Part shown: piece by piece, positions 1 to 64,000 of the stretch
How positions within the stretch are numbered: the first letter of the stretch is position 1
Layout: each line of letters starts with the position of its first letter
Virus record (IMG/VR): IMGVR_UViG_3300045974_000132
Span: 62,001 to 126,000 of that record
Reading direction: 5' to 3' (one strand)
Length of the DNA stretch: 64,000 nucleotides
The notes under the pieces: model-generated
Database searches by the model: none
Told to the model about the DNA's origin: nothing
What the model saw: the letters and a program-made list of their open reading frames with translations, nothing else
Program-made: the position numbers and the translations under genes

Positions 1-942
1 TACGAGTTTAGCGGCCATGCCAGCCCAACTCTTAGCCATAAGCTTTTCTTTATCGTTTAAGTTCCCACCCTTCAAGAACTTACCAACAGCTTTCATACCT
101 ACGCGATTGGCTTTCAACGCATGATTAATCTTCTTACGTGCATGGTAGTACGCTTTATGGAAGATTGACTTATGCCTTACGGCTTGTGTCCTTTGATTAG
201 TATCAAGTTCCGCATCTTGATCTTGCTTAGATGGGCCCCCTGCGGGCATTACTTTAGGAGCAGGTATAGGATTGTTGATAATAGGCTTAGGTGCCGGACC
301 GGTAGAGTCCTTGTTAGCTTGCTTAACGCTAACAGGTGACTTACTTCCTTCAGGAGGTTTCATCTTCTTGATCTGATCGTTGACCTTTTTAGGGTCACGC
401 TCAAGATTAGAAGTAGGGGAGGGCTTTATTCCAGCTTTCTTCTGTGCTGCCTTTAGTGTCTTCTCTAAAGCAGGATTGCCTTTAGCACCCTCTTTGCTAT
501 ACTTACTAGCAGGGTGTTGCTCAATGTACTTCTTCTTACCCAATTCAGTCTTTTTAACCCACCACTCTGGAAGTTTCACTGCTTTAGACTTGCGAGTAGT
601 TTTAGCCTTAGCTTTCGGCTTGGCTTTTGTCTTCGTTGTTGAAGCTTTCTTTTTAACCGGATAGTTTGGTTTCTTTCTAGCGGGCTTAACAGGTTTCTTA
701 GGTTTGGCAGGCTTCTTGAGATTGGATACGCGCTTTGAGATTGACTCATACGCAGCCGACACTGATACGCCGTTCAAACTTGCAACATTCTTGAAAATAC
801 CCATTACGTATTTCCAGTAGTCTTCACCTTGAGGATCTTTATTCTTCTTAGCCAAATCTTTGGCTTTATTCCAGTATTCTTCTAGTTTCTTCAGAGCTAC
901 ACCTCGCTCGTCAGCAACTTTCTTTAGGTAGGCTGTAGGCAT
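1..942 (-). CDS. Lys/Pro-rich basic (histone-H1-like) protein, 3' end beyond the window; probable virion/DNA-binding protein
   Basis: Missing from the ORF track. Manual translation from ATG at 942 appears open to base 1: MPTAYLKKVADERG...NGVSVSAAYESISKRVSNLKKPAKPKKPVKPARKK...LPEWWVKKTELGKKKYIEQHPASKY. Confidence 0.8.
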   Translation of the reverse strand, partial: MPTAYLKKVADERGVALKKLEEYWNKAKDLAKKNKDPQGEDYWKYVMGIFKNVASLNGVSVSAAYESISKRVSNLKKPAKPKKPVKPARKKPNYPVKKKASTTKTKAKPKAKAKTTRKSKAVKLPEWWVKKTELGKKKYIEQHPASKYSKEGAKGNPALEKTLKAAQKKAGIKPSPTSNLERDPKKVNDQIKKMKPPEGSKSPVSVKQANKDSTGPAPKPIINNPIPAPKVMPAGGPSKQDQDAELDTNQRTQAVRHKSIFHKAYYHARKKINHALKANRVGMKAVGKFLKGGNLNDKEKLMAKSWAGMAAKLV

Positions 943-949
943 AGTTATC

Positions 950-1108
950 TCAACTCACATGCACATCGTTCTGCAACGGTTTACCTTGAAGTGTCGAGAC
1001 AGTATTCGACCATAGCACCCAAGGAAGCGTTACATAGTATTTCATTGCTTCACAAGCTCTACGAAAAGGAAGCATCCTGTAGTATTCTTTAGTTATTATA
1101 CCAGTCAT
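950..1108 (-). CDS. small hypothetical protein (52 aa)
   Basis: ATG overlaps the upstream stop (ATGA at 1105-1108) and the ORF fills the gap: MTGIITKEYYRMLPFRRACEAMKYYVTLPW... Confidence 0.5.
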   Translation of the reverse strand: MTGIITKEYYRMLPFRRACEAMKYYVTLPWVLWSNTVSTLQGKPLQNDVHVS

Positions 1109-2037
1109 GATGCTTCACTCCTTGGGTAGTATTTATCGAATAGCGCATCTAGGAATTGCTTAGGCGTAAATTTATTAGTACGCATAATACCTATAAGCTT
1201 GTCTAGCATTTCACGTTCTTTTGATATGTCACCCGCTTTAGCACCCTTTGCATTATGCAGGTCTGCACTAAAGCCATGAACAGCATCTGCATACCTTAGA
1301 CGCTGAAAAGCATCGTAGGCTTTACCGCCTAAAGCTCTTGCTGCCATGTAAGGGTCTTGCCCGGGCTTTATCTTAGCAAACCAAAGTTCCAACCAAGGGC
1401 GAATTGAATTCTGCCTATTACGATACTTGAAATCGTACTCACTATTAAGTCTGTTAGCTGGGGCAAAAGCCGACTTATCAAACTTAACAGGGACTGCTTT
1501 AGCTTTATTCAACAGCATTAGTTCTTTGGTATCTTCATAAAACCAAATCTTTACACCGTGAAGTAATGCTGCCTTCTTTAAGGAAAACATTAAGTGTGTT
1601 CTTTCGTTCACATGGCAATGTATTTCCTTTATATACTTAAAAGCAGGTATCACAGGCTTGCGTGAGAATACGCGATCTTCTGATTCATACCTATCACGAC
1701 GAAGATGATACGCATCATCGGTATTGTAAGGAGCCGCATTTGCTTTATCAAGAGTTGCCCAGTAGTCTACCGGAGCAATCTTATATGACTGGCCAAGCTT
1801 ATACCCATCTAAAACAAATATAACACTTGATGACCAAACATGTTGTCTTGTATAGCTACCTACCTTAGTGCGTGTTGTACTAAGGTAGTAAGCTCCTTTA
1901 CCTAATGCTTCCTCTGCTGAAGTACCTTCACTAGGCTTTAGATAAAACTTATCCTGCGTAACGATTTGAGCAGCTGGACTTAAGGTAGTCAGATGGTATA
2001 GAACATCGCTTTTGGAGATAGATACTAGGACTTCCAT
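1105..2037 (-). CDS. putative ADP-ribosyltransferase-fold protein with N-terminal S-x-S leader
   Basis: Motifs in ART order: LYHLT (strand 1), YLSTTR (STS-like), VIFVLDG, ESEDR (ExE). Starts MEVLVSISKS. Confidence 0.5.
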   Translation of the reverse strand: MEVLVSISKSDVLYHLTTLSPAAQIVTQDKFYLKPSEGTSAEEALGKGAYYLSTTRTKVGSYTRQHVWSSSVIFVLDGYKLGQSYKIAPVDYWATLDKANAAPYNTDDAYHLRRDRYESEDRVFSRKPVIPAFKYIKEIHCHVNERTHLMFSLKKAALLHGVKIWFYEDTKELMLLNKAKAVPVKFDKSAFAPANRLNSEYDFKYRNRQNSIRPWLELWFAKIKPGQDPYMAARALGGKAYDAFQRLRYADAVHGFSADLHNAKGAKAGDISKEREMLDKLIGIMRTNKFTPKQFLDALFDKYYPRSEAS

Positions 2038-2041
2038 AGCG

Positions 2042-2230
2042 TTACTCGTGAACTAGAGGTTGTTTTAAGTGGCACCTTACAACATTTAAGCTACATGTAA
2101 ACATAGCATGGGTATAATACATGTTTGTTGCCATCACTAAGGCAAGAAAGCCTAAGGGAGTTACAGTGGACAGGCGACGAGCTTTAACGTAATTACCAGC
2201 AAGGGTAAAATCAAGCATTTGAGTAATCAT
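2042..2230 (-). CDS. small hypothetical protein with one hydrophobic segment
   Basis: ORF with GGGAG RBS; fills the gap between neighbours. Confidence 0.5.
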   Translation of the reverse strand: MITQMLDFTLAGNYVKARRLSTVTPLGFLALVMATNMYYTHAMFTCSLNVVRCHLKQPLVHE

Positions 2231-2258
2231 TTTATGTAACTCCCTTATTTATCAGTAT

Positions 2259-2567
2259 TTAAAAGAAACTAGGTTGAGCAATAGAACGAGTAAGAGCCAT
2301 TAAGCCTTCTTGGAAATGCGTCTTACTGATGGATGCCCAACGCTCAGGCTCTGCGTCTTTCAATCGACTATCTTCCTCAGCAGCATCTTCAAACAACTTA
2401 CCTGAAGCTAGTCCCTTAACATGCTCCCTTTGTTTTGCAATATGCTTCTGCGCTTCTAAAATCAAAGCTTCTAGTTCCAAGCCTTTATCCTTGATAGCAT
2501 TCATCAGATCAATTTCAGCTTGGCTTAGTTCACGGTAGCCGCGAATCTTACGGTGTTGATTTTCCAT
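2259..2567 (-). CDS. acb2: anti-CBASS cyclic-oligonucleotide sponge Acb2 (T4 Vs.4 family)
   Basis: MENQHRKIRGYRELSQAEIDLMNAIK...EPERWASISKTHFQEGLMALTRSIAQP closely matches the Pseudomonas phage Acb2 sequence as recalled; Y11 and K26 are in register. Confidence 0.9.
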   Translation of the reverse strand: MENQHRKIRGYRELSQAEIDLMNAIKDKGLELEALILEAQKHIAKQREHVKGLASGKLFEDAAEEDSRLKDAEPERWASISKTHFQEGLMALTRSIAQPSFF

Positions 2568-2589
2568 TTGTATTAACTCTTTCTAGTAT

Positions 2590-3300
2590 TTAACGGTCAA
2601 AATAGGGTTTGTATTTAGGTGATCTTATTTTAATAATGTTGGTCGGGTACTCCCGACTTATATCAAAGAAGGATTTACCGTAACCTTTCTGCACTACACG
2701 GCTTTTATAACTAGTGCGTTCAACATTACCAAACCACTTGCTACTATCGCAACCTTTAGTCGAAGCACACAACCTACGATCTTGCATCATACCACCTGCA
2801 CCACCGTTGTACGAATTGAAGAAGAAGGCAGAATGCTCAACAGGATCAGGTGCACCTGCAATCTTTCCATATTCAAACTTATCACGTACAACTACTGCTA
2901 GTGCTTGCTTATCTGGATCATACCTTTTATCAAAAGACCAGTTAGCTAAATCTCGATCTAGCTTCCTAACATCATTGAAAGCGTTGAATCGTTCCTTACC
3001 GTTCTTGTCGTAAGCAACCGTTAGCTGGCCGAGGCCGAATCCATATTCCCTGCTTGTCTTTAATTCAACTGTTTCAGACCAGCAGTGGGGAGCTTTTAAA
3101 CTGACGCAGGTTTCTTGTTCTACTTGAGCCGAAATATACCAGGGAGTCTCATAAGTAGGCCACTTATCCGCAAGATGCTTTTTTAGCAGAGGTAGATTCT
3201 TTTCAGCGTGTATAGGAAGCTTAGGTAGAGCAGCAACTTGTTCTGCACTAAAAGCATTTGCTGTCAGGCAGATCGCTAATAGAGCAAGAAGAGATTTCAT
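2590..3300 (-). CDS. endolysin, SLT-type lytic transglycosylase with N-terminal signal peptide
   Basis: AQVEQET (catalytic Glu), GFGLGQLT, SYNGG. Probable start MKSLLALLAICLTANAFSA at 3300, ATGA-coupled to the upstream holin stop. Confidence 0.85.
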   Translation of the reverse strand: MKSLLALLAICLTANAFSAEQVAALPKLPIHAEKNLPLLKKHLADKWPTYETPWYISAQVEQETCVSLKAPHCWSETVELKTSREYGFGLGQLTVAYDKNGKERFNAFNDVRKLDRDLANWSFDKRYDPDKQALAVVVRDKFEYGKIAGAPDPVEHSAFFFNSYNGGAGGMMQDRRLCASTKGCDSSKWFGNVERTSYKSRVVQKGYGKSFFDISREYPTNIIKIRSPKYKPYFDR

Positions 3301-3641
3301 TTTAGACCGATCAGTTGAGAAGCCGTAAAGAACAAGGTGCACATGAAGAACACAATAGATGCGAATACTACCGCTGAAGCCATAGGGCTTGCTTTAGCAT
3401 TGACTGCTAGTTCATCAAGACCTATATGCGGAAAGAAAATCCGACGCATCAAATGCACACCGATACCGAATAGCGCGATAACACCGATGAAATAAATGAC
3501 AACCTGACTAGCATCCCACATGGGAATAAGGGCAAGTAGGGCTAGCAGCCCTAGAAACATATGACGGTAAACATCTTTACGAACTTTAGTACCGTTAATG
3601 CTTGTGCTGATGTGGGCAATTTCATCTTGGAAAAAAGACAT
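3297..3641 (-). CDS. putative holin (3 TM segments)
   Basis: 114 aa with three hydrophobic stretches; translationally coupled to the endolysin. Confidence 0.65.
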   Translation of the reverse strand: MSFFQDEIAHISTSINGTKVRKDVYRHMFLGLLALLALIPMWDASQVVIYFIGVIALFGIGVHLMRRIFFPHIGLDELAVNAKASPMASAVVFASIVFFMCTLFFTASQLIGLK

Positions 3642-3686
3642 GGTAAGTTCCTTCGTAGTAAATTGTGAATACTTTGTTACTGTAAT

Positions 3687-3692
3687 AAATTA
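3687..3692 (-). promoter_or_regulatory. TAATTT candidate late-promoter element for the lysis cassette
   Basis: Lies between the terminator at 3713-3748 and the holin start at 3641; motif recurs in many intergenic gaps. Confidence 0.45.
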
Positions 3693-3712
3693 GAATACTC
3701 ATTCTGCGGACG

Positions 3713-3748
3713 AAAAAATACCCAGTAAATCCGAAGACGTACTGGGTA
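3713..3748 (-). terminator. rho-independent terminator
   Basis: TACCCAGTA/TACTGGGTA 9-bp stem, loop containing cUUCGg, then TTTTTT on the minus strand. Confidence 0.85.
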
Positions 3749-3761
3749 GGGTAGAACAATA

Positions 3762-4694
3762 TTACTTGTAGGCAGAAGCAATGTATTGAGCTTTAATATG
3801 CGGTAATTCCCATCCCTCACTTGGGATGTAGATGAAAGGAACTTCAGCAGCCTGGAAGTCACCTAGTAATGTGTCTAAGTGAGCAATCTCATCCTTGAAC
3901 ATCTGATCGTGTGCAGCCCAATCTCCCTTTACATCCTTATCGTACTGCTTACAGGTACTTGTTTCACCCGTTTTGTCGTAGATGTATATGCAAGTAGAGG
4001 AAGTATTGAAGTAGGATAGCTGGCCTCGGACATAAGCAGCTTGGGCATTCAAAGATAGAATGTAGTCCTCATACACAGGAAGCTGCTCAGAGCAATGCAG
4101 TAGTGTAGCTGCACGATGGGTGAACAGAATAATACGATCAGGAGTAGAGTGCGTACCTAACTTCTGATTGACACGATCTACGCGATACCTTTGTTCAGGC
4201 AGAGAGTAGATGTTATACTGACGCTCAAACCAGGAGTACAGATGGACAAACTCTTCACCAAGCATGAGGTCAATCTTACTAGTATTAGGATAGACCAACT
4301 TATCAAGGATGTCATTCGTTTGAAGACCTAGGACGTCACACTTAGTACGACTTACTACCCGATTGATATGTTGTAAAGCACACGGATAGAGAAAGTCATC
4401 ACCGTCCATCAGCAGCAAGTAATCATATTCCTGGTAGTGTTCATTGAACAAGTCGAGAGAAGCATTCTTACCCTTACCTGGTTTACCATTGCTTACAGTG
4501 GCATGAAAGTCCCACGTAGGAAAAGCTTCAGATAAACTAGCTACTGACTCACGATATTCGTCTGAAAGGGTATTGCAATTAACAATACCCTTCCATTCTA
4601 CGCCAGGCACAGTTATATTATTTTCTACACTACGCATTAAACGAGTAAGCCTAGGTAGATCGCTAGATGTTAGCGCACAGACGACGATTTTCAT
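3762..4694 (-). CDS. GT-A fold glycosyltransferase (GT2-like)
   Basis: N-terminal beta strand MKIVVCALT, SNGKPGKGKN, YDYLLLMDGDDF (DxD), YED motif. Confidence 0.75.
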   Translation of the reverse strand: MKIVVCALTSSDLPRLTRLMRSVENNITVPGVEWKGIVNCNTLSDEYRESVASLSEAFPTWDFHATVSNGKPGKGKNASLDLFNEHYQEYDYLLLMDGDDFLYPCALQHINRVVSRTKCDVLGLQTNDILDKLVYPNTSKIDLMLGEEFVHLYSWFERQYNIYSLPEQRYRVDRVNQKLGTHSTPDRIILFTHRAATLLHCSEQLPVYEDYILSLNAQAAYVRGQLSYFNTSSTCIYIYDKTGETSTCKQYDKDVKGDWAAHDQMFKDEIAHLDTLLGDFQAAEVPFIYIPSEGWELPHIKAQYIASAYK

Positions 4695-4710
4695 TATGTA
4701 TCCTTATGTA

Positions 4711-5181
4711 TTACATACTGAAGGCTGGAAGAGTTTTTAAAGTAGCTTCAATAACAAAGTCTTTAGCCGTTGCAACTACTGCATCATATTGTGCCCAGCA
4801 CAGTGAACGCCACTTACGTAAGGCAAGAGCTTGTTGCTGGTATAGAGGAACAGCAGGCTCGTCAACGTAAGTAAGAGCTTCATCAATAGAGGTAAAGCCC
4901 AGAGACTTTGCTTGCTCATTTATATTTACAGTAATCTGCTGCTTTAAAGCAGCTTGCTTTTGTTCTAGGGTAGGACCAGGAGCTTCTACAAAGGGAGCTA
5001 TTGCACCGAAGTCACCGTTACAAGCACGTTGATATAGCTCTACACCGTGTTCTTCTACATCAGCCCCTTGAGCGATAAAAGGAACTTCTGAGGCAAGATG
5101 ATCAAATTTAACAGTCATCTTTATTGAACGGTTGGATGCTTCAATGTACAACGGATCTTTAACTGAAGAGTAAGTAAGCAT
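4711..5181 (-). CDS. tail fibre assembly chaperone-like protein
   Basis: VKFDHLASEVPFIA...DVEEHGVELYQRA..GDFGAI N-domain and AKSLGF.SI..ALTY...ALALRKWRSLCW C-domain, typical of Tfa-type chaperones; follows fibre genes. Confidence 0.7.
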   Translation of the reverse strand: MLTYSSVKDPLYIEASNRSIKMTVKFDHLASEVPFIAQGADVEEHGVELYQRACNGDFGAIAPFVEAPGPTLEQKQAALKQQITVNINEQAKSLGFTSIDEALTYVDEPAVPLYQQQALALRKWRSLCWAQYDAVVATAKDFVIEATLKTLPAFSM

Positions 5182-5193
5182 GAAAATAATCCT

Positions 5194-5742
5194 TTACGAA
5201 ACACGCTGCATCAATAAGCTACCGCCTGGTATGAAACCACGACATTGCCAAGTACCTGCCATAACGACAGGTGCTACAGACCACCACCAAGCATTGGAGT
5301 AGGTGCTAGTCACAAAGCTTGCAGAATTACCTACTTCATAAAGTGTGAAGTTTATATCTTTTGTTATTGCTACTAAATATGCACCGTACAATATAGAACC
5401 GAAAGTTAATGCTTGTGGGATATTATATTGAGCATTTGAAGAATCGTAAAATATATTATTGCCATTACCGTCATCTTGCCCAAAGACAGTAACAAATGAT
5501 CCGACTCCTCCGAAGCCTGCGGATGCTGCTCCGGCGGGCCCGGCTGGCCCAGTGGCTCCAGCGGGGCCTGTTGGTCCGACTGGGCCTTGGCTACCCGAAC
5601 CGCTACCCCCTGATCCTGCTGGTCCTTGTGGTCCAGTTGGACCCACGGGACCTACACTACCTGATCCACTTCCACTTGAGCCTAAAGCACTCAAGTCTAC
5701 TGATTTAGAAGTACCGTCTGAAAAGTCAATAATTAAAAACAT
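5194..5742 (-). CDS. short collagen-like fibre protein
   Basis: Gly-X-Y repeats; C-terminal GGVGSF...AGTWQCRG...LLMQRVS fibre-tip motif. Confidence 0.7.
   Translation of the reverse strand: MFLIIDFSDGTSKSVDLSALGSSGSGSGSVGPVGPTGPQGPAGSGGSGSGSQGPVGPTGPAGATGPAGPAGAASAGFGGVGSFVTVFGQDDGNGNNIFYDSSNAQYNIPQALTFGSILYGAYLVAITKDINFTLYEVGNSASFVTSTYSNAWWWSVAPVVMAGTWQCRGFIPGGSLLMQRVS
5530..5662 (-). repeat. collagen-like (GXY)n tract, GC-rich
   Basis: GPVGPTGPQGPAG and GPVGPTGPAGATGPAGPAG. Confidence 0.8.
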
Positions 5743-5758
5743 ATGCCTACCCCTCTGA

Positions 5759-6571
5759 TTATATAGTTGTTACAAAGGTACCCAAGTGCTGTCCGTACGC
5801 CGGATTGTACACAAAGGAACCATCAAAGTCAAAGTTAATAACATAACCAGTTTTAGTAGTAAGCCCTGTTAGATTTAAAGTGCCCAAGCCTGTACTTCCT
5901 ATCGCTACAGTACCGCTATAAACTGAGGCCCCTGTAGTAGCATTAGAAGCAGTCACCGTAACATTACTATTAGGAGGAGCTGTATAAATAGTTACTTTAA
6001 CAGAAGTTGCGGTAATATCTGCATTTGCAATTCCTAAAGAAGGCAGATAAGTAACGCCAGAATACGCTGTCACTGTAAAGGCTTTCGTTACCGTATTACC
6101 CGAACTATAGGTCTTTGATGAATCAAAAGTTGCAATGATCGTATAGCTACCTGCGGGTAACGCACTAGCTGAAATACTACCTGTGCCCGTGCCTGCTGAA
6201 TTTACAGTGAAGGAAGAAGAGTCAGCTACAGCACCTGAACTATTTTTAATAGTTATACCTATATTAGAGTTAGGAGGGGCCCCTGTAACATTCACACCTA
6301 AGGTCTGAGCAGTAGTAATGGCCGCTGAAGATAGTGTAACAGACGGTGTATAGGTAGAACTGCCTCCGCCGGAACCGCCTATGTCTGTTGCACTAAGTCT
6401 CAACCCTGTTATAGAAGCCCCGCCACTTGCTCCACCACCTGCTGCCCCTAAGTTTATGCTAGTACCGTCATTGAATGTAAGCGTTACAGTACCATTAGTT
6501 ACAGTGGCACCTGTTGCAATTTTGCCGTCAATCATTGACGGACTTACTTTAGTTAAACCACCCATAATCAA
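5759..6571 (-). CDS. Ser/Thr/Gly-rich virion fibre/appendage protein with two Ig-like repeats
   Basis: Repeated PS...APPNSN...GTGT/S...Y.I...FD.S units; N-terminal LTFNDGTSINLG resembles the start of the neighbouring fibre gene. Confidence 0.6.
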   Translation of the reverse strand: MIMGGLTKVSPSMIDGKIATGATVTNGTVTLTFNDGTSINLGAAGGGASGGASITGLRLSATDIGGSGGGSSTYTPSVTLSSAAITTAQTLGVNVTGAPPNSNIGITIKNSSGAVADSSSFTVNSAGTGTGSISASALPAGSYTIIATFDSSKTYSSGNTVTKAFTVTAYSGVTYLPSLGIANADITATSVKVTIYTAPPNSNVTVTASNATTGASVYSGTVAIGSTGLGTLNLTGLTTKTGYVINFDFDGSFVYNPAYGQHLGTFVTTI

Positions 6572-7617
6572 CTACTCCTGATATTTGATAAAGCCTGCGC
6601 GTAATGAGTTTCACACTGTCGGCAAGATGCACATTCCTTATTACAGGATAGCACATCACGCCAGTATGCTTCTGATAAATTAGAAATCTTCAATCCATCA
6701 TTAGCGGATACATTCAGAAATTCAGATAAGTCTTTATCCTCACCGTCTACGTAATGCTGGAGCATGTACTTGATGTTGGAACTACCTAAGTTACGTCCAG
6801 CTAACTTAATCTGGTCAATAAAAGGATAGTGCATTTCAAGTATCTCTTTAGTTAGAAACTGGCTAGTTAAGAACAACCAAGGAGTAAGCCTTGCTATATT
6901 TTCACATCCTATAACATGAATCTTATTCTGGCCGCTCTTAACATCGCTCAATGAGATTTCAACGTCACCGCTGTTCTTGTAGATGCAAGCATTGACACAA
7001 CCTTCATTCACCATCAGAATTAACTTACTAGCCAACTCTGGGTGCTTTGATAGATAGTGCTGAAGCTTTTTAGGATTACGATTTAGGTCGCGTTGAAGTA
7101 CCACACTATCTAAACACGCTGATCCGTACATCATCAAGAACATATCCAACTCTTGTAAGCTTGTATGGCTATTCGTACTCAATGAAACCAAGACAGCTTC
7201 ATTGATAAGCTTGGGTATTATCGTAACATCGGATACAGTTACGGCAAGCACAGGATAACGCTTACGGTAGAACTCAAGCTTATTTAAAATCTTAGCCCAG
7301 GACTCTTCTTTATAGAAGTCCGGACTATAAATATTGTTCATCAGCACTTTAACTGGAAGACCTGTAAAGGAGAGAATCTGATTTACAGCATTCTCCCAGT
7401 TAAGCACTGCTTGTGCATCCCTATTCCCATTAGGATATACAAATTGAGGAGCACGAATACCCCACACATCAATATCAGTATCTATATGACCTAATGGAAA
7501 GTACATACAGCTTATGTGATCCTTATATTTATTTATTGTGTCAATGAAACCGCTCAGAGTGCGCGGTGTAAAATGTACATTATTAGGAATAGGTACTTCT
7601 ATTTTCATTTGAGCCAC
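6568..7617 (-). CDS. peptidase-U32 family (Fe-S TIM-barrel, hydroxylase-like) protein
   Basis: VLQRDLNRN, LMVNEGCVNACIY, IKLAGR and C-terminal CNKECASCRQC. Confidence 0.7.
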   Translation of the reverse strand: MAQMKIEVPIPNNVHFTPRTLSGFIDTINKYKDHISCMYFPLGHIDTDIDVWGIRAPQFVYPNGNRDAQAVLNWENAVNQILSFTGLPVKVLMNNIYSPDFYKEESWAKILNKLEFYRKRYPVLAVTVSDVTIIPKLINEAVLVSLSTNSHTSLQELDMFLMMYGSACLDSVVLQRDLNRNPKKLQHYLSKHPELASKLILMVNEGCVNACIYKNSGDVEISLSDVKSGQNKIHVIGCENIARLTPWLFLTSQFLTKEILEMHYPFIDQIKLAGRNLGSSNIKYMLQHYVDGEDKDLSEFLNVSANDGLKISNLSEAYWRDVLSCNKECASCRQCETHYAQALSNIRSS

Positions 7618-8837
7618 GCCAACGTGTCGATGGATACAGAAGATGTACTGAAGAAGGAGAAGGGATACTTCTTATCAGCATCTGTTATACCAAAAGATAC
7701 ATTCTGTCCTCTGAAAACAACTTGGGTTTCAGCCCAGTTGTTTTCATCAAGCAACACTTTGGAATCTTTGAATACGCAGTTTGTACTACCTTTTAGCTTA
7801 ATAGTCTTGTTCCCTATATCGTCATACCTCGGAGTAAAAGGATAGCGAATCTGCATCTTAACAGGGATATCAACTTGCAAAGAGGAAGCATCATCCTTAA
7901 ATAGATTTGCTGTAAACCAAGTCTTTCCGTCATCAAAGGATACTTGTGGGAATAGTGTTTCATCTACATACAAGGTATCATTCTGAATACGGAAAAACGT
8001 CATTTCATCTGCAAAGGCTCTAATATACTCAGAGCGTTGCTGACGATCAGATAAGCCCATCATCTTGATACCATTTTGAAAACGATGCCACTTAATACCT
8101 GTGCCACCTATTCCACCGTAAGCAAAAGCTTCAAACTTATTGCCTACTACAACGAACGCATCTAATTCGCCTGCTTTAATACGAGCAAATACACTATGCC
8201 AAACTTCACGTTTCACATACCCTATACCTGCTGCAAACATTTCCATCAACAGATTTAGATAGTTTACACGATGGGCCGTAGCAAGAGGTATTACATAAGG
8301 GCTGCCGTCCCCTAAAGAAGGTAGATTAGATAAACCATATAGCGCATCTGCTACAGATGAACCCGAAATCTTTGCCAGTCTGTTATACACTGTACGATCC
8401 GGGTATCCTTCAAACACCCAATCGAATACAGCGTTCAACTCTTTATCAATCTCAGCCAACTCAGTATTGAACACCTCGTCATCTATAAAAGTATTAACAA
8501 AGTCAGCGGTACCGCTAAATTCAAAGGTACTTGAATACGGAAACACTGCAAGGATTCGGCTATTAACATAGTTTAGCATCCAGTCAAAGCTCATGCCGTG
8601 TCGCATAGTTTGATAGAAGTGCTTAACATTTGCCTCAGCTTCATTATCATTAACTAATTGGTCAAACTTAGCTAGAATAACTTTCGCTTTAGGCAGCGCT
8701 ACTTCCCACGAATCTAAGACGGAAGCTGCTTCCCAGATGTTTTTCATCAACTGGGTTGAGCTTCCGTCTGTAGCAGCATCCGTGATTGCCATTGAATAGC
8801 AACCCTCAACTACTTCAGACGGAGTCAACATAAACAT
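7605..8837 (-). CDS. hypothetical protein (410 aa)
   Basis: Long ORF overlapping the U32 start; no motif recognised. Confidence 0.6.
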   Translation of the reverse strand: MFMLTPSEVVEGCYSMAITDAATDGSSTQLMKNIWEAASVLDSWEVALPKAKVILAKFDQLVNDNEAEANVKHFYQTMRHGMSFDWMLNYVNSRILAVFPYSSTFEFSGTADFVNTFIDDEVFNTELAEIDKELNAVFDWVFEGYPDRTVYNRLAKISGSSVADALYGLSNLPSLGDGSPYVIPLATAHRVNYLNLLMEMFAAGIGYVKREVWHSVFARIKAGELDAFVVVGNKFEAFAYGGIGGTGIKWHRFQNGIKMMGLSDRQQRSEYIRAFADEMTFFRIQNDTLYVDETLFPQVSFDDGKTWFTANLFKDDASSLQVDIPVKMQIRYPFTPRYDDIGNKTIKLKGSTNCVFKDSKVLLDENNWAETQVVFRGQNVSFGITDADKKYPFSFFSTSSVSIDTLAWLK

Positions 8838-8850
8838 AGTAGTCTACCTT

Positions 8851-11800
8851 TTAAAGAATCGGAATAATATACGACAGTAGAGCTGCACCATCTTGGCCAT
8901 TACAGCCGGCCCCTAAACCAGATTCACCGCCGCCGTTACCGTAGCCTGTACCTGTACCACCGTTCCAAGAATTACCATGACCCGATGGAGGAACACCTGA
9001 GCCGTTAGAGCCACCCGCAAATGGCCCAGTATAGCCTTGTGCACCGTTAGGATGAACGCCGTTACCACCACCCGGTGAGCCACCTATACCGTTACCGAAT
9101 TGTGAACCAGGTGTGCCGCCCGTAGCTGCTACAAGCACGGTAGATCCGCGCATTACATATGTTGCACCACCTGCAGTACCTGTATCAAGACCTACAGCAG
9201 CCCCTGTGTCTGTGTAGTTGTAGCTGTAGTTGCTATTGAAGCGATACGAAGCACCAAAGCCGCGCTTGCCTACGATGATCGTAATCGTTTCACCTGGTGT
9301 TACAGTAAGAACAGTACCTAGCACTTTACCACCAGAACCACCACCGCCTCCTACCCAAGCATCGCCATTATTATTACAAGCACCTGACCCTGCACCGGCA
9401 CCGTATAAGCCGTCAACTGTAAGCGATGTTACGTTAGCTGGTATTACTAAGGAATACGTACCTGCTGTTGTATAAGCTACTTGCGTAGGAGTGGGCTGCA
9501 CAAGAATAGCTTCATTCATTGTTAGGTCGACTGCAATGTTTCCGCTTGCATCTGCTACAGTGGCTGTAACTGAGTAAGTCTGCCAAGTAAGAACGTTGGC
9601 TGTATCCTTAGACATATCTAGTGACCAGCTACCGCCGGCTGCAGTCAAAGGTGCACTAGCTAGATTACGCGTGTTCAAACTATTGGTTGTATCAAGAGCC
9701 TTAGTACCGTTTAGCGTATAGGACCAACCGTTGATTGAAACAGAGAACCCACCTGCTGCATCATTAGCTGGATATGTACCAATGATTATAGGTGTCGTAT
9801 TACCGTACGTATGCGTCGTAACTGTTGGTACTGAAGGAGGTGTATTATCGACTACCTTAGTAATTGAAATCTCATTAACTGAAGTATCAACATACGGTGC
9901 GGCTTCACCTACGTCAGCACTAGCAACTACATCGTGGAAGCCCAAGCTTAGTACAACCGAAGTCAAACTCAAGTCCAAGGACCAAGTATCATTCAAAGTA
10001 GACAGAGCAACAGAGCTACCCTTAGTAAAGGTCTGACCTTCAACCGTCACACTAAACGAATTAGCAAAGCGATACGGATACGTACCTGTTATAACCGGTT
10101 GTGCACTACCCGTAATCATTGTATTGACAGTAGGCTTGTTAGGAGTAACACCAGTACCACAATTCAATACTGATGATGCAGTAAAGTCTGTCCAGCAACA
10201 TGACTTGAACAAATCGTCATTCGAGATCATCGGATTGATAGAGCCATCCGGATTGATAGAGATTGCAGGGTAGATCGTATAACTAACAGGAATCTGAATA
10301 TTCTTAATCATCATTTCTGCTGGGAAGTAAGAATACCCAATAGTACCGCTTGTAATGCTAATCAATAGATTGCAATCACCCGTACTAGCATCAAAACTAT
10401 CTACTACAACTCCGAATGATAGATTCGCTGTGTAGGCAGCTGTTGAAGGATAATTACCATAAGCACCACCACGAACAGTAATCAACCATGCCGGCCATGC
10501 AATATCAGAGATACCTCCGTTAGCCTGCCAAGTCTTGTTGTAGACCATACACTTAATAATATCAGCATCATTATACTTCCACTGAGCATATAAGCGTGCA
10601 AAGTATTGAACATACCCAGGTGCGCCACCCGCATCAACCAAAGTCATGTATTCTGTATTGTGGTCTGCAACAACATACGGACGTTTCCACTTAACAGTGT
10701 AAGTGCTACCGCTAAACGCATCAACAATAACATGGGTGAAGGTGCGACTTTGTGTGCTATCACTGTCTACAGAAGATACGGACTGCGTATGGATGCTAGT
10801 ATTACCTAAAGTGAAACCACTTGGTAAGGTAACATGGTCACGCGACCAAATCATATCAAAGAAGTTGGTCAGTAGTGGAACACCTGAATACGTAGTGCCT
10901 TGAAGAGCATTCGGATAGTTAATATAAATACCCGTATCATACGTAATCATAGGTATAGATGCGCGAGATAAAGCTTCGTAGGTCATTGCACCAAGATTGA
11001 TGTTATCAATGAAATACTTTTTACCTTGCTCATACTTGTGAATCGTAAAGGTTGCATCGCCCAGTTCTTGCTTAAGGAATACTTCCAGATACTTATAGAC
11101 GTTGAACGTCATTTTAGCACCTAGGGTAGCACCTGATCCAACTCCTGCATAAGCCGCTGTTGGTAAAACTTGCATAGTCAGAGCTTTAGTTACAGGCTGT
11201 AGACCGTATTTATTTGCAAGATTCTGGTCACTTTGGCTGCCGTTATTGAAGTCCAGCTTCATACTACCTGTTACCAGAGCAAGCAACTTGGTAATAGGAC
11301 AAGCCAGCATATCACGTAAGCGATAGCTCAAGTTCGGCCAATCTACATACGGGCCATTACGTGGCATATACTGAGTAGAGCCATCTTCACGCAGTAACAA
11401 ACGTGTCAAGGGAGGGCCACTAACAAAATACACACTACCTAAGTGTAGATCATAGTAGTCAATAGGCAGCGGTGTAGCATACTGAACTTCTTGAATATAG
11501 TCAGCTTCAACTACCTTATACGTAGGCTTTAGCTGATAGACAGAGCTAAGGAACACAAGAGTATTCTCTTTGCGCTCAACCTTGTTCGTTATGGGATAGT
11601 GGTTTACAGAGCCCGTTGTATTGAAATCAACGTACATTTCTGTACGCCATCCGGCATGAGGTATCGTCTTAAAGTACCAAATTTCGGCAGCTTGCCCTGC
11701 TACTACTTCTTGCAAGTTCAAAGTAGTGTTGCCGCTTACGTAGTAGCTACCCTTATGTTGATAAGCACCGCCTATTGCAATAAAGATTGAATTTTCATCA

Positions 11801-13806
11801 TCGACAGTAGGTATCGTGTAAGTCAAGCTTGCAGTAGTGGTGAAGTCATAGACCTCACATAGAGTTGATCTACCTGCATCTTCTACATCCGTAAAGCAAA
11901 TGAAGTCGATCTTTACACCGAATGGTATAGCTTCCAAGATAGTCAATGTACCGAAAGCTGCACCCTTATTACCCGCAACATAGATATGATTACGTGGGTC
12001 CTGCCATGCTCCACCTGCAAGCATGATGATGTTGGACTTACGCGGTACGTTATAGACAGGATACACTGTCCGAGCACCGTCTGATGTATAGCTCATTGTT
12101 TTGGGTACTAGCTTATTAGGCGTACCCATTCGACCAGCAGGGTCAACCCACTCCGGTCCAGTATTAGTACCGCTTACCGTAGCTGTTATCGAGCTATCTA
12201 CTACCGTGAAGGTAGTAATATCAATAATGGATGTACCATTAGGATATAGAGGAGTCTTAAGGAGAGTTACAACACCCGCGTCAATAGTAAAGTCTGTTTC
12301 AAGGTAGTAGCTACCGTCAACATAGACTATGGTACGAGTAGCATCGAACATTGAAGGATCAACATTGAATGCCAGAGGCTGCCCAACTGTAGCTTGGTAG
12401 AAGTATCTCTTCAACGTTGTGTAGGAAACGTCATCCTCATACGTAGCAAAGCACACAATCTTCAAAGTTCCTACAGTAGGCGGGCTACTGAACAGAACAG
12501 AGGTTGGCTCCATCGTATAATCTGATTTGGGGATATACATATTATCAATGTATAGTTCAACCCACGCCGTATCGTCTGGAACAATAGGCAAGTAATAACG
12601 AGCAGTTATTCCGTCTGTAGGATACGTAGATTCAAACTTAGCCAGCATCCCACCTACGGCAACAACTGTAGGGATGAACGCATATACATCTACAGCTTTG
12701 CCGGCAAAGGTAGGAGCCAGCACTTCATTAGCTGCTACAGAATAGTTGCTGAAAGGGATGCACTTACCTTCTACGAAGACATACGTATCAATCTCAGTAG
12801 CACCCAGAATAGCGGGATCAGCAAACATGCCTAAAGAGTCGAAAGTGCCGCTTGCAACATGTGCAACATACTTTGTTTTATTTATTACTTGTTCTACCCG
12901 AGTCCAATCATTTAGGCCTACACCTAATACAAGGTAGTCTTCCAAGTCGGCTGTACGTGCAGGTAGTTGATTCTTTAAGCTGCGCCAGATTGAAACTGTA
13001 GAAGAAGATGCGATTGACTGCCATGCTTTATCAACAGTGGTAAAGGTATTGTTTGCCTTATTGAATGTTAACTTACGCGAGAAGCCGTCACCTACGCCAC
13101 CAACAACTTGGCAGATAACAGTTTCATTATCATTCAACCAAAAGCCACCCTTATCTGGATTTAAAGAGAAGGTAGTAGAGTCAACAATCGAATCAAGGCT
13201 CCCTTTATAGATACGATTGTAGCCTACGAAGGCCCATTGATTACCACCTGGCCCTGACTTGACAGCGATACTTGCAGAAGAAGCATCTAGGTAGTCATTG
13301 ACGTTTTCATCAAGGACAATAACTGCATTCTGATAGGAGTGTTGAGGCTGTGCTAGAGTTCGTACAAAAGGTGTAGCCGGAAGACTATTGTTGTTTGACA
13401 CAACAACATTGATAACATCACCTAAACGATTTGCTACAACTAGCAAATAGATAGTAATGGCATACTCGGAAGTCTTCTCATAAACAGGAACTAGCGGCCC
13501 ATAAGCAAAAAGCTCGCCGCTAGCTAGATATACACCGATTTCACGTAACTGCCACATGCCTGCTTTAGGCAGACTAGCTGGGACTGTTAGTGTAAGACGA
13601 ACAGAAGCAGTATCTACAACCTCAATAGCTGTAACTTGGGCTTGATAGACAGGAACACCCAGCATACCTAAAGCACTAATAGTATCAGTTTTAGATAAAC
13701 CGGATATATCGTACTCAGATACTTTGAAATCGGTTAGGTCTATTAAGAAGCCACCTTGCTCTGCATTTGCAATGGCCGCTAAACCTATGTCGGTTACTGA
13801 TAGCAT
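8851..13806 (-). CDS. large tail fibre / baseplate-attached receptor-binding protein
   Basis: N-terminal tail-collar attachment domain (VTDIGLAA...WQLREIGVY), multiple V.V.G.Y.....Y beta repeats, two P.ITGTYP Ig-like repeats, Gly-rich C-terminal domain. Confidence 0.8.
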   Translation of the reverse strand: MLSVTDIGLAAIANAEQGGFLIDLTDFKVSEYDISGLSKTDTISALGMLGVPVYQAQVTAIEVVDTASVRLTLTVPASLPKAGMWQLREIGVYLASGELFAYGPLVPVYEKTSEYAITIYLLVVANRLGDVINVVVSNNNSLPATPFVRTLAQPQHSYQNAVIVLDENVNDYLDASSASIAVKSGPGGNQWAFVGYNRIYKGSLDSIVDSTTFSLNPDKGGFWLNDNETVICQVVGGVGDGFSRKLTFNKANNTFTTVDKAWQSIASSSTVSIWRSLKNQLPARTADLEDYLVLGVGLNDWTRVEQVINKTKYVAHVASGTFDSLGMFADPAILGATEIDTYVFVEGKCIPFSNYSVAANEVLAPTFAGKAVDVYAFIPTVVAVGGMLAKFESTYPTDGITARYYLPIVPDDTAWVELYIDNMYIPKSDYTMEPTSVLFSSPPTVGTLKIVCFATYEDDVSYTTLKRYFYQATVGQPLAFNVDPSMFDATRTIVYVDGSYYLETDFTIDAGVVTLLKTPLYPNGTSIIDITTFTVVDSSITATVSGTNTGPEWVDPAGRMGTPNKLVPKTMSYTSDGARTVYPVYNVPRKSNIIMLAGGAWQDPRNHIYVAGNKGAAFGTLTILEAIPFGVKIDFICFTDVEDAGRSTLCEVYDFTTTASLTYTIPTVDDENSIFIAIGGAYQHKGSYYVSGNTTLNLQEVVAGQAAEIWYFKTIPHAGWRTEMYVDFNTTGSVNHYPITNKVERKENTLVFLSSVYQLKPTYKVVEADYIQEVQYATPLPIDYYDLHLGSVYFVSGPPLTRLLLREDGSTQYMPRNGPYVDWPNLSYRLRDMLACPITKLLALVTGSMKLDFNNGSQSDQNLANKYGLQPVTKALTMQVLPTAAYAGVGSGATLGAKMTFNVYKYLEVFLKQELGDATFTIHKYEQGKKYFIDNINLGAMTYEALSRASIPMITYDTGIYINYPNALQGTTYSGVPLLTNFFDMIWSRDHVTLPSGFTLGNTSIHTQSVSSVDSDSTQSRTFTHVIVDAFSGSTYTVKWKRPYVVADHNTEYMTLVDAGGAPGYVQYFARLYAQWKYNDADIIKCMVYNKTWQANGGISDIAWPAWLITVRGGAYGNYPSTAAYTANLSFGVVVDSFDASTGDCNLLISITSGTIGYSYFPAEMMIKNIQIPVSYTIYPAISINPDGSINPMISNDDLFKSCCWTDFTASSVLNCGTGVTPNKPTVNTMITGSAQPVITGTYPYRFANSFSVTVEGQTFTKGSSVALSTLNDTWSLDLSLTSVVLSLGFHDVVASADVGEAAPYVDTSVNEISITKVVDNTPPSVPTVTTHTYGNTTPIIIGTYPANDAAGGFSVSINGWSYTLNGTKALDTTNSLNTRNLASAPLTAAGGSWSLDMSKDTANVLTWQTYSVTATVADASGNIAVDLTMNEAILVQPTPTQVAYTTAGTYSLVIPANVTSLTVDGLYGAGAGSGACNNNGDAWVGGGGGSGGKVLGTVLTVTPGETITIIVGKRGFGASYRFNSNYSYNYTDTGAAVGLDTGTAGGATYVMRGSTVLVAATGGTPGSQFGNGIGGSPGGGNGVHPNGAQGYTGPFAGGSNGSGVPPSGHGNSWNGGTGTGYGNGGGESGLGAGCNGQDGAALLSYIIPIL

Positions 13807-13837
13807 ACTTTTTTATCCTTTGTTACAAACTTTATAC

Positions 13838-14509
13838 CTAAATTTGATTGTCACCAGCTGCGATTAGTTGGTAAATCCTATTAGGCGCTAGTTGCTTAAC
13901 CCCGAAAGCTACCTCTGCTTTAACATACGCTGAGAATCCCATACGCTCAATCACTAATGTTATCGGTGCTTGTTGGTAGAATATCTCTTTAGTACGCTGA
14001 TACAGAGTTTGACCTTGCTTTAACTGTAAGCCTGCTAATGTTAAGAAGCCCATAGCTAGATCAATGTGCGTCGTTTTAAACCAACGTCCACCTTTATCTA
14101 TTGTAAGACCTTTAGGCTGTGCATAAAAATTAACATAGTCTTGGCTCCACAAATAAGTTACATCACAGAAGCCGTTAATCATTAGGCTTATAAACTTTGT
14201 GAAAGCTTCTGTGCCGTTACTATCTGGATACATACCTAATTGCGTAACAATGCGCGTAAACTTATCTACGCTCATGTTCAATACGTCTTGGCTCAAGTCA
14301 AAGCCTAACATCCGACAAGCATCCGACAATATCTTTTGGTCAGCATCAGGAGGGAGATACCTAAGCATCTCCAACTGTTGAATAGGGTCATCAACGTTAG
14401 TCTTGACAACCATATCAAAAGCTGTAGCTAGCTCTGCCCATACGGTATTGTCTTTTAGCTTAGACGTAACAATATCGAGCAGTTCTGCTTCTGCAATGGT
14501 TACAGTCAT
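13838..14509 (-). CDS. baseplate wedge protein (P2 gpI/T4 gp7-like position)
   Basis: Position after the gp6/J-like gene; MLGFD...GT..F..FI pattern. Confidence 0.55.
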   Translation of the reverse strand: MTVTIAEAELLDIVTSKLKDNTVWAELATAFDMVVKTNVDDPIQQLEMLRYLPPDADQKILSDACRMLGFDLSQDVLNMSVDKFTRIVTQLGMYPDSNGTEAFTKFISLMINGFCDVTYLWSQDYVNFYAQPKGLTIDKGGRWFKTTHIDLAMGFLTLAGLQLKQGQTLYQRTKEIFYQQAPITLVIERMGFSAYVKAEVAFGVKQLAPNRIYQLIAAGDNQI

Positions 14510-16234
14510 TTAACTACTCCCATCACCGTAAATGCTACGCTCACTGTATGTCGTATTAACCAGATAGGAAGCAAGCTTAATGAAGTAAGTACCGTCAACA
14601 GGCAACAAATCTGTGACCGCAATAGTATCATTAGTTAGTTTACACTTATTGACCTCAACGTAGTCGATGCCTTCCACCATAGCGGCCTTCACTACGTCAG
14701 ATACTGCGATGCGCCTACCTAGTGTATCGCTCTGGCGTGAGAACAAAGCATTAACTTTAGCTTCTGCATTAGGCAGTACAGTAGAAGGTATATACTCCTT
14801 CTTTAGTGCCAGCGTTAATTCAATCTCAGCATTTTGTGAAGTAGGGTTTATCGTAACAATGTTGACCGCAGCATGTCGTTTCTTCTTCATGTATGCAAGA
14901 AACTCATCCCACTCAGGTGCTGTTAAACTCATAGAGTTTGGGTCAGCAGGGAGTAAACAAATACGAAGTTGATTCATCCAGCGTAGATCGTGCGGAGCAA
15001 TGTCACGCTGTGCCATTACGTTTGCACTGATAATACCTGGGTAGTCTAACGACACTGCTAAGTAATCTGAATCAGTAACGCCTCGATTACGTGCCTTGAA
15101 GATAAGAGGCGCCATAAACCGATAATAGTTTGACGGCTTTTGGTCAGCACCACCTGAGATAACAGAAGCAGTCTTGCCTGACAACCAGTTGTAATTCGTA
15201 CAAGTTACATCCAAAGCACTTAGACCGTTATTAGCAGCTTGACCTTGCGTAATAACGTACTTGACATTGATCGTACTACCTAACAGAGGTATTGCACCGT
15301 TAGTACCGTCACCGAAAGCGATAATTGTTTCGCCTAAGCCTGACGTAGAATCATAGAACACATTGTCAGTAGAACCTGCACTCCACATACCGTCGGTGAT
15401 CTGGCCCCACGTAATAACAGTTCCGTCAATATTGGTAACAGTTACATTTACGTCAACATCCGAAACTTGGAAGTTTGTCTGGGCTAAGTATATTTGACGG
15501 AAGCCGCTACCGTCTGACGTAAAGGATTCAGTAGTGATACTACCTTCAAACAATTGCACAATCGAACTCATTACGCTAACACGAACAGAAGCGAGTTGCG
15601 TAAAGGGTGTTTCACCATCAGCTAGTGCAAATAAGTCTTCGCCTACGTTACCGCCCACGTACTTGATAGCTTTAATCTGACCCATGTCAGCACCGCTATT
15701 AATTACTAGGTTGAACGTATCACCTACCCGTAACACTGTAACGTTTAAAGCACTTATGTCTAAACGGAAGTGCGTGCCGTCAACAAAGGCTTTAACGGGC
15801 CCGTAGAACAAACGTTCGGCAGCAGTTAAGCTCCCTTGTGCAAACATCAAAGTATTGCGATTAAAGAAGTTCTGACCATTAACCGTAAGTTGTGTGTAAG
15901 CAGGTAGCGCAAAAGATACAGAGGAGTCAATACGCGATATATTTACTGTAACGCTGGCTGGATACTTACGATGAATACGAACACCCAGCATTCGAGTGAT
16001 AGCATAGATCGAGCTATCTCGAACCGCAGTAGTTAAGGTCGTTTCACGCGCTGCACTCTCAATACCAAACTGATTCATGGCCCCGACAGCAGCCATCATT
16101 TCCATCAGTGTCTCACCTGTACTCGACGTTTGAAGGTCTTGCCAAGCATTAGTACCTTGCAAATAAATTTGCAATTGCAGCAGCAAACTTTCAAAGTCTG
16201 GCCTTACATTACTTAAAACTAATGGGATGGTCAT
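14510..16234 (-). CDS. baseplate wedge protein, T4 gp6 / baseplate J-like
   Basis: PDFESL, TAVRDSSIY, IAFGDGTNGAIP, GGAD, RGVTDSDY. Confidence 0.85.
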   Translation of the reverse strand: MTIPLVLSNVRPDFESLLLQLQIYLQGTNAWQDLQTSSTGETLMEMMAAVGAMNQFGIESAARETTLTTAVRDSSIYAITRMLGVRIHRKYPASVTVNISRIDSSVSFALPAYTQLTVNGQNFFNRNTLMFAQGSLTAAERLFYGPVKAFVDGTHFRLDISALNVTVLRVGDTFNLVINSGADMGQIKAIKYVGGNVGEDLFALADGETPFTQLASVRVSVMSSIVQLFEGSITTESFTSDGSGFRQIYLAQTNFQVSDVDVNVTVTNIDGTVITWGQITDGMWSAGSTDNVFYDSTSGLGETIIAFGDGTNGAIPLLGSTINVKYVITQGQAANNGLSALDVTCTNYNWLSGKTASVISGGADQKPSNYYRFMAPLIFKARNRGVTDSDYLAVSLDYPGIISANVMAQRDIAPHDLRWMNQLRICLLPADPNSMSLTAPEWDEFLAYMKKKRHAAVNIVTINPTSQNAEIELTLALKKEYIPSTVLPNAEAKVNALFSRQSDTLGRRIAVSDVVKAAMVEGIDYVEVNKCKLTNDTIAVTDLLPVDGTYFIKLASYLVNTTYSERSIYGDGSS

Positions 16235-16638
16235 GATGCGGCACCCTGGCTAATGTTGAACTTATATGATACCATCTTGTTTCCTAGCATAGGAATACGA
16301 TAGCTTACATCCACATAGTATTGCTGATTGGAAATATCAGGAAGTACTATGACGCTTATGTTTGTAATACGGTTTTCCCAATCCTGCGCTACCTGCTTTA
16401 ATTCAAAAGCAATCGCGTTGGCCGTTATGTCGTCCATCGGTTGGAATAACAAGTCATTGAGCTTAGAACCGAATTGTCTGCGAAACAGTCTTGAGTATTT
16501 AGGTGTTGTAAAACATGTTTCTAAAGACTTGACTATGGAGTCTTCATTGAATACCAGTTCAAACGGTCCATCCATTGTAACATCAGGATTCACATCGCTG
16601 AAGATAATCCTATTCGGTGTGTTTAAAACTGGTTTCAT
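16231..16638 (-). CDS. baseplate gp25-like sheath initiator
   Basis: SIVKSL...TPKYSRLFRRQFGSKLNDLLFQP...WENRI. Confidence 0.85.
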   Translation of the reverse strand: MKPVLNTPNRIIFSDVNPDVTMDGPFELVFNEDSIVKSLETCFTTPKYSRLFRRQFGSKLNDLLFQPMDDITANAIAFELKQVAQDWENRITNISVIVLPDISNQQYYVDVSYRIPMLGNKMVSYKFNISQGAAS

Positions 16639-16649
16639 TTAAGATCGCC

Positions 16650-16937
16650 TTAATTCACAATAACGTCACTGCTACCTGTAGCCATTGAAGAACCGCAACT
16701 AACAGCATCACCTACTCGGCACTTGGGCTTTCCGTTAACAAATACATCAGGGCTACCAGAGGCTGCAACACCACCGTGTGGCGCACATACAGAGCATCCG
16801 TGCAGAGCCCATCCGTCACCTACTCTATGACTAGGCTTTCCGTTAACAAATACATCAGGGCTTGCAGAAATATTTGCACGAGAAGGGAAGCATCCGTGCC
16901 CGCTGTCGAAATCCCCTAGTCTAACAGCACCCGTCAT
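16650..16937 (-). CDS. PAAR spike-tip protein
   Basis: AVRLGD..SGHG, repeated SPDVFVNGKP..RVGD, CGS...TGSSDV. Confidence 0.9.
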   Translation of the reverse strand: MTGAVRLGDFDSGHGCFPSRANISASPDVFVNGKPSHRVGDGWALHGCSVCAPHGGVAASGSPDVFVNGKPKCRVGDAVSCGSSMATGSSDVIVN

Positions 16938-16947
16938 AAGTATTCCC

Positions 16948-17265
16948 TTACTTGTCTAAGTAGGCATTAATTTCATACTTACCGCTCGGCATCTTATGCC
17001 ACTGTAAGTGCAAAGCATTGCATACCTTATTGTCGCGCTTATCGCCTAAGTCGATTGTAGCTCTACCGTCACGCCCTGTTAAGAAGCCTTCCCACGGTTC
17101 ACCGTCTTCATCTAGCAAAGACATACGAGCTTCTTCACAAGCTGCCCAAATATTATCCATCGGAATCTTTGGATAATACGTCTTACACAAATGGGAAAGA
17201 GCTTCCTTGAGCTTATCAGGAAGTGGGCCATACGTATTAGCAGATACGCTGATAAGAAGTTCCAT
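16948..17265 (-). CDS. hypothetical protein with N-terminal S-x-S leader
   Basis: Starts MELLISVSAN; 105 aa. Confidence 0.7.
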   Translation of the reverse strand: MELLISVSANTYGPLPDKLKEALSHLCKTYYPKIPMDNIWAACEEARMSLLDEDGEPWEGFLTGRDGRATIDLGDKRDNKVCNALHLQWHKMPSGKYEINAYLDK

Positions 17266-17306
17266 AGCAGTCTCTTAGAGTAACTGCACCAGTTCCTTAA
17301 GTATTA

Positions 17307-17444
17307 CTAAGTATTCCTGGTGCAATAAAAATCGGATTGTAAAGCTTGTACCGGATCGTCTGACTTAAAAACTGCCTTTTCTATACTTTGTTTTCTTTTA
17401 AACAGTTCGCTAAGTCGGAGCTTTCGCTCTGTGACAGCAAACAT
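17307..17444 (-). CDS. small hypothetical protein (45 aa)
   Basis: GGGAG RBS, ATG at 17444, TAATTT motif upstream; MFAVTERKLRLSELFKRKQ... Confidence 0.45.
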   Translation of the reverse strand: MFAVTERKLRLSELFKRKQSIEKAVFKSDDPVQALQSDFYCTRNT

Positions 17445-17485
17445 TTTGACTCCCTTTTACTTCATCTAAATTAGCACTTTCATTT

Positions 17486-19015
17486 CTAACCTGTATATGT
17501 CACGCCACCGACGCCCGGCTGATTCTTGAGCAAGATGATACCTTGCTTATAGCCGTTGTTTACGGAAACGCGAGTTTTGAAGTTTGTAGTGCTAAGGGCC
17601 GTTGAGTTGTATGCTACGTGAATCCAAGGACGATTGGCCCCATACTCTAGGATTACTTCAGAGAACGGAAGATTGTCTTTAATCCAAACAGCACGATCAT
17701 AGTATTCCTTATCACTAATACCCGGCCACTGCAAGTCTGTAGCACTACCCTTAGTATGCCAGCTATTAGGAGCACTTGCATTTGCAACTAAACGGAAGCC
17801 GCTTGTTACAACAGGCTTACCATACTTAGCAGTAATTGGCTCCAGCATATTCTTAGCATGTTGGCTAAGGTTGCATACTATCTGGGCCGCAGTAAGACCT
17901 TGCTGGGCTGCAACAGCATTACGTTGCAAGGCAGCATTCGTTGAAAGCATACCCAGGTTGAAGCTAGTTGAAAGTTGAGTAGTCGGTGGAAAGTCTGTCA
18001 TTGCTTCAAAAGCAGAACAATCCTTAGGTGCAGCAGTTTTAGCAGGAGGGGCCACTTCACTCTTCTCCGTTTCAGTAGGATTATTAGGAGCAGTTGACAT
18101 ACCCGCTGCGGTAAGTGCTTCTTTAGAAGGTGTCGCTCCTTCAAAGTTTGTTACCGCCACATCTTCTTTAGTTGCAGATGAAGAGAAACCATCACCTGGA
18201 GCAGCGCCTCTGATACCAGGCCAATCTTTTAGTTGGACTGCTGCTGCATCACCTGGGCTACCCGGATCACCTGCGCCCGTTCCACCGTTTTCTTGCAAAG
18301 GCGATCCTTCAAGCGATAGCACCCCACCCGCTTTGACTGTTGCAGCAGCCGAAGCAGAATGCGTAAGTTGTCCTTGTGCAGAAATCAAATGGTCGGCAGA
18401 CTGTGTATGACTCTTACCTGATATATGTTCCTTGAAGTCACCCTTGACAGTAACAGAATGGCTACCATCAATCGTTTCATCGAGATTGCCTTGAATGTGC
18501 CTAGTTACATTGCCGTGAACCAACTCAGCAACATTACCTAATACTTCAAGCTGTAAGTCTCCGACTACGCAAATGCGACAGTCACCAGGGCTACGCATAT
18601 AAATGATGTTTGCTTGGGTATCAACAATCATCATTGAATTGTTTTGAAAGCGAAGAACAGCCCGATTAGGATAGTTCATTTCTGCTTCTTGCAAAGCAGT
18701 ACCCTTATCTACATTGTATCCTCTATACTCCGGATACATCGGACTGCCCTTCTGAAAGCGTACTTGAACTTTAGTTCCAACTTTCGGTACTAACAATATA
18801 CCCGAGCTACCGAACGCCCCATCTGGGTGATTCCAACCAGCTGAGATTGCCCAAGGTAGGTCTTCGTCAGGGATGCCATCGAATATTTCTTTTACACGCG
18901 CTTGAATACGCCCATACTTATCAGGATCGTTATTATGTACGACAGTAGCAGCATACCAAATATCTTTATTTAGGCCTTGCCCTTCGGCCATATCGGTCGC
19001 TAGGTTCATTGTCAT
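17486..19015 (-). CDS. gp5/VgrG-like central spike with C-terminal peptidase M15 domain
   Basis: OB fold (NDPDKYGRIQARV...LPWA...VPKVGTKV), V.GN beta-helix repeats, then TSGFR...HTKGSATD...WIHV zinc-peptidase motifs. Confidence 0.85.
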   Translation of the reverse strand: MTMNLATDMAEGQGLNKDIWYAATVVHNNDPDKYGRIQARVKEIFDGIPDEDLPWAISAGWNHPDGAFGSSGILLVPKVGTKVQVRFQKGSPMYPEYRGYNVDKGTALQEAEMNYPNRAVLRFQNNSMMIVDTQANIIYMRSPGDCRICVVGDLQLEVLGNVAELVHGNVTRHIQGNLDETIDGSHSVTVKGDFKEHISGKSHTQSADHLISAQGQLTHSASAAATVKAGGVLSLEGSPLQENGGTGAGDPGSPGDAAAVQLKDWPGIRGAAPGDGFSSSATKEDVAVTNFEGATPSKEALTAAGMSTAPNNPTETEKSEVAPPAKTAAPKDCSAFEAMTDFPPTTQLSTSFNLGMLSTNAALQRNAVAAQQGLTAAQIVCNLSQHAKNMLEPITAKYGKPVVTSGFRLVANASAPNSWHTKGSATDLQWPGISDKEYYDRAVWIKDNLPFSEVILEYGANRPWIHVAYNSTALSTTNFKTRVSVNNGYKQGIILLKNQPGVGGVTYTG

Positions 19016-21069
19016 GATAGATTTGCCATTAAACGATTGGAATAAGATTTAGCTTCATCAATTGACGAAGCGGCAGAGCTACCTGAGGTGGGACTCAACG
19101 CAGTAGGTGACAACCAACTCGGGGAACCGTTGTAGTCTTTACTAAGCCCACTATTAACTACCCCTAGCAGATTAACATCTGACATTGAAGGTGTCTTCAA
19201 CCCTTGTTGCAGATTTACAGAAAACTGCGGAGTGCTATTGCTGAAAGAAGAAGGAGCCGTTACACCTCGTAGAGTACCAAGAGTCTTATTCCATTGACTA
19301 TTAGTTCCACCTGTCAATGTTGCAATATCACTAGCAGTACCTGACAAAGTGCTGTGCAGGATTGAGTAGTCACCGGAAGCTTTAACTACGTCAGCAGGCA
19401 TAATACCTAAAGTGCTTTGCATAGCAGAGCAGACAGCTTGCATGGGCATTGCTACAGCATACTGATTAACTAAGCTAGTTGTAATGCCGTTAGTCTGAGA
19501 TATTAAGGATGACTTAACACCGCTTGCTTGTCCTACTAAAGAGGACAGTAATCCACCGTTAGCGTTACTAACGAAGGAGAATACCGACTTCATATCTACA
19601 GCCGAAGCAGCTAGGATACGCGCATCTTGCAGCATACCAGTAATCGTAGAAGGTGAAGCAAGCCCATTAGAAACAAGTGACTTAACTCCGTCTAAGCGCC
19701 CCGCAATTCCAACAAGAGGACTTGCAATAGAGTTCTTCAGTCCGTCAAGCATCGAATTGCCGGTAGATACACCCGATACCAAACCTGACAAAGATGTAGC
19801 GTTGGCTCTATTAGCAGCAGCTAAGACGCCTGTGCTACCCGCGTTGACCGTAACATCAGGTATCATTGACCGCTCACTAGCGAAGTTACCTGGTTTCTCT
19901 AAAGAAGTGCTACCTGACATAGTTAAACTCATCCTTGCAAGTTCAATGCGTTCTGCGTAATGGACACCACCAGATATTGCATAGGTCTTACCTAAAACAA
20001 TATAGATGTCCGTGTTCTTAACAGGCTGTCGAAGGTCTGCATCTTCCTGACGATAGATAATAACATCATAAAGCTGAACTTCCGTAACACTGTCCATCAA
20101 TAAGGACATCTTCTCTGTGAACAGAGCATTCAGTTTTGTATTTTGGTATTGAGCAACCTCATAATTGTTATGAACGTTGCCGCAGTCTAAAGGGGCGTAC
20201 TCAATTCGGGAACGATCAATTTGTCCAGATACTGAACTATTGATAGGTAGATAGCTACCCGGCATTTTAACAGCTAGTTCCTTATGAGCATCTACATCGC
20301 CAGTCAACTTATTCTGAACGCGAGTGCTGCCATAGTTCTGCCAGGATGTCATCACACCCGCACTGCTACGGTCACGTGCTTCCTTAACAAAGTACAACTT
20401 ACGATTGTTATCGGTTGAACTAAGCGGAGCACTGTGCATAAACACATACTGAATTTTATCAATAGGTGTGTTAATAAGAGCTATCAAATCCCTATAGCGT
20501 AGTTCTCCGTATGACGTAACAGAAGCTGACATACCGCTATGAGGATCAATCCAACCGTGCTTTACAACGTCTTGCGCAAAGGTAGCTCGATTACGACAAA
20601 CATTCAACCATGTCTGAGAGTCATTAGGTGTACGTCCATCTAACGAAGACTGCCCAGAGAAGGTCAAACCGCACTTGGTTGCAAGTTGATTTAAGACAGT
20701 TTCAGAGCTACCCTTGTAGGACTCAATGGAACTTTTTGATATGTACTTAGGTGAATTCACTATGCACACAATGTCCATCGTAGGATTGAAAGCTTGATTC
20801 CCTCGACTGACACTGAACACTCTATACTTTCTAGGGCGAACAGTATTATCTTTATGCGAACGCGCAAGTGAAATCTCTACCTCATTACCTTCAGTTATAG
20901 CAGACTTAGGTGAAGAGAAGAGGCTGAGAGGATCAGAAATAGAAATCTTTAGCGCAGGTATTAGCGCACCGTTACCCTCAGTACCTATGATTGAAATTAA
21001 ACCTGCGTATTCTACTTCTGTACCGTCAATCTTTAACGATACAAATACTTTATCTTGGATATTTAGCAT
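19012..21069 (-). CDS. putative baseplate hub protein with Ser/Gly/Ala-rich C-terminal extension
   Basis: Position just upstream of the spike gene (ATGA overlap); size and beta-rich N-terminal part. Confidence 0.55.
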   Translation of the reverse strand: MLNIQDKVFVSLKIDGTEVEYAGLISIIGTEGNGALIPALKISISDPLSLFSSPKSAITEGNEVEISLARSHKDNTVRPRKYRVFSVSRGNQAFNPTMDIVCIVNSPKYISKSSIESYKGSSETVLNQLATKCGLTFSGQSSLDGRTPNDSQTWLNVCRNRATFAQDVVKHGWIDPHSGMSASVTSYGELRYRDLIALINTPIDKIQYVFMHSAPLSSTDNNRKLYFVKEARDRSSAGVMTSWQNYGSTRVQNKLTGDVDAHKELAVKMPGSYLPINSSVSGQIDRSRIEYAPLDCGNVHNNYEVAQYQNTKLNALFTEKMSLLMDSVTEVQLYDVIIYRQEDADLRQPVKNTDIYIVLGKTYAISGGVHYAERIELARMSLTMSGSTSLEKPGNFASERSMIPDVTVNAGSTGVLAAANRANATSLSGLVSGVSTGNSMLDGLKNSIASPLVGIAGRLDGVKSLVSNGLASPSTITGMLQDARILAASAVDMKSVFSFVSNANGGLLSSLVGQASGVKSSLISQTNGITTSLVNQYAVAMPMQAVCSAMQSTLGIMPADVVKASGDYSILHSTLSGTASDIATLTGGTNSQWNKTLGTLRGVTAPSSFSNSTPQFSVNLQQGLKTPSMSDVNLLGVVNSGLSKDYNGSPSWLSPTALSPTSGSSAASSIDEAKSYSNRLMANLS

Positions 21070-21092
21070 GGTTTAAATCCTAAAGACTGCGC

Positions 21093-21443
21093 CTAAATAA
21101 TAGCTATGTTGGAGCCACTAGGCTGTGCGATCAACACATCATTGGTTACAGCAATGATACTACCTAGAGTAGGCATACGTAGTGTCATGCCCTCAGTAAT
21201 ATCTCTGAAGCGACATATGCCGTTGTACGTCATTATGTGCCACCAGTAATCTTCAACTCCGTACTCACGCAAGGAGATTAAATCAGGCGCACCCCGTTCA
21301 TCTTGCACAACAGGGTGATTTGAATAAGTAGTGATCTGTAGAAGCTTAGGTACTATCTTATCTAGAAGAGGATCAATACCGTACTTATCAATAGTGACGG
21401 CATAAACCCGGAAGAAGCGATTATTGAAATCGACGGCGTACAT
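21093..21443 (-). CDS. T4 gp53-like / LysM-like baseplate protein
   Basis: ERGAPDLISLREYG..YWWHIMTYNGI...EGMTLRMP. Confidence 0.75.
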   Translation of the reverse strand: MYAVDFNNRFFRVYAVTIDKYGIDPLLDKIVPKLLQITTYSNHPVVQDERGAPDLISLREYGVEDYWWHIMTYNGICRFRDITEGMTLRMPTLGSIIAVTNDVLIAQPSGSNIAII

Positions 21444-21461
21444 AAAATCCCTTCTTTTAAG

Positions 21462-21474
21462 AAATTAGTAATTT
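21462..21474. promoter_or_regulatory. back-to-back TAATTT elements serving divergent genes
   Basis: AAATTA at 21462-21467 (minus, towards 21443) and TAATTT at 21469-21474 (plus, towards 21507). Confidence 0.5.
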
Positions 21475-21506
21475 TATAGAGTATACGCAACTAAAGGAAC
21501 TAAAAA

Positions 21507-22448
21507 ATGGCTTACACTATAAAAGACTTTATAAAAGCTTCCAAGGAAAAGCACGGTAATACCTATGTATATACTACCGTTGTATATGAAAATGCTCATG
21601 CTGATGTGGTAATAAAATGTAGGAAGCACGGAGAATTTAAACAAAAGCCTATGGTACATCTACGAGGAGCTGGCTGCCCGGTGTGCGCTCAAGATAGACG
21701 GAATAAAACACGTACTTTAAGCTCAGAAGAATTTATAAAAAGAGCAAAACAAAAGCACGGTCGTAAATTTGACTATTCAAAAGTAGAATATAAAAACTCT
21801 ACCACAAGAATTACTGTAGGCTGTAAAAAGCACGGAGACTTTACGATTTCACCTAATGGGCACATGAACGGCTACGGTTGTACGAAATGTTGTTACGAAG
21901 GTAGAGCAGAGCGAAGACTAAGTAACAGGGAGGAGTTCCTCAAAAAAGCGAAAGAAGTACACGGCTCAAAGTATTCTTATAAAAAATCAGAGTATACCAA
22001 AGCTTCTGTTAATATTATTATTACCTGTAAAGAGCATGGTGATTTTTTACAAACCCCTAACAATCATTTAAGTGGTAAAGGGTGCTCTGATTGCACTGTC
22101 TGTGTAAACTTTTCAAATATAGCAATAGAATGGATTGAAAAGGAGGCAAAACGTCGTCGCTTGAAAAGTGTACAACATGCTTTAAAGGGAGGTGAATTTC
22201 GTATACCTGGAACACGCCTTCGAGTAGACGGTTTCCATGCCCGCTCTAACACAATCTTTGAATTTTACGGAGACTGTTTTCACGGCAACCCAACTGTTTA
22301 TAAGCCTAGGTCTTATCCAAATCCTTTAAATAAGAAACTTACTGCAAAACAGTTATACACGAAAACCATGGAACGCGAATACTTACTAAAGTCCTTAGGC
22401 TACAACGTAGTATCCATGTGGGAGTACGACTACCGAAATTCAAAGTAA
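21507..22448 (+). mobile_element. free-standing homing endonuclease-like gene (DUF723-type C..HG.F repeats plus Vsr/PD-(D/E)XK-like nuclease)
   Basis: Three C..HG.F...P..H..G.GC..C repeats; VDGF...EFYGDCFHG...GYNVVSMWE; the only credible plus-strand gene; AT-rich. Confidence 0.8.
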
Positions 22449-22463
22449 GCCATAATCCACCTC

Positions 22464-23192
22464 TTATTTGTTTAGGAACATGCTATCAATATCGGTTGTA
22501 GTAAAGCATGTGAAGTAACTCTTAATATCAACAGTTGCTTTTGCTTTATGTGGGATACCTGTTGAGCCAAATAAGCTGTCAAACTGAACATCAACCCGCT
22601 CGATAATGCAGTTATCGAGCCTTAGAAAATTACCAATCTTTAAGATGATACGCTTACTGTCCATTGCTTGATTTATAAGCGTTGGCCCAGGGGCTTTAAG
22701 AGTTACTGCACTCAAAACATTACCGGCCTTCTCTCCTAAGATTTCTTTCACACCTCCACCACCTAAGCTAGGAGCAACAAGCTTCAATAACTTTTGAATC
22801 TTGTCCTGTACTTCTTTCTTAGGATCACGTTGAGCAATAAACGTGAAAGGTATCTGAAAGCCAATAGGGTCTGAAGACTGCCATACTTGAGCAGATGTAG
22901 CGCGGCTCTTAACTGAGATACCTGCTGCTTTCATGCCCTGTTGTGCAATTGAAGATACTGCTCCGTTACCCATAGCCTCTTGTAGAACATTAGCAAAAGG
23001 AGCATCCCACTGCGCCCCTAAACTAATGCTAAAAGATTCATCAATGGATGTCGCTACAGAGAAGTTTTCTTCTGGGTTGGAGTCACCGCGAACTTCTAAG
23101 GTGACTATATAGTTTTCATGCAAACCCCATGAAGCTATATATTCTGTAGCAGCAGGTGGGGATGCTGTTCCTTTACCACTAATGACAGCCAT
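22464..23192 (-). CDS. putative tail tube initiator / baseplate protein (gp48/gp54-like)
   Basis: QVWQSSDPIGFQIPFTF...LKIGNFL...CIIERVDVQF...P.KAKATV; position after the tape measure. Confidence 0.55.
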   Translation of the reverse strand: MAVISGKGTASPPAATEYIASWGLHENYIVTLEVRGDSNPEENFSVATSIDESFSISLGAQWDAPFANVLQEAMGNGAVSSIAQQGMKAAGISVKSRATSAQVWQSSDPIGFQIPFTFIAQRDPKKEVQDKIQKLLKLVAPSLGGGGVKEILGEKAGNVLSAVTLKAPGPTLINQAMDSKRIILKIGNFLRLDNCIIERVDVQFDSLFGSTGIPHKAKATVDIKSYFTCFTTTDIDSMFLNK

Positions 23193-23207
23193 GATGTTTT
23201 CCTAAGA

Positions 23208-25607
23208 TTAGATGTGTCCAATATTCAATAGAACAAGACCCATATCAGTAAGTTGTAACGGTAGTGAATCTAAAGTAGGCACTGTGCTAGAGCCACCTTG
23301 AGACGGAGTTTTATCTGCTTCAGAAACAGTAGGAGCATCAGGCTTGAGTTGCTCTGCATTAGCTACCTTAACAGGCTTAGCTTCTTCAGGAGCAGACTTA
23401 TCTACCATGCGGGGAGATTCTTTCTTCACCGACATTATCGAAGCATCTGTCTTAGCAATAGCAGCTTGCTTCTTACTGACTTCAATATGGTTGGCTTCAT
23501 TAGCAAGCCTCATATCTTCATCAGTAGCAGGAGTAGGTTTAGCACCTGACTTAACTACCTTGTCAGATACATTGTCTGTTTTAGATACGGGCTTTTGCTT
23601 AGTCGCATCGGTATCTGCTTTAGCAACTTGCGTCTTACCTGTTTCAGGCTGACCTACTGCCTTAGCAACTTGCGTCTTACCTGTTTCAGGCTGACCTACT
23701 GCCTTAGCATCCTTAGTTGCATCCTTGTCAGTTACTCCGTGCTGGGCACTTACAGCAACCTTCATCTGGTCTTTAGTAATATCTTTACCAGACGCATCTG
23801 TATAAGCAGTCTTACCTTCTTTGAAGCCTTCTTGCTGCTTCATTGCTGCTAATACCTTTTGACGCTGATCCGGCGTCAAGTCACTCATTTTAGTCTTACC
23901 GTCTACACCAGCAGCTTCACGAACTTTCTTCTGATAGGCAGCCGTGTCATTCTCAGTAGAAGGAGCATACCTAGAGATTGCATCATCAATCGACTTGTCT
24001 TTGTAGTTCTTGCTTTCAAATAGCAAGCTCTCTTTAGCCTTCGCACCAGACTGTTGATCTGGAAATATAGCAAAGCCGTCTTTGTCTTGACCGATAGCCC
24101 CTTTAGACTTAGCATAGTCTCCATAACGCATGTTGCCTTCGTTATTGTTACGCCAAGCACGAGAACCACCTTCTCTAGTTTCAGTATTACCTGCGTCGTC
24201 TTTAAACTGACGTTGGTTGCCGACACCTACAGCACTCTTTATAGCGCCTGCAATGCCACCTTCTTTGTAGCCTTGCTTAACATCTTCTACTTTATTACCT
24301 ACCGCAGTACCCACAGAGCCGACAGCAGACTTGGCTCCTTGAAAGATTGCACCGGCCCCTGCTTTGAAGTTATCGCCAAAGTCTGAGAAGGTCTTACTCA
24401 ACCCGGTAAGCATACTAACAGTGTTGGTTTCAAAGTTATCAGTAAACTTACCGAAGTTGTCTGTTACTGACTTGAAGCCTGGGATTACACTGTTCTTAAA
24501 GCCTGCTGCAATGCTGCCGCCCATATCTGAAACAGAAGTCATTGCCTTAGAAGTATTATCTACTGCACCGTGATATAGACTAGAGGCTCCTCTTTGAACA
24601 GCATCTACACCGTCGTATATATCGCCACCTAAAGAGCCGCTGCCTCCAAGTGCTGTAGAAGTAGCATTGATACCGTTGTTTATCTTATCACCAGCATACA
24701 TACCCCAACGCATAGGTGAGATCATATCCCAGCCCGACGGCATTTCTGTTTGCTTCTTACCGTCTAGCAAATCAGATACACCGCTACCTACGTCAAGGGC
24801 TGCACCTAAAGGAGCTGCTACTTTACCTAATAGATTGCCACCTGCTTTAACTACAGCAGGCATCTTACCGAATAAGCCCTTTAAAGCGCCACCTGCTTTA
24901 CCTGCAATGTTACCTGCGCCTTCAGCGATAGACTCTCCTGCACCACCTACTTTACCCTTGACAGCATCCCACCAAGAGCCACCGCCACCTACGCTGGGTA
25001 CGCGTGCTTGACCCATAGCTTTACCCATGCGCCCCGCCTTACCCATCTTACCTTTGCCACCCTTTCCGCCTTTACCACCCTTGCGGTTATCCCACTTCTC
25101 TTTACCCCAATCCCAAACGTCTTTTATATCGTCTATGATTGAACCTCCTCCACCTTCTTTACTAGGCTTGTCTTTCCAACCCATACTACGAGCAGCATTC
25201 TTTGCTTCTGCATCGCGCTTACTGTGGGTGCCATCGGGCTTTAAGTAGTGGGCAATTTCATCGAGCTTACTACCCAGCGTATCTACTAGAGCTTTATTAA
25301 GATCCCGTAGGTCGTTTGAAATAGTTTTCGTTTGGCTATTCTGATTAGCTGCAAATTCATGGAAGACTGCAATCTGTTCCTTAGAGAACTTACCGTAAAC
25401 TGCATCCTTCTGAGTATCTGTAGCTGTTTTAGAACCAATACTACCTAGTATCTGGGTGCTAGTCTTCCGATTAGCTTCCGTGCTGTTAGCAACTAGTTTA
25501 ATATTGGAGTTCAAGGAAGCCAAGAGTTCGGCTGTTTCAGTGCTATCTTCTGCACTGTTAACCTCTTCCCTACGCTTTTCCAGATAGTCTCTTAGAAAGT
25601 TACTCAT
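23208..25607 (-). CDS. tape-measure-like protein with lysozyme-like muralytic domain
   Basis: Gly/Ala/Lys-rich helical region; RAWRNNNEGNMR...GFAIFPD...YAPSTENDTAAY...MKQQEG; follows the tail chaperone. Confidence 0.7.
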   Translation of the reverse strand: MSNFLRDYLEKRREEVNSAEDSTETAELLASLNSNIKLVANSTEANRKTSTQILGSIGSKTATDTQKDAVYGKFSKEQIAVFHEFAANQNSQTKTISNDLRDLNKALVDTLGSKLDEIAHYLKPDGTHSKRDAEAKNAARSMGWKDKPSKEGGGGSIIDDIKDVWDWGKEKWDNRKGGKGGKGGKGKMGKAGRMGKAMGQARVPSVGGGGSWWDAVKGKVGGAGESIAEGAGNIAGKAGGALKGLFGKMPAVVKAGGNLLGKVAAPLGAALDVGSGVSDLLDGKKQTEMPSGWDMISPMRWGMYAGDKINNGINATSTALGGSGSLGGDIYDGVDAVQRGASSLYHGAVDNTSKAMTSVSDMGGSIAAGFKNSVIPGFKSVTDNFGKFTDNFETNTVSMLTGLSKTFSDFGDNFKAGAGAIFQGAKSAVGSVGTAVGNKVEDVKQGYKEGGIAGAIKSAVGVGNQRQFKDDAGNTETREGGSRAWRNNNEGNMRYGDYAKSKGAIGQDKDGFAIFPDQQSGAKAKESLLFESKNYKDKSIDDAISRYAPSTENDTAAYQKKVREAAGVDGKTKMSDLTPDQRQKVLAAMKQQEGFKEGKTAYTDASGKDITKDQMKVAVSAQHGVTDKDATKDAKAVGQPETGKTQVAKAVGQPETGKTQVAKADTDATKQKPVSKTDNVSDKVVKSGAKPTPATDEDMRLANEANHIEVSKKQAAIAKTDASIMSVKKESPRMVDKSAPEEAKPVKVANAEQLKPDAPTVSEADKTPSQGGSSTVPTLDSLPLQLTDMGLVLLNIGHI
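23620..23709. repeat. perfect 42-bp tandem duplication (2.1 copies), in frame
   Basis: TTAGCAACTTGCGTCTTACCTGTTTCAGGCTGACCTACTGCC x2; encodes AKAVGQPETGKTQV twice. Confidence 0.95.
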
Positions 25608-25674
25608 GGTGTTCCACCTTTGAACAAACTCTTAGTCATTCGGACTAACATAAGGGCTACGGGTGTCCATACCG

Positions 25675-25865
25675 TTACCTCCCTCCAACCCGTATAGTTC
25701 GCAGATTCGTATTTGCATTACGAGCATCTTCACGATCTTTACGGTACTTGGAGTAGAAGTAGAGGAGGGTCATACTAGAAACATCATCAACAGGTTGGAG
25801 ACCTCTGTGCTTCAAAAGGTCGTACTGCATATCTAGTATGTCCCCCTCAGTCACTATTGAAAAAA
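25675..25865 (-). CDS. -1 frame extension of the tail assembly chaperone (or small gp51-like protein)
   Basis: Frame open across the T6 run at 25860-25865: FSIVTEGDILDMQYDLLKH...; directly precedes the tape measure. Confidence 0.6.
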
Positions 25866-26642
25866 CGTGAGAGCGTTGAGCTTGAGTGTTTGGGTATGCT
25901 CGACTCGGCACTTACGGCAATTAAAGGTAACAGTCTCATTAATGCCGTGCACAACTTCCCGATTGATCTTTAGCGCCTTAGCGATTAAGTTCATGCCGCG
26001 ATCAGACTCAGCCGTTGCAATCTTTTCTGCCCAAGTACTACCCTGCAACCACTGAATAGCAGGTGCAAGCATACACAAATCGGCATCCAGCAAAGACGCA
26101 TTGAGATTAACAAGGATGTTAACGCGAGGATAGTCTAAGTCAGGATCAAGTTCAAACTCTTCATCCAAGCACAGAACATCAATAGTAGGAATCTGTACAA
26201 CGCTAGTGTTGTGCGTATCACAGGATTCAACATCGTAATCTTTGGTAAGCATTTCCGCATTAGGCCAATTCTCTTCTGTGTATAGAAGAGCCTTGTTAGT
26301 TTCTTTATGCGTGAAGTACGGCTGATTGCAATACCATTCAAGGATGTACGGACTGTCGGGCATCGAATAGATACGCAACCACAGTAGTACATAGTAGAAG
26401 TCACCGATTGTAAGATCGTAAACGTCATGGCTGATACACAGATCAACAGCACGAATCAAAGGATCAAGGTCGTTTAATTGTGCTGATTTTGACAAAAGGC
26501 GCATTTCATTAAGGCGAAAGGGTCGAATGAACAGTTTATCCATTCGACCCTTATAAGGATGACCTTGAGAAGGTAGCGTACCTACATCGTGGTAGGCAGA
26601 ATCTTTAGAAATCTGCTCAAATTGTGCAGCATCGCATTTCAT
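25854..26642 (-). CDS. tail/baseplate-hub assembly chaperone (T4 gp26-like)
   Basis: LPSQG, FIRPF, LTIGDFYYVLLWLRIYS, YP, C..C, ends TFFQ. Confidence 0.75.
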   Translation of the reverse strand: MKCDAAQFEQISKDSAYHDVGTLPSQGHPYKGRMDKLFIRPFRLNEMRLLSKSAQLNDLDPLIRAVDLCISHDVYDLTIGDFYYVLLWLRIYSMPDSPYILEWYCNQPYFTHKETNKALLYTEENWPNAEMLTKDYDVESCDTHNTSVVQIPTIDVLCLDEEFELDPDLDYPRVNILVNLNASLLDADLCMLAPAIQWLQGSTWAEKIATAESDRGMNLIAKALKINREVVHGINETVTFNCRKCRVEHTQTLKLNALTFFQ

Positions 26643-26669
26643 GTTGTATTCCTTTGTGTAAAATTTTAA

Positions 26670-27230
26670 TTAACTCTTTGGATTCTTAGGCCAATCGCCT
26701 GCTTTAGGATAGTTCTTTAAAACAATAGACATGCTATCCACGCTGAAGGTTTGAGCAAGTGTAATACGACTGCTACCTTCTTGATCTAATGTTATGTTGT
26801 TTGTATCAGCAGGCCAACAACCTGCAAAAGTTATAGTAGCTAGTGCGACACCCTTAGAGTCATTTAATAAAACAACCCAATCTTTCTTAAATCCATTAGC
26901 ACCTGCTGGTAGCCCATATAGACCTGTACTGAAGTCTTTAACTTGTTGCTTCCAATCCCACAAGTACGCTAGAGCGCGCCCTTCACTGTCACCGTAGAAC
27001 GTAACAGAGAATGCAGAAGTATCATGAAACTCCGGAAAGTAGTTATAGCCTCCGCCAAAGAATACACCTGTCGTCTTAACATTACTGAATGGGACATCAA
27101 ATGATTCAATATAAGAGGCTGGATTGTTTCCGAAATAAACATCACCACCTGGGACTGTTTTAACTTCCCACTGAAACGTAAGCATCGGATCAGGCCTAGC
27201 TAAAGCTTGTTGCAGTTGAGTTCTAGCCAT
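26670..27230 (-). CDS. tail tube-like protein (second paralogue)
   Basis: FSVTFY...WDW...GCWP...ITL...TFSVD gp19-type pattern. Confidence 0.65.
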   Translation of the reverse strand: MARTQLQQALARPDPMLTFQWEVKTVPGGDVYFGNNPASYIESFDVPFSNVKTTGVFFGGGYNYFPEFHDTSAFSVTFYGDSEGRALAYLWDWKQQVKDFSTGLYGLPAGANGFKKDWVVLLNDSKGVALATITFAGCWPADTNNITLDQEGSSRITLAQTFSVDSMSIVLKNYPKAGDWPKNPKS

Positions 27231-27267
27231 ACACACCACCTAATCTCAGTTGTAATATAATACCTAG

Positions 27268-27302
27268 AAAGAGAAGAGTGGGTGTACGAAGTCCACTCTT
27301 CT
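27268..27302 (-). terminator. probable terminator hairpin after the tube gene
   Basis: AGAAGAGTGG/CCACTCTTCT 10-bp stem followed by CTTTCT. Confidence 0.55.
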
Positions 27303-27312
27303 ATTTACAGTA

Positions 27313-27870
27313 TTAAGCGGGTGTGTTAGCTGACAAAGAACCAGCAGCACTACCGCCTGTGCATTCATAGTAGTCATACTTGAAGGACACGCTGTGCGTA
27401 ATCAAACTTGCATTGCTACCGTCGAATGAAGTATCCGGCACATTGCTAGGCCAAACATTGACAATCTTGTAGATCAGAACTGCATCACCCTTGTTGTCAA
27501 AGATTGTAAGCTTTGCGTCACGCGCATAACCAGCTTTGAATTCGCCATGTTGGCTAATGTGGTTACGTGCAACTTCAGCCCAACGTTCAAGGCAGCGCAT
27601 GATGCCACCGCGAACGTTCTCAACAAACGTAACGGACATATCATGGCTGAATGTCAAGTTGCCTGCATACACAAGTGTATGCCCGAATACTTGAACTTGA
27701 ACTTCATTCAGAGTCATACCTGGCTTGGTAGCTTGTTGACAGTGAATCATCAACGGTTCACTATCCGCACCACCGGTAGGAACATCCGGAAATTCTAAAA
27801 CGAATTGGTCTGAGACCATAGGGTCTTTAATTACGGAAATGACCTTCCCGATTTGCGGCTTACCGGCCAT
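27313..27870 (-). CDS. tail tube protein (T4 gp19-like)
   Basis: CQQATKPG, YAGNLTFSHDMSVTFVE, NVWP, SVSFKYDY. Confidence 0.85.
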   Translation of the reverse strand: MAGKPQIGKVISVIKDPMVSDQFVLEFPDVPTGGADSEPLMIHCQQATKPGMTLNEVQVQVFGHTLVYAGNLTFSHDMSVTFVENVRGGIMRCLERWAEVARNHISQHGEFKAGYARDAKLTIFDNKGDAVLIYKIVNVWPSNVPDTSFDGSNASLITHSVSFKYDYYECTGGSAAGSLSANTPA

Positions 27871-27896
27871 AATTTACTCCTTCAAATTAAGTGATT

Positions 27897-28622
27897 TTAC
27901 TGAGAATACCAAGAATTAGTACCTTGAACTTTTCGTTTCTGCCAAGCTTTCTTACCTGCATCTGAAAGTGACTTAGAAATTCTAGCTTTGTCTTCATGCG
28001 TTAAATTAGACATATAAATTTTTCTGCCTTTAGACATACGCTTTTTTATCTTATCCAATTCAGTAGCAGATAGCGTATCAAAGGTAAATACCTTCTTACA
28101 CCTAGCAGCATAAGCTTTTGGATCTTGCCTTAAGCGTTCCCAGTAAGCAGCTTGGCCTGAACCTATTTTTGCACCCCTTGAAGACTTTTGCTCTTCATTA
28201 AAATTACGGTGCATACGTTTAGAGTTACGACTTATATTTTTCCTAACACGTTCTGAAGGAGAAACACCGGTCCAACCTGCATTAGCATTAAGTAGAACGC
28301 CCTCTTCTCTATCTATACGTCCAATCTTTTCAATAAAGAAAGCTTCCAACGTAAAAGCTTGCTTCTCAGTAATATCCGAACGCTTAATTATTGTGATGGG
28401 TTCAAAACCCTTTCTATAAATTTCTTTTATACGTTTGGCTTTTAGATTGGTGCTATTTTCAAGATGGGCTTTTGAACAATGTACAGTATGTCTACTCCCC
28501 TTACCCTTACCTATGTAGAAAGGTTCGTGGGAGAACTTCCAATGTCCGTATTGAAAGGGTCCAGGCTTTCTAGGATCTAGTAAAGCATAGACGTAATAAA
28601 TCTTATGTCTATCGTATTTCAT
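27897..28622 (-). mobile_element. GIY-YIG (LEM-3-like) homing endonuclease
   Basis: YYVYALLDPR...PFYIGKGKGSR...AFTLE...LLN, basic repeat-like C-terminus; inserted between sheath and tube. Confidence 0.85.
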
Positions 28623-28770
28623 TTCTACTCCAGTAAAGTAGTAGTGCTTGGCAACTATTTGTTGTTACTGGCAACAAATCAGCTGGCCGGCTTTTTCATT
28701 GCCAAGCACTTTGAACACAGTTATTTTCAGATACCTGGCTGGGGCTTCTCCACGGTATCTACTCCCTTGC

Positions 28771-30360
28771 TTAAATGTTAGAACCAGTAACGCGAACACC
28801 CGTTGCGTTAATGACTGCGGTAAATTGAACACGCTTTACTGGCAGAACAGGATCAAGCCAGAAGTCGATATAAAGATCACCTGCTGCGATACTCTCATTG
28901 GTGTTATTACTTTCATCACAAACAACACCGAAGTTGTACAAGCCGCGTGCGTTCTTAATAGGACGGAGCAAACGAGTACCTGCATCTTCAAGACGGCTAC
29001 GCAGTTGTTGATCGTTAGGATCGAACACGCTATACAACAGAACGTTCTCCATCGACTTCTCGATAAAGATCATTAGGCGACGTACGGACATGTTAGACAG
29101 TGAACTACCTATGATCTGGAGAGTATCAGCACCCCAAATCTTGATACCACTGCCTTCAATCAGACGAATTGAATTAACTTGCGACTCATACAGAGCATCG
29201 CGCTTACCTTGGTCATATACAACACGAACGCCATCTACCTTCAGATCGCCGCGTGTCATACCTGCTGGTGCAAACCAAAGTTCATAGTCACGATCGGTAC
29301 GTGCATAACAAGCAGCAACAAAGCCTGACGGTGGAACATACAAACGTATATCGTTGTACTGGTCACCGATCAGAAGATCACTAGAGTACAAAGCACTATA
29401 GGAACTATCAACTGCTAGGTCTGTACGACGATAAGCAATTGCATCTGTTACCTTTTGTTGATCGGAAGGAACATCCAAGATCGCAATACAATCCATCCGA
29501 GTACGGCATAGATCATCAATAGCTCGTTGGTAGTCAGTATCAGTAATGCCACCGTTGATGAACATGTTAATGTCAATCACTTCAGGATCTGCAAAGCTAT
29601 CCAGGGCTTGAATGAAGTCATACTTGTTCGGGCGAGCACCGTCAGCACCACCTACGATTGAGATACCTAATGAAGTAGCACTGCCACCTGCATCAAAAGT
29701 ATTAATCAATTGCTTCGCTGGCGTAGCAATCAGTTCAGCATTTTGGTGATTCTGAACGATTTGAATGTAGCTGGACTTACGGTTGATCTGTTGTTCAATA
29801 TTCAATTGAACACCGTAGCCGTCAACAACATAAGCTAAGTGACAACGCCATTTCTCAACAGGCTGTGAGCTACCTGTTACATAGACTTCAAGATAGAAGA
29901 AGCCTTGACCGAACTTCGTATCAGGATAGACACGAACGTAGAGTCGTGCATTCCAGTCACCCGGATTGATTGCATAGATTGCAAACAGGTCAGTAGGTGC
30001 AATAGAAATGTCGTCAGCCGTTGCTACACCTGAAGCAAACGGAAGTGACGTATTGAAGCTACCGTCAAAGCCGATGTTGCAACCACCGTATAGAGCATGA
30101 GGTGCAACACGTAGAGCGTACATGCGGTCGCCTTCAGACAAGAAAGCAACAGCAGAGTGACCCATGAAACCGATTGTAGCATCAGGCTTGCCGAAGATTG
30201 AAATGTACTCACTCTCAGAAGTTACTAGAGTAGGAATACCTACAGGGCCTTGATGCGCTTCACCTATCAATACAGCAATAGACGTTGTAGCAGCTACAGG
30301 TGTTTGGGAGAAGTCGCGTTCTTGAACATAAACGCCGGCACTGTTGTGAACATTACCCAT
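28771..30360 (-). CDS. tail sheath protein
   Basis: SAGVYVQERD, GPVG.PTLVTS, VPPSG, WFAPAG..RG, IWGADTL, SVRRL, VCDESNNT. Confidence 0.95.
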   Translation of the reverse strand: MGNVHNSAGVYVQERDFSQTPVAATTSIAVLIGEAHQGPVGIPTLVTSESEYISIFGKPDATIGFMGHSAVAFLSEGDRMYALRVAPHALYGGCNIGFDGSFNTSLPFASGVATADDISIAPTDLFAIYAINPGDWNARLYVRVYPDTKFGQGFFYLEVYVTGSSQPVEKWRCHLAYVVDGYGVQLNIEQQINRKSSYIQIVQNHQNAELIATPAKQLINTFDAGGSATSLGISIVGGADGARPNKYDFIQALDSFADPEVIDINMFINGGITDTDYQRAIDDLCRTRMDCIAILDVPSDQQKVTDAIAYRRTDLAVDSSYSALYSSDLLIGDQYNDIRLYVPPSGFVAACYARTDRDYELWFAPAGMTRGDLKVDGVRVVYDQGKRDALYESQVNSIRLIEGSGIKIWGADTLQIIGSSLSNMSVRRLMIFIEKSMENVLLYSVFDPNDQQLRSRLEDAGTRLLRPIKNARGLYNFGVVCDESNNTNESIAAGDLYIDFWLDPVLPVKRVQFTAVINATGVRVTGSNI

Positions 30361-30400
30361 GATAGGCCCCTCCTAAGCTATTAGGTTTAAAAATCATAAC

Positions 30401-30772
30401 TTAACTCCAAAGATATTGTAGACGGATTTGAGACATACCTGAGATAGGTGTAACTGTGATTTGTGCAACAGGGCCTTGATGCACAAATAATCCGCTGCAT
30501 TCAAGTGTTACCTGAGTACCTGCTACATCCCGTATTGATACCAGATAAGGATCAAAAGATGAAAGTATAACGATAGACTTAATATCTGTTATTGTATAGG
30601 GAGTGCTACCGACGTTTGTGTCACCGTTATTAAAGCCGTTAGCATCTAATATCGGTGTTGCGCAACTCCCTTTCATTCGTACAGTTCGTGATAGAACATC
30701 GGCCAGTTGGACAATAAATTCTACTACGACTGTCTTTGAGAACGGAAGCCTTTTCTTACCAAGGTTGGACAT
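30401..30772 (-). CDS. hypothetical structural protein
   Basis: ORF in the neck/tail block; beta-rich. Confidence 0.6.
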   Translation of the reverse strand: MSNLGKKRLPFSKTVVVEFIVQLADVLSRTVRMKGSCATPILDANGFNNGDTNVGSTPYTITDIKSIVILSSFDPYLVSIRDVAGTQVTLECSGLFVHQGPVAQITVTPISGMSQIRLQYLWS

Positions 30773-31439
30773 AAGATGGCCCTTCTATTTCAAAAACTTC
30801 TTCAGTCTGACCGTTAGACTGCAAGGATACCCGCAATTTAGTAGCTTGCCCATTGACAGCCGATACATCACGGAAGAAACCTATTTCACTAGACATTATG
30901 ATCTGTGTAACAATGTCAGTAGCTTCAGGGAGTTGCGGATTCTGTTCTTCTTGTATATCAATTGTGCTATCAAGAGGAATCTCCAGGCCGACTGTAAAAC
31001 TATACATGTCGCCTACGTCGATCTGAAACTTTAATCCACCTGTTGAGCTTAACAGAACTAAGGTTTGTGCCATCGTCAACAAACGTCTAGGGTCTGTATC
31101 AATGTAGTGAAACTCTAAGCCTAGCTTAACCGGAAACAGATATATTTTCTTGCTTGTTGCAAGTTCCCCCGCAGTGCTTACTCTAACACCATGCTTACGA
31201 ATAGCATAGTTGTTGGTAGTATCTCTTGAACCTGCTAAGGACTGTATCTTGAAGTAGCTCCAGGGAAAAGAAAGTTGTTCACCCTTAGTCTCAGCCCTGC
31301 GAATTAAGTCCTGCTTGTAGTTCTCAGACATAGTGAACAGTATGTCTTTTATATCCAACTCACGTTCTAACACACCTCTTACACCTGTTAAGGCAATAAA
31401 AAGCAAGTTTTCTTTAGCGAGTTCTTTGATTAAGGACAT
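30756..31439 (-). CDS. putative neck / tail-terminator protein
   Basis: Position between head and sheath genes; GGAGGAG RBS; function inferred from position only. Confidence 0.45.
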   Translation of the reverse strand: MSLIKELAKENLLFIALTGVRGVLERELDIKDILFTMSENYKQDLIRRAETKGEQLSFPWSYFKIQSLAGSRDTTNNYAIRKHGVRVSTAGELATSKKIYLFPVKLGLEFHYIDTDPRRLLTMAQTLVLLSSTGGLKFQIDVGDMYSFTVGLEIPLDSTIDIQEEQNPQLPEATDIVTQIIMSSEIGFFRDVSAVNGQATKLRVSLQSNGQTEEVFEIEGPSYVQPW

Positions 31440-31469
31440 TAAATATGCTCCTCCCTAGAACTTGAAATG

Positions 31470-31502
31470 AAAAAGCCCCACCCACATAGTGAGCAGGGCT
31501 TT
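31470..31502 (-). terminator. rho-independent terminator
   Basis: AGCCCTGCTCAC-TAT-GTGGGTGGGGCT stem (G-U pairs valid on minus) followed by TTTT. Confidence 0.8.
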
Positions 31503-31513
31503 AGTCCTGTGGC

Positions 31514-32311
31514 TTACTGTTTCACCTTTACAGGGGAGCTTACGTCCAAGCCCTTCACGATCTTAATGCTTGAGAACGACACAGGTATGCGCTGCTCCCC
31601 CGGGACATCAGGGTCGGCTTCAACGTCTAGGTCTTCCTCGTCAGAAGAGTCTGATTCCGATTCAGTATCTTCGGCTGCTTGCGTAGAGCTATCTTCAGAA
31701 GCTGTAGCCTCCATAGATGCTGCAAGGATTCTACCAATCTGGTGCATAGAAGTAACACGACGACGAATAGGAGAAGGTTTGTGTTCAGAAGATTCCGACT
31801 CTAGGTCTTCTGCATCTGCGTCCTCGTCCTCTTCAGCCCATTCATCAGTGTCTTCATCGTCACTATCTGCGCCCTCTTCACCAGCTAGTTGCTGAAGGTT
31901 TTCAGTAGTGATAGGATTTTGACTATCTTGAAGATGGTCACTTACCGGTTCTAGCAAAGCGTTCGTCAACCGTTTAACATCACCGCATTCAGCAGCTTGT
32001 GCAAACAGAGCGCCCGCTTCTTCAAATTGTTTAGCAGCAAAGGCTTGCAGGGAAAGAGCTAAGAACTTCTTAGCCATAATAACATCTGCACTAACACTTG
32101 CTTCTAGGTTGAAGTTCTCAGAGGTGCCTTCACGCTTAGTGTCAATATCTTTAGTTACGTCCATATCTGTTTCCTTAGAACTATCGTCTGTTTCTTTGTT
32201 AGGGTCGATCACCTCAGGCGTTGCATCTGTGGCAATGTCCTTGTCTGTTGTCGTATCTTCGGAAGGAGTTTCAGGTTTGGTTGTATCTTTGTTGTCGTCA
32301 GTAATTGCCAT
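31514..32311 (-). CDS. highly acidic head-associated (core/scaffold-like) protein
   Basis: D/E/T-rich; contains EASVSA, ESESS and VSFSS motifs; follows the capsid gene. Confidence 0.55.
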   Translation of the reverse strand: MAITDDNKDTTKPETPSEDTTTDKDIATDATPEVIDPNKETDDSSKETDMDVTKDIDTKREGTSENFNLEASVSADVIMAKKFLALSLQAFAAKQFEEAGALFAQAAECGDVKRLTNALLEPVSDHLQDSQNPITTENLQQLAGEEGADSDDEDTDEWAEEDEDADAEDLESESSEHKPSPIRRRVTSMHQIGRILAASMEATASEDSSTQAAEDTESESDSSDEEDLDVEADPDVPGEQRIPVSFSSIKIVKGLDVSSPVKVKQ

Positions 32312-32317
32312 ATTATG

Positions 32318-33703
32318 TCACCCTACGTTAGCTTTAAACCATTTGACTATTTCCCGATGGGTGTAGTCATACCAATTTCTAGGAAGCTTGACTCGTGTGT
32401 TTCCACCGTCAAACACTAGCATTTGAAACTTATACCCTGCTACAATGCAAGCCTTTGCTTTCGCTCTAGTTCTATCCCATAATGTTTTGGGCTGAACATA
32501 GAAGAACTCATGACCTAAGCCTATAGTAGTAAGGCTTTTTACTTCGATCAATATATTCCTATCACGTATAAGCATGTCTGGATAGTAATAACACTTTTTA
32601 CGATTGAATGTATATAAGATAGAAGGTATAGTTCTATCAGAGTCTAATTCAATCGAATTAGGCTTTATAGAAGTGTTATTTAGTAGCCAGTGTATTGCAG
32701 CAGCTTCTTTCCCGCGTACTTTAAATTCGTATCCTCTATACTTGTATAAGTAGAAAGAACCTGAACTCGTAGGAGAACACCTTGGACACCGAAACAATTT
32801 TCGTCTTATATCAGAAGGAGTAGTTTCAAATTTAGCACCGCAGTCTAAATGCTTATACTTAATGCGTGTCTTAGAGTCTACATACCTACCTAACAATTTA
32901 AACTCTGGCTTTTTAAAGCTAAGTTCATCTTTGTATTCAGTATGTGTTTTAACCCTAGTGCCGAACTTATTAGGAAAGCAAGTCGGACATCTTAAATCGA
33001 AACTTCTATTCCAAGGTAGCTCAACTTTGTGCCTACAATCTATATGCTGTAGGGTAACCAAGTCAGACCCAGGCGTGTATTTAACGGGTGTCCAAACAGA
33101 GTTGCGCTCTGCGTGGATTGCTTTAAGATTTGTAAGTGTCTGTACAACCACCTTCTTATGCAAGCACTCACACTTAACACCGCCTCGGTATAGAGCGTAG
33201 TTGTCCGCTTCAAACTTAAGCCCACAATCATGTTTAAACGTTGATCTAGGATGACCAAATTTAACCATCTTATAGCCCGGACGTTTTGCTTTAAGTTGCT
33301 TACGAAATTCAACTTCTTTACTACCTAAATCTACTTTAGGCCCTGTTTTACTATAAGTGTTATCACGATATTTAGTGGAGCACTCGTGACAACAAAACCT
33401 ATCTTTGTATTGTTCAATAAAACCTTTACATGTTGGGCATAGATGCGGTTTAGTATCACTATTTATATAGTAGTACCAACGTTCTATACCTACATCAAAA
33501 GACTTAGGTAGGAAAGATGTTTGTACGTCTAAAAACTTTTTGAAACTAGGTTGAGTGTAAAGCTTTGTTATCTTCCTACGAAAATAGGAATGTATATCAT
33601 TGCCTGCTGGTTTATCAAATCCTAAATCAGAGGCAATAGCCAGCAATTGTTTTGAGTGCTTAGGTAGTTTATTTAATAGTGTTGTATTGGCACAGTTGGA
33701 CAT
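32318..33703 (-). mobile_element. homing endonuclease-like protein: Zn-ribbon repeats plus C-terminal PD-(D/E)XK domain
   Basis: H.DCG...CP.C repeats; YYPDMLI...IEVKS; AT-rich; directly downstream of the capsid gene. Confidence 0.75.
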
Positions 33704-33714
33704 AGTAGAACCTC

Positions 33715-33796
33715 TTTACTTGAAGTAAGAAAGGTGTGGGACACCTTTTGAGCATCCCACACTTCTTATACAAGTAAATTAGTATTTCTACTAATT
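33715..33796 (-). terminator. two hairpins after the capsid gene (terminator and/or RBS-control structure)
   Basis: AATTAGTA-GAAA-TACTAATT, then long stem TTTACTTG..AAGAAGTGTGGGA / TCCCACAC..TTCTT..CAAGTAAA. Confidence 0.6.
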
Positions 33797-33805
33797 ATTT
33801 ACTCG

Positions 33806-34903
33806 TCATATTCTCTTGCCCTTAGCAACAGAGCGCGAGTTAGCCAGCGTGAAGCTGAGAACTTCGCTCATGAGCCAGCCGCGAGCGGTAGAGCCGCTGT
33901 CAGCACCCGAAGTAGGTTCGCTACGAACACCACCACGATCACTGTACATAGCGTGATGTTCCGGGGTCGACAGAACGTAGATTTCGCCACGATTCAGGAC
34001 CTTCTGGTTCGGTTGGCGGAAGCCGTCCGTCAGAAGAGTCAGACCAACCAGAGTACCGAGTTCGCCGTTCAGGACCAAGTCATACTTGGTGACCGGATCA
34101 AGGAATGACGAGAAATCGTTGTTGCCGATAATGTCGTTCCAGTAATCGTTAGCGATGATCGCAGTGGTGGCCGGCAGGTTCCAGTCAGTGATGGCGGTAC
34201 GCAGATTGGCAAGCAATTGCGGCGTCAGTTGACCAGCGATGTAGTTAAGCGGATTGACAACGCCAACGGTCAAGTCAGCAGATTGCTTCCACAGCTTATC
34301 TTCCTTGACCATGATTGCGTCAAGACCCATGTTGTACAGGTTGTCAAGCGTGTCGCCGCCAACTTGTTCCATTTCGATACGATCAGCGCGCAGATTTGCC
34401 ACGACTTCAAATTCAGCCGGGTAGAACTGCTTGTTACGAATCATTTGGAACTGTACGTTTGCAGGGCCAGTAGCAACAACAGCCATTGCATCCCACATCG
34501 GGACGTTAACGCGCGGCAGTTCGCCTTGCTTCAGAGTCTGACCAACAGCAACGCGACGGAGGAAGCCTTCGCGGTTACGTTGTTCTTGAATCTGAACAGC
34601 CAGATCGGCGCCCAGAGCAGCCCACTTGACCGGATCAGCAGCAGCAGCGATCATAACTTCGCGGCGCTCTTGAGCCAGTTGCATTTGTTCTTCAGCAGAA
34701 GTAGATTGATGACGGATGTCACCCTTTTCCATTGCAGAGAACATGCCAGTAATGGCGCGAATCAGTTCTTTCTTGTCGTTTGCGTTGAACTCACCAGTCG
34801 AGGTCGACAGGAGACGTTCAGCAGTGCCAGGCATACGGAACTCAGTAACCGGGGCGCCGCTAGCAAGCACAACTTGGGAACCAGCGTACGGATTTGCTTT
34901 CAT
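33806..34903 (-). CDS. major capsid protein (HK97 fold, probable N-terminal propeptide)
   Basis: Size, position after scaffold and decoration genes, strong high-expression codon bias; REGFLRR, AIMVKED, GELGTLVG. Confidence 0.85.
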   Translation of the reverse strand: MKANPYAGSQVVLASGAPVTEFRMPGTAERLLSTSTGEFNANDKKELIRAITGMFSAMEKGDIRHQSTSAEEQMQLAQERREVMIAAAADPVKWAALGADLAVQIQEQRNREGFLRRVAVGQTLKQGELPRVNVPMWDAMAVVATGPANVQFQMIRNKQFYPAEFEVVANLRADRIEMEQVGGDTLDNLYNMGLDAIMVKEDKLWKQSADLTVGVVNPLNYIAGQLTPQLLANLRTAITDWNLPATTAIIANDYWNDIIGNNDFSSFLDPVTKYDLVLNGELGTLVGLTLLTDGFRQPNQKVLNRGEIYVLSTPEHHAMYSDRGGVRSEPTSGADSGSTARGWLMSEVLSFTLANSRSVAKGKRI

Positions 34904-34945
34904 AATGTAAAACTCCTATTGCTTGTAAGATGTACCGGCCTACGA

Positions 34946-35641
34946 TTAGCCGACGTTGATTTCAACAACCAGGAACGGCGAACCGGCTGAAGGGCTGTCC
35001 TTAACAGTCAAGCCCGGAATAGCCTTGTCTGAAGGGCCAGTAGACGGGCCAAGCTTACCACCAGCCAGGAGCTTTGCGAACAGGGCCGTAGACCAGTCCG
35101 CAGAAGCGTCGAAGAAGGAAGTAGCAACTTCCGCTTGCTTGATAGCAGCGATAGTGCCGAGAGCGTTTGCGGCCAGACCACCGTAAGGAGCATCACCGAT
35201 AACGGTACGAGCTTCTTGGACAGTAGGAGCATACAGGTATTGAGCATGGATAGCTTTGCCTGCATTGGAAGCATCAAGAACGTAGTTGGCGCCAACCAGA
35301 ACTACTTCACCAGCAGTCGGGGTACCCGAAGCGATGATAGCTAGAGCAACACCACCGACGGTGATCAGAGCTTGACCAGCGATAGGAGCGCGAGTAAGCG
35401 AACCTGTAGCTGAAGCATCGACGACGCCATCTTCAACCAGCGGCAGAGTAGCCGGTGGCATGTTACGAGCAAGTGCGAAACCTGCAAAGACTTCACCGGC
35501 AGCACCAGTGGAGGGTTGAACCTTGGTTGAACCGGCTTCTTTGACGAAAGCCAGAGCAATACCTTCTTCTTGAATAGCCACGCCGGTAGCGAGGTTTTCA
35601 AAAAGAGATTTAAAAATACGAGTATTCCGAAGTTGCAGCAT
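34946..35641 (-). CDS. capsid decoration / stabilising protein
   Basis: Ala/Gly/Val-rich, between scaffold and capsid genes, same codon bias. Confidence 0.6.
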   Translation of the reverse strand: MLQLRNTRIFKSLFENLATGVAIQEEGIALAFVKEAGSTKVQPSTGAAGEVFAGFALARNMPPATLPLVEDGVVDASATGSLTRAPIAGQALITVGGVALAIIASGTPTAGEVVLVGANYVLDASNAGKAIHAQYLYAPTVQEARTVIGDAPYGGLAANALGTIAAIKQAEVATSFFDASADWSTALFAKLLAGGKLGPSTGPSDKAIPGLTVKDSPSAGSPFLVVEINVG

Positions 35642-35666
35642 GGTTTAAACTCCTTGTTAATTACTC

Positions 35667-37574
35667 TTACCGAGCGCGACGGCCGAGAGAGGAAACAGCA
35701 CGATGGATTTTTTGCATACCTACAGTATCTTCAGTAGAGACAGACACCTCAGTATTTGCACCGGGCTTCTGCTCAGTCGAAACAGAAGTACCCATGCCTG
35801 CTAAACGGCTCTCGATGGAATCAGAAGGTTGTGCAGAAGAAACCGCCTGATAGTTTGTACCGAGAATAGTCTTTGCGAGGCTTTCTTGCACTTCAGAAGG
35901 CTTACTAACAATGTCATTTGCTTGAGCAAACAGCACTGAGTGATAAGCATCTGCGTGTGCCTTGAACGCATTGTCGATAACGACTTCCGGATTACGTACG
36001 CCGGCACTCGACATTGCATTCCAAAGAGCGGACTTGAGAGGATTCTGGACGCCAGCAAAGAAGCCACGGTTGATACCGATAGCAGCAGTTGCCATAGCAG
36101 CCATAAACTTCTCTTGATGGCCCTTAATTTCAGCAGAAAGAGCAGCACGTTGTTCGGAGACTTGCGAATCCACTAAACGGCGAACTTCCTTAGAGACAGA
36201 AACCTTATGCTTGATCGGAGCAAAGCCGAGTTCAGCAAGAGCCTTCTTGATACCCGAGACCTTAGCGGTTGCCAGAGCAGCATGACCGAAAGACGGAGTA
36301 TCGAAAATATCAGCATTCTTACCAGCAGTAGCAGCGCGTGCCATTGCAATAGGAACACCCTTGTGGTATGCAGTCCAAGCAGCACAACCAGCAACCGTAG
36401 AGCTATAGCTTACGTCGAGGTCATCAGCAGAGGCACTTTCATCCAAGTCAGAATCAGCCGCGATTTCTTCGGTATCTTCACCGAGTTCATCACCTTCATC
36501 TTCAGAGCTATCATCGAGAACTGACAAAGCATTACCCTCATCTTCTTCATCTTCAGAAGCGTCATCCGATTCATCATCGCCGGAAGTTGATTTATCTGCA
36601 TCGCTAGATTCAGCAGCAGCAGCGTCTTCCTCACCAGCATCTTCAGAACCTTCATCTTCTTCAGCAGCGCCTTCGTCTGTGCCTTCTTCAGCAGCAGCAT
36701 CGTCGCCTTCGCCTTCATCTTCAGTAGAAGCATCTTCAACGTTGTCACCAGGAACTTCACCGTCGCCCAGGTCTTCTGACTTAGAGACAGTAACCTTAGT
36801 AGCGACAGCTTCTTCAACCGGCTTTTCGCTGAGGTCGATTTCACCAGCAACATCTTCAGAAGGTTCTTGAACTTCGCTCAAGCAAATCGGGCACTCTGAA
36901 ACGTTCTTATCCGAAAGGATGTGAACACCGCAGCCAGCAGAACTACATACAACGTACTGGGTCTTAACCTTAGTACCGCTGGACATAGAAGACAGCTTTT
37001 TGTGGGCAGAGAAAACGCGCATAGCTTCCTTGAATGAAGAAGAAACAACTACTGAAGAGTCTTCGTCTTCGTCGTCTTCTGCATCATCTTCTTCCGAAGA
37101 ATCGTCATCTTCTTCCTCGTCATCTGATTCATCATCATCTGATTCGGAAGCAATGTCTTCATCTTCGTCGGTATCTACATCACCCAGGTCATCTTCATCT
37201 TCATCACCGTCACATTCAGTGGCTAGAGCAGAAGTGCACTGCGGGCAATACTTAACCAGGGATTCACTGTCAAACACAACGTGGGCACCGCAACCAGACG
37301 AGCAAACCAGGTGGTTCGCTTCGATGTCCGCGCTGGAATTAGAAGCGAATTCCAGGGTATCGAGAATTTGGTTATCAGTTTCCAGGTCCATGTCACCAGT
37401 GCTTGGATTGAACATCTGTTCAGCATGACTGGCATGTGTAACGAAGGCTAACTTCCCATCATTACTCACTTGTGCAACCGCGCCCTTGCCCATGGCGAGC
37501 AACCGATACTTATTAATAGCATCGGTTTTAGAACGGCCCACTGCCAGGATGCCGTGAAATTCAGCTTTAGGCAT
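35667..37574 (-). CDS. prohead scaffold/core protein, acidic, with two Zn-finger-like motifs
   Basis: Long D/E tracts; CSS.GCG.H...CP.C twice; probable start MPKAEF at 37574 with AGGAG RBS. Confidence 0.65.
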   Translation of the reverse strand: MPKAEFHGILAVGRSKTDAINKYRLLAMGKGAVAQVSNDGKLAFVTHASHAEQMFNPSTGDMDLETDNQILDTLEFASNSSADIEANHLVCSSGCGAHVVFDSESLVKYCPQCTSALATECDGDEDEDDLGDVDTDEDEDIASESDDDESDDEEEDDDSSEEDDAEDDEDEDSSVVVSSSFKEAMRVFSAHKKLSSMSSGTKVKTQYVVCSSAGCGVHILSDKNVSECPICLSEVQEPSEDVAGEIDLSEKPVEEAVATKVTVSKSEDLGDGEVPGDNVEDASTEDEGEGDDAAAEEGTDEGAAEEDEGSEDAGEEDAAAAESSDADKSTSGDDESDDASEDEEDEGNALSVLDDSSEDEGDELGEDTEEIAADSDLDESASADDLDVSYSSTVAGCAAWTAYHKGVPIAMARAATAGKNADIFDTPSFGHAALATAKVSGIKKALAELGFAPIKHKVSVSKEVRRLVDSQVSEQRAALSAEIKGHQEKFMAAMATAAIGINRGFFAGVQNPLKSALWNAMSSAGVRNPEVVIDNAFKAHADAYHSVLFAQANDIVSKPSEVQESLAKTILGTNYQAVSSAQPSDSIESRLAGMGTSVSTEQKPGANTEVSVSTEDTVGMQKIHRAVSSLGRRAR

Positions 37575-37690
37575 ACTTTTGGCTCCTGTTAATTGTTGAA
37601 ACGAACGTGCAATTTCAAACACGTACAAATAAATTATGGTATTCAGAAATTGCGCTAGACCTACAAAACCTACAAACTACCAATCTACTA

Positions 37691-38185
37691 CTAAAACTGC
37701 ATATCCCGCACCTTTAATCTATTAAAGGCAAGAACATGTTTTTCCCGGTGTACATATTGGGTACTATGGTGTGCCCATTGGTGCATCTTTTCATCAGGGA
37801 CATCTAGGTTTAACGCTATTGTCACATGAGGTACGTAATCCGGATATCTATGCTTTGCACCCCTTTGGAGAAACAAGGAATGAACATGCTTAAATATGGG
37901 TGAATCCAAGATAAATACAGCAATTCCTTTACCGTTTTGCTTCCAATACTCAACCCTAGCAATCTTAGTGAACACCGGCGCCTTAGGATACGGTATTCGG
38001 AGAGTGCGTAAAGCATTATCAGAGCATACAGCTGTTACATGAGAGGTATAAGGAACACTATGGGTTGCGAAAGGTGGATGGGTATACCATACCAGTCCTG
38101 TTAGTAAGTGAGTTGTCCGGTAGTCAGGCGTAAAATGTGCATACACTCCCTTTGTACCGGTATAGTGTTTTGTACATATACGCAT
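37691..38185 (-). CDS. acb1: 2H phosphoesterase, Acb1 / T4 gp57B-like (paralogue 1)
   Basis: GVYA, HVTAVCS, LDSP...H...GAKHRYPDYVPHVTIA: two HxT motifs with Acb1 spacing. Confidence 0.7.
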   Translation of the reverse strand: MRICTKHYTGTKGVYAHFTPDYRTTHLLTGLVWYTHPPFATHSVPYTSHVTAVCSDNALRTLRIPYPKAPVFTKIARVEYWKQNGKGIAVFILDSPIFKHVHSLFLQRGAKHRYPDYVPHVTIALNLDVPDEKMHQWAHHSTQYVHREKHVLAFNRLKVRDMQF

Positions 38186-38207
38186 GGTATCCCGATCTGA
38201 CGCCAAT

Positions 38208-38241
38208 AAAAAAAGGAGTATACCTTTCGATATACTCCTTC
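38208..38241 (-). terminator. rho-independent terminator
   Basis: AAGGAGTATA/TATACTCCTT stem, GAAA-containing loop, T7 tail. Confidence 0.85.
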
Positions 38242-38268
38242 TAAATTATGTTGCACAGATTTTGAGAA

Positions 38269-38664
38269 CTACCGATAGTTACTTCGGCGTCGATCATTCA
38301 CAATAGGACGGTCAGAAGCACGCCTATCTCTACCTACCTGTCGTTTATTCCGGCGGGTAGTAAACCGTTTAAATGCCCAAACAGCACCTAGAAGTAATAG
38401 AACTATTGTCCCAAAGAACATACATATAGGAGGCATAGGTGGGCAATCTTCATCATCAAAGGTTTTTATATATCCTTCAAATCCGAACATAGAATACCAA
38501 GGATACCTTAGCTTATCCGGGGGAACATAATGAGTACGTTTATTAGTACGCGGATCATAGTGGAGAACATGGGGCATACACCAATGCGAAGAACGCCTAA
38601 ATTCAACGTACCCACCTATCTCATTCCATTGATCTAAAGCATAATACAAACATTGAGTTGCCAT
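38269..38664 (-). CDS. hypothetical membrane protein with Arg-rich tail
   Basis: One TM segment (MFFGTIVLLLLGAVWAF), then RRASDR/DRRR tail. Confidence 0.6.
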   Translation of the reverse strand: MATQCLYYALDQWNEIGGYVEFRRSSHWCMPHVLHYDPRTNKRTHYVPPDKLRYPWYSMFGFEGYIKTFDDEDCPPMPPICMFFGTIVLLLLGAVWAFKRFTTRRNKRQVGRDRRASDRPIVNDRRRSNYR

Positions 38665-38673
38665 TTTAATCCT

Positions 38674-39810
38674 TTACAGCTTTCTAGGATCGAGCAAGTG
38701 TGGGCCAATAGCGGACACAAAAGCAGGCGTGTTAACAACCGAGCATTCAAAGCCCTTTGCATCATGGCACTTACGGAAAGCCAAACGTCCATCTGCTTGC
38801 TTATACGTAGGACGACCCATTTGGGTATGCTTGCAAGGGGATAAGTTAATACCCTTACCGACTACTTGGTTGCAGATAGAACACGAATACGAGGTATAGT
38901 AGAAGCCTACTGAATACGCATTCTGCTGACGGGTAAGGATTTGATCTACGAGTAAGCTATCCTTAGTACGGTCAAACGCCATAAGAAGAACAATCTTGTA
39001 GTAATTCGGATTGAACTTAATAGGACGTAAGAATGACTCAAGAATTACACCCTTGGCTTTCAACAGATTCTTGTTGTCGTGTTCCTGGTGGGTAGGCTGA
39101 CCCTTGAAGGTCTTGTACATCTGCATACCGTATTCAGGTTTGAACGACAGCATTTCCCTCAGTGAAAGTGAATCACCGTTGGTGTTGGGTAATCCGCTGA
39201 AGATTGCAGGTATAGGGACAAGAATATAATCCCTAATATCGCGGCTAATATCGTAATGCTCCGCAGCATACGGAAGCCAGTAGTTGCAATCGAGGATACG
39301 CTCAGAGTGCCCAGTGCCAGAAATCTGGGCCGAAAGTGGTAGTTCATTTGTGCCTTGTGCTAGTTTATCTAATGGTATGGGATTAAGGCCTAAACCAAAG
39401 CTTTGACTCAGCATCCCTGTAGAGGAACTAGCTAAAGCCAGTTTGTCTAAACTCCTACATAATGAAGTATCAATCCCACCTTTAATAGCGTTAGGATTTT
39501 GACCATCACTAAGAAGAGGATATCCTGTACCTGGGTTACCTGCGCCTAAGTAGGGCACGCTGGGATCATAATGCCCATGCGGTACATCAGCATTAGGATT
39601 GATAGGTTCTTCTGAGCCAATCTCACCAACATCTTCAGGATTGGCTACTTGGTCAAGTTGCTTGAACTCAAAGTAGTCACCAATTTGGGTAAGAACACCG
39701 ACAGGATTACCTTGGAAAGCAACAGTCGTAAACTTGGAATTACTTTGCGGCATTAAAGAGTAACTATTACTCTTTGCCCACGTATGCGGGTCTTGAATTT
39801 GAACAGTCAT
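38674..39810 (-). CDS. prohead maturation protease (HK97/assemblin-type fold)
   Basis: PNTNGD, THQEHD (His), KGVI, YSVG (Ser), CSIC/C.H zinc insert, FECSVVNTPA. Confidence 0.7.
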   Translation of the reverse strand: MTVQIQDPHTWAKSNSYSLMPQSNSKFTTVAFQGNPVGVLTQIGDYFEFKQLDQVANPEDVGEIGSEEPINPNADVPHGHYDPSVPYLGAGNPGTGYPLLSDGQNPNAIKGGIDTSLCRSLDKLALASSSTGMLSQSFGLGLNPIPLDKLAQGTNELPLSAQISGTGHSERILDCNYWLPYAAEHYDISRDIRDYILVPIPAIFSGLPNTNGDSLSLREMLSFKPEYGMQMYKTFKGQPTHQEHDNKNLLKAKGVILESFLRPIKFNPNYYKIVLLMAFDRTKDSLLVDQILTRQQNAYSVGFYYTSYSCSICNQVVGKGINLSPCKHTQMGRPTYKQADGRLAFRKCHDAKGFECSVVNTPAFVSAIGPHLLDPRKL

Positions 39811-39842
39811 AGTACTTCCTTAATATAGGTCTTGCACATAAA

Positions 39843-40127
39843 TTAGCAAACCTCGTATTTATACTGTATGGAAATACCGTCAGGCGATCCTGACATGATA
39901 TGACCATCATACGCTCGGAAGTTATGTAGTGTTAGATTGCGCAACCAACCAATTTCAAGCTGTGACTTATCAAGCTCTGGGAAATTAGTTAGGTATAAAC
40001 GGGCACACCCTTTCTCAGGTATGTCAACGATTAGCTTTTCAGGGCGGCTTTTGAATTGTTGAAGTAAGGGATGCTCAAGAAACTCATCCCTTAGCTCTGC
40101 TATTATTTTAGGGGTCGGGAAGGCCAT
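39843..40127 (-). CDS. hypothetical protein
   Basis: ORF with AAGGA RBS. Confidence 0.6.
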   Translation of the reverse strand: MAFPTPKIIAELRDEFLEHPLLQQFKSRPEKLIVDIPEKGCARLYLTNFPELDKSQLEIGWLRNLTLHNFRAYDGHIMSGSPDGISIQYKYEVC

Positions 40128-40135
40128 TACAATCC

Positions 40136-41761
40136 TTAAATCTTAGGTATCCACTTCGGAACACGCAAGCCTAGGTTGTCAAAGAACTCTTTGAGAACGT
40201 TCGGTGAGATATACGCATTGATTGCAGTCATACCTGTAAGCTTCTGATTCTCACCGCTACCTACACGGTGATGAAGCATTTCGCCTACTTGCTTCATTTC
40301 CTCTTTAATCCATTTCTCAACACTGGCTTGACTAGGATGTTCAGACTTCTTGAAAGGCGCGCCGCTAAGAATCTTCAACGCGAGTTTAGTACCAGCTAAG
40401 TGGCGGAACTTATGAATCGTGATACCTGTAGGAACACCCAGGCTCTTCAGATACGCATTGACAGGAGCTGCACCTAGAGGCTTACTACGATTGGTGAACA
40501 CAACGTCAGTCGGCTTCTTACCCTTGATAAGTTCCCTGATGATTGCAATCACCTTACGGTTTGTTGCAGTCGTACCTAGTAAGATGTGATGCTGCTCAGT
40601 ACCCTTCTTACCAGTGTATTTGAATTCAAAGCCCTTGCTGATAGGAAGTAACTGCTTTACCAACAGCGTACTCATACCGTAACGATCTTCGCCTTCCATG
40701 TTCTTGCTATCACCGCCGATACGAGCTTGGGTTTGATAGATTGCTTCAACCAGAGCAGCAAGCACTTGGGTACGCGTATCAAGCGAGTCAAGATCCTTCA
40801 CCCACTTAGTACGGAACTTATCAACTTCCTTCATGAAGGAAGAGACTTTATCAAATCGTGCAGCTTTATTGCCTGAAGTAAATGCAACGGTACGAAGACG
40901 CTGTGCGACATTACCTACTAATGAACAAACATAGGTATTATCAGTCAAAGGGTCATACTTCGGGTTCATCTTCACTTCGCCGATAAGCATACCTGCAATT
41001 TGCTTGCCTGCTGTCGTGTATAAGCGGCCTTGTTCGTCAATGCTCCCTATAAAGCCTCTAGGGATGTAATTGCAACCTAAGGTATCTAGGTATTTACGAA
41101 CAATCTTAACGTCGATAAACGGCTTACCTGACGACCGGATGAACTTGAATAGATACTTCTTATAGTTGGCTACGAAGACTTTACGCAGTTCACTATAGCG
41201 TTCAACCAGTTTAACCTTACCCGGAAGCTCACGGAAGTCACGCATTTCATTGAGAGTCAGAATAGGATCATTCCGACGCCCAGTGAGTTGCAGTACCAAC
41301 TTAATCATTCCGCCTTCAGTAGCTTTATCACCTACTGCTGCTTCAACCTCTTCATCATCTGGAACGAAGTTTGTTGCAAGCTTTGAATCACCGGTGACTG
41401 CATAGATATTACGCGTGATGCGATTCCAGGCAGGCTCACTATCCTTACGATAGTACAGAAGGCAATCTTTAATCATCGCCAACTGTTCTTGGGAGATAGA
41501 AGTATCTGCTTGGAAATCAGCAACAGCTTCTTTCAGCCGGGCACTTGCATCTGCACCATCGTTCACCGTAAACTCCATGCGTGAGCGAATGAAGTTGTTG
41601 GTGATAGTAGTGAAGTCACGCAAGATTCCGAACTTCTTCAGAAAGGGTTGTGAAGCACTCACCCATTGCGTGAATTGAGCCTTTAGCGGCAACACATCTT
41701 TTTCTGTAAGGCTGAGAGCCATAACAGCCAAGCATTTAGTAAAGTTAATAACTGGATTCAT
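40136..41761 (-). CDS. DNA topoisomerase IB
   Basis: ARIG (Arg), YGMSTL, YTGKKG (Lys), VNAYLK, HKFRH (Arg), AINAYI (catalytic Tyr). Confidence 0.85.
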   Translation of the reverse strand: MNPVINFTKCLAVMALSLTEKDVLPLKAQFTQWVSASQPFLKKFGILRDFTTITNNFIRSRMEFTVNDGADASARLKEAVADFQADTSISQEQLAMIKDCLLYYRKDSEPAWNRITRNIYAVTGDSKLATNFVPDDEEVEAAVGDKATEGGMIKLVLQLTGRRNDPILTLNEMRDFRELPGKVKLVERYSELRKVFVANYKKYLFKFIRSSGKPFIDVKIVRKYLDTLGCNYIPRGFIGSIDEQGRLYTTAGKQIAGMLIGEVKMNPKYDPLTDNTYVCSLVGNVAQRLRTVAFTSGNKAARFDKVSSFMKEVDKFRTKWVKDLDSLDTRTQVLAALVEAIYQTQARIGGDSKNMEGEDRYGMSTLLVKQLLPISKGFEFKYTGKKGTEQHHILLGTTATNRKVIAIIRELIKGKKPTDVVFTNRSKPLGAAPVNAYLKSLGVPTGITIHKFRHLAGTKLALKILSGAPFKKSEHPSQASVEKWIKEEMKQVGEMLHHRVGSGENQKLTGMTAINAYISPNVLKEFFDNLGLRVPKWIPKI

Positions 41762-41815
41762 TTGTATCACCGGTATTTGTTATAAGCGTAGAGTGTGTAT
41801 AAATGCTCTTTACAC

Positions 41816-42034
41816 TTATTCAACCTTCGGCTTAGACTTGGAGGCAGAGGCTGCGATTTCATCAACAACCTTATACATCTCCTTCTTGAAGCCCTCAATG
41901 TCCTGATTGACTAACAAATCAGAAACAGTGTTACCCCGATCACCAGCTAGCGCCGTCATAAGCCTAGAAAAGAAGGCACTACGATTAGACTTGTGCGACT
42001 TCTTCTTGCTTGTAGAAATTAATAGGATTGTCAT
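41816..42034 (-). CDS. small basic protein with S-x-S leader
   Basis: Probable start MTILLISTSKK at 42034 with AAAGGA RBS. Confidence 0.6.
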   Translation of the reverse strand: MTILLISTSKKKSHKSNRSAFFSRLMTALAGDRGNTVSDLLVNQDIEGFKKEMYKVVDEIAASASKSKPKVE

Positions 42035-42044
42035 ATAGTTTCCT

Positions 42045-43940
42045 TTATGGGTGCTGGGCGGCTTGCCCAAAACGACGTAGATCAGATACATCAATCATAC
42101 TGCAAATTAAGCCTTCAAAGCCTTCATCGCCTACTAATGCGTGCTTGTAAAATATAACATCGCGCATTTCGTTTAGTTCAAAGTTCCATACCTGTTGTTC
42201 AATAACCGATATAGTGGATTCTAAACTACAGGATATCTCAATATCGTTATCCTTCTGTACTTGAAAGGCTTTTAGAGTGCGTTCTTCTATGCTCTCTAAA
42301 ATAGACTGCTTACTCGGATTTCCTATTGCTTGCTTCCGCACATAGGCAACTAGATCAGCGCGAGTTCTACCTACAAAGTCGGACTTAGATAAACCGTACC
42401 AACGAGCATATAGGTCATTGCACGTTATATACTTTAGGTCTTTGTCTTTGTAGAATACCGGTAGAGGACTGCTATCAAAGATGTGCTGATGGAAACGCTG
42501 TACTGCCCGAATATCTGAAATATTGGTCACTACTGCAACGATACCGTCAAACTTACCATCGACAGACCTAAGCACCGACCTATATACTACTACGTCAAGG
42601 ATGCTCTTTGTTACGCGGTTGTACACTTGAGATTCATACGACTGTGCGGTCTGCCCACTAGTGAGCATTTCAAAATCTTTTTGCCGGTAGAACTCAGTTA
42701 AGATACCAGCATTCTGAAGATCGTATGTAAGTATTTGTTCTCTGGTGCGTCCTACCACTTCATCAATAGGAATTCCTATCAGATTGCAATACTTATCGTT
42801 ACAACCCGCATACTTTAAATCTCGATCTAGGTAGTACACAGGAGCTGGAATACTACTCAACAGTGTTTCCTTAAACCGCTTCATAGACAAGAGGTCTGTC
42901 AGATCAACAAAGGTTGCAAGCACGCCTTTAAACTCTTGCGACTTACTACGCAGGGCTGTGCAATACATCATCACTTCCCGCACTTCCGTATTATCTAAAG
43001 TACGAAAGTCCAACTTGTGTATCTGAATATCCGGAGCATCTTGGTCTTTTAAATCGTCTTCGATGCTATTTATAGTCGATTCCAAGTCTTTAGGAAACAA
43101 GTCTGCATTGGTCTTACCGATGAAGTCCGACGGCTTCTTGTTGATAAACGCATCGAAGGCTTGATTACTACCGATGATCTTAAACGAAGAGTCCTTATAG
43201 AATACCGGATTAGGTAGAGCCGCCAGCAAACTTAGTTGGAACTGCGTCAAGGATTCAACTTCTGATATAGCAGCTACCTGCTCAGAAGTGTCACGAAAGA
43301 TAACAAGGAATATAATGTTGTCTGGGGTTTCACTATCTACATTCAAGATGTTCGCAAACATCTCCGCAGGTAGGATATTGCCGGATCGTGTAACACATGA
43401 AACCGACTTTTTCTTATTCAGGAATTCTGTTGAATTGCCTGTTACGTAGTCCCGGTATAAGTCACGATACTCAACCATCGTAGTAGGCCGCATACTGTCC
43501 ACATATGCGATATACCGTAAAGCTTCCTCTTTAAACAGAACCGCATAGTCCTGTGTAGAATTCGAGATAAGGAAGTTAACGGACTTCCCAATCAAATCTG
43601 TAGAGGTAAATCCAAGGATGCGCTCGGCTGTTTGATTTGTACTAACAATGAAACCGTTAGCATCAATACTGATAAGCGGGTCCATTAAGCTATCTGAAAT
43701 AAGGGATACGCGCATCTTAGCACGTTCCAGTTCAGAGGACATACGAGATACGATCTGTTTAGCTTGGTCACGGGTAGAGTTTATGTCTTCCTGTAATTCA
43801 AGATGGGTTTTATCAATGCGCTCTAAGTCTTCACGACGGAGCATTGGGCGCTGGATATCGCACATAGCCTGGACTACTTGCAGACTTACTGTGGATTCAG
43901 ACGGCTTCTTTTTAAAGATATTATCTAGCCATGCAAACAT
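42045..43940 (-). CDS. multi-PAS protein (coiled coil plus 4 PAS domains, no output domain)
   Basis: Four repeats of P.PVFYKD....N..F..(G)....IG+T...G.......D[ILV][ST]D; protein ends about 10 aa after the last PAS. Confidence 0.85.
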   Translation of the reverse strand: MFAWLDNIFKKKPSESTVSLQVVQAMCDIQRPMLRREDLERIDKTHLELQEDINSTRDQAKQIVSRMSSELERAKMRVSLISDSLMDPLISIDANGFIVSTNQTAERILGFTSTDLIGKSVNFLISNSTQDYAVLFKEEALRYIAYVDSMRPTTMVEYRDLYRDYVTGNSTEFLNKKKSVSCVTRSGNILPAEMFANILNVDSETPDNIIFLVIFRDTSEQVAAISEVESLTQFQLSLLAALPNPVFYKDSSFKIIGSNQAFDAFINKKPSDFIGKTNADLFPKDLESTINSIEDDLKDQDAPDIQIHKLDFRTLDNTEVREVMMYCTALRSKSQEFKGVLATFVDLTDLLSMKRFKETLLSSIPAPVYYLDRDLKYAGCNDKYCNLIGIPIDEVVGRTREQILTYDLQNAGILTEFYRQKDFEMLTSGQTAQSYESQVYNRVTKSILDVVVYRSVLRSVDGKFDGIVAVVTNISDIRAVQRFHQHIFDSSPLPVFYKDKDLKYITCNDLYARWYGLSKSDFVGRTRADLVAYVRKQAIGNPSKQSILESIEERTLKAFQVQKDNDIEISCSLESTISVIEQQVWNFELNEMRDVIFYKHALVGDEGFEGLICSMIDVSDLRRFGQAAQHP

Positions 43941-43942
43941 GA

Positions 43943-44269
43943 TTATACACCACGCTGACTTAAGGCTGAAATGGTACTCAGCACAGCCTTCACTTCATTA
44001 ATAGCTTCGCGGATACTGATTTGACTCTGATGGTATTTTTCAATAATACTTAGTAGCATTTCGCGTTCCTCACCTGTCTTTTGGTTCAAGGACGACTGGA
44101 GCTTTTCCATGGTTTCTTTGTACTCTTTTAGTTCTTCTTTATGCTCTTTCTTGGTTGTATAGTTCTGCCAAGCTAAGTAGCCTATAATGATTAATAGCAA
44201 GGGCATTACTCCGCCGCTATTACCTTGGCCGAGTAGGCTTACTACTAGTTTGTCTAAGAGTTCCATCAT
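43943..44269 (-). CDS. single-pass membrane protein with coiled coil
   Basis: TM segment MPLLLIIIGYLAW followed by a charged heptad region; 2 nt from the PAS gene. Confidence 0.7.
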   Translation of the reverse strand: MMELLDKLVVSLLGQGNSGGVMPLLLIIIGYLAWQNYTTKKEHKEELKEYKETMEKLQSSLNQKTGEEREMLLSIIEKYHQSQISIREAINEVKAVLSTISALSQRGV

Positions 44270-44306
44270 GTTAATTATCCATTCATAGAATTACTGCATT
44301 TCCCTT

Positions 44307-44312
44307 AAATTA
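44307..44312 (-). promoter_or_regulatory. TAATTT candidate promoter for the membrane/PAS pair
   Basis: Lies between the terminator at 44346-44373 and the start at 44269. Confidence 0.45.
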
Positions 44313-44345
44313 GTAACCCACTATTTTTACCGTAAGTACAAATGG

Positions 44346-44373
44346 AAAGAGCTACCCAAAAGGATAGCTCTTT
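44346..44373 (-). terminator. terminator hairpin
   Basis: AAAGAGCTA/TAGCTCTTT inverted repeat. Confidence 0.65.
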
Positions 44374-44382
44374 ATGCACAAC

Positions 44383-44775
44383 TTATTGCGGTTGTTGATT
44401 TGATCTAGGTAGCGCGGTTTCAAGTTCTTGTTGCTGGCGTTGGTATCGACGATATTGAGCATCCTCAATAGGAGATAGGGCGCCACCTTGACCCCGTTTA
44501 GCATCAAGTTCAAACAACTTATCATCAACCAACTGTTTGCGTAACAGAATACCTTGATTTTGAAGTTCCTGCGTTTGCTTTTGAATTATTTGCTGGGTCT
44601 GCTTTTGATAGCTCTCAAAGTCAGCCGCAAGCACATAGCGGGAATCAACTGTAAGGAAGGCTCCGATTATTGCCCCTATAACGCTGATAGAACTAAGGAC
44701 GATCTTAACGGTACGTCCTAGTGCTACCACTTCCTCAGTATCGGATGTATTAGCTTTAGCAACCACGATGTTCAC
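44383..44775 (-). CDS. single-pass membrane protein with Gln-rich coiled coil
   Basis: TM segment IVLSSISVIGAIIGAFLTV followed by a coiled coil; start uncertain. Confidence 0.65.
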   Translation of the reverse strand: MNIVVAKANTSDTEEVVALGRTVKIVLSSISVIGAIIGAFLTVDSRYVLAADFESYQKQTQQIIQKQTQELQNQGILLRKQLVDDKLFELDAKRGQGGALSPIEDAQYRRYQRQQQELETALPRSNQQPQ

Positions 44776-44822
44776 CCAAATATAATGTCTTTGAATAAGT
44801 TGACAACTACCTTACTAGACTT

Positions 44823-45344
44823 CTATAGTTTAACGCCTTTATTCAACCATTGTTTAAACGCATCCCTATTCTCAACATGGCGGGCACGATACCCAATGAA
44901 CTGTAATTGAACAGGGAGTTCTTTAACACCTAACTTCTTTAAAGCAAGAGTACGGGCACGCCCTTCATGTCCTACAAACATTGGTACGCCTTCTTCGTTC
45001 TCAACAAAGAGATCAATGTTAATATCAAGAAAGGGACTTGCAATACTCTCACCTTGCTTCAGAAGATCAACCATCTGATAAGAGTCTCGATCACGCTTAT
45101 CTATGTCCGGTAAGGCATATAATAGAGTGTCGATATTCATAATAGCCATGCAACCCTTGTACAGCACATTTTGGTTGTTGGGCGTATTCCCTAAGCCGTC
45201 TTTATTATCAATGACAAACCATCCGTGCATACCTTTGAGCTTATATACACCTTCAGCATGTTTAAGACTAAACTCAGACAGACGGTCTACATCATCCGGT
45301 GGATATATTCTACCTTCTTTGCTTATGGATATGTAGAGTTCCAT
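44823..45344 (-). CDS. ParB/Srx-like domain protein with S-x-S leader
   Basis: IASPFL...GHEGRART.AL..LG...LPV; starts MELYISISKE. Confidence 0.6.
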   Translation of the reverse strand: MELYISISKEGRIYPPDDVDRLSEFSLKHAEGVYKLKGMHGWFVIDNKDGLGNTPNNQNVLYKGCMAIMNIDTLLYALPDIDKRDRDSYQMVDLLKQGESIASPFLDINIDLFVENEEGVPMFVGHEGRARTLALKKLGVKELPVQLQFIGYRARHVENRDAFKQWLNKGVKL

Positions 45345-45345
45345 A

Positions 45346-46578
45346 TTAATACCTCATTCCATTACGTATGCTGCGCCGCATTGACCTAATGTCCTGCTTG
45401 CGTTCTACATGAGCTACAATCCTCTGCGCTTCCGCTCTAAGGGTTGCAAGCTGGGCTTCTGATACTTCGGTAGGTGGCAATTCATGGAACCACTCATTAG
45501 GAACTATGTCAAAGCGAGAAGAGGTAGCACCTATACGTATAAACGTCCACCGCTTACCGGCCCTGTCATTAGGACATACTATCATACCCTTAATCCAGGT
45601 CTTAGTATCTGGGTGATACCATTGAGCAAGACGCATATTAGAAGGACGGATAGCACGAGTCTCAGCTTTATCCCTAGCAGCTTTAAAGTTCTGCATCTTT
45701 TCTTGAGCAGCTTGTTGCCTCTGTTCAATCTGCTTCTTCTCATCCTCGTCAAAGTATTCCATCTTATTGAACTGAGAATAGCGAGAAGGGGTAAGACCGA
45801 ACTTATACATCCACTTAGCCCATAGAGGACCGTGACCGTTATTACCTTCAGGTGCTGACTTTTCTATGTCTGTAACAGCTTGATGGGCAATTTCATGTAC
45901 GATAGTCGTCAAAGCAACATGTTCCTGGGCTTTTAACAAGCGCGGAGAAACACCCAACTTATGCTGACGCGCATACCATACACCTAGTCTGCTAGTTTTA
46001 GCTCCCATATCCTTAGTAACAATGAAGGAAGGCATGAGCAACTTATTATCGCACTTAGTCTTGTTGACCTTATTCCATACTTCAATCAGATAACCAATTG
46101 CATCGGTGTTGGAGCGAATACGACTAAACCTAAGTGGATTACCGTAAGCTGTAACAAGAGCATGTTCTTCTTTTTCTTTCGGGGTCTCTTTTACTTCTTT
46201 AACCGCAGCAGGTGGAGTAGACGGGCGTTGCTCTTTCTTCAGAACAGGTAGGCGTGTTCCGGTTCTAGCTGCTCTATCTCTAGTAGTGGGTGCCTCTTGT
46301 GCTGCAAATAGCTTCTTAGCCCTAGCAGGCTTTAGTTCATCGGCTCGAGGAGCAACGCGCTTATCAAAGTCATCTTCTGTTATTTTGTATTCGTATGTTA
46401 AACCGCGTTCGGGAGTAACGACATAGACCGCAGTCCTGCCGTCACGATAACCGAAAACATCACCTTTCTTCAATGTCAAAGAACGAGCACCTGCGCTTAG
46501 ATTTAAAGCACGGGTTCCATTGAAGGTAGCAAAGTCATAGCTCTCGAAGTCCTTAGACAAGGATAAAAGGATCTTCAT
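45346..46578 (-). CDS. SprT-like zinc metalloprotease with S-x-S leader
   Basis: TIVHEIAH...GHGPLW..WM; starts MKILLSLSKD. Confidence 0.8.
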   Translation of the reverse strand: MKILLSLSKDFESYDFATFNGTRALNLSAGARSLTLKKGDVFGYRDGRTAVYVVTPERGLTYEYKITEDDFDKRVAPRADELKPARAKKLFAAQEAPTTRDRAARTGTRLPVLKKEQRPSTPPAAVKEVKETPKEKEEHALVTAYGNPLRFSRIRSNTDAIGYLIEVWNKVNKTKCDNKLLMPSFIVTKDMGAKTSRLGVWYARQHKLGVSPRLLKAQEHVALTTIVHEIAHQAVTDIEKSAPEGNNGHGPLWAKWMYKFGLTPSRYSQFNKMEYFDEDEKKQIEQRQQAAQEKMQNFKAARDKAETRAIRPSNMRLAQWYHPDTKTWIKGMIVCPNDRAGKRWTFIRIGATSSRFDIVPNEWFHELPPTEVSEAQLATLRAEAQRIVAHVERKQDIRSMRRSIRNGMRY

Positions 46579-46587
46579 GGTAAACCT

Positions 46588-46992
46588 TTAAAAGTATATT
46601 TTCTTAAAAGCAGGAATGCTGATTGCTTTCATACAGGGTAGTGTAGTACTACCGTCAGGAAGCTTCGCTTTGTAGAATACCTCACCGTCGGCATCAAAGA
46701 TATGTCCAGTAGTTTCAGTATCCACTATTCGATGCTGATGACGATCATACACAACGGCATGAAAAGGATCTTTTACCATATCAAGAAAACCGCCAAATAT
46801 GTAGATCGTCCAGTCGCTACCCCAGTCCTCAAAGTCTTCTGCTTTAAGGTACCAAGCTATAGCCCCATAACAGCTATCCTTCGTGTAGGTTCCCGGTTCA
46901 TGTCCTGGGTTTGTGGATTTAATAGTCTTGGCTATTTTCTGTAGCACTTCTTCGGGTGTCTTACGGCCTGAAACAGATATGTAGAGTTCCAT
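46588..46992 (-). CDS. putative papain/transglutaminase-like Cys-His-Asp protein with S-x-S leader
   Basis: DSCY..A, FHAVV, IVD in catalytic-triad order; starts MELYISVSGR. Confidence 0.45.
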   Translation of the reverse strand: MELYISVSGRKTPEEVLQKIAKTIKSTNPGHEPGTYTKDSCYGAIAWYLKAEDFEDWGSDWTIYIFGGFLDMVKDPFHAVVYDRHQHRIVDTETTGHIFDADGEVFYKAKLPDGSTTLPCMKAISIPAFKKIYF

Positions 46993-47000
46993 ATAACACC

Positions 47001-49046
47001 TTAGAATAGTAGATTCAAATACTTCTTTAGAAGTTCCTCAGAGGTGTATATCGGAATCCCAAGTTCTTTAGCTTTGGTGGCTTTGCTAGATGCACTACTT
47101 TTATCTTTGACAACAAGGGCCGTTGTCTTCGCATTGACGCCAGAAGCGATTGTACCACCATGTCTGACGATGGCGTTCTCAAGTTCGACATTTCTAAATC
47201 CTGTGAAACATATTGCCTGATCTTTCATTGTTGCACTCTTGACAACAACCTTCTCAGGCTTCTTGAAGGTAATAGGCAGAGTATCAACCCACTTGATAAA
47301 CTTCGGCAAACCTGCTGCAAACTGTTCCGCAGTAACAGAACTAAACCCGTCAATGCTTTCCACTATATCAACTATGTTACCTTCAAGTTTTGTAGCTAGT
47401 TTGAACAGGTCGTGCTTATCAATAATCATCTGCATACGTTTCGTACCGAAGTTGCGTCCAAAGAATCCACTATGGGCTGCAACATTGGCAAGATTAGCTT
47501 CCTTCAGCTTGGACTGAATTTGCTGATAGTATTTGTTTGCAGATACTTCCTTAATACCTTCAAACTTCAAGAACGTAACAGGCTTTGCAAGCAAGAAGTC
47601 TTTGATCTTTGTCATCCCACCGTCGTAGCACTTACGGATGGTTGCAATAGCTAGATGTTCAACACCTAAGCCGGATGACAAGAAAGCATAGATACGTTTA
47701 ACTGCAACAACAGGATTACCGGCTTCCTTAATCAGAATATCAACTTCGTTTGCATTCCAAGTAAAGGGAACTTTCGGCAGATCAGGCTTACGTGCAGGTT
47801 TTACAACACGCGTTATATACGGAATTACTTCACCGCTGCGTGTTACTTCTACAATAGCCCCTGGACCAATAGGTCTATCAGGTTTGCCTTCATACTTCTT
47901 ACGATCTTTGTACGAATAACCGTGAACGATGAAGAAGCCGTTATGACCAGTTGCCCAATCGACAGTGGCTCCCGCTAGTTCAACAGGTTCGATCTTGATA
48001 CGAGGCTTTGCAGAACCGTGTTTGCTTGCATTCCATTCAACGTACTCTACCTTAGTCTGTACTAAGTTTTCCGTTTCATCATTGATCTTGAAAGCAATTG
48101 CATACGAAGGATCTTCACCTGTAAGAGAAGCACGATGCGGTTTGTCTTGATTGATAACTAGACCGTCAATCATATATTTGGATGCAGTCTTACGCTTTGC
48201 CAGCATAGTCGAGAGGACAGAATCACTCAATCGACCAACTACTGTATGCGGTACTACATCAAAGCCTAACTTCTTCAACTTAGCCAGTTGAGCAGATGGA
48301 CTTAAGGCACTATTCATAATCTCATGTGCAAGAATCTTTACGTCAGGTAGTGCTTTATGCACACCTTTAGTATTGAATACACCTGCTACCATATTACGTG
48401 CATTCTTGTAGTTCTTTGCATTACCTGAGTCACGACCGTGCTTTGCTAAGAATACACTCTTCGGGAGAATAGTCTCAAACCGAACAGCAATGTTTTCATT
48501 CAATTGCTGAGGTATGTTCATATGCGGAACAAGGAATGATACATCTTGTCCGATAGTAGGACTAGTCTTTGTATAAGCTTTAGGGGTTGCACCCTTTGTA
48601 TAAACAACTTCGAGAGCATTACCATCAAGCTTGTCTGATACAACCCAAGGGCCAGTATTCTTCTTAGCAAATATATCAAGCTTACCGTCACCTGGGTAGG
48701 ATTTGCCTAAGCTAGACATGGCATATGGAAGCTTCGTCTTCACTTTGCCTACGACAGGCTTAGCTCCAGAGATAGGCTTCCACGTTGGGTCATTTGCTTC
48801 AATGATCTTTTCTAGCAGATCGTATCGGTCATCAGTAAGCTCAAGCATACCTTTGTCGATGATTGCTACATCAGGTAGTACGGGTACTGCACCTCTGTGC
48901 AACTTACCCATCTTCAAAGCTGTCGCAACTTCAGGAGAATACTCTGACAGTTTAATACGGAGGTTTTTAGCCTTATTGTAGTACGCATCTTTTGCAGCAA
49001 GTACCAACTTCTTCAGTGCTGCAATATCACGTTTAAGGAATTTCAT
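47001..49046 (-). CDS. ligA: NAD-dependent DNA ligase
   Basis: AYYN, DDRYD, KLDG, NARN, DGLV, AIAFK, ATGHN, RSGEVIP, C-terminal BRCT (CFTGFR...GG...KAKELGIPI). Confidence 0.92.
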   Translation of the reverse strand: MKFLKRDIAALKKLVLAAKDAYYNKAKNLRIKLSEYSPEVATALKMGKLHRGAVPVLPDVAIIDKGMLELTDDRYDLLEKIIEANDPTWKPISGAKPVVGKVKTKLPYAMSSLGKSYPGDGKLDIFAKKNTGPWVVSDKLDGNALEVVYTKGATPKAYTKTSPTIGQDVSFLVPHMNIPQQLNENIAVRFETILPKSVFLAKHGRDSGNAKNYKNARNMVAGVFNTKGVHKALPDVKILAHEIMNSALSPSAQLAKLKKLGFDVVPHTVVGRLSDSVLSTMLAKRKTASKYMIDGLVINQDKPHRASLTGEDPSYAIAFKINDETENLVQTKVEYVEWNASKHGSAKPRIKIEPVELAGATVDWATGHNGFFIVHGYSYKDRKKYEGKPDRPIGPGAIVEVTRSGEVIPYITRVVKPARKPDLPKVPFTWNANEVDILIKEAGNPVVAVKRIYAFLSSGLGVEHLAIATIRKCYDGGMTKIKDFLLAKPVTFLKFEGIKEVSANKYYQQIQSKLKEANLANVAAHSGFFGRNFGTKRMQMIIDKHDLFKLATKLEGNIVDIVESIDGFSSVTAEQFAAGLPKFIKWVDTLPITFKKPEKVVVKSATMKDQAICFTGFRNVELENAIVRHGGTIASGVNAKTTALVVKDKSSASSKATKAKELGIPIYTSEELLKKYLNLLF

Positions 49047-49047
49047 A

Positions 49048-49359
49048 TCAGTCTGCCCGAATATTATTGTGAAGTCGATGCCCAGCCGGTGTTTTACAGC
49101 AGTTAGGATACTGCAATCCCGTTATACCGTTTACAGACATTGGATAGTAGATATTGTTACAGCTAGGACACATCCAAGCATATCCTGCACTGACTTTCAT
49201 ACCCCAATCACCTCTACCCGGTATAGCACCTCTACCCTCAGTGTATATAACACGATAGGTATAGCGATCATTGAAAGCTTTTGCAATAGCTTCTTTCTCA
49301 GAATTTTCAGCCCTTGCCTGTAACTTATTTTTTAGTTGTGTAAGCCAAGCTTTAATCAT
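49048..49359 (-). CDS. hypothetical Zn-ribbon protein
   Basis: WMCPSC...YPNCC. Confidence 0.6.
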   Translation of the reverse strand: MIKAWLTQLKNKLQARAENSEKEAIAKAFNDRYTYRVIYTEGRGAIPGRGDWGMKVSAGYAWMCPSCNNIYYPMSVNGITGLQYPNCCKTPAGHRLHNNIRAD

Positions 49360-49364
49360 TTGAG

Positions 49365-49730
49365 TCAGCCCTTAGGATATTCTTTTACGAAGGTGTTGTA
49401 CATTTTGATAGCCTGCTCACGTTCTTCCCTCAAAACGTTTAGGCCCTTCTCCTTACCAGCAGAAGTTTTAGCAGTGTAGAGTGCGATTATAGAACTTACC
49501 GTCTCCAATCTATCTACTACATTGCTTTTTGTTTCCTTCAAGTCAGCTACCCAATCAGGGTCTTGATAGTTGGTACGTATCTGTCGATCCAGGTCTGCTA
49601 TGTTAGACTTGTAAGTAGTCCGCAACTTATCGAGCAAGATCATAGGAAAAGGTTTAGGATTAACAGGCAGAGCGTCTGTTAAATAACCGTATTCACTTCT
49701 AGAAATAGATGTTTCAATAAGGAGTTGCAT
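49365..49730 (-). CDS. hypothetical helical protein with S-x-S leader
   Basis: Starts MQLLIETSISRS. Confidence 0.65.
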   Translation of the reverse strand: MQLLIETSISRSEYGYLTDALPVNPKPFPMILLDKLRTTYKSNIADLDRQIRTNYQDPDWVADLKETKSNVVDRLETVSSIIALYTAKTSAGKEKGLNVLREEREQAIKMYNTFVKEYPKG

Positions 49731-49739
49731 TTCTATTCC

Positions 49740-50384
49740 TTATACGTACCAATTAGAAGAGTATGAGAATACACGACCTGAAAACGGCTTGCCTGCAACA
49801 CGAACATTACCGTAAGTAGCGGTGTGCGATTTAGGCTTATCTGTTTCAATACCGTATTTTGTAGTTAGGTACTTTGCAAACTTGGAGAAGCTACGCTGAA
49901 GAAGCGGTGTAGCTGACCATCCCTCAACAGCTTCCTTACTAGAACAATACGCCCCTACAGAGATAGAGGTCTTAGTCATCTGATATACGACCACGATAGA
50001 TTCCGGTCGACGATCATATACCGTATTGAAAGCTATGCAAATTGTTTCATCTTTGAAAAAGCTACGAACCTCACTACCTTTTAAAGCAGTTATGATAGAG
50101 GCTGTATTCTTTACCAAAGCTTCTTCAATGTCTAGTCCATGCACATTGAGGAATTCAACTTGTTCTTTGAAAGAGTCACCTACGGCTGCTGCTAGCGACC
50201 TATCTTTTAACTCTTTGACAAGACGTTTATTAACGCCGTAAACTACACCGTCCTTGATTACACTAGGGCGGCCTTCGTACAGCGCAAGGCGGAAGATGTC
50301 ATTTTTGTGCAAAACCAATTCTTTTTGGCCAGACCTAAAACGAGCACCCTTATCCGCAGTGTAATATCTATAGGACGGTTTCAT
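49740..50384 (-). CDS. hypothetical protein
   Basis: N-terminal domain resembles those of 45346 and 50385 (L.L.K.D.F pattern). Confidence 0.65.
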   Translation of the reverse strand: MKPSYRYYTADKGARFRSGQKELVLHKNDIFRLALYEGRPSVIKDGVVYGVNKRLVKELKDRSLAAAVGDSFKEQVEFLNVHGLDIEEALVKNTASIITALKGSEVRSFFKDETICIAFNTVYDRRPESIVVVYQMTKTSISVGAYCSSKEAVEGWSATPLLQRSFSKFAKYLTTKYGIETDKPKSHTATYGNVRVAGKPFSGRVFSYSSNWYV

Positions 50385-51086
50385 TTAGATACCCGGCTTA
50401 ACTTCAGTGTCTTTGTCTTCGTCATCTTCCTTATCCTTAGATTCAGCACCCTCAGGTACGTCATCACCGATAGTAGGATCGACAAAACTGATACTAATCT
50501 TCTCTACACGAACGCCTGTGCTTTCAACCGTTTTATAGCGGCGGAACTCTTCAGGAATTTCATCGTCATTGAAGTCTTCAATTTCAGGAAGATGCAACTC
50601 TGATAACTTTACTTTTACAGTTCTAGGAGCATCTGGATTACCCGGCTTGGTAACGCCCGTCATCTTAGTCACTACTGCCTTACGCGGGTCTTTATGGACA
50701 ACAGCTGCCGGCTTGGGAGTAGAAACTTTAAGCATAGTACCTAGCTTAGTGATAGGTATTGCCTTTTGCTTAACAGGACTTGTAGGAGCCGCAGAGGACT
50801 TGCGAGTAGTAGGTTTTGCAGAAGTAAGAGTAGGTATCTTACCGTTATACTGCTTAGAAGCATTCATCAAGTTTTCAGACTTGGTGATCTTCAGTTGGAA
50901 CTTTGAACCGTCTTCTAAAACGATTTCATCGTATTCCTTATTACGCAGTTCCCGTACTCCGAATAAAGCTTTAGGGGCTAATACGTGCTTGTCACCCTTT
51001 TCAGATAGAACAGTGCGTGACTTGGCTCCTGCGTAACGCATCCAGTAATACTTAGCAGGATTAGCGGCTGAGATAGATATTTTCAT
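50385..51086 (-). CDS. hypothetical basic protein with S-x-S leader and acidic tail
   Basis: Starts MKISISAAN; K/P/T-rich middle; second KISIS just before the acidic tail. Confidence 0.65.
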   Translation of the reverse strand: MKISISAANPAKYYWMRYAGAKSRTVLSEKGDKHVLAPKALFGVRELRNKEYDEIVLEDGSKFQLKITKSENLMNASKQYNGKIPTLTSAKPTTRKSSAAPTSPVKQKAIPITKLGTMLKVSTPKPAAVVHKDPRKAVVTKMTGVTKPGNPDAPRTVKVKLSELHLPEIEDFNDDEIPEEFRRYKTVESTGVRVEKISISFVDPTIGDDVPEGAESKDKEDDEDKDTEVKPGI

Positions 51087-51088
51087 AG

Positions 51089-51583
51089 TCAGTCCTTAAT
51101 GTCTTCAACCTGTTCACCCGTAAGAGTGATCTCAAATTTCAGGGAAGATAACATGCGGTTAAGCTTTGCAAAGCACTTAGGCTTATCACCGATTTTGTCG
51201 GCAAGTGTAATGTGCGCTTCATAGTCTGGGAAGCTATGCTGACAACCTAGATCAACGTATTGCTCATGGCGAATAGCAAGATCGCGTGAATTAAGTTGAA
51301 GCACAAGATACCCTGCATTGTCATGACCCGGCCAGTAGGATAGCTTGTCGGACCACGCTTTGAATGTGAACGGTCCTGCATTCAATAGTTTGGTTACGCG
51401 AATGCTGTGAGGAGCTTCCTCTTTACTGTACATAATCGTGCAGTGTAGATCCGCTTCCTCATATGTCTTAACACCCTCTGCTTGAAGTTCTTCATTGAGG
51501 GCACTCATTAGCTGGCTAAATCCTTTTACAGGCATAACGCAGCTATATAGTCCAGACTTACCTGTGTATGTTGCTTTCTTCAT
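51089..51583 (-). CDS. acb1: 2H phosphoesterase, Acb1 / T4 gp57B-like (paralogue 2)
   Basis: GLY, LHCTIMYS, LVLQLNS..L..RH....LGCQHSFPDYEAHITLA. Confidence 0.85.
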   Translation of the reverse strand: MKKATYTGKSGLYSCVMPVKGFSQLMSALNEELQAEGVKTYEEADLHCTIMYSKEEAPHSIRVTKLLNAGPFTFKAWSDKLSYWPGHDNAGYLVLQLNSRDLAIRHEQYVDLGCQHSFPDYEAHITLADKIGDKPKCFAKLNRMLSSLKFEITLTGEQVEDIKD

Positions 51584-52143
51584 GCTGGTGCCCCTTCAGA
51601 CCCTTCATCAAAATCTAGTAGAGTTTCCTCATAGCTGCTACCACCACCTTGCCTATTAGCAGGCTGCTGCATAGCTTGTTTAAATCGTAGAGCAGCTTCT
51701 TCCTTAGTCATTTTAACAAGGTGTGTTCTATCTACGACTGCTGCCCAGAACTGAAAAGCGTCTTTAATCGGATAGGATAAGGGCAGTGTATAGTGCTGTC
51801 CCATGCGTAGTTTGCACAGATCAATTGCCATCTGACCTACTTGAATAACACCGTGCGTTAGTTGCGATGGTGACTTTTCAGCAAAAGCATCCGTCATCGT
51901 ATCATCCATGTTATGGCGATACCCAGAATACTCAATAAGTTTTGCATCAATGTCGGCATGCTCCAACTCTTTAAGCATGTTCTTAAGGAGTCGCGGATAA
52001 GCATGTTGAGCTTGCTCTGCACTAACCTGAGCCTGCCTAGCCAAAGTATCTGTCTGTATGTAATGGTTTATTATGTGAGCTACGGTTGCGGATAAGCTGG
52101 CGTAGGAAAGAATACTATTGCTTACGGAAATTAATATATTCAT
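51580..52143 (-). CDS. hypothetical protein with S-x-S leader
   Basis: Starts MNILISVSNS; THGVIQVGQMAIDL resembles the His/Asp strands of papain-like folds, but no upstream Cys. Confidence 0.65.
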   Translation of the reverse strand: MNILISVSNSILSYASLSATVAHIINHYIQTDTLARQAQVSAEQAQHAYPRLLKNMLKELEHADIDAKLIEYSGYRHNMDDTMTDAFAEKSPSQLTHGVIQVGQMAIDLCKLRMGQHYTLPLSYPIKDAFQFWAAVVDRTHLVKMTKEEAALRFKQAMQQPANRQGGGSSYEETLLDFDEGSEGAPA

Positions 52144-53999
52144 TTCATACCCTTCTTGTTCAAGTTCTTAATTGCCTTGATGATAGTTTCGTTAGCTTTA
52201 GACTCAAAGGTATTACGATTTACCACATGCTTACGCTTACCTGTCTTGGTAAAAGCATAGGGTTCATGGCCTGTAAAGTCACGATCTAACAATGGGCGAG
52301 CTCCATTAGCCCCTAATACAGCAGACCTAGAGCCAGCCCTAACAGGAGAAGCTAATGCAAGTAACGCACGTTCTGCGGATTCAGACTCTTCTCCGCCTTC
52401 ACCACCAGCAGGAGCAGGATTTAGAGCAGTAATCTTCTTCATGTATTCCGAGATACGCTTACGAATATCTAGGTCTTCATCTTGCTGACGGATGAGTGTT
52501 TCAAGATCAAGCCCACCTGCAGCAGCCAATGCGCGTAACGGAACTGGAACACCCTTCTGTGTCAAGGAATCAAGCATGTCGATATATGCAGTATCACCTT
52601 CAGCCTTAAGTTGCTTAGTCCAATGCACAGAAGGAATAAACAACTTACTACCGTCATTCATTTGCATCAAGGCTTGTTCACTATCAACCTGATTCATCAG
52701 ATTCGGATTGATATTGACGCGACCGTTCTTAACAGTGAAGCCGTTGATTAGCGAAATCAGTGGGAAGAGGGTATCATAGAACAACTTCCGAGTCATAGTC
52801 TCACGGAAGCTACGAATCATATCAAGGAATACTGTGATAGCATTACCTGAAGTGTCGTAGTTTGCGTCACCGGATAAGAAGCCTTCTGATATACCTAGAC
52901 CGCGCAGCTTATGGCTTAATACGCTATCTGCAAAGTCTGTTGACTTCCAGAAGTCACCACCCTGACGTAATTCTTCAACCATCACACCTGAGCGTGTTGC
53001 AATGATAGCACCGATCGGGTCACTATCTGCATTCATAAACAACTCAGTCATGAATTCCATATCTTGTACAGAAGGAATCCATTGATCGCCGTCACCCAAA
53101 GACAAGTGAAGAATGCCTCGTTGGCGTCTAGCTGATTCAACTAGAGTACCGCGGAAGAGATTCTTTTCAATCAAATAAATGGGCAAAATCCGACGGAAGT
53201 ACGAAGTACCTCGGTCAGATCGAGAGAATGTTCTACGTGGGACATAGATGGTGCTTAAAGGATCAAGCTCGATAGACCCTTCAAGGATCTTGTCGATAAT
53301 CTCATGCCCTAAATGTTCTTTGATCCGTTTGATTCTAGGCGTATCTCTACCTAGGATTTCTTTCAATTGATCTGGGAACTTAACTGTGATAATGGGCTGT
53401 TGACTATAGAACGGAAGTGATTCAACGGTCAAGTCATCAGCTTGGTGAGGAAGAATATCCGTAAAGATTTTCTTCTCACGATTATACAGTAGGGAGCTAC
53501 AATGCTCACCTAATACCAGATAATCTACAGCAATCTCTGGAATCAATGTACGGAAGTTCAACCGTTCAATTGTCTCCAGATATATCTCACTGATCTTTTT
53601 GGTGTCACCTTTAACAGACGGAAAACCGCCTAGGTTGAACTCACCAAAAGGTAGCATAGACATTAAGTCAACAGCAGAACCTGCGACGCTATCATTGTAG
53701 TAAATATCCCTATATACGCTATGTAGTACCGACTCCGTCTGAGGAGTCATACCTGTTAGCATAGGATCTACGTCGATAGTGATTGCATTACCCGATATGT
53801 TCGTATTCGGACTACCGGTTACGCGCATTGACGTATTTGAAGTTGATTCAAATCCTTTAGAGATAGGCTTAGTCCCTACTCTCGTACCAGATTTTGAGGT
53901 AGTGCCTAAGTTTCTTTTTAAGTCAATTGGTTCTGTTTTTGTAGTTTGTTGACGGACAGCCTGGATTGCAGGATGCCCGCTTTTAGACACTTTAAACAT
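52140..53999 (-). CDS. portal protein
   Basis: Position downstream of terminase; IYYNDSVAGSAVD, RGTSYFRRIL, LGISEGFLSGDANY. Confidence 0.8.
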   Translation of the reverse strand: MFKVSKSGHPAIQAVRQQTTKTEPIDLKRNLGTTSKSGTRVGTKPISKGFESTSNTSMRVTGSPNTNISGNAITIDVDPMLTGMTPQTESVLHSVYRDIYYNDSVAGSAVDLMSMLPFGEFNLGGFPSVKGDTKKISEIYLETIERLNFRTLIPEIAVDYLVLGEHCSSLLYNREKKIFTDILPHQADDLTVESLPFYSQQPIITVKFPDQLKEILGRDTPRIKRIKEHLGHEIIDKILEGSIELDPLSTIYVPRRTFSRSDRGTSYFRRILPIYLIEKNLFRGTLVESARRQRGILHLSLGDGDQWIPSVQDMEFMTELFMNADSDPIGAIIATRSGVMVEELRQGGDFWKSTDFADSVLSHKLRGLGISEGFLSGDANYDTSGNAITVFLDMIRSFRETMTRKLFYDTLFPLISLINGFTVKNGRVNINPNLMNQVDSEQALMQMNDGSKLFIPSVHWTKQLKAEGDTAYIDMLDSLTQKGVPVPLRALAAAGGLDLETLIRQQDEDLDIRKRISEYMKKITALNPAPAGGEGGEESESAERALLALASPVRAGSRSAVLGANGARPLLDRDFTGHEPYAFTKTGKRKHVVNRNTFESKANETIIKAIKNLNKKGMK

Positions 54000-54010
54000 A
54001 AGTCACACCC

Positions 54011-54214
54011 TTAAACAGGTAGCGGTTGTGAAACGCGGCAAGGCTCACAATAAAATACTTGAACATTGTCAACCAAGGCATTACCGAAGGGTTGCTGACA
54101 TTTAGGGCACATGCCCATAGTGTCATTTATCAGGGCAGACGTAGACTCAAATTCAGAAGCCGCTAGTTCAACAGCCGCTTCAGTCTCTAAGTGTGTCAAG
54201 GGATTAAAAGTCAT
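54011..54214 (-). CDS. small Zn-ribbon protein
   Basis: CPKC...CEPC; GGAGG RBS; TAATTT at 54238-54243. Confidence 0.7.
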   Translation of the reverse strand: MTFNPLTHLETEAAVELAASEFESTSALINDTMGMCPKCQQPFGNALVDNVQVFYCEPCRVSQPLPV

Positions 54215-54259
54215 AACTATACCTCCTTAATACTTCTAAATTAGTTTCCTGCGTTTTTA

Positions 54260-56494
54260 CTAAGTATTAGCTCTTTGCCGAGTCATCCCTAAGCTACTAC
54301 CCTGGGAAACTTGTTGCCCCATCCCGCCGTTCTTAGAACCCGATCCTCCACCGCTGTAGTTACGATATACAGCCATCTGGGAAGCATCTACATGGGAAGT
54401 CATAGTCTTTTCCGGAAGCTTTAAAAGCTCCTGATTATCTTCATGCACAAGTTGCTGGAATAACAAGAACACAGCGCGTGCAATGTCATCCGTTAACTGG
54501 TCTCCCTTGATAACCCCTGCCCCTGTATCTTGGACGGTCAGCAGTTGGAGCATGAAGTGTTCAACCGGCTTATTCTTAAAGCAGCCCGGATACTCACTAT
54601 GGTCATACTTCAATACTTCATCCATCGGAGTAGTACATAAAGGTAGAGTAACTTGAGTGTCCTCGATGTAGGACTTGAACAATTGCATGTCTGTGTATTT
54701 AAGGCTGTACACTTGACGTTCGCAATCGTGATCTACTTCCATGTCTGCAAGAATCTTCAAGCTATTCCAACGGTCTGCAACTACCTTAACGATGTTGCAA
54801 AATTCAAATAGCTTTGACAGCAAGTGAGAATACATCTTGCTATGATTGATACGCATACCTTGCGTGGGAATAACTTCACCCACAACACTGATAATGGGCT
54901 TATCATCTTTACCCAAGAAGCCTAACGAGAAGGCAAAAGAGTTATTTGATAGGCCTGCATCCAGCGCAAGAATACAAGGACGTGCAATAATCTTAACTGC
55001 TTCTAGGTCACCATACACTTCAATTTGACCGTCTGAGGTCTTATAGGTGGTATAGTGCATCTTCAATGCGTTCTTCTTCTGCCCCATACATGCCATAACA
55101 GCATCTTTGTTTGGAAGGAAGGCATTGTTGGTAAGAGGAGGTTGCGCACCGAAATCTCGCATAGCCCCTACCGGGTCATTCTTAAACTTTTCACGGATGA
55201 AAGCAGAACTACGGGGAAGATTAGGATTCATTTCCCAAGTAGGTGCCTGAATACCGTAGATCACTTTGCTATGTTGGGCTTTCTTTACCAACTCACAAAT
55301 CTTATCTCGAATAGAAGACGGAGAAGAAATGTTGGCAAATAAACCAAAGGGAACATTGTAGAATCCCTTCTTAATTACATTGCGGGCTGATTGACGAAGC
55401 GTACCTAGACTGTTTTCAAGAGCCACATAGACTTCATTGGCGTTCATCTTAACATTCTTGGCAGCTTCAATACTATTGTCAAACCAACCCAGTTCGTCAA
55501 TCCCTGCTGCGTAACGAGTACGTCCGCGAAGAATCCGTTTATCCGGACCTGCTGGGTAGGCAAGCAGACGACGATGTTTGTATTGGACGAATGTATCTTT
55601 CAGCTTGTAGAGTTCTTCACCAGTGCGGGATTGAACATCATCAAGCATAGCATGGTATTCTTTAAACCAAGCAGAGTCTAAAAGATTACCGTAGAACGGT
55701 TCCCACAGAGTATCCTTGGCCTGTGCATATGTAAGAGCTACGAAGGTTGCCTGCAATACTGTCGCTCTCAAAAGCCCATACACTTCATTAGGTCGTTCAA
55801 GCTTAATCATCCGATGGGTGAGATAGGAAATAAGCATCCCAAACAAAGCAGATTTACCCGAACGCTGACCTGCATTGATTGCAAGTTCATAATACGGATT
55901 TAGCTTCTTACTGCGGTAGAAGTTTAACCGAGTCTTCTTACACGAAGGACATTTACCATGTTCTAGTAAGCATACCTTACGTGTGAATTTCTCAAGGCTG
56001 TCATCTACTCGGTGCTTGCTTTCAATGTACTCCATATCACTGCACTCAGGACAATACTCACCGAATACAATAGTACCTACTAGAGCTTGCTTCAGATAGG
56101 GCTTCTGGCCTAAGAACTTATCTGATACACACCAAGTATAGAAGTTTGGAGCTTCTGCAAAGTCACCTTCTGGGATGTTAATATCCGGACTAACAATGCG
56201 CTTGTCTTTGATGATATTCTTGATTGTCTGAAACGCATTAAATCCGCCGAAGTTTATATCGTAAATGTCTAAGTTTGAGCCACCGTACTTAGTCATCTTG
56301 CCTTCGGGCACTATAATTCTACTGTCTTCCGAACTGGAAAGAGGTAGCTCTAGGATATCTTCCAGTAGAGCTACCTCTTGTTTGCCACTTGCTTTCATCA
56401 AACTAAAACGTTTGCAGGTATAGATCAACGACTTAGCTGGTTCTCGGCATTCAAAATAATGAGAGCATTTTAAACAGTTTCTAGCTAAATTCAT
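54260..56494 (-). CDS. terL: terminase large subunit
   Basis: Walker A GQRSGKS, LRGRT, Walker B GIDE, ISSP, PTWEMNP, nuclease LALDAG and DDI. Confidence 0.9.
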   Translation of the reverse strand: MNLARNCLKCSHYFECREPAKSLIYTCKRFSLMKASGKQEVALLEDILELPLSSSEDSRIIVPEGKMTKYGGSNLDIYDINFGGFNAFQTIKNIIKDKRIVSPDINIPEGDFAEAPNFYTWCVSDKFLGQKPYLKQALVGTIVFGEYCPECSDMEYIESKHRVDDSLEKFTRKVCLLEHGKCPSCKKTRLNFYRSKKLNPYYELAINAGQRSGKSALFGMLISYLTHRMIKLERPNEVYGLLRATVLQATFVALTYAQAKDTLWEPFYGNLLDSAWFKEYHAMLDDVQSRTGEELYKLKDTFVQYKHRRLLAYPAGPDKRILRGRTRYAAGIDELGWFDNSIEAAKNVKMNANEVYVALENSLGTLRQSARNVIKKGFYNVPFGLFANISSPSSIRDKICELVKKAQHSKVIYGIQAPTWEMNPNLPRSSAFIREKFKNDPVGAMRDFGAQPPLTNNAFLPNKDAVMACMGQKKNALKMHYTTYKTSDGQIEVYGDLEAVKIIARPCILALDAGLSNNSFAFSLGFLGKDDKPIISVVGEVIPTQGMRINHSKMYSHLLSKLFEFCNIVKVVADRWNSLKILADMEVDHDCERQVYSLKYTDMQLFKSYIEDTQVTLPLCTTPMDEVLKYDHSEYPGCFKNKPVEHFMLQLLTVQDTGAGVIKGDQLTDDIARAVFLLFQQLVHEDNQELLKLPEKTMTSHVDASQMAVYRNYSGGGSGSKNGGMGQQVSQGSSLGMTRQRANT

Positions 56495-57668
56495 TTAGCG
56501 CACCTATTTTCGTTCTAAGTTTTAGCGCAGATAGCTCAAACCAGTTCTTAGGAACTCTTAGCCGTCGGCCATCCTTTGCCATAACCATTAAAATAAAGTC
56601 ATAGCCTTGCTCAATAGTTGCTTTTGCTTTAGCACAATTTCGTAAAAAGGTATCAGAACTTCTTCCTAATAGCGTCCAGATACTCTTTACCTCAATTATC
56701 CTATTCTTAGACGTATGATAAAAGTCAGGAATGTATAACTTAGGCTGCGCTTTATACTTATACGAAATTGTAGGCTTGCCTTCCTTAGCAAGGACTGCGA
56801 TCTTATCCATATTACAGCCCTTAGTCTCTAGCCATCTTAAAGCAGAAGGCTCAAAGCCTTGTACTGTAACATTACGTCCGTTTATTTCTATTTCTTTCCT
56901 ATTAAAAGAAGATTTAAGTCTTTTATCAGAAGCACAAGACCCAGGACAACCCGTACCTAAGTCTCGAATAGCTCGAGGTTGTGCTTTCCAATGATGATCG
57001 CACGTAAGACAGTGGTGATTAGCAGGCTTGCTGATATGTAAGTAGTTAGTGCATTCTATATTTAAGGAGCTTAATAGGGATATATACTCTTCCCGTACAG
57101 AATCCTTTTTGCAGTATTCACAGTCTAAGCTTCTACCTGACAATAAAGCTTGGGTAATCTTCTTAAAGCTACGCTTGCATACCTTGCACTTATAGGTATT
57201 ATGTACTCTACCTTTTTGAAAGTCAGTGCATCTTATACCCAAATCGGCAATTTCAATATTGTGGGATTTTAAAGTCCTCGTCGTAACTTTACTACTACAC
57301 GCAGGGCAGTTTACACTGCGCTCTGTTATAAAAGCTAAAGGCTTGCGAAGGAATATAGCATTGCACTTTAAGCACTCATGCTCTGCACTTGTAGCCGTGT
57401 TTATATAAGAAGAAGCTTTAACTTTGAATTTGCGTAGTTCTTCATTATAGGAAGTTAAATTACGAGAGCTGGGTGATTTAGTACAGAAAGGGCAGGAAGC
57501 TCTACCTCGTATAACGGTACTAGGTAGTCTATCAAATGTATTATTACATATAGAGCAAGTATGTGGAATAAGTACATTTGTAGTGATGAAAGTTTCACAT
57601 TTTAATTTATGAGCCTTTAATAGTTTATTGTAGCTTTCTGTAGACCATACGACTCTAGGTTTTCTCAC
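56481..57668 (-). mobile_element. homing endonuclease-like protein: Zn-ribbon repeats plus PD-(D/E)XK domain (paralogue of 32318-33703)
   Basis: Four H/Y.C..C...CP.C repeats; YIPDFY...IIEVKS; AKAKA...GY.F...PKNW shared with 32318; AT-rich. Confidence 0.75.
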
Positions 57669-58447
57669 CGGGCCGATCTCCGTTTAACTGCAACGGGCAT
57701 AGAATCATTACGTGAGCCGGGCTTATCAGTCTTCTTGTCATCTACTGTATGGACAGTCGTCTTTCTTTGCTGCCCAGAATAGACAACCGCTTGAAGCTCT
57801 TGCTGTAGGGTCTGCTTAGCCTGCAACTTGTTAGTTTCTATCAGAGTAGTCATTGACTGATTAGCCAAGGCATCTGAGAAGGTACGCATGAAGCGCTGTT
57901 TCAAACTCTTTGGGAGCTTACTCTTCTTGATATAGAAAAAGATAACGTTTAGGTAGCCGATGTGCTTAATTGCTTCGCCTAAGCCCTGGTCAAAGTCCAT
58001 TTCAATGTTAAGCCCATCGCGCATAGCAGCGCGGGCATAACTAGTGCCTGTCTCATAAGACAGCATCAATGGAATTAGAGTTTCAAGTAACAGCGCATTA
58101 ACTTGTGCCGTATTGTGATCTACACCGCGGGCAATCTTTCTTAATAAGGACTCAGGTACTGATACCACATTAGCAACATCCAACCCTTCACCTTCTTCAG
58201 GCATACGAGGAGTTTGAATCTGCATGTTGGGCAGTACACGCGGTCGACGAGGCTCTATTTTCTTAGGCTTACGCAAAGCCTGAACAGCAGCATCATCTGC
58301 TTCTTTTTGTGCACGGTCTAGGTGGTTATCAAGAACACCGAACACTCCTTCAGGCAGGCCGTCTCCTACGAGTTCGTCTACTAGGCCTTCTAGCTCTTCG
58401 GGATTGAGTTTTAGAGGCTTTCTTTTCTTTTTCTTGTCTGTATACAT
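57665..58447 (-). CDS. hypothetical protein (small-terminase position, unverified)
   Basis: 260-aa ORF upstream of terL, separated from it by the endonuclease. Confidence 0.55.
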   Translation of the reverse strand: MYTDKKKKRKPLKLNPEELEGLVDELVGDGLPEGVFGVLDNHLDRAQKEADDAAVQALRKPKKIEPRRPRVLPNMQIQTPRMPEEGEGLDVANVVSVPESLLRKIARGVDHNTAQVNALLLETLIPLMLSYETGTSYARAAMRDGLNIEMDFDQGLGEAIKHIGYLNVIFFYIKKSKLPKSLKQRFMRTFSDALANQSMTTLIETNKLQAKQTLQQELQAVVYSGQQRKTTVHTVDDKKTDKPGSRNDSMPVAVKRRSAR

Positions 58448-58943
58448 TTTGATCTTCCTCTGTTAAAAACACACGTTCTCTACGCCCAGTGCGCTTGCTG
58501 TACTCACCGCCACGCCACGCCATTCTAGTTACAACCAACTTCTTCGTAGCGCCCTTCATAGGTCTACGTTTGCAAGGAAGCTTAACTCTAAGCCAACCCT
58601 CTTTAGGACAAAGCACCAATACGCCAGCACCCGCGATAAGCAGATCATCGCGTATTCGAGGCTTTAACTTTTCCCATACAGCTTCTGGAAAAATGAAGAA
58701 AAAGCGATTACAATAGGGCATGTACCCACGCCACTTACTGTCTGTCATGAAATCAGCTACCGACGACTTTACCTCAGCAATCACTATCTCTGACTTCAAA
58801 TTGACTGCAAGTATGTCCGCACGAAGCTTACCCCATGGGCAAACTCCCAATTCCGAAAAGCAGGAAAAGCCGGTCTTCAACAGGTAGCTGAAGCCGGCTT
58901 TCTTTAAGGAATCTGCGATAAATTTTCGTGAGACTTTTTCCAT
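58350..58943 (-). CDS. MmcB-family PD-(D/E)XK nuclease
   Basis: RADILAV...IAEVKSSVADFMTDSKWRGYMPYCNRFFF. Confidence 0.85.
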   Translation of the reverse strand: MEKVSRKFIADSLKKAGFSYLLKTGFSCFSELGVCPWGKLRADILAVNLKSEIVIAEVKSSVADFMTDSKWRGYMPYCNRFFFIFPEAVWEKLKPRIRDDLLIAGAGVLVLCPKEGWLRVKLPCKRRPMKGATKKLVVTRMAWRGGEYSKRTGRRERVFLTEEDQNVYRQEKEKKASKTQSRRARRPSRRTRRRRPA

Positions 58944-58984
58944 GACATTCTTTTATGTGTTTTTACATACCGTTAAATTATTAA

Positions 58985-59464
58985 TTACAAATTACTGGGA
59001 TGAAGAGACATTGTATAAGCATGCCCTAGTAAATCAGCTACCTTGAATCCAAATTTTTCATAACGAGCTTTGTGGGTAGTAGATACGAGCAAACGAGCAC
59101 TAGGGTTGTATTCCTTAATGTAGTCTATACGAGCATCAATCAAAGCAGAACCTATTCCTTGATTTCTATACTCGCTATTAACCGCAGCCAAGAACAGCGT
59201 GTAGGTATTCAAGGCCCAGTCAACTTCTTTAAGACCTGCTACTCCTATTACATTACCTTCAGACTGTGCTATGAAAAATACAGAATGTGGAAATGTCTCT
59301 TTGTAGGAATGGAGGACTTCATACAGAATACGATCATACCCATAGCGTCTTTGAACAACGTCCTCGAATTCAGGCCCTTTAAACTTTTCAACAAAGGTGT
59401 TATGAAGGAGCATTGCCGCCCCTTCAGCTTTTGAAATAGGTAGCCTCTCGATAGTGTAGTCCAT
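58985..59464 (-). CDS. GNAT acetyltransferase
   Basis: AVNSEYRNQGIGSALI, YEKFGF; probable start MDYTIE at 59464. Confidence 0.85.
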   Translation of the reverse strand: MDYTIERLPISKAEGAAMLLHNTFVEKFKGPEFEDVVQRRYGYDRILYEVLHSYKETFPHSVFFIAQSEGNVIGVAGLKEVDWALNTYTLFLAAVNSEYRNQGIGSALIDARIDYIKEYNPSARLLVSTTHKARYEKFGFKVADLLGHAYTMSLHPSNL

Positions 59465-59484
59465 TTTAATCCTTTGAGGTTGTA

Positions 59485-59757
59485 CTACTTGCCCATCATC
59501 CATTCCCACAATAGCATATAACAAGCTATTACTATGCTAACTGCAAACCAAACAGCAATGCCTACTAAAAACCAACGCCCAGCAATTACAAGTTGGTACG
59601 CTATAGCTGGGCCAGGGATATTAGCAGGAACTTCAATGCTAGATATGCTATAAGTGAGGATTAACACTACCTCTATCACTATCGTCCAACGATTGACACG
59701 CTTTTGGTACAACGCATGATTCCAATGATCGGGATTGTCGATTTTATCTTTTAACAT
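59485..59757 (-). CDS. hypothetical membrane protein (2 TM)
   Basis: Two hydrophobic segments; GGAG RBS. Confidence 0.6.
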   Translation of the reverse strand: MLKDKIDNPDHWNHALYQKRVNRWTIVIEVVLILTYSISSIEVPANIPGPAIAYQLVIAGRWFLVGIAVWFAVSIVIACYMLLWEWMMGK

Positions 59758-59784
59758 TAGTGTTACTCCACTCTAACTAACTAG

Positions 59785-60063
59785 TCACTTACGGTCTTCA
59801 TATAAATTATGAATGCCTAGGACGGTACCGCTGATAAGAAAAACAGTTAAGGTAATTTTAAAAAATTGCCAGACGGTATTAAATAATACTACGTTGAGTA
59901 AATCATCCTCTGTGTATTGAGCAACATCCTCTACTGCTATAAGTATAGAGGTGATTAAAATAATAATCAGTAGTACCGCTAAGGCAAACTTGCGAAGGTA
60001 GTGCTCTTCAGACCGACTCCTGGAGCTGCTGAGGTAGAAATTCATTTTTCTTCTTTCTATCAA
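59785..60063 (-). CDS. hypothetical membrane protein (2 TM)
   Basis: Two hydrophobic segments; start may be 60045. Confidence 0.55.
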   Translation of the reverse strand: MIERRKMNFYLSSSRSRSEEHYLRKFALAVLLIIILITSILIAVEDVAQYTEDDLLNVVLFNTVWQFFKITLTVFLISGTVLGIHNLYEDRK

Positions 60064-60316
60064 GAGGCTTGATGTGTTTGCTTACATAGACGAAAGCTGC
60101 CCGTTTAGCAGTGTTTGCATCTTTGAAGCCGGGCAGGTCATCCCTAGTTCTATTATATGGAATCTGGTGAGCAGTGTTACCAGCATTGTATCCCCAACCG
60201 CCTGATTGATTACGCATTACAGAAGCAGCATGTTCATGATCGAGCATCAACCTTTGCTCATCCCAGTTCGTATCACCCTTGACCCAACGAGGCTGCATTG
60301 CTGCCCTAGCTCCCAT
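60008..60316 (-). CDS. hypothetical protein
   Basis: Probable start MGARAAMQP at 60316 with AGGTG RBS. Confidence 0.55.
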   Translation of the reverse strand: MGARAAMQPRWVKGDTNWDEQRLMLDHEHAASVMRNQSGGWGYNAGNTAHQIPYNRTRDDLPGFKDANTAKRAAFVYVSKHIKPLDRKKKNEFLPQQLQESV

Positions 60317-60728
60317 TTTCGTCACCTGTATTGTATGCAACAAACCACAGTGGGAAACCTGTTGCTTGATTGCAGCACTGCATAACATACACTACTTTCA
60401 AGTTAGGCTTCTCAAAGTAATCTTTGATGAAAGCTTCGATCTTGTCCTTATCCGAAGCATACCAGTACTGCCCTTTTAGGCCATGCTTCTTCCAAAGCTC
60501 GTCAAACTTCTTGTAGTTCCACTGCATCATGCGGTCACTATAAGCAGACGCATTCATTTGGTCATTGGGCAGATTACGCCAAAGAATGTAGCTATCGTAG
60601 CTGTAAGGATGCGTAGAAGGAGTACGCTCAATAATCTGGTTATGCTCATCCATGTAAAAGCCATAGATGTAACTACCTTCTACTTGCGGTACAAGATCAC
60701 CGTTTATATTCTGTTGCATTCTGTTCAA
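60306..60728 (-). CDS. hypothetical protein
   Basis: Aromatic-rich ORF (THPYSYD, YSDRM, CNQATGFPLW). Confidence 0.65.
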   Translation of the reverse strand: MNRMQQNINGDLVPQVEGSYIYGFYMDEHNQIIERTPSTHPYSYDSYILWRNLPNDQMNASAYSDRMMQWNYKKFDELWKKHGLKGQYWYASDKDKIEAFIKDYFEKPNLKVVYVMQCCNQATGFPLWFVAYNTGDENGS

Positions 60729-61056
60729 TCCTTTTCTTACGCTTTGATTCAGACCGTTTTGCTATCAACAAGTAAGACTCTTCCATTGGCTTACCCATGA
60801 AATAAATCTCTTTGTAGTCTTCAATTTCAAGGTAGTCTTTGTAGCCGTAAAATAAACCAACTACAACATCTTCACACCACTTACGGAAGTCTGGGTAGTC
60901 CTCCCGATAAGGTTTCATTTCAGCATTGAATTGTGTAGCAGACATTTGCCAAAGCTTGCCGTCTTCATCTTGGCATACTACCCTACAGGAAGCAGCGATC
61001 TTACTGGCCTTAGCATCTACGATTTTTACCGGAGCAACTAAGCCTTTTGGTTTCAC
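60697..61056 (-). CDS. hypothetical protein
   Basis: Overlapping-gene cluster. Confidence 0.6.
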   Translation of the reverse strand: MKPKGLVAPVKIVDAKASKIAASCRVVCQDEDGKLWQMSATQFNAEMKPYREDYPDFRKWCEDVVVGLFYGYKDYLEIEDYKEIYFMGKPMEESYLLIAKRSESKRKKRIEQNATEYKR

Positions 61057-61289
61057 GGAGCAACCTCGATAGGGACTGACGCATACACGGTACGATCAGA
61101 AACAAGTTCCACCCATTGAACATCTTCGGTTTCATAGCGTTCGTCTTCACCGGGTAGGCCGAAAGCAGCTAACGGGTTTTCAAAAGCAACTGTCTTTGCA
61201 GTAAGTTCCTTGATACAAACTTTGGATACTTTCTTTTGACCGGGTAGTTTAACAAACCAATTTTCACCAGTTGTAATCATTTGTTTCAT
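61053..61289 (-). CDS. small hypothetical protein (SH3-like beta pattern)
   Basis: 4-nt stop/start overlaps on both sides. Confidence 0.6.
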   Translation of the reverse strand: MKQMITTGENWFVKLPGQKKVSKVCIKELTAKTVAFENPLAAFGLPGEDERYETEDVQWVELVSDRTVYASVPIEVAP

Positions 61290-61474
61290 TTTATTTCCTT
61301 ATCAGCTACAATATGGAACACATTCATATCGACAGTGTAGTCACCGTTCGACTTTGGGCCAGAGCGCAACACCTTAGTGTAGCCGTTATCATAAACGTAA
61401 TTGACAGCTTCTACACGTTTGTCCATTGGGCAGGTAACAGTGATACGCTCAATCTTTGTAAGTTTGATGTCCAT
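61286..61474 (-). CDS. small hypothetical protein
   Basis: Translationally coupled on both sides. Confidence 0.6.
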   Translation of the reverse strand: MDIKLTKIERITVTCPMDKRVEAVNYVYDNGYTKVLRSGPKSNGDYTVDMNVFHIVADKEIK

Positions 61475-61725
61475 TAGAAGCCCTCTTTGGTCAAAGTTTC
61501 AGCAATGATTTGGGCAATGCGATAAGACTGAGCATCTTCAACATGGTCATGCTCTTCAGCAGGTGTCCAATCGTTCTGCTTGATTTCACGTTCAGAAGCA
61601 AAGGGCTCAGCAAAGTGATCGGGAAACCAAACAGTGATTTCATCGGTATCACGAGGGCACGTAGGATTCTTGATCTTGATCTTTGTGCCGTAATACTTAC
61701 CTTCGAGCGGAAGAATCTCAGCCAT
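61474..61725 (-). CDS. small hypothetical protein
   Basis: TAATG coupling on both sides. Confidence 0.6.
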   Translation of the reverse strand: MAEILPLEGKYYGTKIKIKNPTCPRDTDEITVWFPDHFAEPFASEREIKQNDWTPAEEHDHVEDAQSYRIAQIIAETLTKEGF

Positions 61726-62195
61726 TATGTTGTCCGTTCAATCTGTTTTGAGTACAGTAGAGCATCGACACCTAAACGCTTAACTAGTATAAAGCCTCTG
61801 CGTTTGTAGAACTTCAAAGCACGCTCATTGTTTCGATGCACTGCCAGCGATAAGGTTTTACACTTCAGGGCTTTGGCTTGCTTCACCGCTTGAGCAAACA
61901 GCCTGTCTGCACCTCCCTTACCCTTTTCAGAGTCAAGCACGCTTATCAGGTCGATGTACATGTCTTCAGGCTCATTCGGATCAAGGACAAGCTGCCCAAC
62001 AATTTCCCCATCACGCATTAGAAGGGTGAAGTTATCCCCCTGTTCAACCCACTCAGATGCCTCTCTGAGGTTCATTCGATTAACGTTATTAGACTCTTCA
62101 TGAGAACGTTGGCGAAAAGCAACCAAGTCTTCAGGTGTCACCTTAGACACAGGCACAATGCTCAAAGAGCCGGCCAAACTTATACTAAATTCCAT
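61725..62195 (-). CDS. GNAT acetyltransferase with S-x-S-like leader
   Basis: ISVLDSEKGKGGA, LAVHRNNERALKFYKRRGF; starts MEFSISLAGS. Confidence 0.85.
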   Translation of the reverse strand: MEFSISLAGSLSIVPVSKVTPEDLVAFRQRSHEESNNVNRMNLREASEWVEQGDNFTLLMRDGEIVGQLVLDPNEPEDMYIDLISVLDSEKGKGGADRLFAQAVKQAKALKCKTLSLAVHRNNERALKFYKRRGFILVKRLGVDALLYSKQIERTT

Positions 62196-62199
62196 ATGC

Positions 62200-62460
62200 C
62201 TACCTCAGTAGGTTGTCGAGTTCGTCAACGTGTTTAACTACATCAGCAAACCCATAAGCAGCAGGCTGTCTGTATGCAGCAACAACAAGGCGTGCCGTTA
62301 CTTTCAAGGAAATGTAGTGATTGCGATCAGCACACCCCGCGAGTTCCCATCGACTAAATCCGTGTAGCTTAAACCAGCTGCCAACCTTCTCAGCAGCTTC
62401 AATAATGTCAGCGGGCACTTCAGGAATTATTACCGCAATAGGCTCAGACATTTTTGTCAC
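62200..62460 (-). CDS. hypothetical protein
   Basis: ORF in the cluster. Confidence 0.55.
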   Translation of the reverse strand: MTKMSEPIAVIIPEVPADIIEAAEKVGSWFKLHGFSRWELAGCADRNHYISLKVTARLVVAAYRQPAAYGFADVVKHVDELDNLLR

Positions 62461-62833
62461 CTAGCCCTTCCTCACATTGAAACGCATCCTTGAGAGCTAG
62501 TTGATACTCACTAGCAGCAACCTCTCGCATGAAGGTATCTCGTATTTCAGGTTGCACGCCTTCACAATCAGGACTAGTTAGGCGCATTGCTGCCCAGTCG
62601 GTCTTGAAATTGACTGTAGTAAGATGCTCTGACAGAGTAGGGTGTTCTGCCCGAGACTTGATAATACGCATCGTCACAACACCGTTAGGCTCAATTTTAG
62701 TTGCACCTAAGGATTTCAGTAGCTCTGAGTAGGGCCGATCAACAGGCTTTGTACTAAGGATATACGGAGGATACCTTTTAGAGATATCCTGTAGTTCTTG
62801 AAACAGCTTTTCAATATCTTCATTCTCAGACAT
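62444..62833 (-). CDS. hypothetical protein
   Basis: GAGGTG RBS. Confidence 0.6.
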   Translation of the reverse strand: MSENEDIEKLFQELQDISKRYPPYILSTKPVDRPYSELLKSLGATKIEPNGVVTMRIIKSRAEHPTLSEHLTTVNFKTDWAAMRLTSPDCEGVQPEIRDTFMREVAASEYQLALKDAFQCEEGLGDKNV

Positions 62834-62875
62834 GAAATCACCTCAACGTTTTGTATTATGTTATCAAACGTAGGT

Positions 62876-62909
62876 AGAGGGTTGGCACCTACTAAGATAC
62901 CAACCCTCT
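62876..62909 (-). terminator. stem-loop after the helicase gene
   Basis: AGAGGGTTGG/CCAACCCTCT 10-bp stem; no clear U-tract. Confidence 0.45.
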
Positions 62910-62916
62910 GTGCCCA

Positions 62917-64000
62917 TTACTTTTGCCCTGCTTCGTAATCTACTTCAACTTCATCATCGTTTAGGTTTAGATCATGCTCACCTTTACTGCGTGAAGAAGT
63001 ACGCTTGCTACCATTGCTTACGTTAACTTCGCCACCTTCTTTTGATGAACCGTCTACTGCTTCTTCTCCGTCCATGTTCTCGACAGACATAACTTCAAAC
63101 AGCTCCTTCAATTCAAACGGGAACAGTTCTTGGTCACGCGCCTTCAACTGGCGAATCGGAAGTACCTTGCTCTCACGCTGTTCGGGCTTGTAGTAGTTCC
63201 AAGTCCAGGCTGCGTCAGCATGTTCAAGCATACCCTTAGAGTACCGAATGCGATCATCATCACTGTCAAGCTGGGCAAGAAGAATAACAAGACAATTATT
63301 CTCACCACTAAACAACTTGCATTGTCGCACGACAGCAGATAGTGCCTTCCACTGATCCTTTTCATCTATACCGTCCAGTAGTGAAATGTAGTCAATGCCT
63401 ATTACTTTGTAACCATAAGGCTTGACCAGCGTTAGCAACTGCGTAATGTTGACACCGCGCTTCGGGCAGATGAAAGAGTATTGAGCATCATACTTCTCAC
63501 CATACCGATGTAACTTACGCCAAGCGCGTTTAGCTTCTGCCCGTTCTTCGTCTGACAAGGCTTTCTTAACGAATTTCCAATACGGAATCTTCGTCAAGCT
63601 GGACAATAAGCGGCGTGTAATCTTACGCTCATTCATTTCAAGCGAAACATTCGCTACGCTGATCTTGTTGATCCTATACATATTGGTCAACATGTTCATC
63701 AATAGCGTGGACTTACCACCAGAAGTAGTTGCTGCTAACAGCATTACACCCTCTGAAGGAACACCACCATTCTTTTCATCAATGTCTTTGAAGCCGCACT
63801 TGAGTAGGGCTTCATCTTCCATACTTAAAGCATCATCAACTAGGTCTATAGCATTCGCGTCACGACCGATTGAATGCACAAGATTACCTAGTTCATGCCT
63901 AGATCGAGTTGTCGTAAGGACGTTTGTAACCTCGTCTAGTAAGTCATCTACTTCTACCTCCGGCTTTTTAAGTTCATCAATGATGTCCTTGGCCATGTAA
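62917..64000 (-). CDS. DnaB-like replicative helicase, probably 5'-truncated by the window
   Basis: GFKDIDEKNGG, Walker A AATTSGGKS, SLEM, IDYISL, LAQL, EHAD, KARD. Confidence 0.88.
   Translation of the reverse strand, partial: YMAKDIIDELKKPEVEVDDLLDEVTNVLTTTRSRHELGNLVHSIGRDANAIDLVDDALSMEDEALLKCGFKDIDEKNGGVPSEGVMLLAATTSGGKSTLLMNMLTNMYRINKISVANVSLEMNERKITRRLLSSLTKIPYWKFVKKALSDEERAEAKRAWRKLHRYGEKYDAQYSFICPKRGVNITQLLTLVKPYGYKVIGIDYISLLDGIDEKDQWKALSAVVRQCKLFSGENNCLVILLAQLDSDDDRIRYSKGMLEHADAAWTWNYYKPEQRESKVLPIRQLKARDQELFPFELKELFEVMSVENMDGEEAVDGSSKEGGEVNVSNGSKRTSSRSKGEHDLNLNDDEVEVDYEAGQK

What the first reader, a model, noticed from the sequence alone, without database searches (positions are those of the whole stretch)
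1105..62195. A shared N-terminal 'hydrophobic-S-x-S' leader on about ten unrelated proteins: candidate capsid-targeting/maturation tag for an injected effector set
Seen: otherwise non-homologous ORFs begin MEVLVSISKS (start 2037, ART-like), MELLISVSAN (17265), MTILLISTSKK (42034), MELYISISKE (45344, ParB-like), MKILLSLSKD (46578, SprT), MELYISVSGR (46992, Cys-His-Asp), MQLLIETSISRS (49730), MKISISAAN (51086), MNILISVSNS (52143) and MEFSISLAGS (62195, GNAT). Similarity stops right after the motif. Codons mostly differ, pointing to selection on the peptide, although 45344 and 46992 share 17 nt (ATGGAACTCTACATATC), hinting at a portable cassette. The leader is too short and lacks the basic n-region of a Sec signal. 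Ligase, helicase, terminase, the other GNAT and the tail proteins lack it. Established: T4 internal proteins carry a ~10-aa capsid-targeting sequence removed by the gp21 protease, and phiKZ-type heads are processed at S/A/G-x-E. Inference: this phage uses a Ser-based tag to load diverse enzymes (ART, metalloprotease, Cys enzyme, acetyltransferase, ParB-like) into the head for delivery at infection. I know of no description of this motif, but could not search.
Basis: partly seen in the sequence, partly recalled or inferred. Interest (0 to 1): 0.88.

Follow-up and report, generated by a model that had tools for sequence, protein, structure and literature searches.

The report
Capsid-loading leader tag, jumbo phage
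About 15 unrelated proteins of this 286-kb jumbo phage, and many more in its relatives, begin with the same 8-residue leader, which most likely works like the phage T4 "capsid targeting sequence" that loads enzymes into the phage head for delivery into the host, although no one has yet shown this experimentally.

Summary
All ten N-termini are as described. The motif M-[K/E]-h-x-h-[S/A]-h-[S/A] is locked to residues 1-8 in 14 proteins of the 286-kb genome, against 0.65 expected (P about 1e-14). It recurs in the related Lu11/PaBG/JA11/Alexandra jumbo phages and in 80 metagenomic relatives.

- **Small residues, not serine:** the high-GC Pseudomonas relatives write Ala for Ser, as in MKIQLAVA. Orthologues keep the leader through S/A swaps.
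- **Selection on the peptide:** Ser uses both codon families and synonymous sites vary freely.
- **An add-on:** the leader lies outside the folded domains.
- **Where the genes lie:** in this genome the main cluster lies inside the head module, between portal and protease. In Lu11, 14 of 18 consecutive genes after the portal carry the leader.
- **Protease:** it has the T4 gp21 fold (Z 10.6).
- **Leader swap:** homologues of two cargo families (a DarT-like ADP-ribosyltransferase and a NUDIX hydrolase) carry a T4-type leader (MRAxEFIxE) in another lineage.

Best reading: a T4-CTS-like loading tag, probably cut at small-x-small by the prohead protease. This is unproven. No virion proteomics covers the tagged proteins, and the cleavage motif is inferred. 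It is a new variant of a known kind.

The parts
1105..2037 (-). Tagged gene, 310 aa, leader MEVLVSIS (codons at 2014-2037). DarT/Tpt1-like ADP-ribosyltransferase fold.
   Evidence: N-terminus verified. AF2 on 28 homologues gives pLDDT 83.6; residues 1-8 have pLDDT below 50 and the fold starts at residue 12. The top seven Foldseek PDB hits are DarT and Tpt1, E 2.5e-4 to 4.4e-3. Homologues P0002-P0019 keep the leader; distant ones carry a T4-like leader.
16948..17265 (-). Tagged gene, 105 aa, leader MELLISVS. No known domain. Lies between the gp5-like spike (17486-19015) and a PAAR protein (16650-16937).
41816..42034 (-). Tagged gene, 72 aa, very basic. Leader variant MTILLISTS (one residue longer).
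44823..45344 (-). Tagged gene, 173 aa, leader MELYISIS. ParB/sulfiredoxin-like (a lead, not a test).
   Evidence: ESM Atlas feature hits at 0.94-0.95 to ParB/Srx clusters. No Pfam hit.
45346..46578 (-). Tagged gene, 410 aa, leader MKILLSLS. SprT-like zinc metallopeptidase.
   Evidence: Pfam PF10263 at 2.1e-8, residues 195-261. Weak KMPT-N hit at residues 14-70.
46588..46992 (-). Tagged gene, 134 aa, leader MELYISVS. Function unknown.
   Evidence: Shares its first 17 nt with the gene at 45344.
49365..49730 (-). Tagged gene, 121 aa. Leader variant MQLLIETSIS (two-residue insertion).
50385..51086 (-). Tagged gene, 233 aa, leader MKISISAA. Weak KMPT-N-like N-terminal region.
   Evidence: Residues 1-99 resemble the Alexandra 625-aa protein that starts MILSVSAS.
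51580..52143 (-). Tagged gene, 187 aa, leader MNILISVS. Its start overlaps the portal gene's stop.
61725..62195 (-). Tagged gene, 156 aa, leader MEFSISLA. GNAT acetyltransferase.
   Evidence: Pfam PF00583 at 4.4e-15. The earliest GNAT-family match starts at residue 13 and the Acetyltransf_3 match at residue 18, after the leader.
38674..39810 (-). Prohead protease, 378 aa, T4 gp21 / herpesvirus assemblin fold. Invariant His244 (codon 39079-39081) and Ser300 (38911-38913). Conserved small-x-small then Phe (LSQS|F, residues 134-138) at the N-terminal edge of the catalytic core.
   Evidence: phrog_18299 at 5.5e-82. AF2 core model pLDDT 83.5. VIA-align top hit is T4 gp21 (5jbl_A), Z 10.6, followed by the VZV, HCMV and KSHV proteases. 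Invariant columns; boundary motif seen in 40-odd proteases.
35667..37628 (-). Scaffold-like core protein, 635-653 aa. It has two zinc-ribbon-like motifs, a long Asp/Glu-rich stretch and a conserved C-terminal domain. Many h-x-[SA]-x-[SA] sites (VSVSKE, VTVSKSED, DKSTSGD).
   Evidence: The PHROG label 'ATPase' has no Pfam support. S-x-S is not enriched beyond its Ser content (my calculation).
33806..34903 (-). Major capsid protein, 365 aa. Its N-terminal extension of about 72 residues is absent from the phage G capsid protein. Candidate maturation site HQSTS|AEE at residues 65-72.
   Evidence: phrog_2522. PDB 6wkk_A aligns from residue 75, and phage G gp27 is only 282 aa. The PaBG capsid protein loses about 20% of its mass on maturation (PMC7412058). 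Alignment of 61 capsid proteins.
52140..53999 (-). Portal protein, 619 aa. Upstream boundary of the tagged-gene cluster.
   Evidence: phrog_16240 at 3.3e-200.
40136..41770 (-). Topoisomerase-IB-like protein. Its orthologues in Lu11, HRDY3 and PaBG start with a leader (MNVHIAVA, MMEMSIAA, MHTSLSAV). Here the N-terminus is only leader-like (MNPVINFTK) and the start codon is uncertain.
   Evidence: Pfam PF01028 at 1.2e-17..

Best explanation
**What it is.** The leader is an address label for the phage head. It is the counterpart, in the Lu11/PaBG/JA11/Alexandra ('Lupandier') jumbo-phage clade, of the T4 capsid targeting sequence.

**Anatomy.** The leader has eight residues, M-[K/E]-h-x-h-[S/A]-h-[S/A]. 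Alternating hydrophobic positions 3, 5 and 7 suggest a short amphipathic beta-strand. A polar linker rich in Lys, Asp and Pro follows, and then the folded enzyme.

**Proposed mechanism (inferred).**
1. During prohead assembly the leader docks the protein onto the core, either the acidic scaffold-like protein or the protease.
2. The gp21-fold prohead protease then cuts at the small-x-small element, probably after residue 8. This frees the cargo inside the shell.
3. The cargo travels with the DNA into the next host cell.

**Cargo.** It includes a DarT-like ADP-ribosyltransferase, an SprT-like metallopeptidase, a GNAT acetyltransferase, a ParB/Srx-like protein, a Tad6-like anti-Thoeris protein and, in relatives, a NUDIX hydrolase and a topoisomerase-IB-like protein.

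**Shown.** The motif, its fixed position, its conservation across the clade at the peptide level, its place outside the folds, the clustering with head genes, the protease fold, and the leader swap on homologous cargo.

**Inferred.** Docking, cleavage at S/A8, presence in virions, and ejection.
For: 1. **Position-locked enrichment.** This genome has 14 hits against 0.65 expected, replicated in Lu11, HRDY3, JA11 and Alexandra. There are 95 distinct canonical leaders across the seven genomes and the 80 IMG/VR loci.
2. **Selection on the peptide.** Ser6 and Ser8 use both TCN and AGY codons (27 of 55 AGY at position 6). The Lu11 MKIQLAVA leaders differ at synonymous sites. Orthologues keep the leader through S/A swaps, for example MEVLVSISKSD-VLYH here against MEMMLALAGSS-VLYH in HRDY3, and JA11 MEIEVSLSAL against HRDY3 MELQLALAAV against Lu11 MRIQLAVAAV.
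3. **An add-on.** Pfam domains start at residues 13-24. In the AF2 model residues 1-8 have pLDDT below 50 and the fold starts at residue 12.
4. **Gene position.** The main cluster, at window 41816-52143, lies between portal and protease. In Lu11, 14 of the 18 genes gp202-gp219 carry the leader; they lie downstream of the portal and of an annotated middle/late promoter.
5. **Protease fold.** The protease has the T4 gp21 fold, Z 10.6, with invariant His and Ser 56 residues apart. T4 gp21 is the enzyme that removes the T4 CTS (PMC9026906).
6. **Leader swap.** Distant homologues of the DarT-like protein start MRAxDFLxE or MRASELIQE. Their contig L177 has many genes starting MRA[RKQ]EFIxE or MLIRELTE. 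These resemble T4 IPII/IPIII MKTYQEFIAE, which I read from the T4 record. The L177 NUDIX protein is 59% identical (3e-63) to a clade NUDIX protein that starts MRITISMS, and the alignment begins right after both leaders.
7. **The same element in head proteins.** Small-x-small occupies a conserved column followed by Phe at the N-terminal edge of the protease core in 40-odd proteases, S-x-S or A-x-G according to the phage. In some relatives the protease ORF itself starts with it (MKRELSLSF). It also sits at the boundary of the capsid protein's N-terminal extension (STS|A, ATA|S, ALA|S) and recurs in the scaffold-like protein.
8. **Cargo types.** They match proteins known to be carried in T4 heads or delivered with phage DNA, namely T4 Alt (an ART) and IPI (an anti-restriction protein) (PMC9026906) and the ART and GNAT domains of injected polyvalent proteins (PMC7824862). 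One tagged protein has a Tad6 anti-Thoeris domain at 6.9e-36.
Against: - **No direct evidence.** The only virion proteome in the clade (PaBG, 14 gel bands) covers abundant tail and capsid proteins and no canonical tagged protein.
- **Co-folding.** The protease core with a 25-residue leader scored 0.02. The tool says this is no evidence either way.
- **Specificity.** All characterised gp21-type proteases (T4, phiKZ, 201phi2-1, SPN3US) cut after Glu (PMC9026906). Cutting after Ser or Ala would be a new specificity. No [SAG]-x-E or [LI]-x-E motif is enriched after the leaders (13% against 19% in untagged proteins), so a Glu-type cut is not supported either.
- **Low information.** The tripeptide small-x-small also occurs at other conserved capsid-protein positions. 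It is not enriched in the scaffold-like protein beyond its Ser content.
- **Scattered genes.** One tagged gene sits in the baseplate module between spike and PAAR, and several lie far from the head genes.
- **Uneven spread.** PaBG and NCTB have few canonical leaders.
Confidence: 0.55

Rival explanations
1. Targeting without cleavage, or cleavage without targeting. In the first case the leader docks cargo in the prohead but stays attached. In the second it is only a protease site, and some other feature brings the proteins into the head.
For: Cleavage at S/A8 is inferred only. gp21-type proteases are Glu-specific where known (PMC9026906). The co-fold gave no answer. In T4, the targeting and processing determinants of the CTS are separable.
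Against: The conserved small residues at positions 6 and 8 resemble the small-x-small element at the protease core edge and at the capsid-protein boundary. The hydrophobic positions 3, 5 and 7 and the K/E at position 2 are conserved too. A bare cleavage site would not need them.
Confidence: 0.15
2. The leader is read by a partner other than the head. It could be an N-terminal degron or a recognition strand for a host or phage protease, unfoldase or chaperone that times the activity of these enzymes in the infected cell.
For: A short hydrophobic N-terminal strand is the kind of element that AAA+ proteases and adaptors recognise (established knowledge, not tested here). Some tagged genes lie far from the head genes. 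No virion data exist.
Against: This reading does not explain the clustering between portal and protease. It does not explain the same element in the protease and the capsid protein. It also does not explain why homologous cargo carries a T4-type head-targeting leader elsewhere.
Confidence: 0.1
3. An export or membrane signal (Sec, Tat, lipoprotein or type III secretion-like) that sends the proteins out of the cytoplasm.
For: Small residues at -3 and -1 resemble the signal-peptidase rule. Type III signals are Ser- and Ile-rich N-termini (both from general knowledge, not tested here).
Against: The leader has only three alternating hydrophobic residues. It has no basic n-region (position 2 is often Glu) and no h-region long enough to span a membrane. 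The cargo proteins are cytoplasm-acting enzymes (ART, GNAT, NUDIX, topoisomerase-like). The motif is conserved across phages of different hosts and in uncultured relatives.
Confidence: 0.03
4. A nucleotide-level feature (translation-initiation context, an operator for a translational repressor, or a recombination cassette) that merely translates into a similar peptide.
For: Two leaders share 17 nt. The genes at genome 274050 and 274360 share similar upstream sequence.
Against: Ser uses both codon families. Synonymous positions vary freely in this genome and in Lu11. Ser is replaced by Ala across lineages while the hydrophobic pattern is kept.
Confidence: 0.02
5. Chance, N-terminal composition bias, an ordinary first beta-strand of common folds, or hidden paralogy.
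For: Some regular-expression hits are ordinary beta-1 strands, such as the glycosyltransferase MKIAVYAIA family. Two tagged proteins share weak KMPT-N hits.
Against: Shuffles that keep N-terminal composition give 0.73 against 14 observed. The pattern replicates in independent genomes. There is no pairwise similarity beyond the leader. The leader lies outside the domains.
Confidence: 0.02

Closest known systems
[quoted passage not shown]
   Same: - A short N-terminal leader shared by otherwise unrelated proteins.
- A gp21-fold protease is encoded nearby.
- The cargo includes host-takeover and anti-defence proteins; T4 also carries the ART Alt in its head.
- The cargo genes form variable arrays.
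- Homologues of two cargo families carry a T4-like leader in another lineage.
   Different: - No sequence similarity: M-K/E-h-x-h-S/A-h-S/A against MKTYQEFIAE.
- There is no L/I-x-E element. The likely scissile motif is small-x-small.
- This genome has 14-19 tagged proteins, against three IPs in T4, and many are enzymes of up to about 900 aa in relatives.
- It is a different phage clade, with an HK97-type capsid protein unrelated in sequence to gp23.
- Packaging and cleavage are untested.
Head propeptides of phiKZ, 201phi2-1 and SPN3US, cut at S/A/G-x-E by gp21-like proteases
   Same: Jumbo phages with many processed head and ejection proteins and a diverged gp21-type protease.
   Different: Those propeptides vary in length and share only the Glu-ending tripeptide. 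Here the leader is a fixed 8-residue N-terminal motif, and no x-E motif is enriched after it.
Herpesvirus assemblin cleavage sites (Ala|Ser)
   Same: The protease fold is the same (VZV, HCMV and KSHV proteases at Z 6.3, 5.4 and 4.2). A small residue is proposed at P1.
   Different: The resemblance in specificity comes from memory and inference and is not tested. The viruses are eukaryotic, and no N-terminal cargo tag is known there.
Encapsulin cargo-loading peptides
   Same: They work alike. A short terminal peptide on diverse enzymes directs them into an HK97-fold shell.
   Different: Encapsulin tags are usually C-terminal, are not cleaved, and bind the shell protein directly. They share no homology with this leader. 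This comparison rests on general knowledge only.

Membership tests
T4-type capsid targeting sequence system | Short N-terminal leader shared by otherwise unrelated proteins | tested here: met
   14 canonical leaders against 0.65 expected. No similarity beyond the leader.
T4-type capsid targeting sequence system | A gp21-family prohead protease is encoded by the phage | tested here: met
   AF2 model against PDB: T4 gp21 (5jbl_A) at Z 10.6, rmsd 2.7 over 142 residues. His and Ser are invariant.
T4-type capsid targeting sequence system | The leader ends in the protease's cleavage motif (L/I-x-E in T4) | tested here: not met
   No [LI]-x-E or [SAG]-x-E enrichment after the leader. A different element, small-x-small, is shared with the protease edge and the capsid-protein boundary, but cleavage there is unproven.
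T4-type capsid targeting sequence system | Sequence similarity to MKTYQEFIAE | tested here: not met
   The T4 IP leaders were read from NC_000866. There is no resemblance. A T4-like leader does occur on homologous cargo in contig L177.
T4-type capsid targeting sequence system | The leader is necessary and sufficient for incorporation into the head, and the cargo is present in virions and ejected | not testable with these tools
   No virion proteome covers the tagged proteins.
phiKZ-type head propeptides | Cleavage after Glu at S/A/G-x-E | tested here: not met
   13% of tagged against 19% of untagged proteins have the motif in residues 9-30.
Sec-type signal peptide | Basic n-region, a hydrophobic core of 7-15 residues, and small residues at -3 and -1 | tested here: not met
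   Position 2 is Lys or Glu. There are only three alternating hydrophobic residues. The small -3/-1 rule alone is met.
gp21/assemblin-fold serine proteases (the protease at 38674-39810) | The fold, with conserved His and Ser in that order | tested here: met
   The catalytic role of His244 and Ser300 is inferred from invariance and spacing.
ADP-ribosyltransferase superfamily, DarT/Tpt1 branch (the cargo at 1105-2037) | ART fold | tested here: met
   The top seven Foldseek hits are DarT and Tpt1, probability 1.00, E 2.5e-4 to 4.4e-3, although the TM-score is only 0.3-0.47. Activity and target were not tested.

The most novel reading that the evidence does not exclude
A whole clade of jumbo phages uses an 8-residue amphipathic beta-strand label, M-K/E-h-x-h-S/A-h-S/A, to load 10-20 different enzymes and anti-defence proteins into each head. 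The label is cut by a gp21-fold protease that has moved from Glu to small-residue (assemblin-like) specificity. Such labels are lineage-specific and interchangeable: the same cargo families carry a T4-type label in another lineage. If so, the injected proteome of uncultured phages could be read from sequence alone.
Probability: 0.4. Interest if true: 0.75.

Novelty: new variant of a known kind. Interest (0 to 1): 0.62.

Why it matters
**A sequence-only rule.** If the leader is a head-loading tag, it lists the proteins that these jumbo phages deliver with their DNA. This clade includes phages of Pseudomonas, Dickeya and Erwinia and many uncultured relatives.

**What the list holds.**
- A DarT-like ADP-ribosyltransferase, a metallopeptidase, acetyltransferases, a NUDIX hydrolase and a topoisomerase-like enzyme.
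- A homologue of a known anti-Thoeris protein.
- Many proteins of unknown function, which makes it a ready shortlist of candidate early-acting takeover and anti-defence factors.

**Other consequences.**
- It would show that a gp21-fold protease can use a non-Glu site.
- It would show that address labels are swapped between lineages on the same cargo.
- It would supply a short tag for loading foreign proteins into jumbo-phage heads, as the T4 CTS did for T4.

Tried and rejected
- **Protease-leader co-fold.** I folded protease residues 137-378 with residues 1-25 of the 134-aa tagged protein. The score was 0.02, the controls were not run, and the tool rates this as no evidence either way.
- **Foldseek for the protease.** The search against the PDB found nothing. 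The wider VIA-align search found gp21.
- **PaBG virion table.** I matched its molecular weights to ORFs to ask whether tagged proteins are in virions. Only abundant tail and capsid proteins and a 221-kDa helicase-like protein are listed, so the test was uninformative.
- **Counting [SA]-[LTVIM]-[SA] along 61 capsid proteins.** The tripeptide is too common to single out the boundary site.
- **Glu-type cleavage motif after the leader.** It is not enriched.
- **Phage G capsid structure.** I first read the 6wkk chain as a mature N-terminus. The gene is only 282 aa, so it marks where the fold core begins, not a cleavage site.
- **A shared N-terminal domain (KMPT-N).** This rests on two sub-threshold Pfam hits, and the pairwise E is 1. 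I rejected it as an explanation for the set.
- **S/A covariation between leaders and the capsid-protein site.** Some phages mix Ser and Ala leaders (L101/L103), so there is no strict covariation and GC content is a confounder.
- **An AF2 job refused.** I reran it without those rows.
- **Looking for a gp21 family member on contig L177.** This was not possible because the record is not held.

Full report
**What the window is.** The window is bases 62001-126000 of a single 286,393-bp contig with 43.7% GC and almost all window genes on the minus strand.
- Its major capsid protein (33806-34903) is 57% identical to those of Pseudomonas phages HRDY3 and Lu11, 54% to PaBG, 53% to phage NCTB, 49% to Dickeya phage JA11 and 47% to Erwinia phage Alexandra. 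The PaBG authors call this jumbo-myovirus group 'Lupandier' (PMC7412058).
- The window holds, in order on the minus strand, the following genes:
  - large terminase;
  - portal (52140-53999);
  - a run of small genes;
  - NAD ligase;
  - more small genes;
  - a PAS protein;
  - a topoisomerase-IB-like protein;
  - the prohead protease (38674-39810);
  - an Acb1-like protein;
  - an acidic scaffold-like protein (35667-37628);
  - a 231-aa virion protein;
  - the capsid protein;
  - sheath, baseplate, spike and PAAR.

- On 442 crude gene calls for the whole genome, h-S-h-[SAG] begins at residue 5 in 15 proteins, against 0-4 at neighbouring registers.
- The canonical pattern (hydrophobic at residues 3, 5 and 7; Ser or Ala at 6; Ser, Ala or Gly at 8) occurs 14 times. 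The internal-position rate predicts 0.65 (P 1.6e-14). Shuffling residues 2-12, which keeps N-terminal composition, gives a mean of 0.73 and a maximum of 4.
- Six further canonical tagged genes and one looser variant lie outside the window.
- BLASTP finds no similarity among the tagged proteins beyond the leader.

**It is a clade-wide feature, and not Ser-specific.**
- I fetched six related genomes whole.
  - JA11 has a run of genes starting MEIEVSLSA, MEILVSISA, MKVILSLSA, MQVLISLSK and MELLISLSK.
  - Alexandra and NCTB have several.
  - The higher-GC Pseudomonas phages carry Ala at the same position: MEMMLALAA and MELQLALAA in HRDY3, and MKIQLAVA in Lu11.
  - The pattern is enriched 10- to 24-fold in Lu11, HRDY3, JA11 and Alexandra. 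This is an out-of-sample test of a pattern defined on this genome. PaBG and NCTB are near background.
- Eighty IMG/VR loci around capsid-protein homologues add many more, such as MKINISLSS, MKLWISTSS and MKIFIALAA.
- Over 95 distinct leaders, the unconstrained position 2 is Lys or Glu in 58% and position 9 is Ala in 36%.
- Orthologues keep the leader while swapping Ser and Ala.

**Selection is on the peptide.**
- Ser6 and Ser8 use both TCN and AGY codons (27 of 55 AGY at position 6).
- Lu11's near-identical MKIQLAVA leaders differ at synonymous sites.
- This rejects an RNA- or DNA-level explanation.
- The 17-nt identity between two leaders here is real but exceptional.

**The leader is an add-on.**
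- Pfam domains begin after it. The earliest GNAT-family match starts at residue 13, KMPT-N at residues 13-14 and Tad6 at residue 24.
- In an AF2 model of the 310-aa protein (28 homologues, pLDDT 83.6), residues 1-8 are below pLDDT 50 and the fold starts at residue 12.
- Residues 9-20 are enriched in Lys, Asp and Pro and depleted in Cys, Ile and Gly, as expected of a linker.

**Link to the head.**
- The main cluster (41816-52143) lies between portal and protease.
- In Lu11, 14 of the 18 consecutive genes gp202-gp219 carry the leader. They lie downstream of the portal and of an annotated middle/late promoter. In HRDY3 the array abuts the portal.
- The protease core (AF2 pLDDT 83.5) matches T4 gp21 at Z 10.6, well above everything else, followed by herpesvirus assemblins. 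His244 and Ser300 are invariant.
- In T4, gp21 removes the 10-residue capsid targeting sequence that loads IPI-III and foreign fusions into the head. Alt, an ADP-ribosyltransferase, is also carried and processed (PMC9026906).

**Leader swap, the strongest indirect evidence.**
- A search with the 310-aa protein found 18 closer homologues (P0002-P0019), and nearly all begin with this leader directly before the conserved LYH core.
- Four more distant homologues begin MRAxDFLxE or MRASELIQE.
- The contig of one of them (L177) has about a dozen genes starting MRA[RKQ]EFIxE, MLIRELTE or MLLNEITD.
- T4 IPII and IPIII start MKTYQEFIAE and IPI starts MKTFKEFT, as read from the T4 record.
- The L177 NUDIX protein is 59% identical (3e-63) to a NUDIX protein of this clade (L096) that starts MRITISMS. 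The alignment begins right after both leaders.
- So two cargo families carry either label, according to lineage. This argues that the two labels do the same job.

**Where would it be cut?**
- No Glu-type site follows the leaders.
- The only conserved candidate is small-x-small.
- The same element occupies a conserved column followed by Phe at the N-terminal edge of the protease core in 40-odd proteases. Examples are LSQS|F here, ESKS|F in JA11 and ALG|F in Lu11 and HRDY3. In some relatives the protease ORF starts right there (MKRELSLSF).
- The capsid protein has an N-terminal extension of about 72 residues.
  - The phage G capsid protein aligns only from residue 75 and is itself only 282 aa.
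  - The PaBG capsid protein loses about 20% of its mass on maturation.
  - The boundary region usually holds STS|A, SLS|A, ALA|S or ATA|S.
- The acidic scaffold-like protein is full of such sites.
- These points fit one protease motif, but the motif carries little information and is not enriched in the scaffold beyond composition. Cleavage after residue 8 therefore stays an inference, and it would be a new specificity for a gp21-type enzyme.

**Cargo.**
- Confirmed by Pfam: SprT-like metallopeptidase and GNAT, and a Tad6 anti-Thoeris domain in the tagged 250-aa protein at genome 277825-278577.
- Supported by fold: the 310-aa protein is DarT/Tpt1-like.
- A lead only: ParB/Srx-like.
- Topoisomerase-IB-like orthologues carry the leader in Lu11, HRDY3 and PaBG.
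- A 221-kDa helicase-like protein found in PaBG virions starts MQIFSTSAA in JA11.

**What is missing.** There are no proteomic, N-terminal or genetic data for any tagged protein. The co-fold gave no answer. I found no paper that describes the leader.

**Verdict.** The motif is a real, clade-wide N-terminal leader. It most likely works as a T4-CTS-like head-loading and propeptide tag (confidence about 0.55). It is a new variant of a known kind.

Noticed in passing
L177 (ENA ERZ2944856 NODE_52), 3576-16856; also L178 and L179: An unrelated metagenomic phage-like contig has about a dozen genes starting MRA[RKQ]EFIxE, MLIRELTEA or MLLNEITD. This is a T4-CTS-like leader on NUDIX, GH19, Zeta-toxin-like and ART-GNAT fusion proteins, and looks like a second, undescribed tagged-cargo array.
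   Followed up: partly
window 35667-37628 (-): The protein that PHROGs labels 'ATPase' (phrog_20988) has no ATPase domain in Pfam. It has two zinc-ribbon-like CxxC motifs, a very long Asp/Glu-rich stretch and a conserved C-terminal domain in all seven phages. It looks like a scaffold or core protein. The likely true start is MPKAEF (635 aa), not the TTG that the ORF listing gives.
   Followed up: partly
window 37691-38206 (-) and 51089-51583 (-): Two Acb1-like 2H phosphoesterases (Pfam Acb1, 1e-9 and 2.7e-20; anti-CBASS family) lie inside the head module. Neither carries the leader.
   Followed up: no
genome 277825-278577 (+) = L095:7825-8577; genome 279107-279418 (+): The tagged 250-aa protein has a Tad6 (anti-Thoeris) domain at residues 24-144. 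Its residues 155-247 are 35% identical to the separate tagged 103-aa protein two genes downstream. The NCTB homologue of the Tad6 part sits inside an 823-aa protein.
   Followed up: partly
window 42045-43940 (-): A 631-aa protein made of several PAS domains (PAS_4 at 2.8e-32) lies inside the head gene cluster. This is unusual for a phage.
   Followed up: no
window 32318-33703 (-) and 56481-57668 (-): Two HNH-endonuclease-like genes (phrog_559) flank the head genes, one next to the capsid protein gene and one overlapping the start of the terminase gene. They are probably homing endonucleases.
   Followed up: no
genome 265549-266007 (-), 236112-236705 (+), 235638-236060 (+): Three small ORFs resemble residues 226-312 of the capsid protein (E 3e-14, 8e-12 and 8e-7). 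Lu11 has one too. They may be capsid-protein fragment paralogues of unknown meaning.
   Followed up: no
window 34784-34813 (-), capsid protein residues 31-40: The most conserved stretch of the capsid protein's N-terminal extension is (L)ALSS(S/A)TGE(F/I)NA. A similar LALASSSTG occurs in the N-terminal part of this phage's protease (residues 124-132). It may be a shared docking element.
   Followed up: no
window 16650-19015 (-): One tagged 105-aa gene sits between a gp5-like spike with an M15 peptidase domain and a PAAR protein. In secretion systems an effector or adaptor would sit there. This location fits poorly with a head cargo.
   Followed up: no
window 59785-60045 (-): An 86-aa ORF starts MNFYLSSSRS. 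It is a near-canonical leader with Ser at position 7 and may be an eleventh tagged gene in the window.
   Followed up: no
Lu11 43753-45093 (gp074) and HRDY3 223205-224428; many IMG/VR loci: A conserved protein of about 410-450 aa next to the protease starts M-x-I-[AS]-[LI]-A-W-A-F-K-D in every relative. It is leader-like and ends in A-W-A|F, like the protease edge motif. I found no orthologue in this genome.
   Followed up: no

What the first reader, a model, noticed from the sequence alone, without database searches (positions are those of the whole stretch)
2259..51583. Three anti-CBASS genes (Acb2 sponge plus two divergent Acb1 nucleases), all inside late/structural operons
Seen: Acb2 at 2259-2567 lies right after the endolysin; Acb1-like genes lie at 37691-38185 (between protease and scaffold) and 51089-51583 (two genes after the portal). 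Established: Acb1 (2H phosphoesterase) degrades, and Acb2 sequesters, cyclic oligonucleotides; capsid and protease functions have been implicated in CBASS activation. Inference: placement beside head genes times counter-defence to the trigger. Paralogue 1 is divergent (HVTAVCS, basic and His-rich) and may have a different substrate.
Basis: partly seen in the sequence, partly recalled or inferred. Interest (0 to 1): 0.6.

Follow-up and report, generated by a model that had tools for sequence, protein, structure and literature searches.

The report
Jumbo phage carries three anti-CBASS genes
A 286-kb pond jumbo phage encodes one Acb2 signal sponge and two distantly related Acb1 signal-cutting enzymes among its head and lysis genes; one of them belongs to an unstudied basic subfamily that always sits next to the head protease, the enzyme recently reported to trigger the bacterial CBASS alarm.

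Summary
All three ORFs exist on the minus strand and pass Pfam's curated cut-offs. Acb2 (2259-2567) is a full-length relative of the solved PaMx33 Acb2 and keeps both ligand pockets. Acb1-B (51089-51583) and Acb1-A (37691-38185) keep the HxT/HxT tetrad and the Tyr/Trp stacking residues. Both fold like BCSR5 PDE-9 and FBB1 Acb1, not like LigT.

They are not recent duplicates. Acb1-B is on the T4/PaBG side of the family. Acb1-A belongs to a small, uniformly basic clade (pI 9.2-10.1).

All three positions are conserved in uncultivated relatives. Acb1-A stays between the prohead protease and the scaffold gene down to 33% identity, and one close relative has lost it. It is preceded by a promoter-like motif and a covarying hairpin. 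A genome-wide motif (CTAATTTA) that precedes structural and lysis genes heads each unit, so late expression is plausible but has no RNA support.

The link to a protease trigger fits a 2026 preprint but remains an inference. Both families are known, and T4 already carries both. What is new is the double Acb1 set and the basic, protease-linked subfamily.

The parts
2259..2567 (-). Acb2 cyclic-oligonucleotide sponge, 102 aa
   Evidence: PF24729 at 61 bits. Full-length match to PaMx33 Acb2 (8h2j), E 5e-21. Keeps Y11 and K26, R76 (=R67), T83 (=T74) and the E73-P74 kink. Position conserved in L042-L044.
2590..3342 (-). Endolysin with an N-terminal signal or SAR-like segment. The start is uncertain and is probably the internal ATG near 3315.
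   Evidence: phrog_669 endolysin, E 2.6e-13. Orthologues are 241-244 aa and overlap or abut Acb2.
3297..3641 (-). 114-aa membrane protein, holin-like, first gene of the lysis unit
   Evidence: Hydrophobic segments in the translation. Conserved as 114 aa in L042. The function is inferred.
3686..3694 (-). M1 motif TCTAATTTA, candidate late promoter of the holin-like/endolysin/Acb2 unit
   Evidence: Genome-wide motif enriched about 12-fold in intergenic DNA.
37691..38185 (-). Acb1-A, 164 aa, member of the basic Acb1 subfamily
   Evidence: PF23474 at 38.7 bits. H49/T51/H120/T122, Y15, W81 and Y114 present. AF2 pLDDT 85.7; top fold match is BCSR5 PDE-9, TM 0.82-0.85. pI 9.81. Basic clade supported at 96/95.
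38208..38240 (-). Conserved 12-bp hairpin with a GAAA-type loop and a 7-T run, terminator-like, 25 nt upstream of the Acb1-A ATG
   Evidence: 6 of 12 pairs change on both sides across relatives, and 0 of 500 shuffles reach the covariation score. Absent from the relative that lacks Acb1-A.
38242..38253 (-). Conserved motif CAACATAATTTA, a variant of M1, directly before the hairpin
   Evidence: Identical in the window, L007, L010 and L040; CAAAGTAATTTA in L046.
37630..37639 (-). Variant M1 motif CCATAATTTA, about 55 nt upstream of the probable scaffold ATG (37574)
   Evidence: Canonical TCTAATTTA at the same place in L040.
38269..38664 (-). 131-aa membrane protein between the protease and Acb1-A; variable slot; function unknown
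   Evidence: No family hit. Not homologous to PaBG gp259. 126-129-aa genes or nothing at this place in relatives.
38674..39810 (-). Head maturation (prohead) protease, preceded by M1 GCTAATTTA at 39839-39847
   Evidence: phrog_18299, E 5.5e-82. Homologues in PaBG, Lu11, HRDY3, BcepSauron and BCSR5. Motif.
35667..37574 (-). Acidic scaffold-like protein. The ORF opens at TTG 37628, but ATG 37574 behind a conserved AACAGGAGCC is the likelier start.
   Evidence: phrog_20988. Conserved as 607-655 aa next to a 231-aa virion protein and the MCP in all relatives.
51089..51583 (-). Acb1-B, 164 aa, on the T4/PaBG side of the Acb1 family
   Evidence: PF23474 at 73 bits. H47/T49/H124/T126, Y13, W84 and F118 present. 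AF2 pLDDT 90.1; top fold matches are PDE-9 (TM 0.75-0.79) and FBB1 Acb1. Follows the portal in L012-L014, L040 and L049.
51580..52143 (-). 187-aa gene of unknown function, a lineage-variable insert between the portal and Acb1-B, with ATGA overlaps on both sides
   Evidence: Absent in L012-L014, 168 aa in L049. No family or atlas lead.
52140..53999 (-). Portal protein. The unit is headed by M1 ACTAATTTA at 54237-54245 and a 67-aa ORF.
   Evidence: phrog_16240, E 3e-200. Motif.

Best explanation
The phage carries a three-part defence against host cyclic-oligonucleotide immune signalling, mainly CBASS.

Acb2 most likely forms the known hexameric sponge. It would hold cyclic dinucleotides in the Y11/K26 pockets and cyclic trinucleotides in the R/T pockets.

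Acb1-B and Acb1-A are 2H phosphodiesterases. They most likely clamp the bases of a cyclic oligonucleotide between a conserved Tyr and Trp and cut a 3'-5' bond through the HxT/HxT tetrad, which linearises the signal. They come from two old subfamilies. That is a plausible way to widen or split substrate coverage, as shown for T4 Acb1 and PDE-9.

All three genes sit in conserved positions inside morphogenesis or lysis units. Each unit is headed by the phage's CTAATTTA motif, probably its late promoter. The proteins would therefore be made when the prohead protease and capsid proteins, the reported CBASS triggers, appear.

Shown here: gene identity, conserved residues, folds, synteny, motif distribution, the hairpin, and purifying selection. 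Inferred: the activities, the substrates, late timing, and any selective link to the protease.
For: Family and structure matches.

Acb2 pocket residues: Y11, K26, R76, T83 and the E-P kink (one search read with PMC10312549).

Acb1 residues: tetrad, Tyr and Trp invariant in 17 and then 55 sequences.

Not LigT.

Purifying selection: dN/dS 0.09-0.21.

Conserved positions: Acb1-A in L007-L011, L046 and L048; Acb1-B in L012-L014, L040 and L049; Acb2 in L042-L044. Both Acb1 genes occur on one contig in L049.

Translational coupling: ATGA overlaps for portal/187-aa/Acb1-B. Acb2 overlaps or abuts the endolysin gene in relatives.

M1 motif: about 12-fold enriched in intergenic DNA. It precedes the tail sheath, a tail-fibre-like gene, the protease, the portal unit and the lysis unit. 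The M2 motif precedes SSB and MazG.

Literature: the prohead protease activates CD-NTases late in infection (PMC12991175). PDE-9 and T4 Acb1 differ in substrate range (Doherty 2025).
Against: There is no biochemical or expression data for this phage, and only DNA runs exist.

Both Acb1 proteins lack the C-terminal W147 lid of T4/FBB1 Acb1. Their N-termini are shorter than the N-terminal lid of PDE-9, so catalytic efficiency is uncertain.

A conserved terminator-like hairpin lies between the protease unit and Acb1-A.

M1 also precedes several homing endonucleases and a DNA-polymerase fragment, so calling it 'late' is not proven.

Acb1-A is dispensable, since it is lost in L040.

The closest cultured relatives, Lu11 and HRDY3, have no Acb1. 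In BcepSauron and BCSR5 the Acb1-type gene is more than 50 kb from the protease.

The host is unknown, and so is whether it has CBASS.
Confidence: 0.7

Rival explanations
1. Acb1-A is an active 2H phosphodiesterase, but CBASS dinucleotides are not its main substrate. Its conserved positive charge would suit larger or more anionic targets. Candidates are cA4 or cA6 from type III CRISPR, linear 2'-5' oligoadenylates, or RNA ends with a 2',3'-cyclic phosphate. Acb1-A would then complement Acb1-B and Acb2 and not duplicate them.
For: The whole subfamily is basic, pI 9.2-10.1 in 13 of 13 members, while nearly all other family members are acidic or neutral. It is a separate clade with 96/95 support and a distinct C-terminal motif, FNRxK[IV][RQ]D. 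Doherty 2025 shows that 2H PDE structural groups differ widely in substrate and that some cleave nothing on an 18-compound panel.
Against: The tetrad and both base-stacking residues are kept. The best fold match is the cGAMP-cleaving PDE-9, TM 0.82-0.85. No residue-level specificity argument holds up, because the E141 mapping changes with the alignment.
Confidence: 0.25
2. The positions carry no functional meaning. The interval after the protease, the interval after the portal and the end of the lysis cassette are simply tolerated insertion slots for accessory genes. The synteny is inherited, not selected.
For: The protease-scaffold interval is variable. It holds 4 small unrelated genes in Lu11 and 3 in HRDY3, variable 126-131-aa genes elsewhere, and Acb1-A is lost in L040. 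A 187- or 168-aa gene comes and goes next to Acb1-B. Hobbs 2022 already used nearness to structural genes to class Acb1 homologues as prophage-borne, so the pattern is common. In T4-like phages acb1 follows 57A and is far from gene 21. The linkage amounts to one or two independent events.
Against: Acb1-A keeps its slot from 67% down to 33% identity (MCP 57%), while neighbouring small genes turn over. PaBG has an acidic, B-like Acb1 two genes after its protease, although that module is separated from the scaffold and MCP genes. A dedicated conserved motif plus hairpin travels with the gene.
Confidence: 0.35
3. Acb1-A is packaged into the head as a basic internal protein and injected with the DNA, like T4 IPI. 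That would provide anti-signalling activity from the first minute of infection.
For: It is encoded between the protease and the scaffold, it has a conserved high pI, and it evolves fast.
Against: There is no cleavable N-terminal targeting peptide. The N-terminus (MR[IV]C..YTGTKGVY) is part of the conserved enzyme core. No virion proteomics evidence was found for PaBG's counterpart. If CBASS fires late, early delivery is not needed.
Confidence: 0.07
4. The two 2H proteins are LigT/ThpR-type RNA-repair or 2',3'-cyclic phosphodiesterase enzymes unrelated to immune signalling, as many database annotations ('RNA ligase') imply.
For: phrog_755 is labelled 'RNA ligase'. Acb1-B just passes PF13563, at 28.3 bits against a cut-off of 27, through an off-register half-domain match.
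Against: Acb1 model scores are far higher, 73 and 38.7 bits. TIGR02258 gives 18.9 bits against a 65.7-bit cut-off for Acb1-B and no hit for Acb1-A. LigT structures reach TM about 0.5 against 0.75-0.85 for PDE-9. The 'RNA ligase' label in PHROGs predates the discovery of Acb1, and T4 57B itself carries it.
Confidence: 0.05

Closest known systems
Acb2 of Pseudomonas phage PaMx33 (p26; PDB 8h2j, 8ixz) and JBD67
   Same: Full-length homologue (E 5e-21) and about 49-54% identical to the best Pseudomonas and Aeromonas phage homologues, including JBD67. It has the same Y11/K26 dinucleotide pocket and the same R67/T74 trinucleotide pocket with the E64-P65 kink.
   Different: It has 9 extra residues in the loop between helices (102 aa against 93). 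It is encoded in a 286-kb lytic-type jumbo phage directly behind the endolysin. Binding and hexamer formation were not tested.
2H PDE-9 of Burkholderia jumbo phage BCSR5 (PDB 9Q2G, 9Q2Y; Doherty et al. 2025)
   Same: Best structural match of both paralogues: TM 0.82-0.85 for Acb1-A and 0.75-0.79 for Acb1-B. Same length class (164-165 aa). No C-terminal Trp lid. Same tetrad, Tyr and Trp. It comes from a jumbo phage with a related MCP and protease.
   Different: Only 20-23% identical. PDE-9 forms a separate clade (100/99) from both paralogues in the 55-sequence tree. The PDE-9 lid is residues 1-15 ahead of Y19, whereas the stacking Tyr here is Y15 (A) or Y13 (B). PDE-9 is acidic (pI 5.1), and its gene lies more than 50 kb from the protease.
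Acb1 of phages T4 (gene 57B) and FBB1 (PDB 7T26, 7T27; Hobbs et al. 2022)
   Same: Same Pfam family. HxT/HxT tetrad (H44, T46, H113, T115) and stacking residues Y12, W74 and F107 have counterparts. Acb1-B falls on the same side of the tree. T4 also pairs Acb1 with Acb2.
   Different: The C-terminal lid (residues 145-152, W147) is absent in both paralogues. TM is only 0.6-0.75. T4 has a single Acb1, placed after 57A and not next to gene 21.
PaBG gp258 ('putative RNA ligase LigT')
   Same: An Acb1-family gene (54 bits) placed two genes after the head maturation protease, the same order as in the window.
   Different: It is acidic (pI 5.15) and groups with distant Acb1-B-like sequences, not with the basic clade. 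The small tree could not reject A+PaBG (p 0.19). The intervening gene is unrelated. PaBG has only this one copy.

Membership tests
Acb2 (anti-CBASS sponge) | Acb2/Tad1 hairpin domain and full-length similarity to a solved Acb2 | tested here: met
   PF24729 at 61 bits against a cut-off of 27. 8h2j E 5.2e-21 over residues 1-102 against 1-93. No Tad1 chain matched at E<=1.
Acb2 (anti-CBASS sponge) | Cyclic-dinucleotide pocket residues Y11 and K26 | tested here: met
   Both are identical in the HMMER alignment. Their roles are from PMC10312549.
Acb2 (anti-CBASS sponge) | Cyclic-trinucleotide pocket R67 and T74 with the helix kink at E64 | tested here: met
   AEPERW...SKT aligns with AEPGRW...GKT, giving R76, T83 and E73-P74.
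Acb2 (anti-CBASS sponge) | Hexamer formation and nanomolar binding of cGAMP and cA3 | not testable with these tools
   Needs ITC or native gels. No complex prediction was run.
Acb1 (anti-CBASS 2H phosphodiesterase) | Match to the Acb1 family model above its curated cut-off | tested here: met
   PF23474: Acb1-B 73 bits and Acb1-A 38.7 bits, cut-off 27. Also found by six-frame search of the genome.
Acb1 (anti-CBASS 2H phosphodiesterase) | Catalytic HxT/HxT tetrad (H44, T46, H113, T115) | tested here: met
   A: H49, T51, H120, T122. B: H47, T49, H124, T126. The two His are invariant in all 55 aligned sequences; the Thr positions are T, or S in a few.
Acb1 (anti-CBASS 2H phosphodiesterase) | Base-stacking residues Y12, W74 and F107 | tested here: met
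   A: Y15, W81, Y114. B: Y13, W84, F118. The F107 position is F, Y or H across the family; it is H in PDE-9.
Acb1 (anti-CBASS 2H phosphodiesterase) | C-terminal lid, residues 145-152 with W147 | tested here: not met
   Both proteins end a few residues after the last strand and have no Trp there. The same is true of PDE-9, which is an active cGAMP phosphodiesterase with an N-terminal lid.
Acb1 (anti-CBASS 2H phosphodiesterase) | Adenine-N6 contact E141 | tested here: inconclusive
   One alignment puts E160 (B) and R160 (A) at this position. A larger alignment shifts T4's C-terminus by about 16 residues. An invariant Asp (D161) lies next to it.
Acb1 (anti-CBASS 2H phosphodiesterase) | 2H fold closest to solved Acb1-type enzymes | tested here: met
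   Top Foldseek hits are 9q2y/9q2g and then 7t26/7t27 for both models. LigT, Usb1 and CPDase come later, with TM about 0.5.
Acb1 (anti-CBASS 2H phosphodiesterase) | Cleavage of 3'3'-cGAMP, cUA or cA3 and rescue from CBASS | not testable with these tools
   Needs enzyme assays and plaque assays.
PDE-9-type Acb1 (N-terminal lid) | N-terminal lid of about 15 residues ahead of the stacking Tyr | tested here: inconclusive
   The Tyr is at position 19 in PDE-9, 15 in Acb1-A and 13 in Acb1-B. The N-termini of both models have low pLDDT.
LigT/ThpR RNA 2',3'-cyclic phosphodiesterase | Match to the curated equivalog or LigT models above cut-off | tested here: not met
   TIGR02258: Acb1-B 18.9 bits against a 65.7-bit cut-off, Acb1-A no hit. 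PF02834 is below its cut-off for both. PF13563 gives 28.3 bits against 27 for Acb1-B, but only through an off-register half-domain match.

The most novel reading that the evidence does not exclude
The basic Acb1-A subfamily is a dedicated partner of the prohead protease. It would be held next to the protease gene by selection because that protease is what switches on the host CD-NTase. It would be expressed through its own promoter-plus-hairpin cassette, and it would have a substrate range different from Acb1-B and Acb2, for example covering signals the sponge misses or sparing decoy nucleotides such as the one guarding Panoptes. That would make it a genetically hard-wired trigger-antidote module in a virus.
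Probability: 0.2. Interest if true: 0.7.

Novelty: new variant of a known kind. Interest (0 to 1): 0.45.

Why it matters
Acb1 and Acb2 are established counter-defences, and T4 is already known to need both. That part is ordinary.

Three things are worth a specialist's attention.

1. One phage lineage stably keeps two Acb1 enzymes from different subfamilies plus a dual-pocket Acb2. That gives a natural system for asking why breadth needs several proteins, especially now that Panoptes-type systems punish indiscriminate signal depletion.

2. The uncharacterised basic Acb1 subfamily has about 10 cluster representatives among 1.84 billion proteins. Its charge and C-terminal motif differ from every tested enzyme.

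3. That subfamily has persisted immediately downstream of the prohead protease, over divergence down to 33% identity. It appears here just as a preprint reports that prohead proteases are direct CBASS activators. The genomic pattern gives that model a testable prediction in a phage group unrelated to T4.

Tried and rejected
- Megablast of 20 kb against phage records found nothing.
- Word-pattern scans of viral contigs with either paralogue found nothing.
- Homology between the window's 131-aa membrane protein and PaBG gp259 was rejected, E 3.
- Protease adjacency in BcepSauron and BCSR5 was rejected. GenBank labels BcepSauron gp268 'prohead protease', but gp268 and BCSR5 QRE00329 hit no protease family, and the real protease homologues lie more than 50 kb away.
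- Acb1-A as sister of PDE-9 had 83/81 support in a 21-sequence tree. It was dropped after the 55-sequence tree separated them. AU tests on the small set could not reject A+PaBG (p 0.19) or A+B (p 0.10).
- The idea that Arg replaces the adenine-contact E141 in Acb1-A was dropped as alignment-dependent.
- CATAATTT as a promoter motif of its own was dropped. It has only 6 copies genome-wide and was reinterpreted as a variant of the enriched CTAATTTA motif.
- Sigma-70 consensus promoter counts were not above shuffled expectation in any of the three regions.
- RNA evidence: no RNA runs hold the sequence. Contigs from three pond metagenomes only confirmed presence.
- The PaBG paper says nothing about gp258 in virions.
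- The protein atlas gave no usable lead for the 187-aa or the 131-aa neighbour.
- The protease showed no sequence match to any solved structure, so its relation to T4 gp21 is untested.
- dS is saturated in most pairs, so the dN/dS values are rough.
- No complex prediction was run.

Full report
**Setting.** The window is bases 62001-126000 of a complete 286,393-bp virus record with direct terminal repeats. Nearly all genes in the window are on the minus strand, so transcription runs from high to low coordinates. By major capsid protein the phage is related to the Pseudomonas jumbo phages HRDY3 and Lu11 (57-58%) and PaBG (54%). It is more distantly related to Dickeya, Erwinia and Burkholderia jumbo phages. 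No near-identical record exists in the phage collection. The same sequence occurs in contigs from three pond-metagenome studies.

**Observation.**
- Acb2 (2259-2567): PF24729, 61 bits.
- Acb1-A (37691-38185): PF23474, 38.7 bits.
- Acb1-B (51089-51583): PF23474, 73 bits.

- The endolysin lies 22 nt upstream of Acb2.
- The head maturation protease (phrog_18299) lies upstream of Acb1-A and the acidic scaffold-like gene lies downstream, with a 131-aa membrane-protein gene in between.
- The portal lies two genes upstream of Acb1-B.

The genome has no other Acb1, Acb2, 2H or Tad2 gene.

**Acb2.** The protein aligns end to end with the solved PaMx33 Acb2 (E 5e-21). Using the residue roles from Cao et al. 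(PMC10312549), it keeps Y11 and K26 of the cyclic-dinucleotide pocket. It also keeps R67 and T74 (here R76 and T83) and the E64-P65 kink of the cyclic-trinucleotide pocket. T4 Acb2 lacks the trinucleotide pocket. The only clear difference from PaMx33 Acb2 is a 9-residue loop insertion. The family is large: 973 proteins at E<=1e-10 and 236 phage records. In three related contigs the order holin-like gene, endolysin, Acb2, small ORF, ~309-aa gene is kept, and there Acb2 overlaps or abuts the endolysin stop codon.

**The two Acb1 proteins: residues and fold.** Both keep the HxT/HxT tetrad and the Tyr and Trp that stack on the bases in FBB1 Acb1 (Hobbs 2022; mapping). Both His, the Tyr (one exception) and the Trp (two exceptions) are conserved across the 55 aligned family members, and the tetrad Thr is T or S. 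The AlphaFold models are confident, with pLDDT 85.7 and 90.1. Their best solved matches rank as follows.
- First, the phosphodiesterase of Burkholderia jumbo phage BCSR5, which is '2H PDE-9' of Doherty et al. 2025: TM 0.82-0.85 for Acb1-A and 0.75-0.79 for Acb1-B.
- Second, FBB1 Acb1.
- Far behind, LigT, Usb1 and plant CPDase, at TM about 0.5.

The curated LigT/ThpR equivalog is not met.

Both proteins lack the C-terminal W147 lid of T4/FBB1 Acb1, as PDE-9 does. Whether their short N-termini act as a PDE-9-type lid is unresolved.

**The two Acb1 proteins: relationships.** They are only about 26% identical over 123 residues. An exhaustive search with Acb1-A found intermediates that the word search had missed. 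In a 55-sequence tree Acb1-A belongs to a clade of 13 sequences (96/95 support). That clade is separate from the PDE-9 clade (100/99) and from the side of the tree that holds Acb1-B, T4-type Acb1 and PaBG gp258. An earlier small tree had joined Acb1-A to PDE-9 on a branch of about 3 substitutions per site. That join was not robust, and AU tests on the small set were indecisive.

Every member of the Acb1-A clade is basic (pI 9.2-10.1) and ends in FNRxK[IV][RQ]D. Almost all other members are acidic or neutral and mostly carry [IV]-E-D in that strand. I first read the Arg as a replacement of the adenine-contact residue E141. A second alignment moved T4's C-terminus, so I withdrew that claim. The strong His enrichment (15 His) is peculiar to this phage's copy; relatives have 7-11.

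**Conservation of position.**
- *Acb1-A.* It lies between the protease and the scaffold gene in every contig long enough to show context. These are L007-L009 (67% identity), L010 and L011 (54%), L046 (39%) and L048 (33%, where it abuts the protease gene).
- *Rate of change.* Identity to the window's flanking proteins in those contigs is 67-77% (L007, L010, L046) and 43-57% (L048). The MCP is 90-93% and 57% respectively. Acb1-A therefore changes faster than its neighbours and at uneven rates, yet stays under purifying selection, with dN/dS 0.12-0.21.
- *Loss in one relative.* L040 is closest to L007 (86-91% in core proteins). It has only a 244-nt gap at this place, with both flanking motifs kept, no hairpin and no remnant of the gene. 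Given the relationships, this is a loss, so the gene is dispensable.
- *Acb1-B.* It follows the portal in L012-L014, L040 and L049. The window's 187-aa gene between them is a variable insert.
- *Co-occurrence.* L049 carries both paralogues on one contig.
- *Cultured relatives.* PaBG, BcepSauron and BCSR5 have one Acb1-type gene each, and Lu11 and HRDY3 have none. PaBG's copy lies two genes after its protease. In the Burkholderia phages the Acb1-type gene is more than 50 kb from the protease.

**Transcription signals.** Sigma-70-type promoter matches are not above chance. An unbiased k-mer test on 146 oriented intergenic regions found two enriched motifs.
- [A/C/T]CTAATTTA, here called M1, enriched about 12-fold.
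- AAACTGTAAA, here called M2, enriched about 6-fold.

M1 lies 18-45 nt upstream of the start codons of most of these genes, among them the protease, the portal unit, the holin-like/endolysin/Acb2 unit, the tail sheath and a tail-fibre-like gene. It also precedes some homing endonucleases. M2 precedes SSB, a MazG-like gene and small unknown genes. By analogy with T4's TATAAATA, and given that PaBG encodes its own sigma factor, M1 is a reasonable late-promoter candidate. This is an inference.

Acb1-B is coupled to the portal gene by ATGA overlaps.

Acb1-A is different. The conserved motif CAACATAATTTA, a variant of M1, is followed directly by a 12-bp hairpin with a GAAA-type loop and seven T's, which ends 22 nt before the ATG. 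Across five relatives, 6 of 12 stem pairs change on both sides, and no shuffle reaches the observed covariation. A second M1-like motif follows Acb1-A, ahead of the scaffold gene. Acb1-A with its hairpin therefore looks like a small cassette between two promoter-like motifs. The hairpin could stop transcripts coming from the protease unit while transcripts that begin inside it escape, or it could be a 5' stabiliser. I cannot tell which.

**Interpretation.** The most likely reading is a three-part counter-defence against cyclic-oligonucleotide signalling. It would consist of a dual-pocket sponge and two phosphodiesterases from different subfamilies, all made with the morphogenesis and lysis genes. 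That timing would suit a defence that fires late. Hobbs & Kranzusch (PMC12991175) report that T4's prohead protease cleaves a CD-NTase loop and switches CBASS on from about 14 minutes. Doherty et al. show that close Acb1 relatives differ in which signals they cut. PDE-9 spares 2'3'-c-di-AMP and so avoids triggering Panoptes, which gives a rationale for carrying two enzymes.

There are limits to this reading. The protease linkage is one inherited arrangement plus possibly PaBG. The interval is a gene-turnover hot spot. Acb1 genes next to structural genes are common enough that Hobbs 2022 used that nearness as a classifying rule. The relation of this protease to T4 gp21 is untested. The host, its defences and all activities are unknown.

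**Verdict.** The families are known, and the Acb1-plus-Acb2 pairing is known from T4. The new elements are the stable double Acb1 set, the basic protease-linked subfamily with its conserved motif-hairpin cassette, and a candidate late-promoter motif for this phage group.

Noticed in passing
whole genome G000; in the window e.g. 54237-54245, 39839-39847, 33775-33783, 17467-17475, 3686-3694: Two intergenic motif classes. [A/C/T]CTAATTTA lies before structural and lysis genes and some homing endonucleases. AAACTGTAAA lies before SSB, MazG and small unknown genes, mostly outside the structural region. They are candidate late and early/middle promoters of this jumbo-phage group.
   Followed up: partly
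window 35667-37628: The scaffold-like gene is very acidic, with long D/E-rich low-complexity runs and CxxC pairs, and PHROGs labels it 'ATPase'. The ORF opens at TTG 37628, but ATG 37574 behind a conserved AACAGGAGCC is the likelier start. Its GAT/GAA-rich part attracts unrelated metagenome contigs (depth spike at 37040-37183).
   Followed up: partly
window 51580-52143: A 187-aa gene with no detectable relatives or confident fold is wedged between the portal and Acb1-B by ATGA overlaps. It is absent in three relatives, and a 168-aa gene stands there in another. Its position beside a counter-defence gene makes it a candidate accessory or anti-defence gene.
   Followed up: partly
window 38269-38664: A 131-aa protein with one membrane segment and a basic tail lies between the protease and Acb1-A. 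Its only hint is a sub-threshold match to the SAVED-fused 2TM effector domain (E 0.07). Relatives have unrelated or no genes at this place.
   Followed up: partly
L013 2392-5859 (relative) against window 54260-56494: The large terminase of one close relative is 1155 aa and carries an intein with a LAGLIDADG endonuclease. The window's TerL is 744 aa and other relatives have 726-729 aa.
   Followed up: no
window 40136-41770 and 42045-43940: A topoisomerase-IB/integrase-like gene (phrog_23460; PF01028 in relatives) and a large gene whose orthologues carry PAS sensor domains sit between the portal and protease regions of the head module. This is unusual content for a structural region.
   Followed up: no
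L004 5387-6031 (BcepSauron gp268): GenBank annotates this gene, next to the phage's Acb1-type gene, as 'prohead protease'. It hits no protease family, and the true homologue of the jumbo-phage protease lies at 43325-43948 of that genome.
   Followed up: yes
window 5194-5742: A 182-aa protein with collagen-like G-x-y repeats (GPTGPQGPAG...) among tail-fibre-like genes.
   Followed up: no
window 33734-33783: Directly after the major capsid gene, a canonical M1 motif is followed by a GC-rich hairpin. This is the same motif-then-hairpin order as upstream of Acb1-A, so the arrangement may be a general punctuation element of this phage.
   Followed up: no

What the first reader, a model, noticed from the sequence alone, without database searches (positions are those of the whole stretch)
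3762..8837. Enzyme genes interleaved with fibre genes: possible virion-fibre modification cassette (U32 Fe-S enzyme plus glycosyltransferase)
Seen: one apparent operon reads large fibre, 410-aa unknown, U32-family protein, Ser/Thr-rich Ig-like protein, collagen-like fibre, chaperone, GT-A glycosyltransferase, terminator; the unknown, U32 and Ig-like genes overlap. Established: characterised U32 proteins (TrhP, RlhA, UbiU/V) are Fe-S, O2-independent hydroxylation factors rather than proteases, and GPT collagen repeats of Bacillus BclA are O-glycosylated. Inference: the phage hydroxylates and/or glycosylates its own fibres. Caveat: Pro here sits in the X position, so animal-type 4-Hyp is not implied.
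Basis: partly seen in the sequence, partly recalled or inferred. Interest (0 to 1): 0.62.

Follow-up and report, generated by a model that had tools for sequence, protein, structure and literature searches.

The report
Two enzyme modules beside phage tail-fibre genes
In a 286-kb pond jumbo phage, one late operon mixes tail-fibre genes with two unrelated accessory enzymes, a cysteine-rich U32-like barrel protein and a glycosyltransferase; each stays next to fibre genes in many other phages, so fibre modification is plausible but unproven.

Summary
On the minus strand, 13806-3762 is one tightly packed operon: long fibre, 410-aa unknown (p410), U32-like protein, Ser/Thr-rich Ig-like protein, short collagen-like protein, small fibre-related protein, GT-A glycosyltransferase. 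A terminator hairpin follows.

The "U32" gene is only a remote relative. It has the U32 TIM-barrel fold but no Pfam match, and it lacks the CX6CX15CX3C motif. Instead it has seven invariant cysteines (C-X3-C...C, then C-X3-C-X2-C-X2-C).

The cassette is two independent modules, not one:
- **Module A:** long fibre, p410, U32-like. It recurs in all 9 contigs where context could be read. Distant relatives sit in tail-fibre regions of T4-like cyanophages, fused to a methyltransferase. In anaerobic bacteria they are fused to radical-SAM enzymes.
- **Module B:** collagen-like fibre, small gene, GT. It recurs in this lineage and in 47 of 80 marine viral loci, where the middle gene is DUF6445.

The two enzymes co-occur in only two loci, and cross-searches were 0 of 5 in each direction.

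Fibre modification is the best reading (about 0.4) but is untested. The rivals are host-envelope modification and small-molecule or RNA chemistry.

The parts
8851..13806 (-). Long tail fibre (1651 aa), first gene of module A
   Evidence: PF12571 tail-collar fibre N-terminus (E 1.1e-6) and PF21722 Gly-rich domain at residues 1446-1646. Homologues precede p410 and the U32-like gene in L001, L006-L009, L012 and L013. Only about the last 210 residues diverge from L012 and L013, as expected of a receptor-binding tip.
7605..8837 (-). p410: conserved partner of the U32-like protein, function unknown
   Evidence: No Pfam, PHROG or NCBIfam hit. AF2 model has pLDDT 90: a helical domain at about 1-225 with no structural match, then Ig-like sandwiches (best Z 7.7, residues 295-405). 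Homologues at 33-74% identity lie immediately upstream of every close U32-like gene.
6568..7608 (-). U32-like TIM-barrel protein with seven invariant Cys, putative Fe-S enzyme (ATG start at 7608; alternative GTG at 7617)
   Evidence: AF2 model has pLDDT 90. Top structural hit by both aligners is U32 Mk0906, 5d88 (Foldseek E 2.8e-5; VIA Z 14.3, rmsd 3.4, 221 residues aligned). Profile against PDB puts 5d88 first at E 0.012. ESM Atlas gives 0.96 to a PF01136 cluster. C207, C211, C238, C325, C329, C332 and C335 are invariant across phage and bacterial relatives. No Pfam hit for the protein itself.
5759..6571 (-). Ser/Thr-rich Ig-like protein (270 aa), candidate fibre or decoration protein
   Evidence: 31% Ser+Thr, no Cys. 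Sub-threshold FlgD_ig, DUF3244 and MG2 hits. A homologue is present only in L001.
5194..5742 (-). Short collagen-like fibre protein (182 aa), first gene of module B
   Evidence: GXY runs at residues 28-48 and 50-73. PHROG tail-fibre and collagen-like minor tail families. Thr is the commonest Y residue across the four collagen-like proteins of this lineage taken together (24 of 57 triplets; 3 of 13 in coll182 itself).
4711..5181 (-). 156-aa fibre-related protein, possible assembly factor
   Evidence: N-terminus matches phrog_1795 and phrog_1141, 'tail fiber protein' (E 1e-13 and 8e-12). No Pfam hit. Homologues lie between the collagen-like gene and the GT in L015 and after the collagen-like gene in L001.
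3762..4694 (-). GT-A (GT2-like) glycosyltransferase, last gene of the operon
   Evidence: Glyco_tranf_2_3 at E 1.6e-4, below cut-off. Homologues carry PF00535. D97-G-D-D100 is invariant. Profile hits the GT-A domains of TarS (5tze, 1e-6) and TarP (6h1j, 1.5e-5).
3711..3748 (-). Intrinsic terminator closing the operon
   Evidence: Hairpin of -16.3 kcal/mol, z -3.47, followed by a U-run. Holin (3297-3641) and endolysin (2590-3342) follow.

Best explanation
The region is the 3' half of a late tail-fibre operon that carries two separable accessory-enzyme modules. Module A is the long fibre, then p410, then a cytoplasmic U32-fold protein. The seven invariant cysteines of that protein probably hold two Fe-S centres: a 3-Cys site in the barrel and a C-terminal 4-Cys site. 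Its gene is translationally coupled to p410, and the two proteins probably work as a pair on the long fibre or on p410 while fibres assemble. By analogy with U32 oxidases, and given the methyltransferase fusions, the chemistry would be an oxidative modification such as O2-independent hydroxylation. Module B is a short collagen-like fibre with GPT/GAT triplets, a small fibre-related protein, and a GT-A glycosyltransferase. I infer that this GT O-glycosylates the collagen-like protein, the Ser/Thr-rich fibre protein, or both. Shown here: gene order, co-transcription signals, folds, conserved residues and conserved neighbourhoods. Inferred: Fe-S binding, the p410/U32-like complex, the substrates, and every chemical step.
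For: One operon with gaps of 16 nt or less, an ATGA overlap and a single terminator. Every close U32-like gene follows a p410 homologue: six contigs seen with gene context (L001, L006-L009, L012; 38-67% identity), the 3-kb L002, and two shared contigs, of 6,923 and 27,655 bp. A long fibre gene lies upstream in the six with enough context. Complex prediction for p410 with the U32-like protein gave weak support: score 0.57, best control 0.00. That mark was reached by 58 of 80 solved complexes and 2 of 110 mismatched pairs, but at 0.60 or under by only 7 of those 80 and by both mismatches. The runs agree in at least 96% of contacts and the partner's pLDDT is at least 88. Distant family members with the same seven Cys lie in tail-fibre regions of a viral contig (L004) and of Prochlorococcus phage P-HM2, fused to a Methyltransf_24 domain. 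Bacterial members are fused to radical-SAM/SPASM and HemN/HutW-like enzymes. This fits a redox enzyme whose product is processed further. For the GT: window collagen-chap-GT; L015 collagen-chap-GT; L013 p410-GT-collagen; L014 tail-repeat protein-396 aa-GT. In 47 of 80 IMG/VR loci (12 of 29 clusters at 90% identity) a 900-1400-aa collagen-like fibre is followed by DUF6445 and then the GT. The RP31 homologue is absent from that phage's 32-protein virion proteome, which fits a non-structural enzyme (PMC5468394 supplement). Precedents exist: mycobacteriophage virion glycosylation (Freeman 2023, as cited in PMC12619734) and Mimivirus collagen hydroxylase/glycosyltransferase (PMC9546862, PMC5802723).
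Against: There are no proteomic, glycan or expression data, and no RNA run holds the locus. The U32-like protein lacks the U32 Pfam signature and the CX6CX15CX3C motif (PMC11574389). All characterised U32 oxidases act on RNA or quinones, none on proteins. The 47 marine GT loci fall into one single-linkage cluster at 70% identity, so the collagen-GT link rests on about two lineages and could be inherited synteny. L001 has the collagen-like gene without the GT, and L012 has the GT without it. A DUF401/CitMHS-like transporter gene accompanies the U32-like gene in several phages, which hints at a small-molecule substrate. Tail-fibre regions are known dumping grounds for accessory genes, and GTs there have been read as host O-chain modifiers (PMC7029224).
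Confidence: 0.4

Rival explanations
1. Host-envelope modification. The GT, and perhaps the U32-like enzyme, alters LPS, capsule or the receptor of the infected cell. This would block superinfection or stop progeny adsorbing to debris. The genes sit in the fibre region only because it is a hypervariable slot for accessory genes.
For: Published reading for GTs in the tail-fibre hypervariable region of pelagimyophages (PMC7029224). The closest solved GT-A relatives are the wall-teichoic-acid enzymes TarS and phage-encoded TarP. The GT lies at the module boundary next to holin and endolysin in the window, L012 and L015.
Against: The GT is the last gene of a late structural operon, so it is expressed when envelope remodelling has little time to act. 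It keeps the same neighbour type, a collagen-like fibre, at about 30% identity. The PDB hits cover only the generic nucleotide-binding half of the GT (query positions 2-124).
Confidence: 0.25
2. The U32-like protein is an auxiliary metabolic or nucleic-acid enzyme, such as an RNA or quinone-type hydroxylase like TrhP, RlhA or UbiU/V, or a step in a small-molecule pathway. Its position beside fibre genes would have no functional meaning.
For: All characterised U32 oxidases act on RNA or ubiquinone precursors (PMC11574389, PMC10990095). A DUF401/CitMHS-like transporter gene is adjacent in RP31, L004 and L005, close by in L006, and elsewhere in G000 and G001. Bacterial relatives lie in multi-radical-SAM clusters.
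Against: Pairing with p410, which carries Ig-like domains, was seen in all 9 contigs, with start/stop overlap. Fibre-region placement recurs in cyanophages at about 17% identity. The genes are co-transcribed late.
Confidence: 0.15
3. p410 and the U32-like barrel are virion components: a fibre-tip adaptor carrying a TIM-barrel enzyme, depolymerase-like, that acts on the host surface at adsorption.
For: They occupy the position after the fibre gene where adhesins and tip proteins usually lie. p410 has Ig-like domains. GH18 and other glycosidase barrels are the next-best structural hits (Z 12.5-10).
Against: U32 Mk0906, not a glycosidase, is the top hit by both aligners. Seven invariant Cys point to an oxygen-sensitive metal centre. 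The fusion partners are intracellular radical-SAM and methyltransferase enzymes. The RP31 homologue was not found in virions. p410 is moderately conserved rather than hypervariable.
Confidence: 0.08
4. The U32-like protein is a true peptidase of the 'collagenase' PrtC type that trims or matures fibre proteins.
For: This is the historical annotation of U32. JGI labels two relatives 'collagenase-like PrtC'. A collagen-like gene lies nearby.
Against: Most carriers have no collagen-like gene nearby. The invariant residues are cysteines in Fe-S-like spacing. The fusions are to radical-SAM enzymes and methyltransferases.
Confidence: 0.05

Closest known systems
U32 'peptidase' family and U32 oxidases (Mk0906/5D88; UbiU/UbiV, TrhP, RlhA)
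   Same: (beta/alpha)8 barrel, with 5d88 as top hit by Foldseek and VIA-align. Conserved cysteines directly after a barrel strand ('NEGC'). One distant member passes PF01136. Language-model features sit nearest to PF01136 clusters.
   Different: No PF01136 match for the phage clade. Seven invariant Cys in C-X3-C...C plus C-X3-C-X2-C-X2-C spacing, instead of CX6CX15CX3C. No detectable profile similarity to E. coli UbiU or UbiV. Its context is tail-fibre genes rather than RNA or quinone pathways.
T4-like cyanophage gene cluster T4-GC354 (e.g. P-HM2 PHM2_101) and PHROGs 1458 and 36869
   Same: Same seven-Cys barrel family. Located among tail-fibre genes, with a Ser-rich 'sericin-like' protein nearby. 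Annotated only as hypothetical.
   Different: Fused to a Methyltransf_24 domain. About 17% identity. No p410 homolog detected (tested on the gene just upstream of the U32-like gene in L004 and RP31). Followed by a DUF401-like membrane protein in L004 and L005.
Virion glycosylation systems: mycobacteriophage capsid and tail-tube glycosylation; Mimivirus collagen lysyl hydroxylase/glycosyltransferase L230; Bacillus BclA GPT-repeat O-glycosylation
   Same: A virus-encoded GT placed among structural genes. A collagen-like substrate candidate with Thr at the Y position. In the marine relatives a second small enzyme-like gene (DUF6445) sits between the collagen gene and the GT, echoing the hydroxylase-plus-GT logic.
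   Different: No glycan has been shown. This GT is not detectably related to those enzymes beyond the GT-A fold. The target would be tail fibres, not capsid or tail tube. The BclA comparison rests on my own knowledge.
Wall-teichoic-acid GT-A enzymes TarS and TarP
   Same: Best solved sequence relatives of the GT's N-terminal GT-A domain, and a DxD motif.
   Different: The match covers only about the first 120 residues, at E 1e-6 to 1e-5. The C-terminal half is unrelated. The acceptor cannot be inferred.

Membership tests
Peptidase_U32 / U32 oxidases (PF01136, IPR001539) | Sequence match to the PF01136 model above its gathering score | tested here: not met
   No PF01136 hit for the window protein even at E up to 10. 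Of 27 family members, only the most distant (P0037) passes: 25.8 bits against a cut-off of 22.4. No hit in the whole phage genome.
Peptidase_U32 / U32 oxidases (PF01136, IPR001539) | [quoted passage not shown] | tested here: met
   5d88 is the top hit by Foldseek (E 2.8e-5, TM 0.47/0.63) and by VIA-align wide (Z 14.3, rmsd 3.4, 221 of 247 residues; next hit Z 12.5). It is also the best profile-to-PDB sequence hit, at E 0.012.
Peptidase_U32 / U32 oxidases (PF01136, IPR001539) | Four conserved Cys in a CX6CX15CX3C motif that ligate a [4Fe-4S] cluster (PMC11574389) | tested here: not met
   The invariant Cys are C207-X3-C211, C238, and C325-X3-C329-X2-C332-X2-C335. The spacing and the number (seven) both differ.
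Peptidase_U32 / U32 oxidases (PF01136, IPR001539) | Fe-S cluster binding and prephenate-dependent, O2-independent hydroxylation | not testable with these tools
   Needs anaerobic purification, spectroscopy and activity assays.
GT-A fold family-2 glycosyltransferases | Match to GT2 Pfam models (PF00535, PF13641) | tested here: inconclusive
   The window protein scores 22.2 bits against a cut-off of 27. Homologues P0053, P0055, P0068 and P0069 carry PF00535 or PF13641. The relative in L016 passes PF00535 with 34.7 bits against 23.3.
GT-A fold family-2 glycosyltransferases | DxD metal and nucleotide-sugar binding motif | tested here: met
   D97-G98-D99-D100 is invariant in 23 sequences.
Bacterial and phage collagen-like triple-helix proteins (BclA/Scl type) | Uninterrupted Gly-X-Y repeats long enough to form a triple helix | tested here: inconclusive
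   Two runs of 7 and 8 triplets. Pfam Collagen at E 0.015, below cut-off. PHROG collagen-like and tail-fibre families at 5e-11 to 1e-5.
Tail-fibre assembly chaperones (Tfa / gpG / gpU type), for the 156-aa protein | Sequence match to a tail-fibre assembly family | tested here: not met
   No Pfam family at E up to 10. Its PHROG matches are families annotated 'tail fiber protein' and cover the N-terminus only. The chaperone role remains a guess from gene position.
Virus-encoded virion-glycosylation systems | Glycan covalently attached to a virion protein, dependent on the viral GT | not testable with these tools
   Only the gene neighbourhood is available.

The most novel reading that the evidence does not exclude
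The seven-Cys U32-like proteins would be a new branch of Fe-S oxidases that act on proteins. They would install an oxygen-independent hydroxyl-type mark on phage tail fibres, with p410 as the docking partner. The mark would then be methylated (cyanophage methyltransferase fusions) or glycosylated (this phage and L012). This would be a hidden layer of fibre chemistry shared by jumbo phages and abundant marine cyanophages.
Probability: 0.15. Interest if true: 0.85.

Novelty: new variant of a known kind. Interest (0 to 1): 0.6.

Why it matters
Tail fibres set host range, yet their post-translational chemistry is almost unexplored.

This work defines an uncharacterised seven-Cys, U32-fold family. 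It has 930 representative clusters at E 0.001 or better, and 126 cultured phage records, mostly cyanophages, carry it as 'hypothetical'. Its phage members sit beside fibre genes in most lineages examined (jumbo phage RP31 is an exception: its neighbours are unannotated). If it modifies fibres, it would be the first protein-directed U32-type enzyme.

The conserved trio of collagen-like fibre, DUF6445 and GT in marine phages, and the related trio here, give directly testable candidates for virion fibre glycosylation outside mycobacteriophages and giant viruses.

Cultured carriers (P-HM2, Syn19, S-RIM2, RP31) make the U32-like question testable by mass spectrometry and knock-outs; the GT family was found only in uncultured phages, so it needs heterologous expression.

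Tried and rejected
**Searches that found nothing**
- Megablast of the region and tblastn of the U32-like protein and of the GT against 50,697 cultured phage records gave no match. The close clade is known only from metagenomes.
- NCBIfam found nothing useful for any cassette protein.
- phmmer of the U32-like protein against PDB gave only noise.
- hhalign of the family profile against single E. coli UbiU and UbiV sequences showed no similarity. This test has low power.
- A PDB sequence search with the DUF6445 profile gave no hit, and no paper mentions DUF6445. Its 2OG-oxygenase character is therefore unconfirmed.

**p410**
- Foldseek PDB, VIA-align wide and both ESM Atlas searches matched only generic Ig-like domains. 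The helical N-domain has no match.
- p410 was also compared with the ORFs upstream of the distant U32-like genes in L004 and RP31. No relation was found.

**Ideas I rejected**
- That the 184/198-aa gene in the marine loci is a homologue of the 156-aa window protein. An HMM search found nothing; that gene is DUF6445.
- That the two enzymes form one co-inherited system. Cross-searches gave 0 of 5 each way, with positive controls of 4 of 4 and 3 of 3.

**Other notes**
- The search for related loci with the very diverse alignment A5 failed for lack of a conserved stretch, so the bacterial subset A6 was used instead.
- The sigma-70 promoter scan found fewer sites than the shuffles did and is uninformative.
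- Read laying was not used, because no RNA run holds the locus.


Full report
**Setting**

The window is bases 62001-126000 of a 286,393-bp IMG/VR virus record. The record has direct terminal repeats and is rated 100% complete. Its DNA is found in pond and freshwater-sediment metagenomes, and no RNA run holds it.

All genes of the finding are on the minus strand. Upstream are baseplate genes: a gp25-like 135-aa protein, then 574-aa and 223-aa proteins. Downstream of the terminator are a holin and an endolysin.

**Observation**

- long fibre, 8851-13806
- p410, 7605-8837
- U32-like protein, 6568-7608 or 7617
- Ser/Thr-rich Ig-like protein, 5759-6571
- collagen-like protein, 5194-5742
- 156-aa protein, 4711-5181
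- GT, 3762-4694

Gaps are 16 nt or less. The p410 stop and the U32-like start share ATGA. The only convincing terminator follows the GT: -16.3 kcal/mol, z -3.5, then a U-run. So this is one late structural operon.

**The U32-like protein**

Pfam, NCBIfam and PDB sequence searches of the single protein found nothing. Thirty-six relatives were found by word search. An AF2 model from their alignment has pLDDT 90.

Five lines point to the U32 fold:
- 5d88, the U32 protein Mk0906, is the top hit of Foldseek (E 2.8e-5) and of the Foldseek-independent VIA-align search. The VIA hit has Z 14.3, rmsd 3.4 and 221 aligned residues; the next hit, a GH18 barrel, has Z 12.5.
- The family profile's best PDB hit is the same chain, at E 0.012.
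- The ESM Atlas feature search gives 0.96 to a cluster in which 63% of members carry PF01136.
- One distant member passes PF01136.
- BFVD's top hit is a phage 'Peptidase' at E 1e-9.

It is not a canonical member, however. The CX6CX15CX3C motif that defines U32 oxidases (PMC11574389) is replaced by seven invariant cysteines: C207-X3-C211, C238, and C325-X3-C329-X2-C332-X2-C335. N94, R180, N204, E205, K271, G274 and R275 are also invariant. All are conserved down to 16-23% identity.

A 3-Cys plus 4-Cys arrangement suggests two metal centres, one of them with an open coordination site. This is inference.

**Family breadth**

An exhaustive profile search found 930 representative clusters at E 0.001 or better, and 341 at 1e-10 or better.

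Many distant members are fusions:
- radical-SAM/SPASM (AslB- or PapB-like) plus the U32-like domain
- the U32-like domain plus a HemN/HutW-like radical-SAM domain
- triple fusions

These occur in chromosomes of mostly anaerobic bacteria, such as Anaerolineae, Desulfobacterales, Acidobacteriota and Bacteroidales. There they lie in clusters with three to five radical-SAM genes, a WD40 protein and small ORFs.

In phages, a U32-like plus Methyltransf_24 fusion (phrog_1458, T4-GC354, annotated 'hypothetical') is present in 123 cyanophage records. A stand-alone form is present in three Ralstonia jumbo-phage records.

**Module A**

Every close homologue whose context could be read follows a p410 homologue:
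- L001, L006, L007, L008, L009 and L012, at 38-67% identity
- the 3-kb contig L002
- two further shared contigs, of 6,923 and 27,655 bp

In L001, L006-L009 and L012 a homologue of the long fibre lies upstream. What follows the U32-like gene varies: the Ig-like and collagen-like genes only in the window and L001, the GT in L012, a solute-binding protein in L009, and unrelated genes elsewhere. p410 also occurs without the U32-like gene, followed directly by the GT, in L013.

p410 folds confidently (pLDDT 90). It has a helical N-domain with no structural match and Ig-like C-terminal sandwiches.

Complex prediction gave weak support only. The score was 0.57, with a best control of 0.00. That mark was reached by 58 of 80 solved complexes and 2 of 110 mismatched pairs, but at 0.60 or under by only 7 of those 80 and by both mismatches. 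The runs agree in at least 96% of contacts, and the partner's pLDDT is at least 88.

Distant relatives are again among fibre genes. In L004 the fusion lies between a 1968-aa and a 296-aa protein, both carrying the S74 fibre-chaperone domain. In P-HM2 it lies a few genes after a 3677-aa tail fibre and a 'sericin-like' Ser-rich protein.

In RP31 the homologue (ORF136) is not among the 32 proteins identified in virions, whereas ORF133 nearby is. This is weak evidence for a non-structural enzyme.

**Module B**

The GT has an invariant DGDD motif and a GT-A N-domain related to TarS and TarP.

Close relatives show these arrangements:
- L012: fibre, p410, U32-like, GT, holin, lysin
- L013: fibre, p410, GT, collagen-like
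- L015: collagen-like, chap-like, GT, holin, lysin
- L014: a 719-aa protein with faint phage-tail-repeat hits, a 396-aa protein, GT

IMG/VR holds 147 more distant relatives at 27-43% identity. In 47 of the best 80 loci, a collagen-like ORF ends 570-600 bp upstream of the GT, with a single 184- or 198-aa gene between them. Where complete, that ORF is 900-1400 aa, with GXY runs of up to 640 residues.

That middle gene is DUF6445 (E 3e-14). It carries a conserved 'HHD...YYHRS' pattern reminiscent of 2OG/Fe(II) oxygenases. The oxygenase reading comes from the motif and from my memory of the Pfam clan. It was not confirmed here.

After dereplication, the 47 loci form 12 clusters at 90% identity but only one single-linkage cluster at 70%. 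So the collagen-GT association is seen in about two deep lineages.

In the window's lineage, Thr is the commonest Y residue of the triplets (24 of 57), as in GPT-type repeats. In the marine lineage, Gln dominates at 54%.

**Independence of the two enzymes**

They share a locus only in the window and L012. None of the 80 marine GT loci has a U32-like gene nearby.

Genome-level profile searches agree:
- No GT of this family in five U32-like carriers, two of which are complete genomes.
- No U32-like gene in five GT carriers, which are 38-83% complete.
- The positive controls worked: 4 of 4 and 3 of 3.

**Interpretation**

The best-supported reading is two juxtaposed fibre-accessory modules. Late co-transcription, translational coupling and neighbourhood conservation across deep divergence favour action on fibre proteins. 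So do the fusion partners (methyltransferase, radical-SAM peptide-maturase-like enzymes) and the known precedents for virion glycosylation and viral collagen modification.

But nothing here shows a modification. The chemistry is borrowed from a family whose defining motif this protein lacks. There are also serious rivals:
- Host-envelope modification by the GT (PMC7029224).
- Small-molecule or RNA chemistry for the U32-like enzyme, a view strengthened by the recurrent DUF401 transporter neighbour.

I put fibre modification at about 0.4 overall. It is somewhat higher for the GT than for the U32-like enzyme.

**Novelty**

Virion glycosylation and U32 Fe-S oxidases are both known kinds. What is new is a distinct seven-Cys U32-like family tied to phage fibre genes, and a conserved collagen-fibre/GT arrangement. 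I found no paper linking U32 to phage fibres or virions.

Noticed in passing
L096 10016-11056 (RP31 ORF135); L004 11611-12480; L005 11596-12468; L006 11915-12955; own genome G000:C1:146102-147076 (outside the window): A DUF401/CitMHS-like membrane (transporter-type) gene accompanies the U32-like gene. It is directly downstream in RP31, L004 and L005, two genes away in L006, and elsewhere in the genome in this phage and in G001. This may point to an imported small-molecule substrate or co-substrate. The base rate of DUF401 in phages was not measured.
   Followed up: partly
L016 4342-8891 and 46 further IMG/VR loci (L017-L084): Marine viral contigs carry a conserved trio: a giant collagen-like fibre (complete copies 900-1400 aa), a DUF6445 protein (184 or 198 aa, with an HHD...H motif) and a GT2 glycosyltransferase, often downstream of a baseplate gene homologous to the window's 574-aa protein. 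It looks like a hydroxylase-plus-glycosyltransferase pair for a collagen-like fibre. The DUF6445 fold was not verified.
   Followed up: partly
L097 7992-9731 (Prochlorococcus phage P-HM2 PHM2_101); 123 cyanophage records: T4-like cyanophages encode the seven-Cys U32-like domain fused to a Methyltransf_24 domain (T4-GC354, annotated hypothetical). It lies inside the tail-fibre region, next to a 'sericin-like' Ser-rich protein.
   Followed up: partly
L179 1884-11792; L180 2923-9379; L181 5294-11732: Bacterial relatives of the U32-like domain are fused to radical-SAM domains. They sit in conserved clusters of three to five radical-SAM genes with a WD40 propeller and small ORFs of 56-147 aa, mostly in anaerobes. 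The pathway is uncharacterised.
   Followed up: partly
window 5194-5742 and 5759-6571: The collagen-like and Ig-like proteins both begin with a short strand containing 'DGTS', followed by a Gly/Ser-rich linker (FSDGTSKSVDL and FNDGTSINL). This is conserved in L001 and loosely in L013. It may be a shared docking motif.
   Followed up: partly
window 2590-3641: A lysis cassette lies directly after the operon terminator: a holin-like 114-aa protein (phrog_8226) whose gene overlaps the start of a 250-aa endolysin-like gene. The same GT-holin-lysin order occurs in L012 and L015.
   Followed up: partly
window 34001-36000: A local G+C peak of 0.515, against about 0.43 elsewhere in the window. It overlaps ORFs at 33806-34903, 34946-35641 and 35667-37628.
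   Followed up: no
L001 8169-8759; L009 7226-8520 and 9762-9992: Some relatives have extra small ORFs inserted between the fibre gene and p410, or between p410 and the U32-like gene (196 aa in L001; 290, 141 and 76 aa in L009). The L001 one has no family match; the L009 ones were not searched.
   Followed up: no
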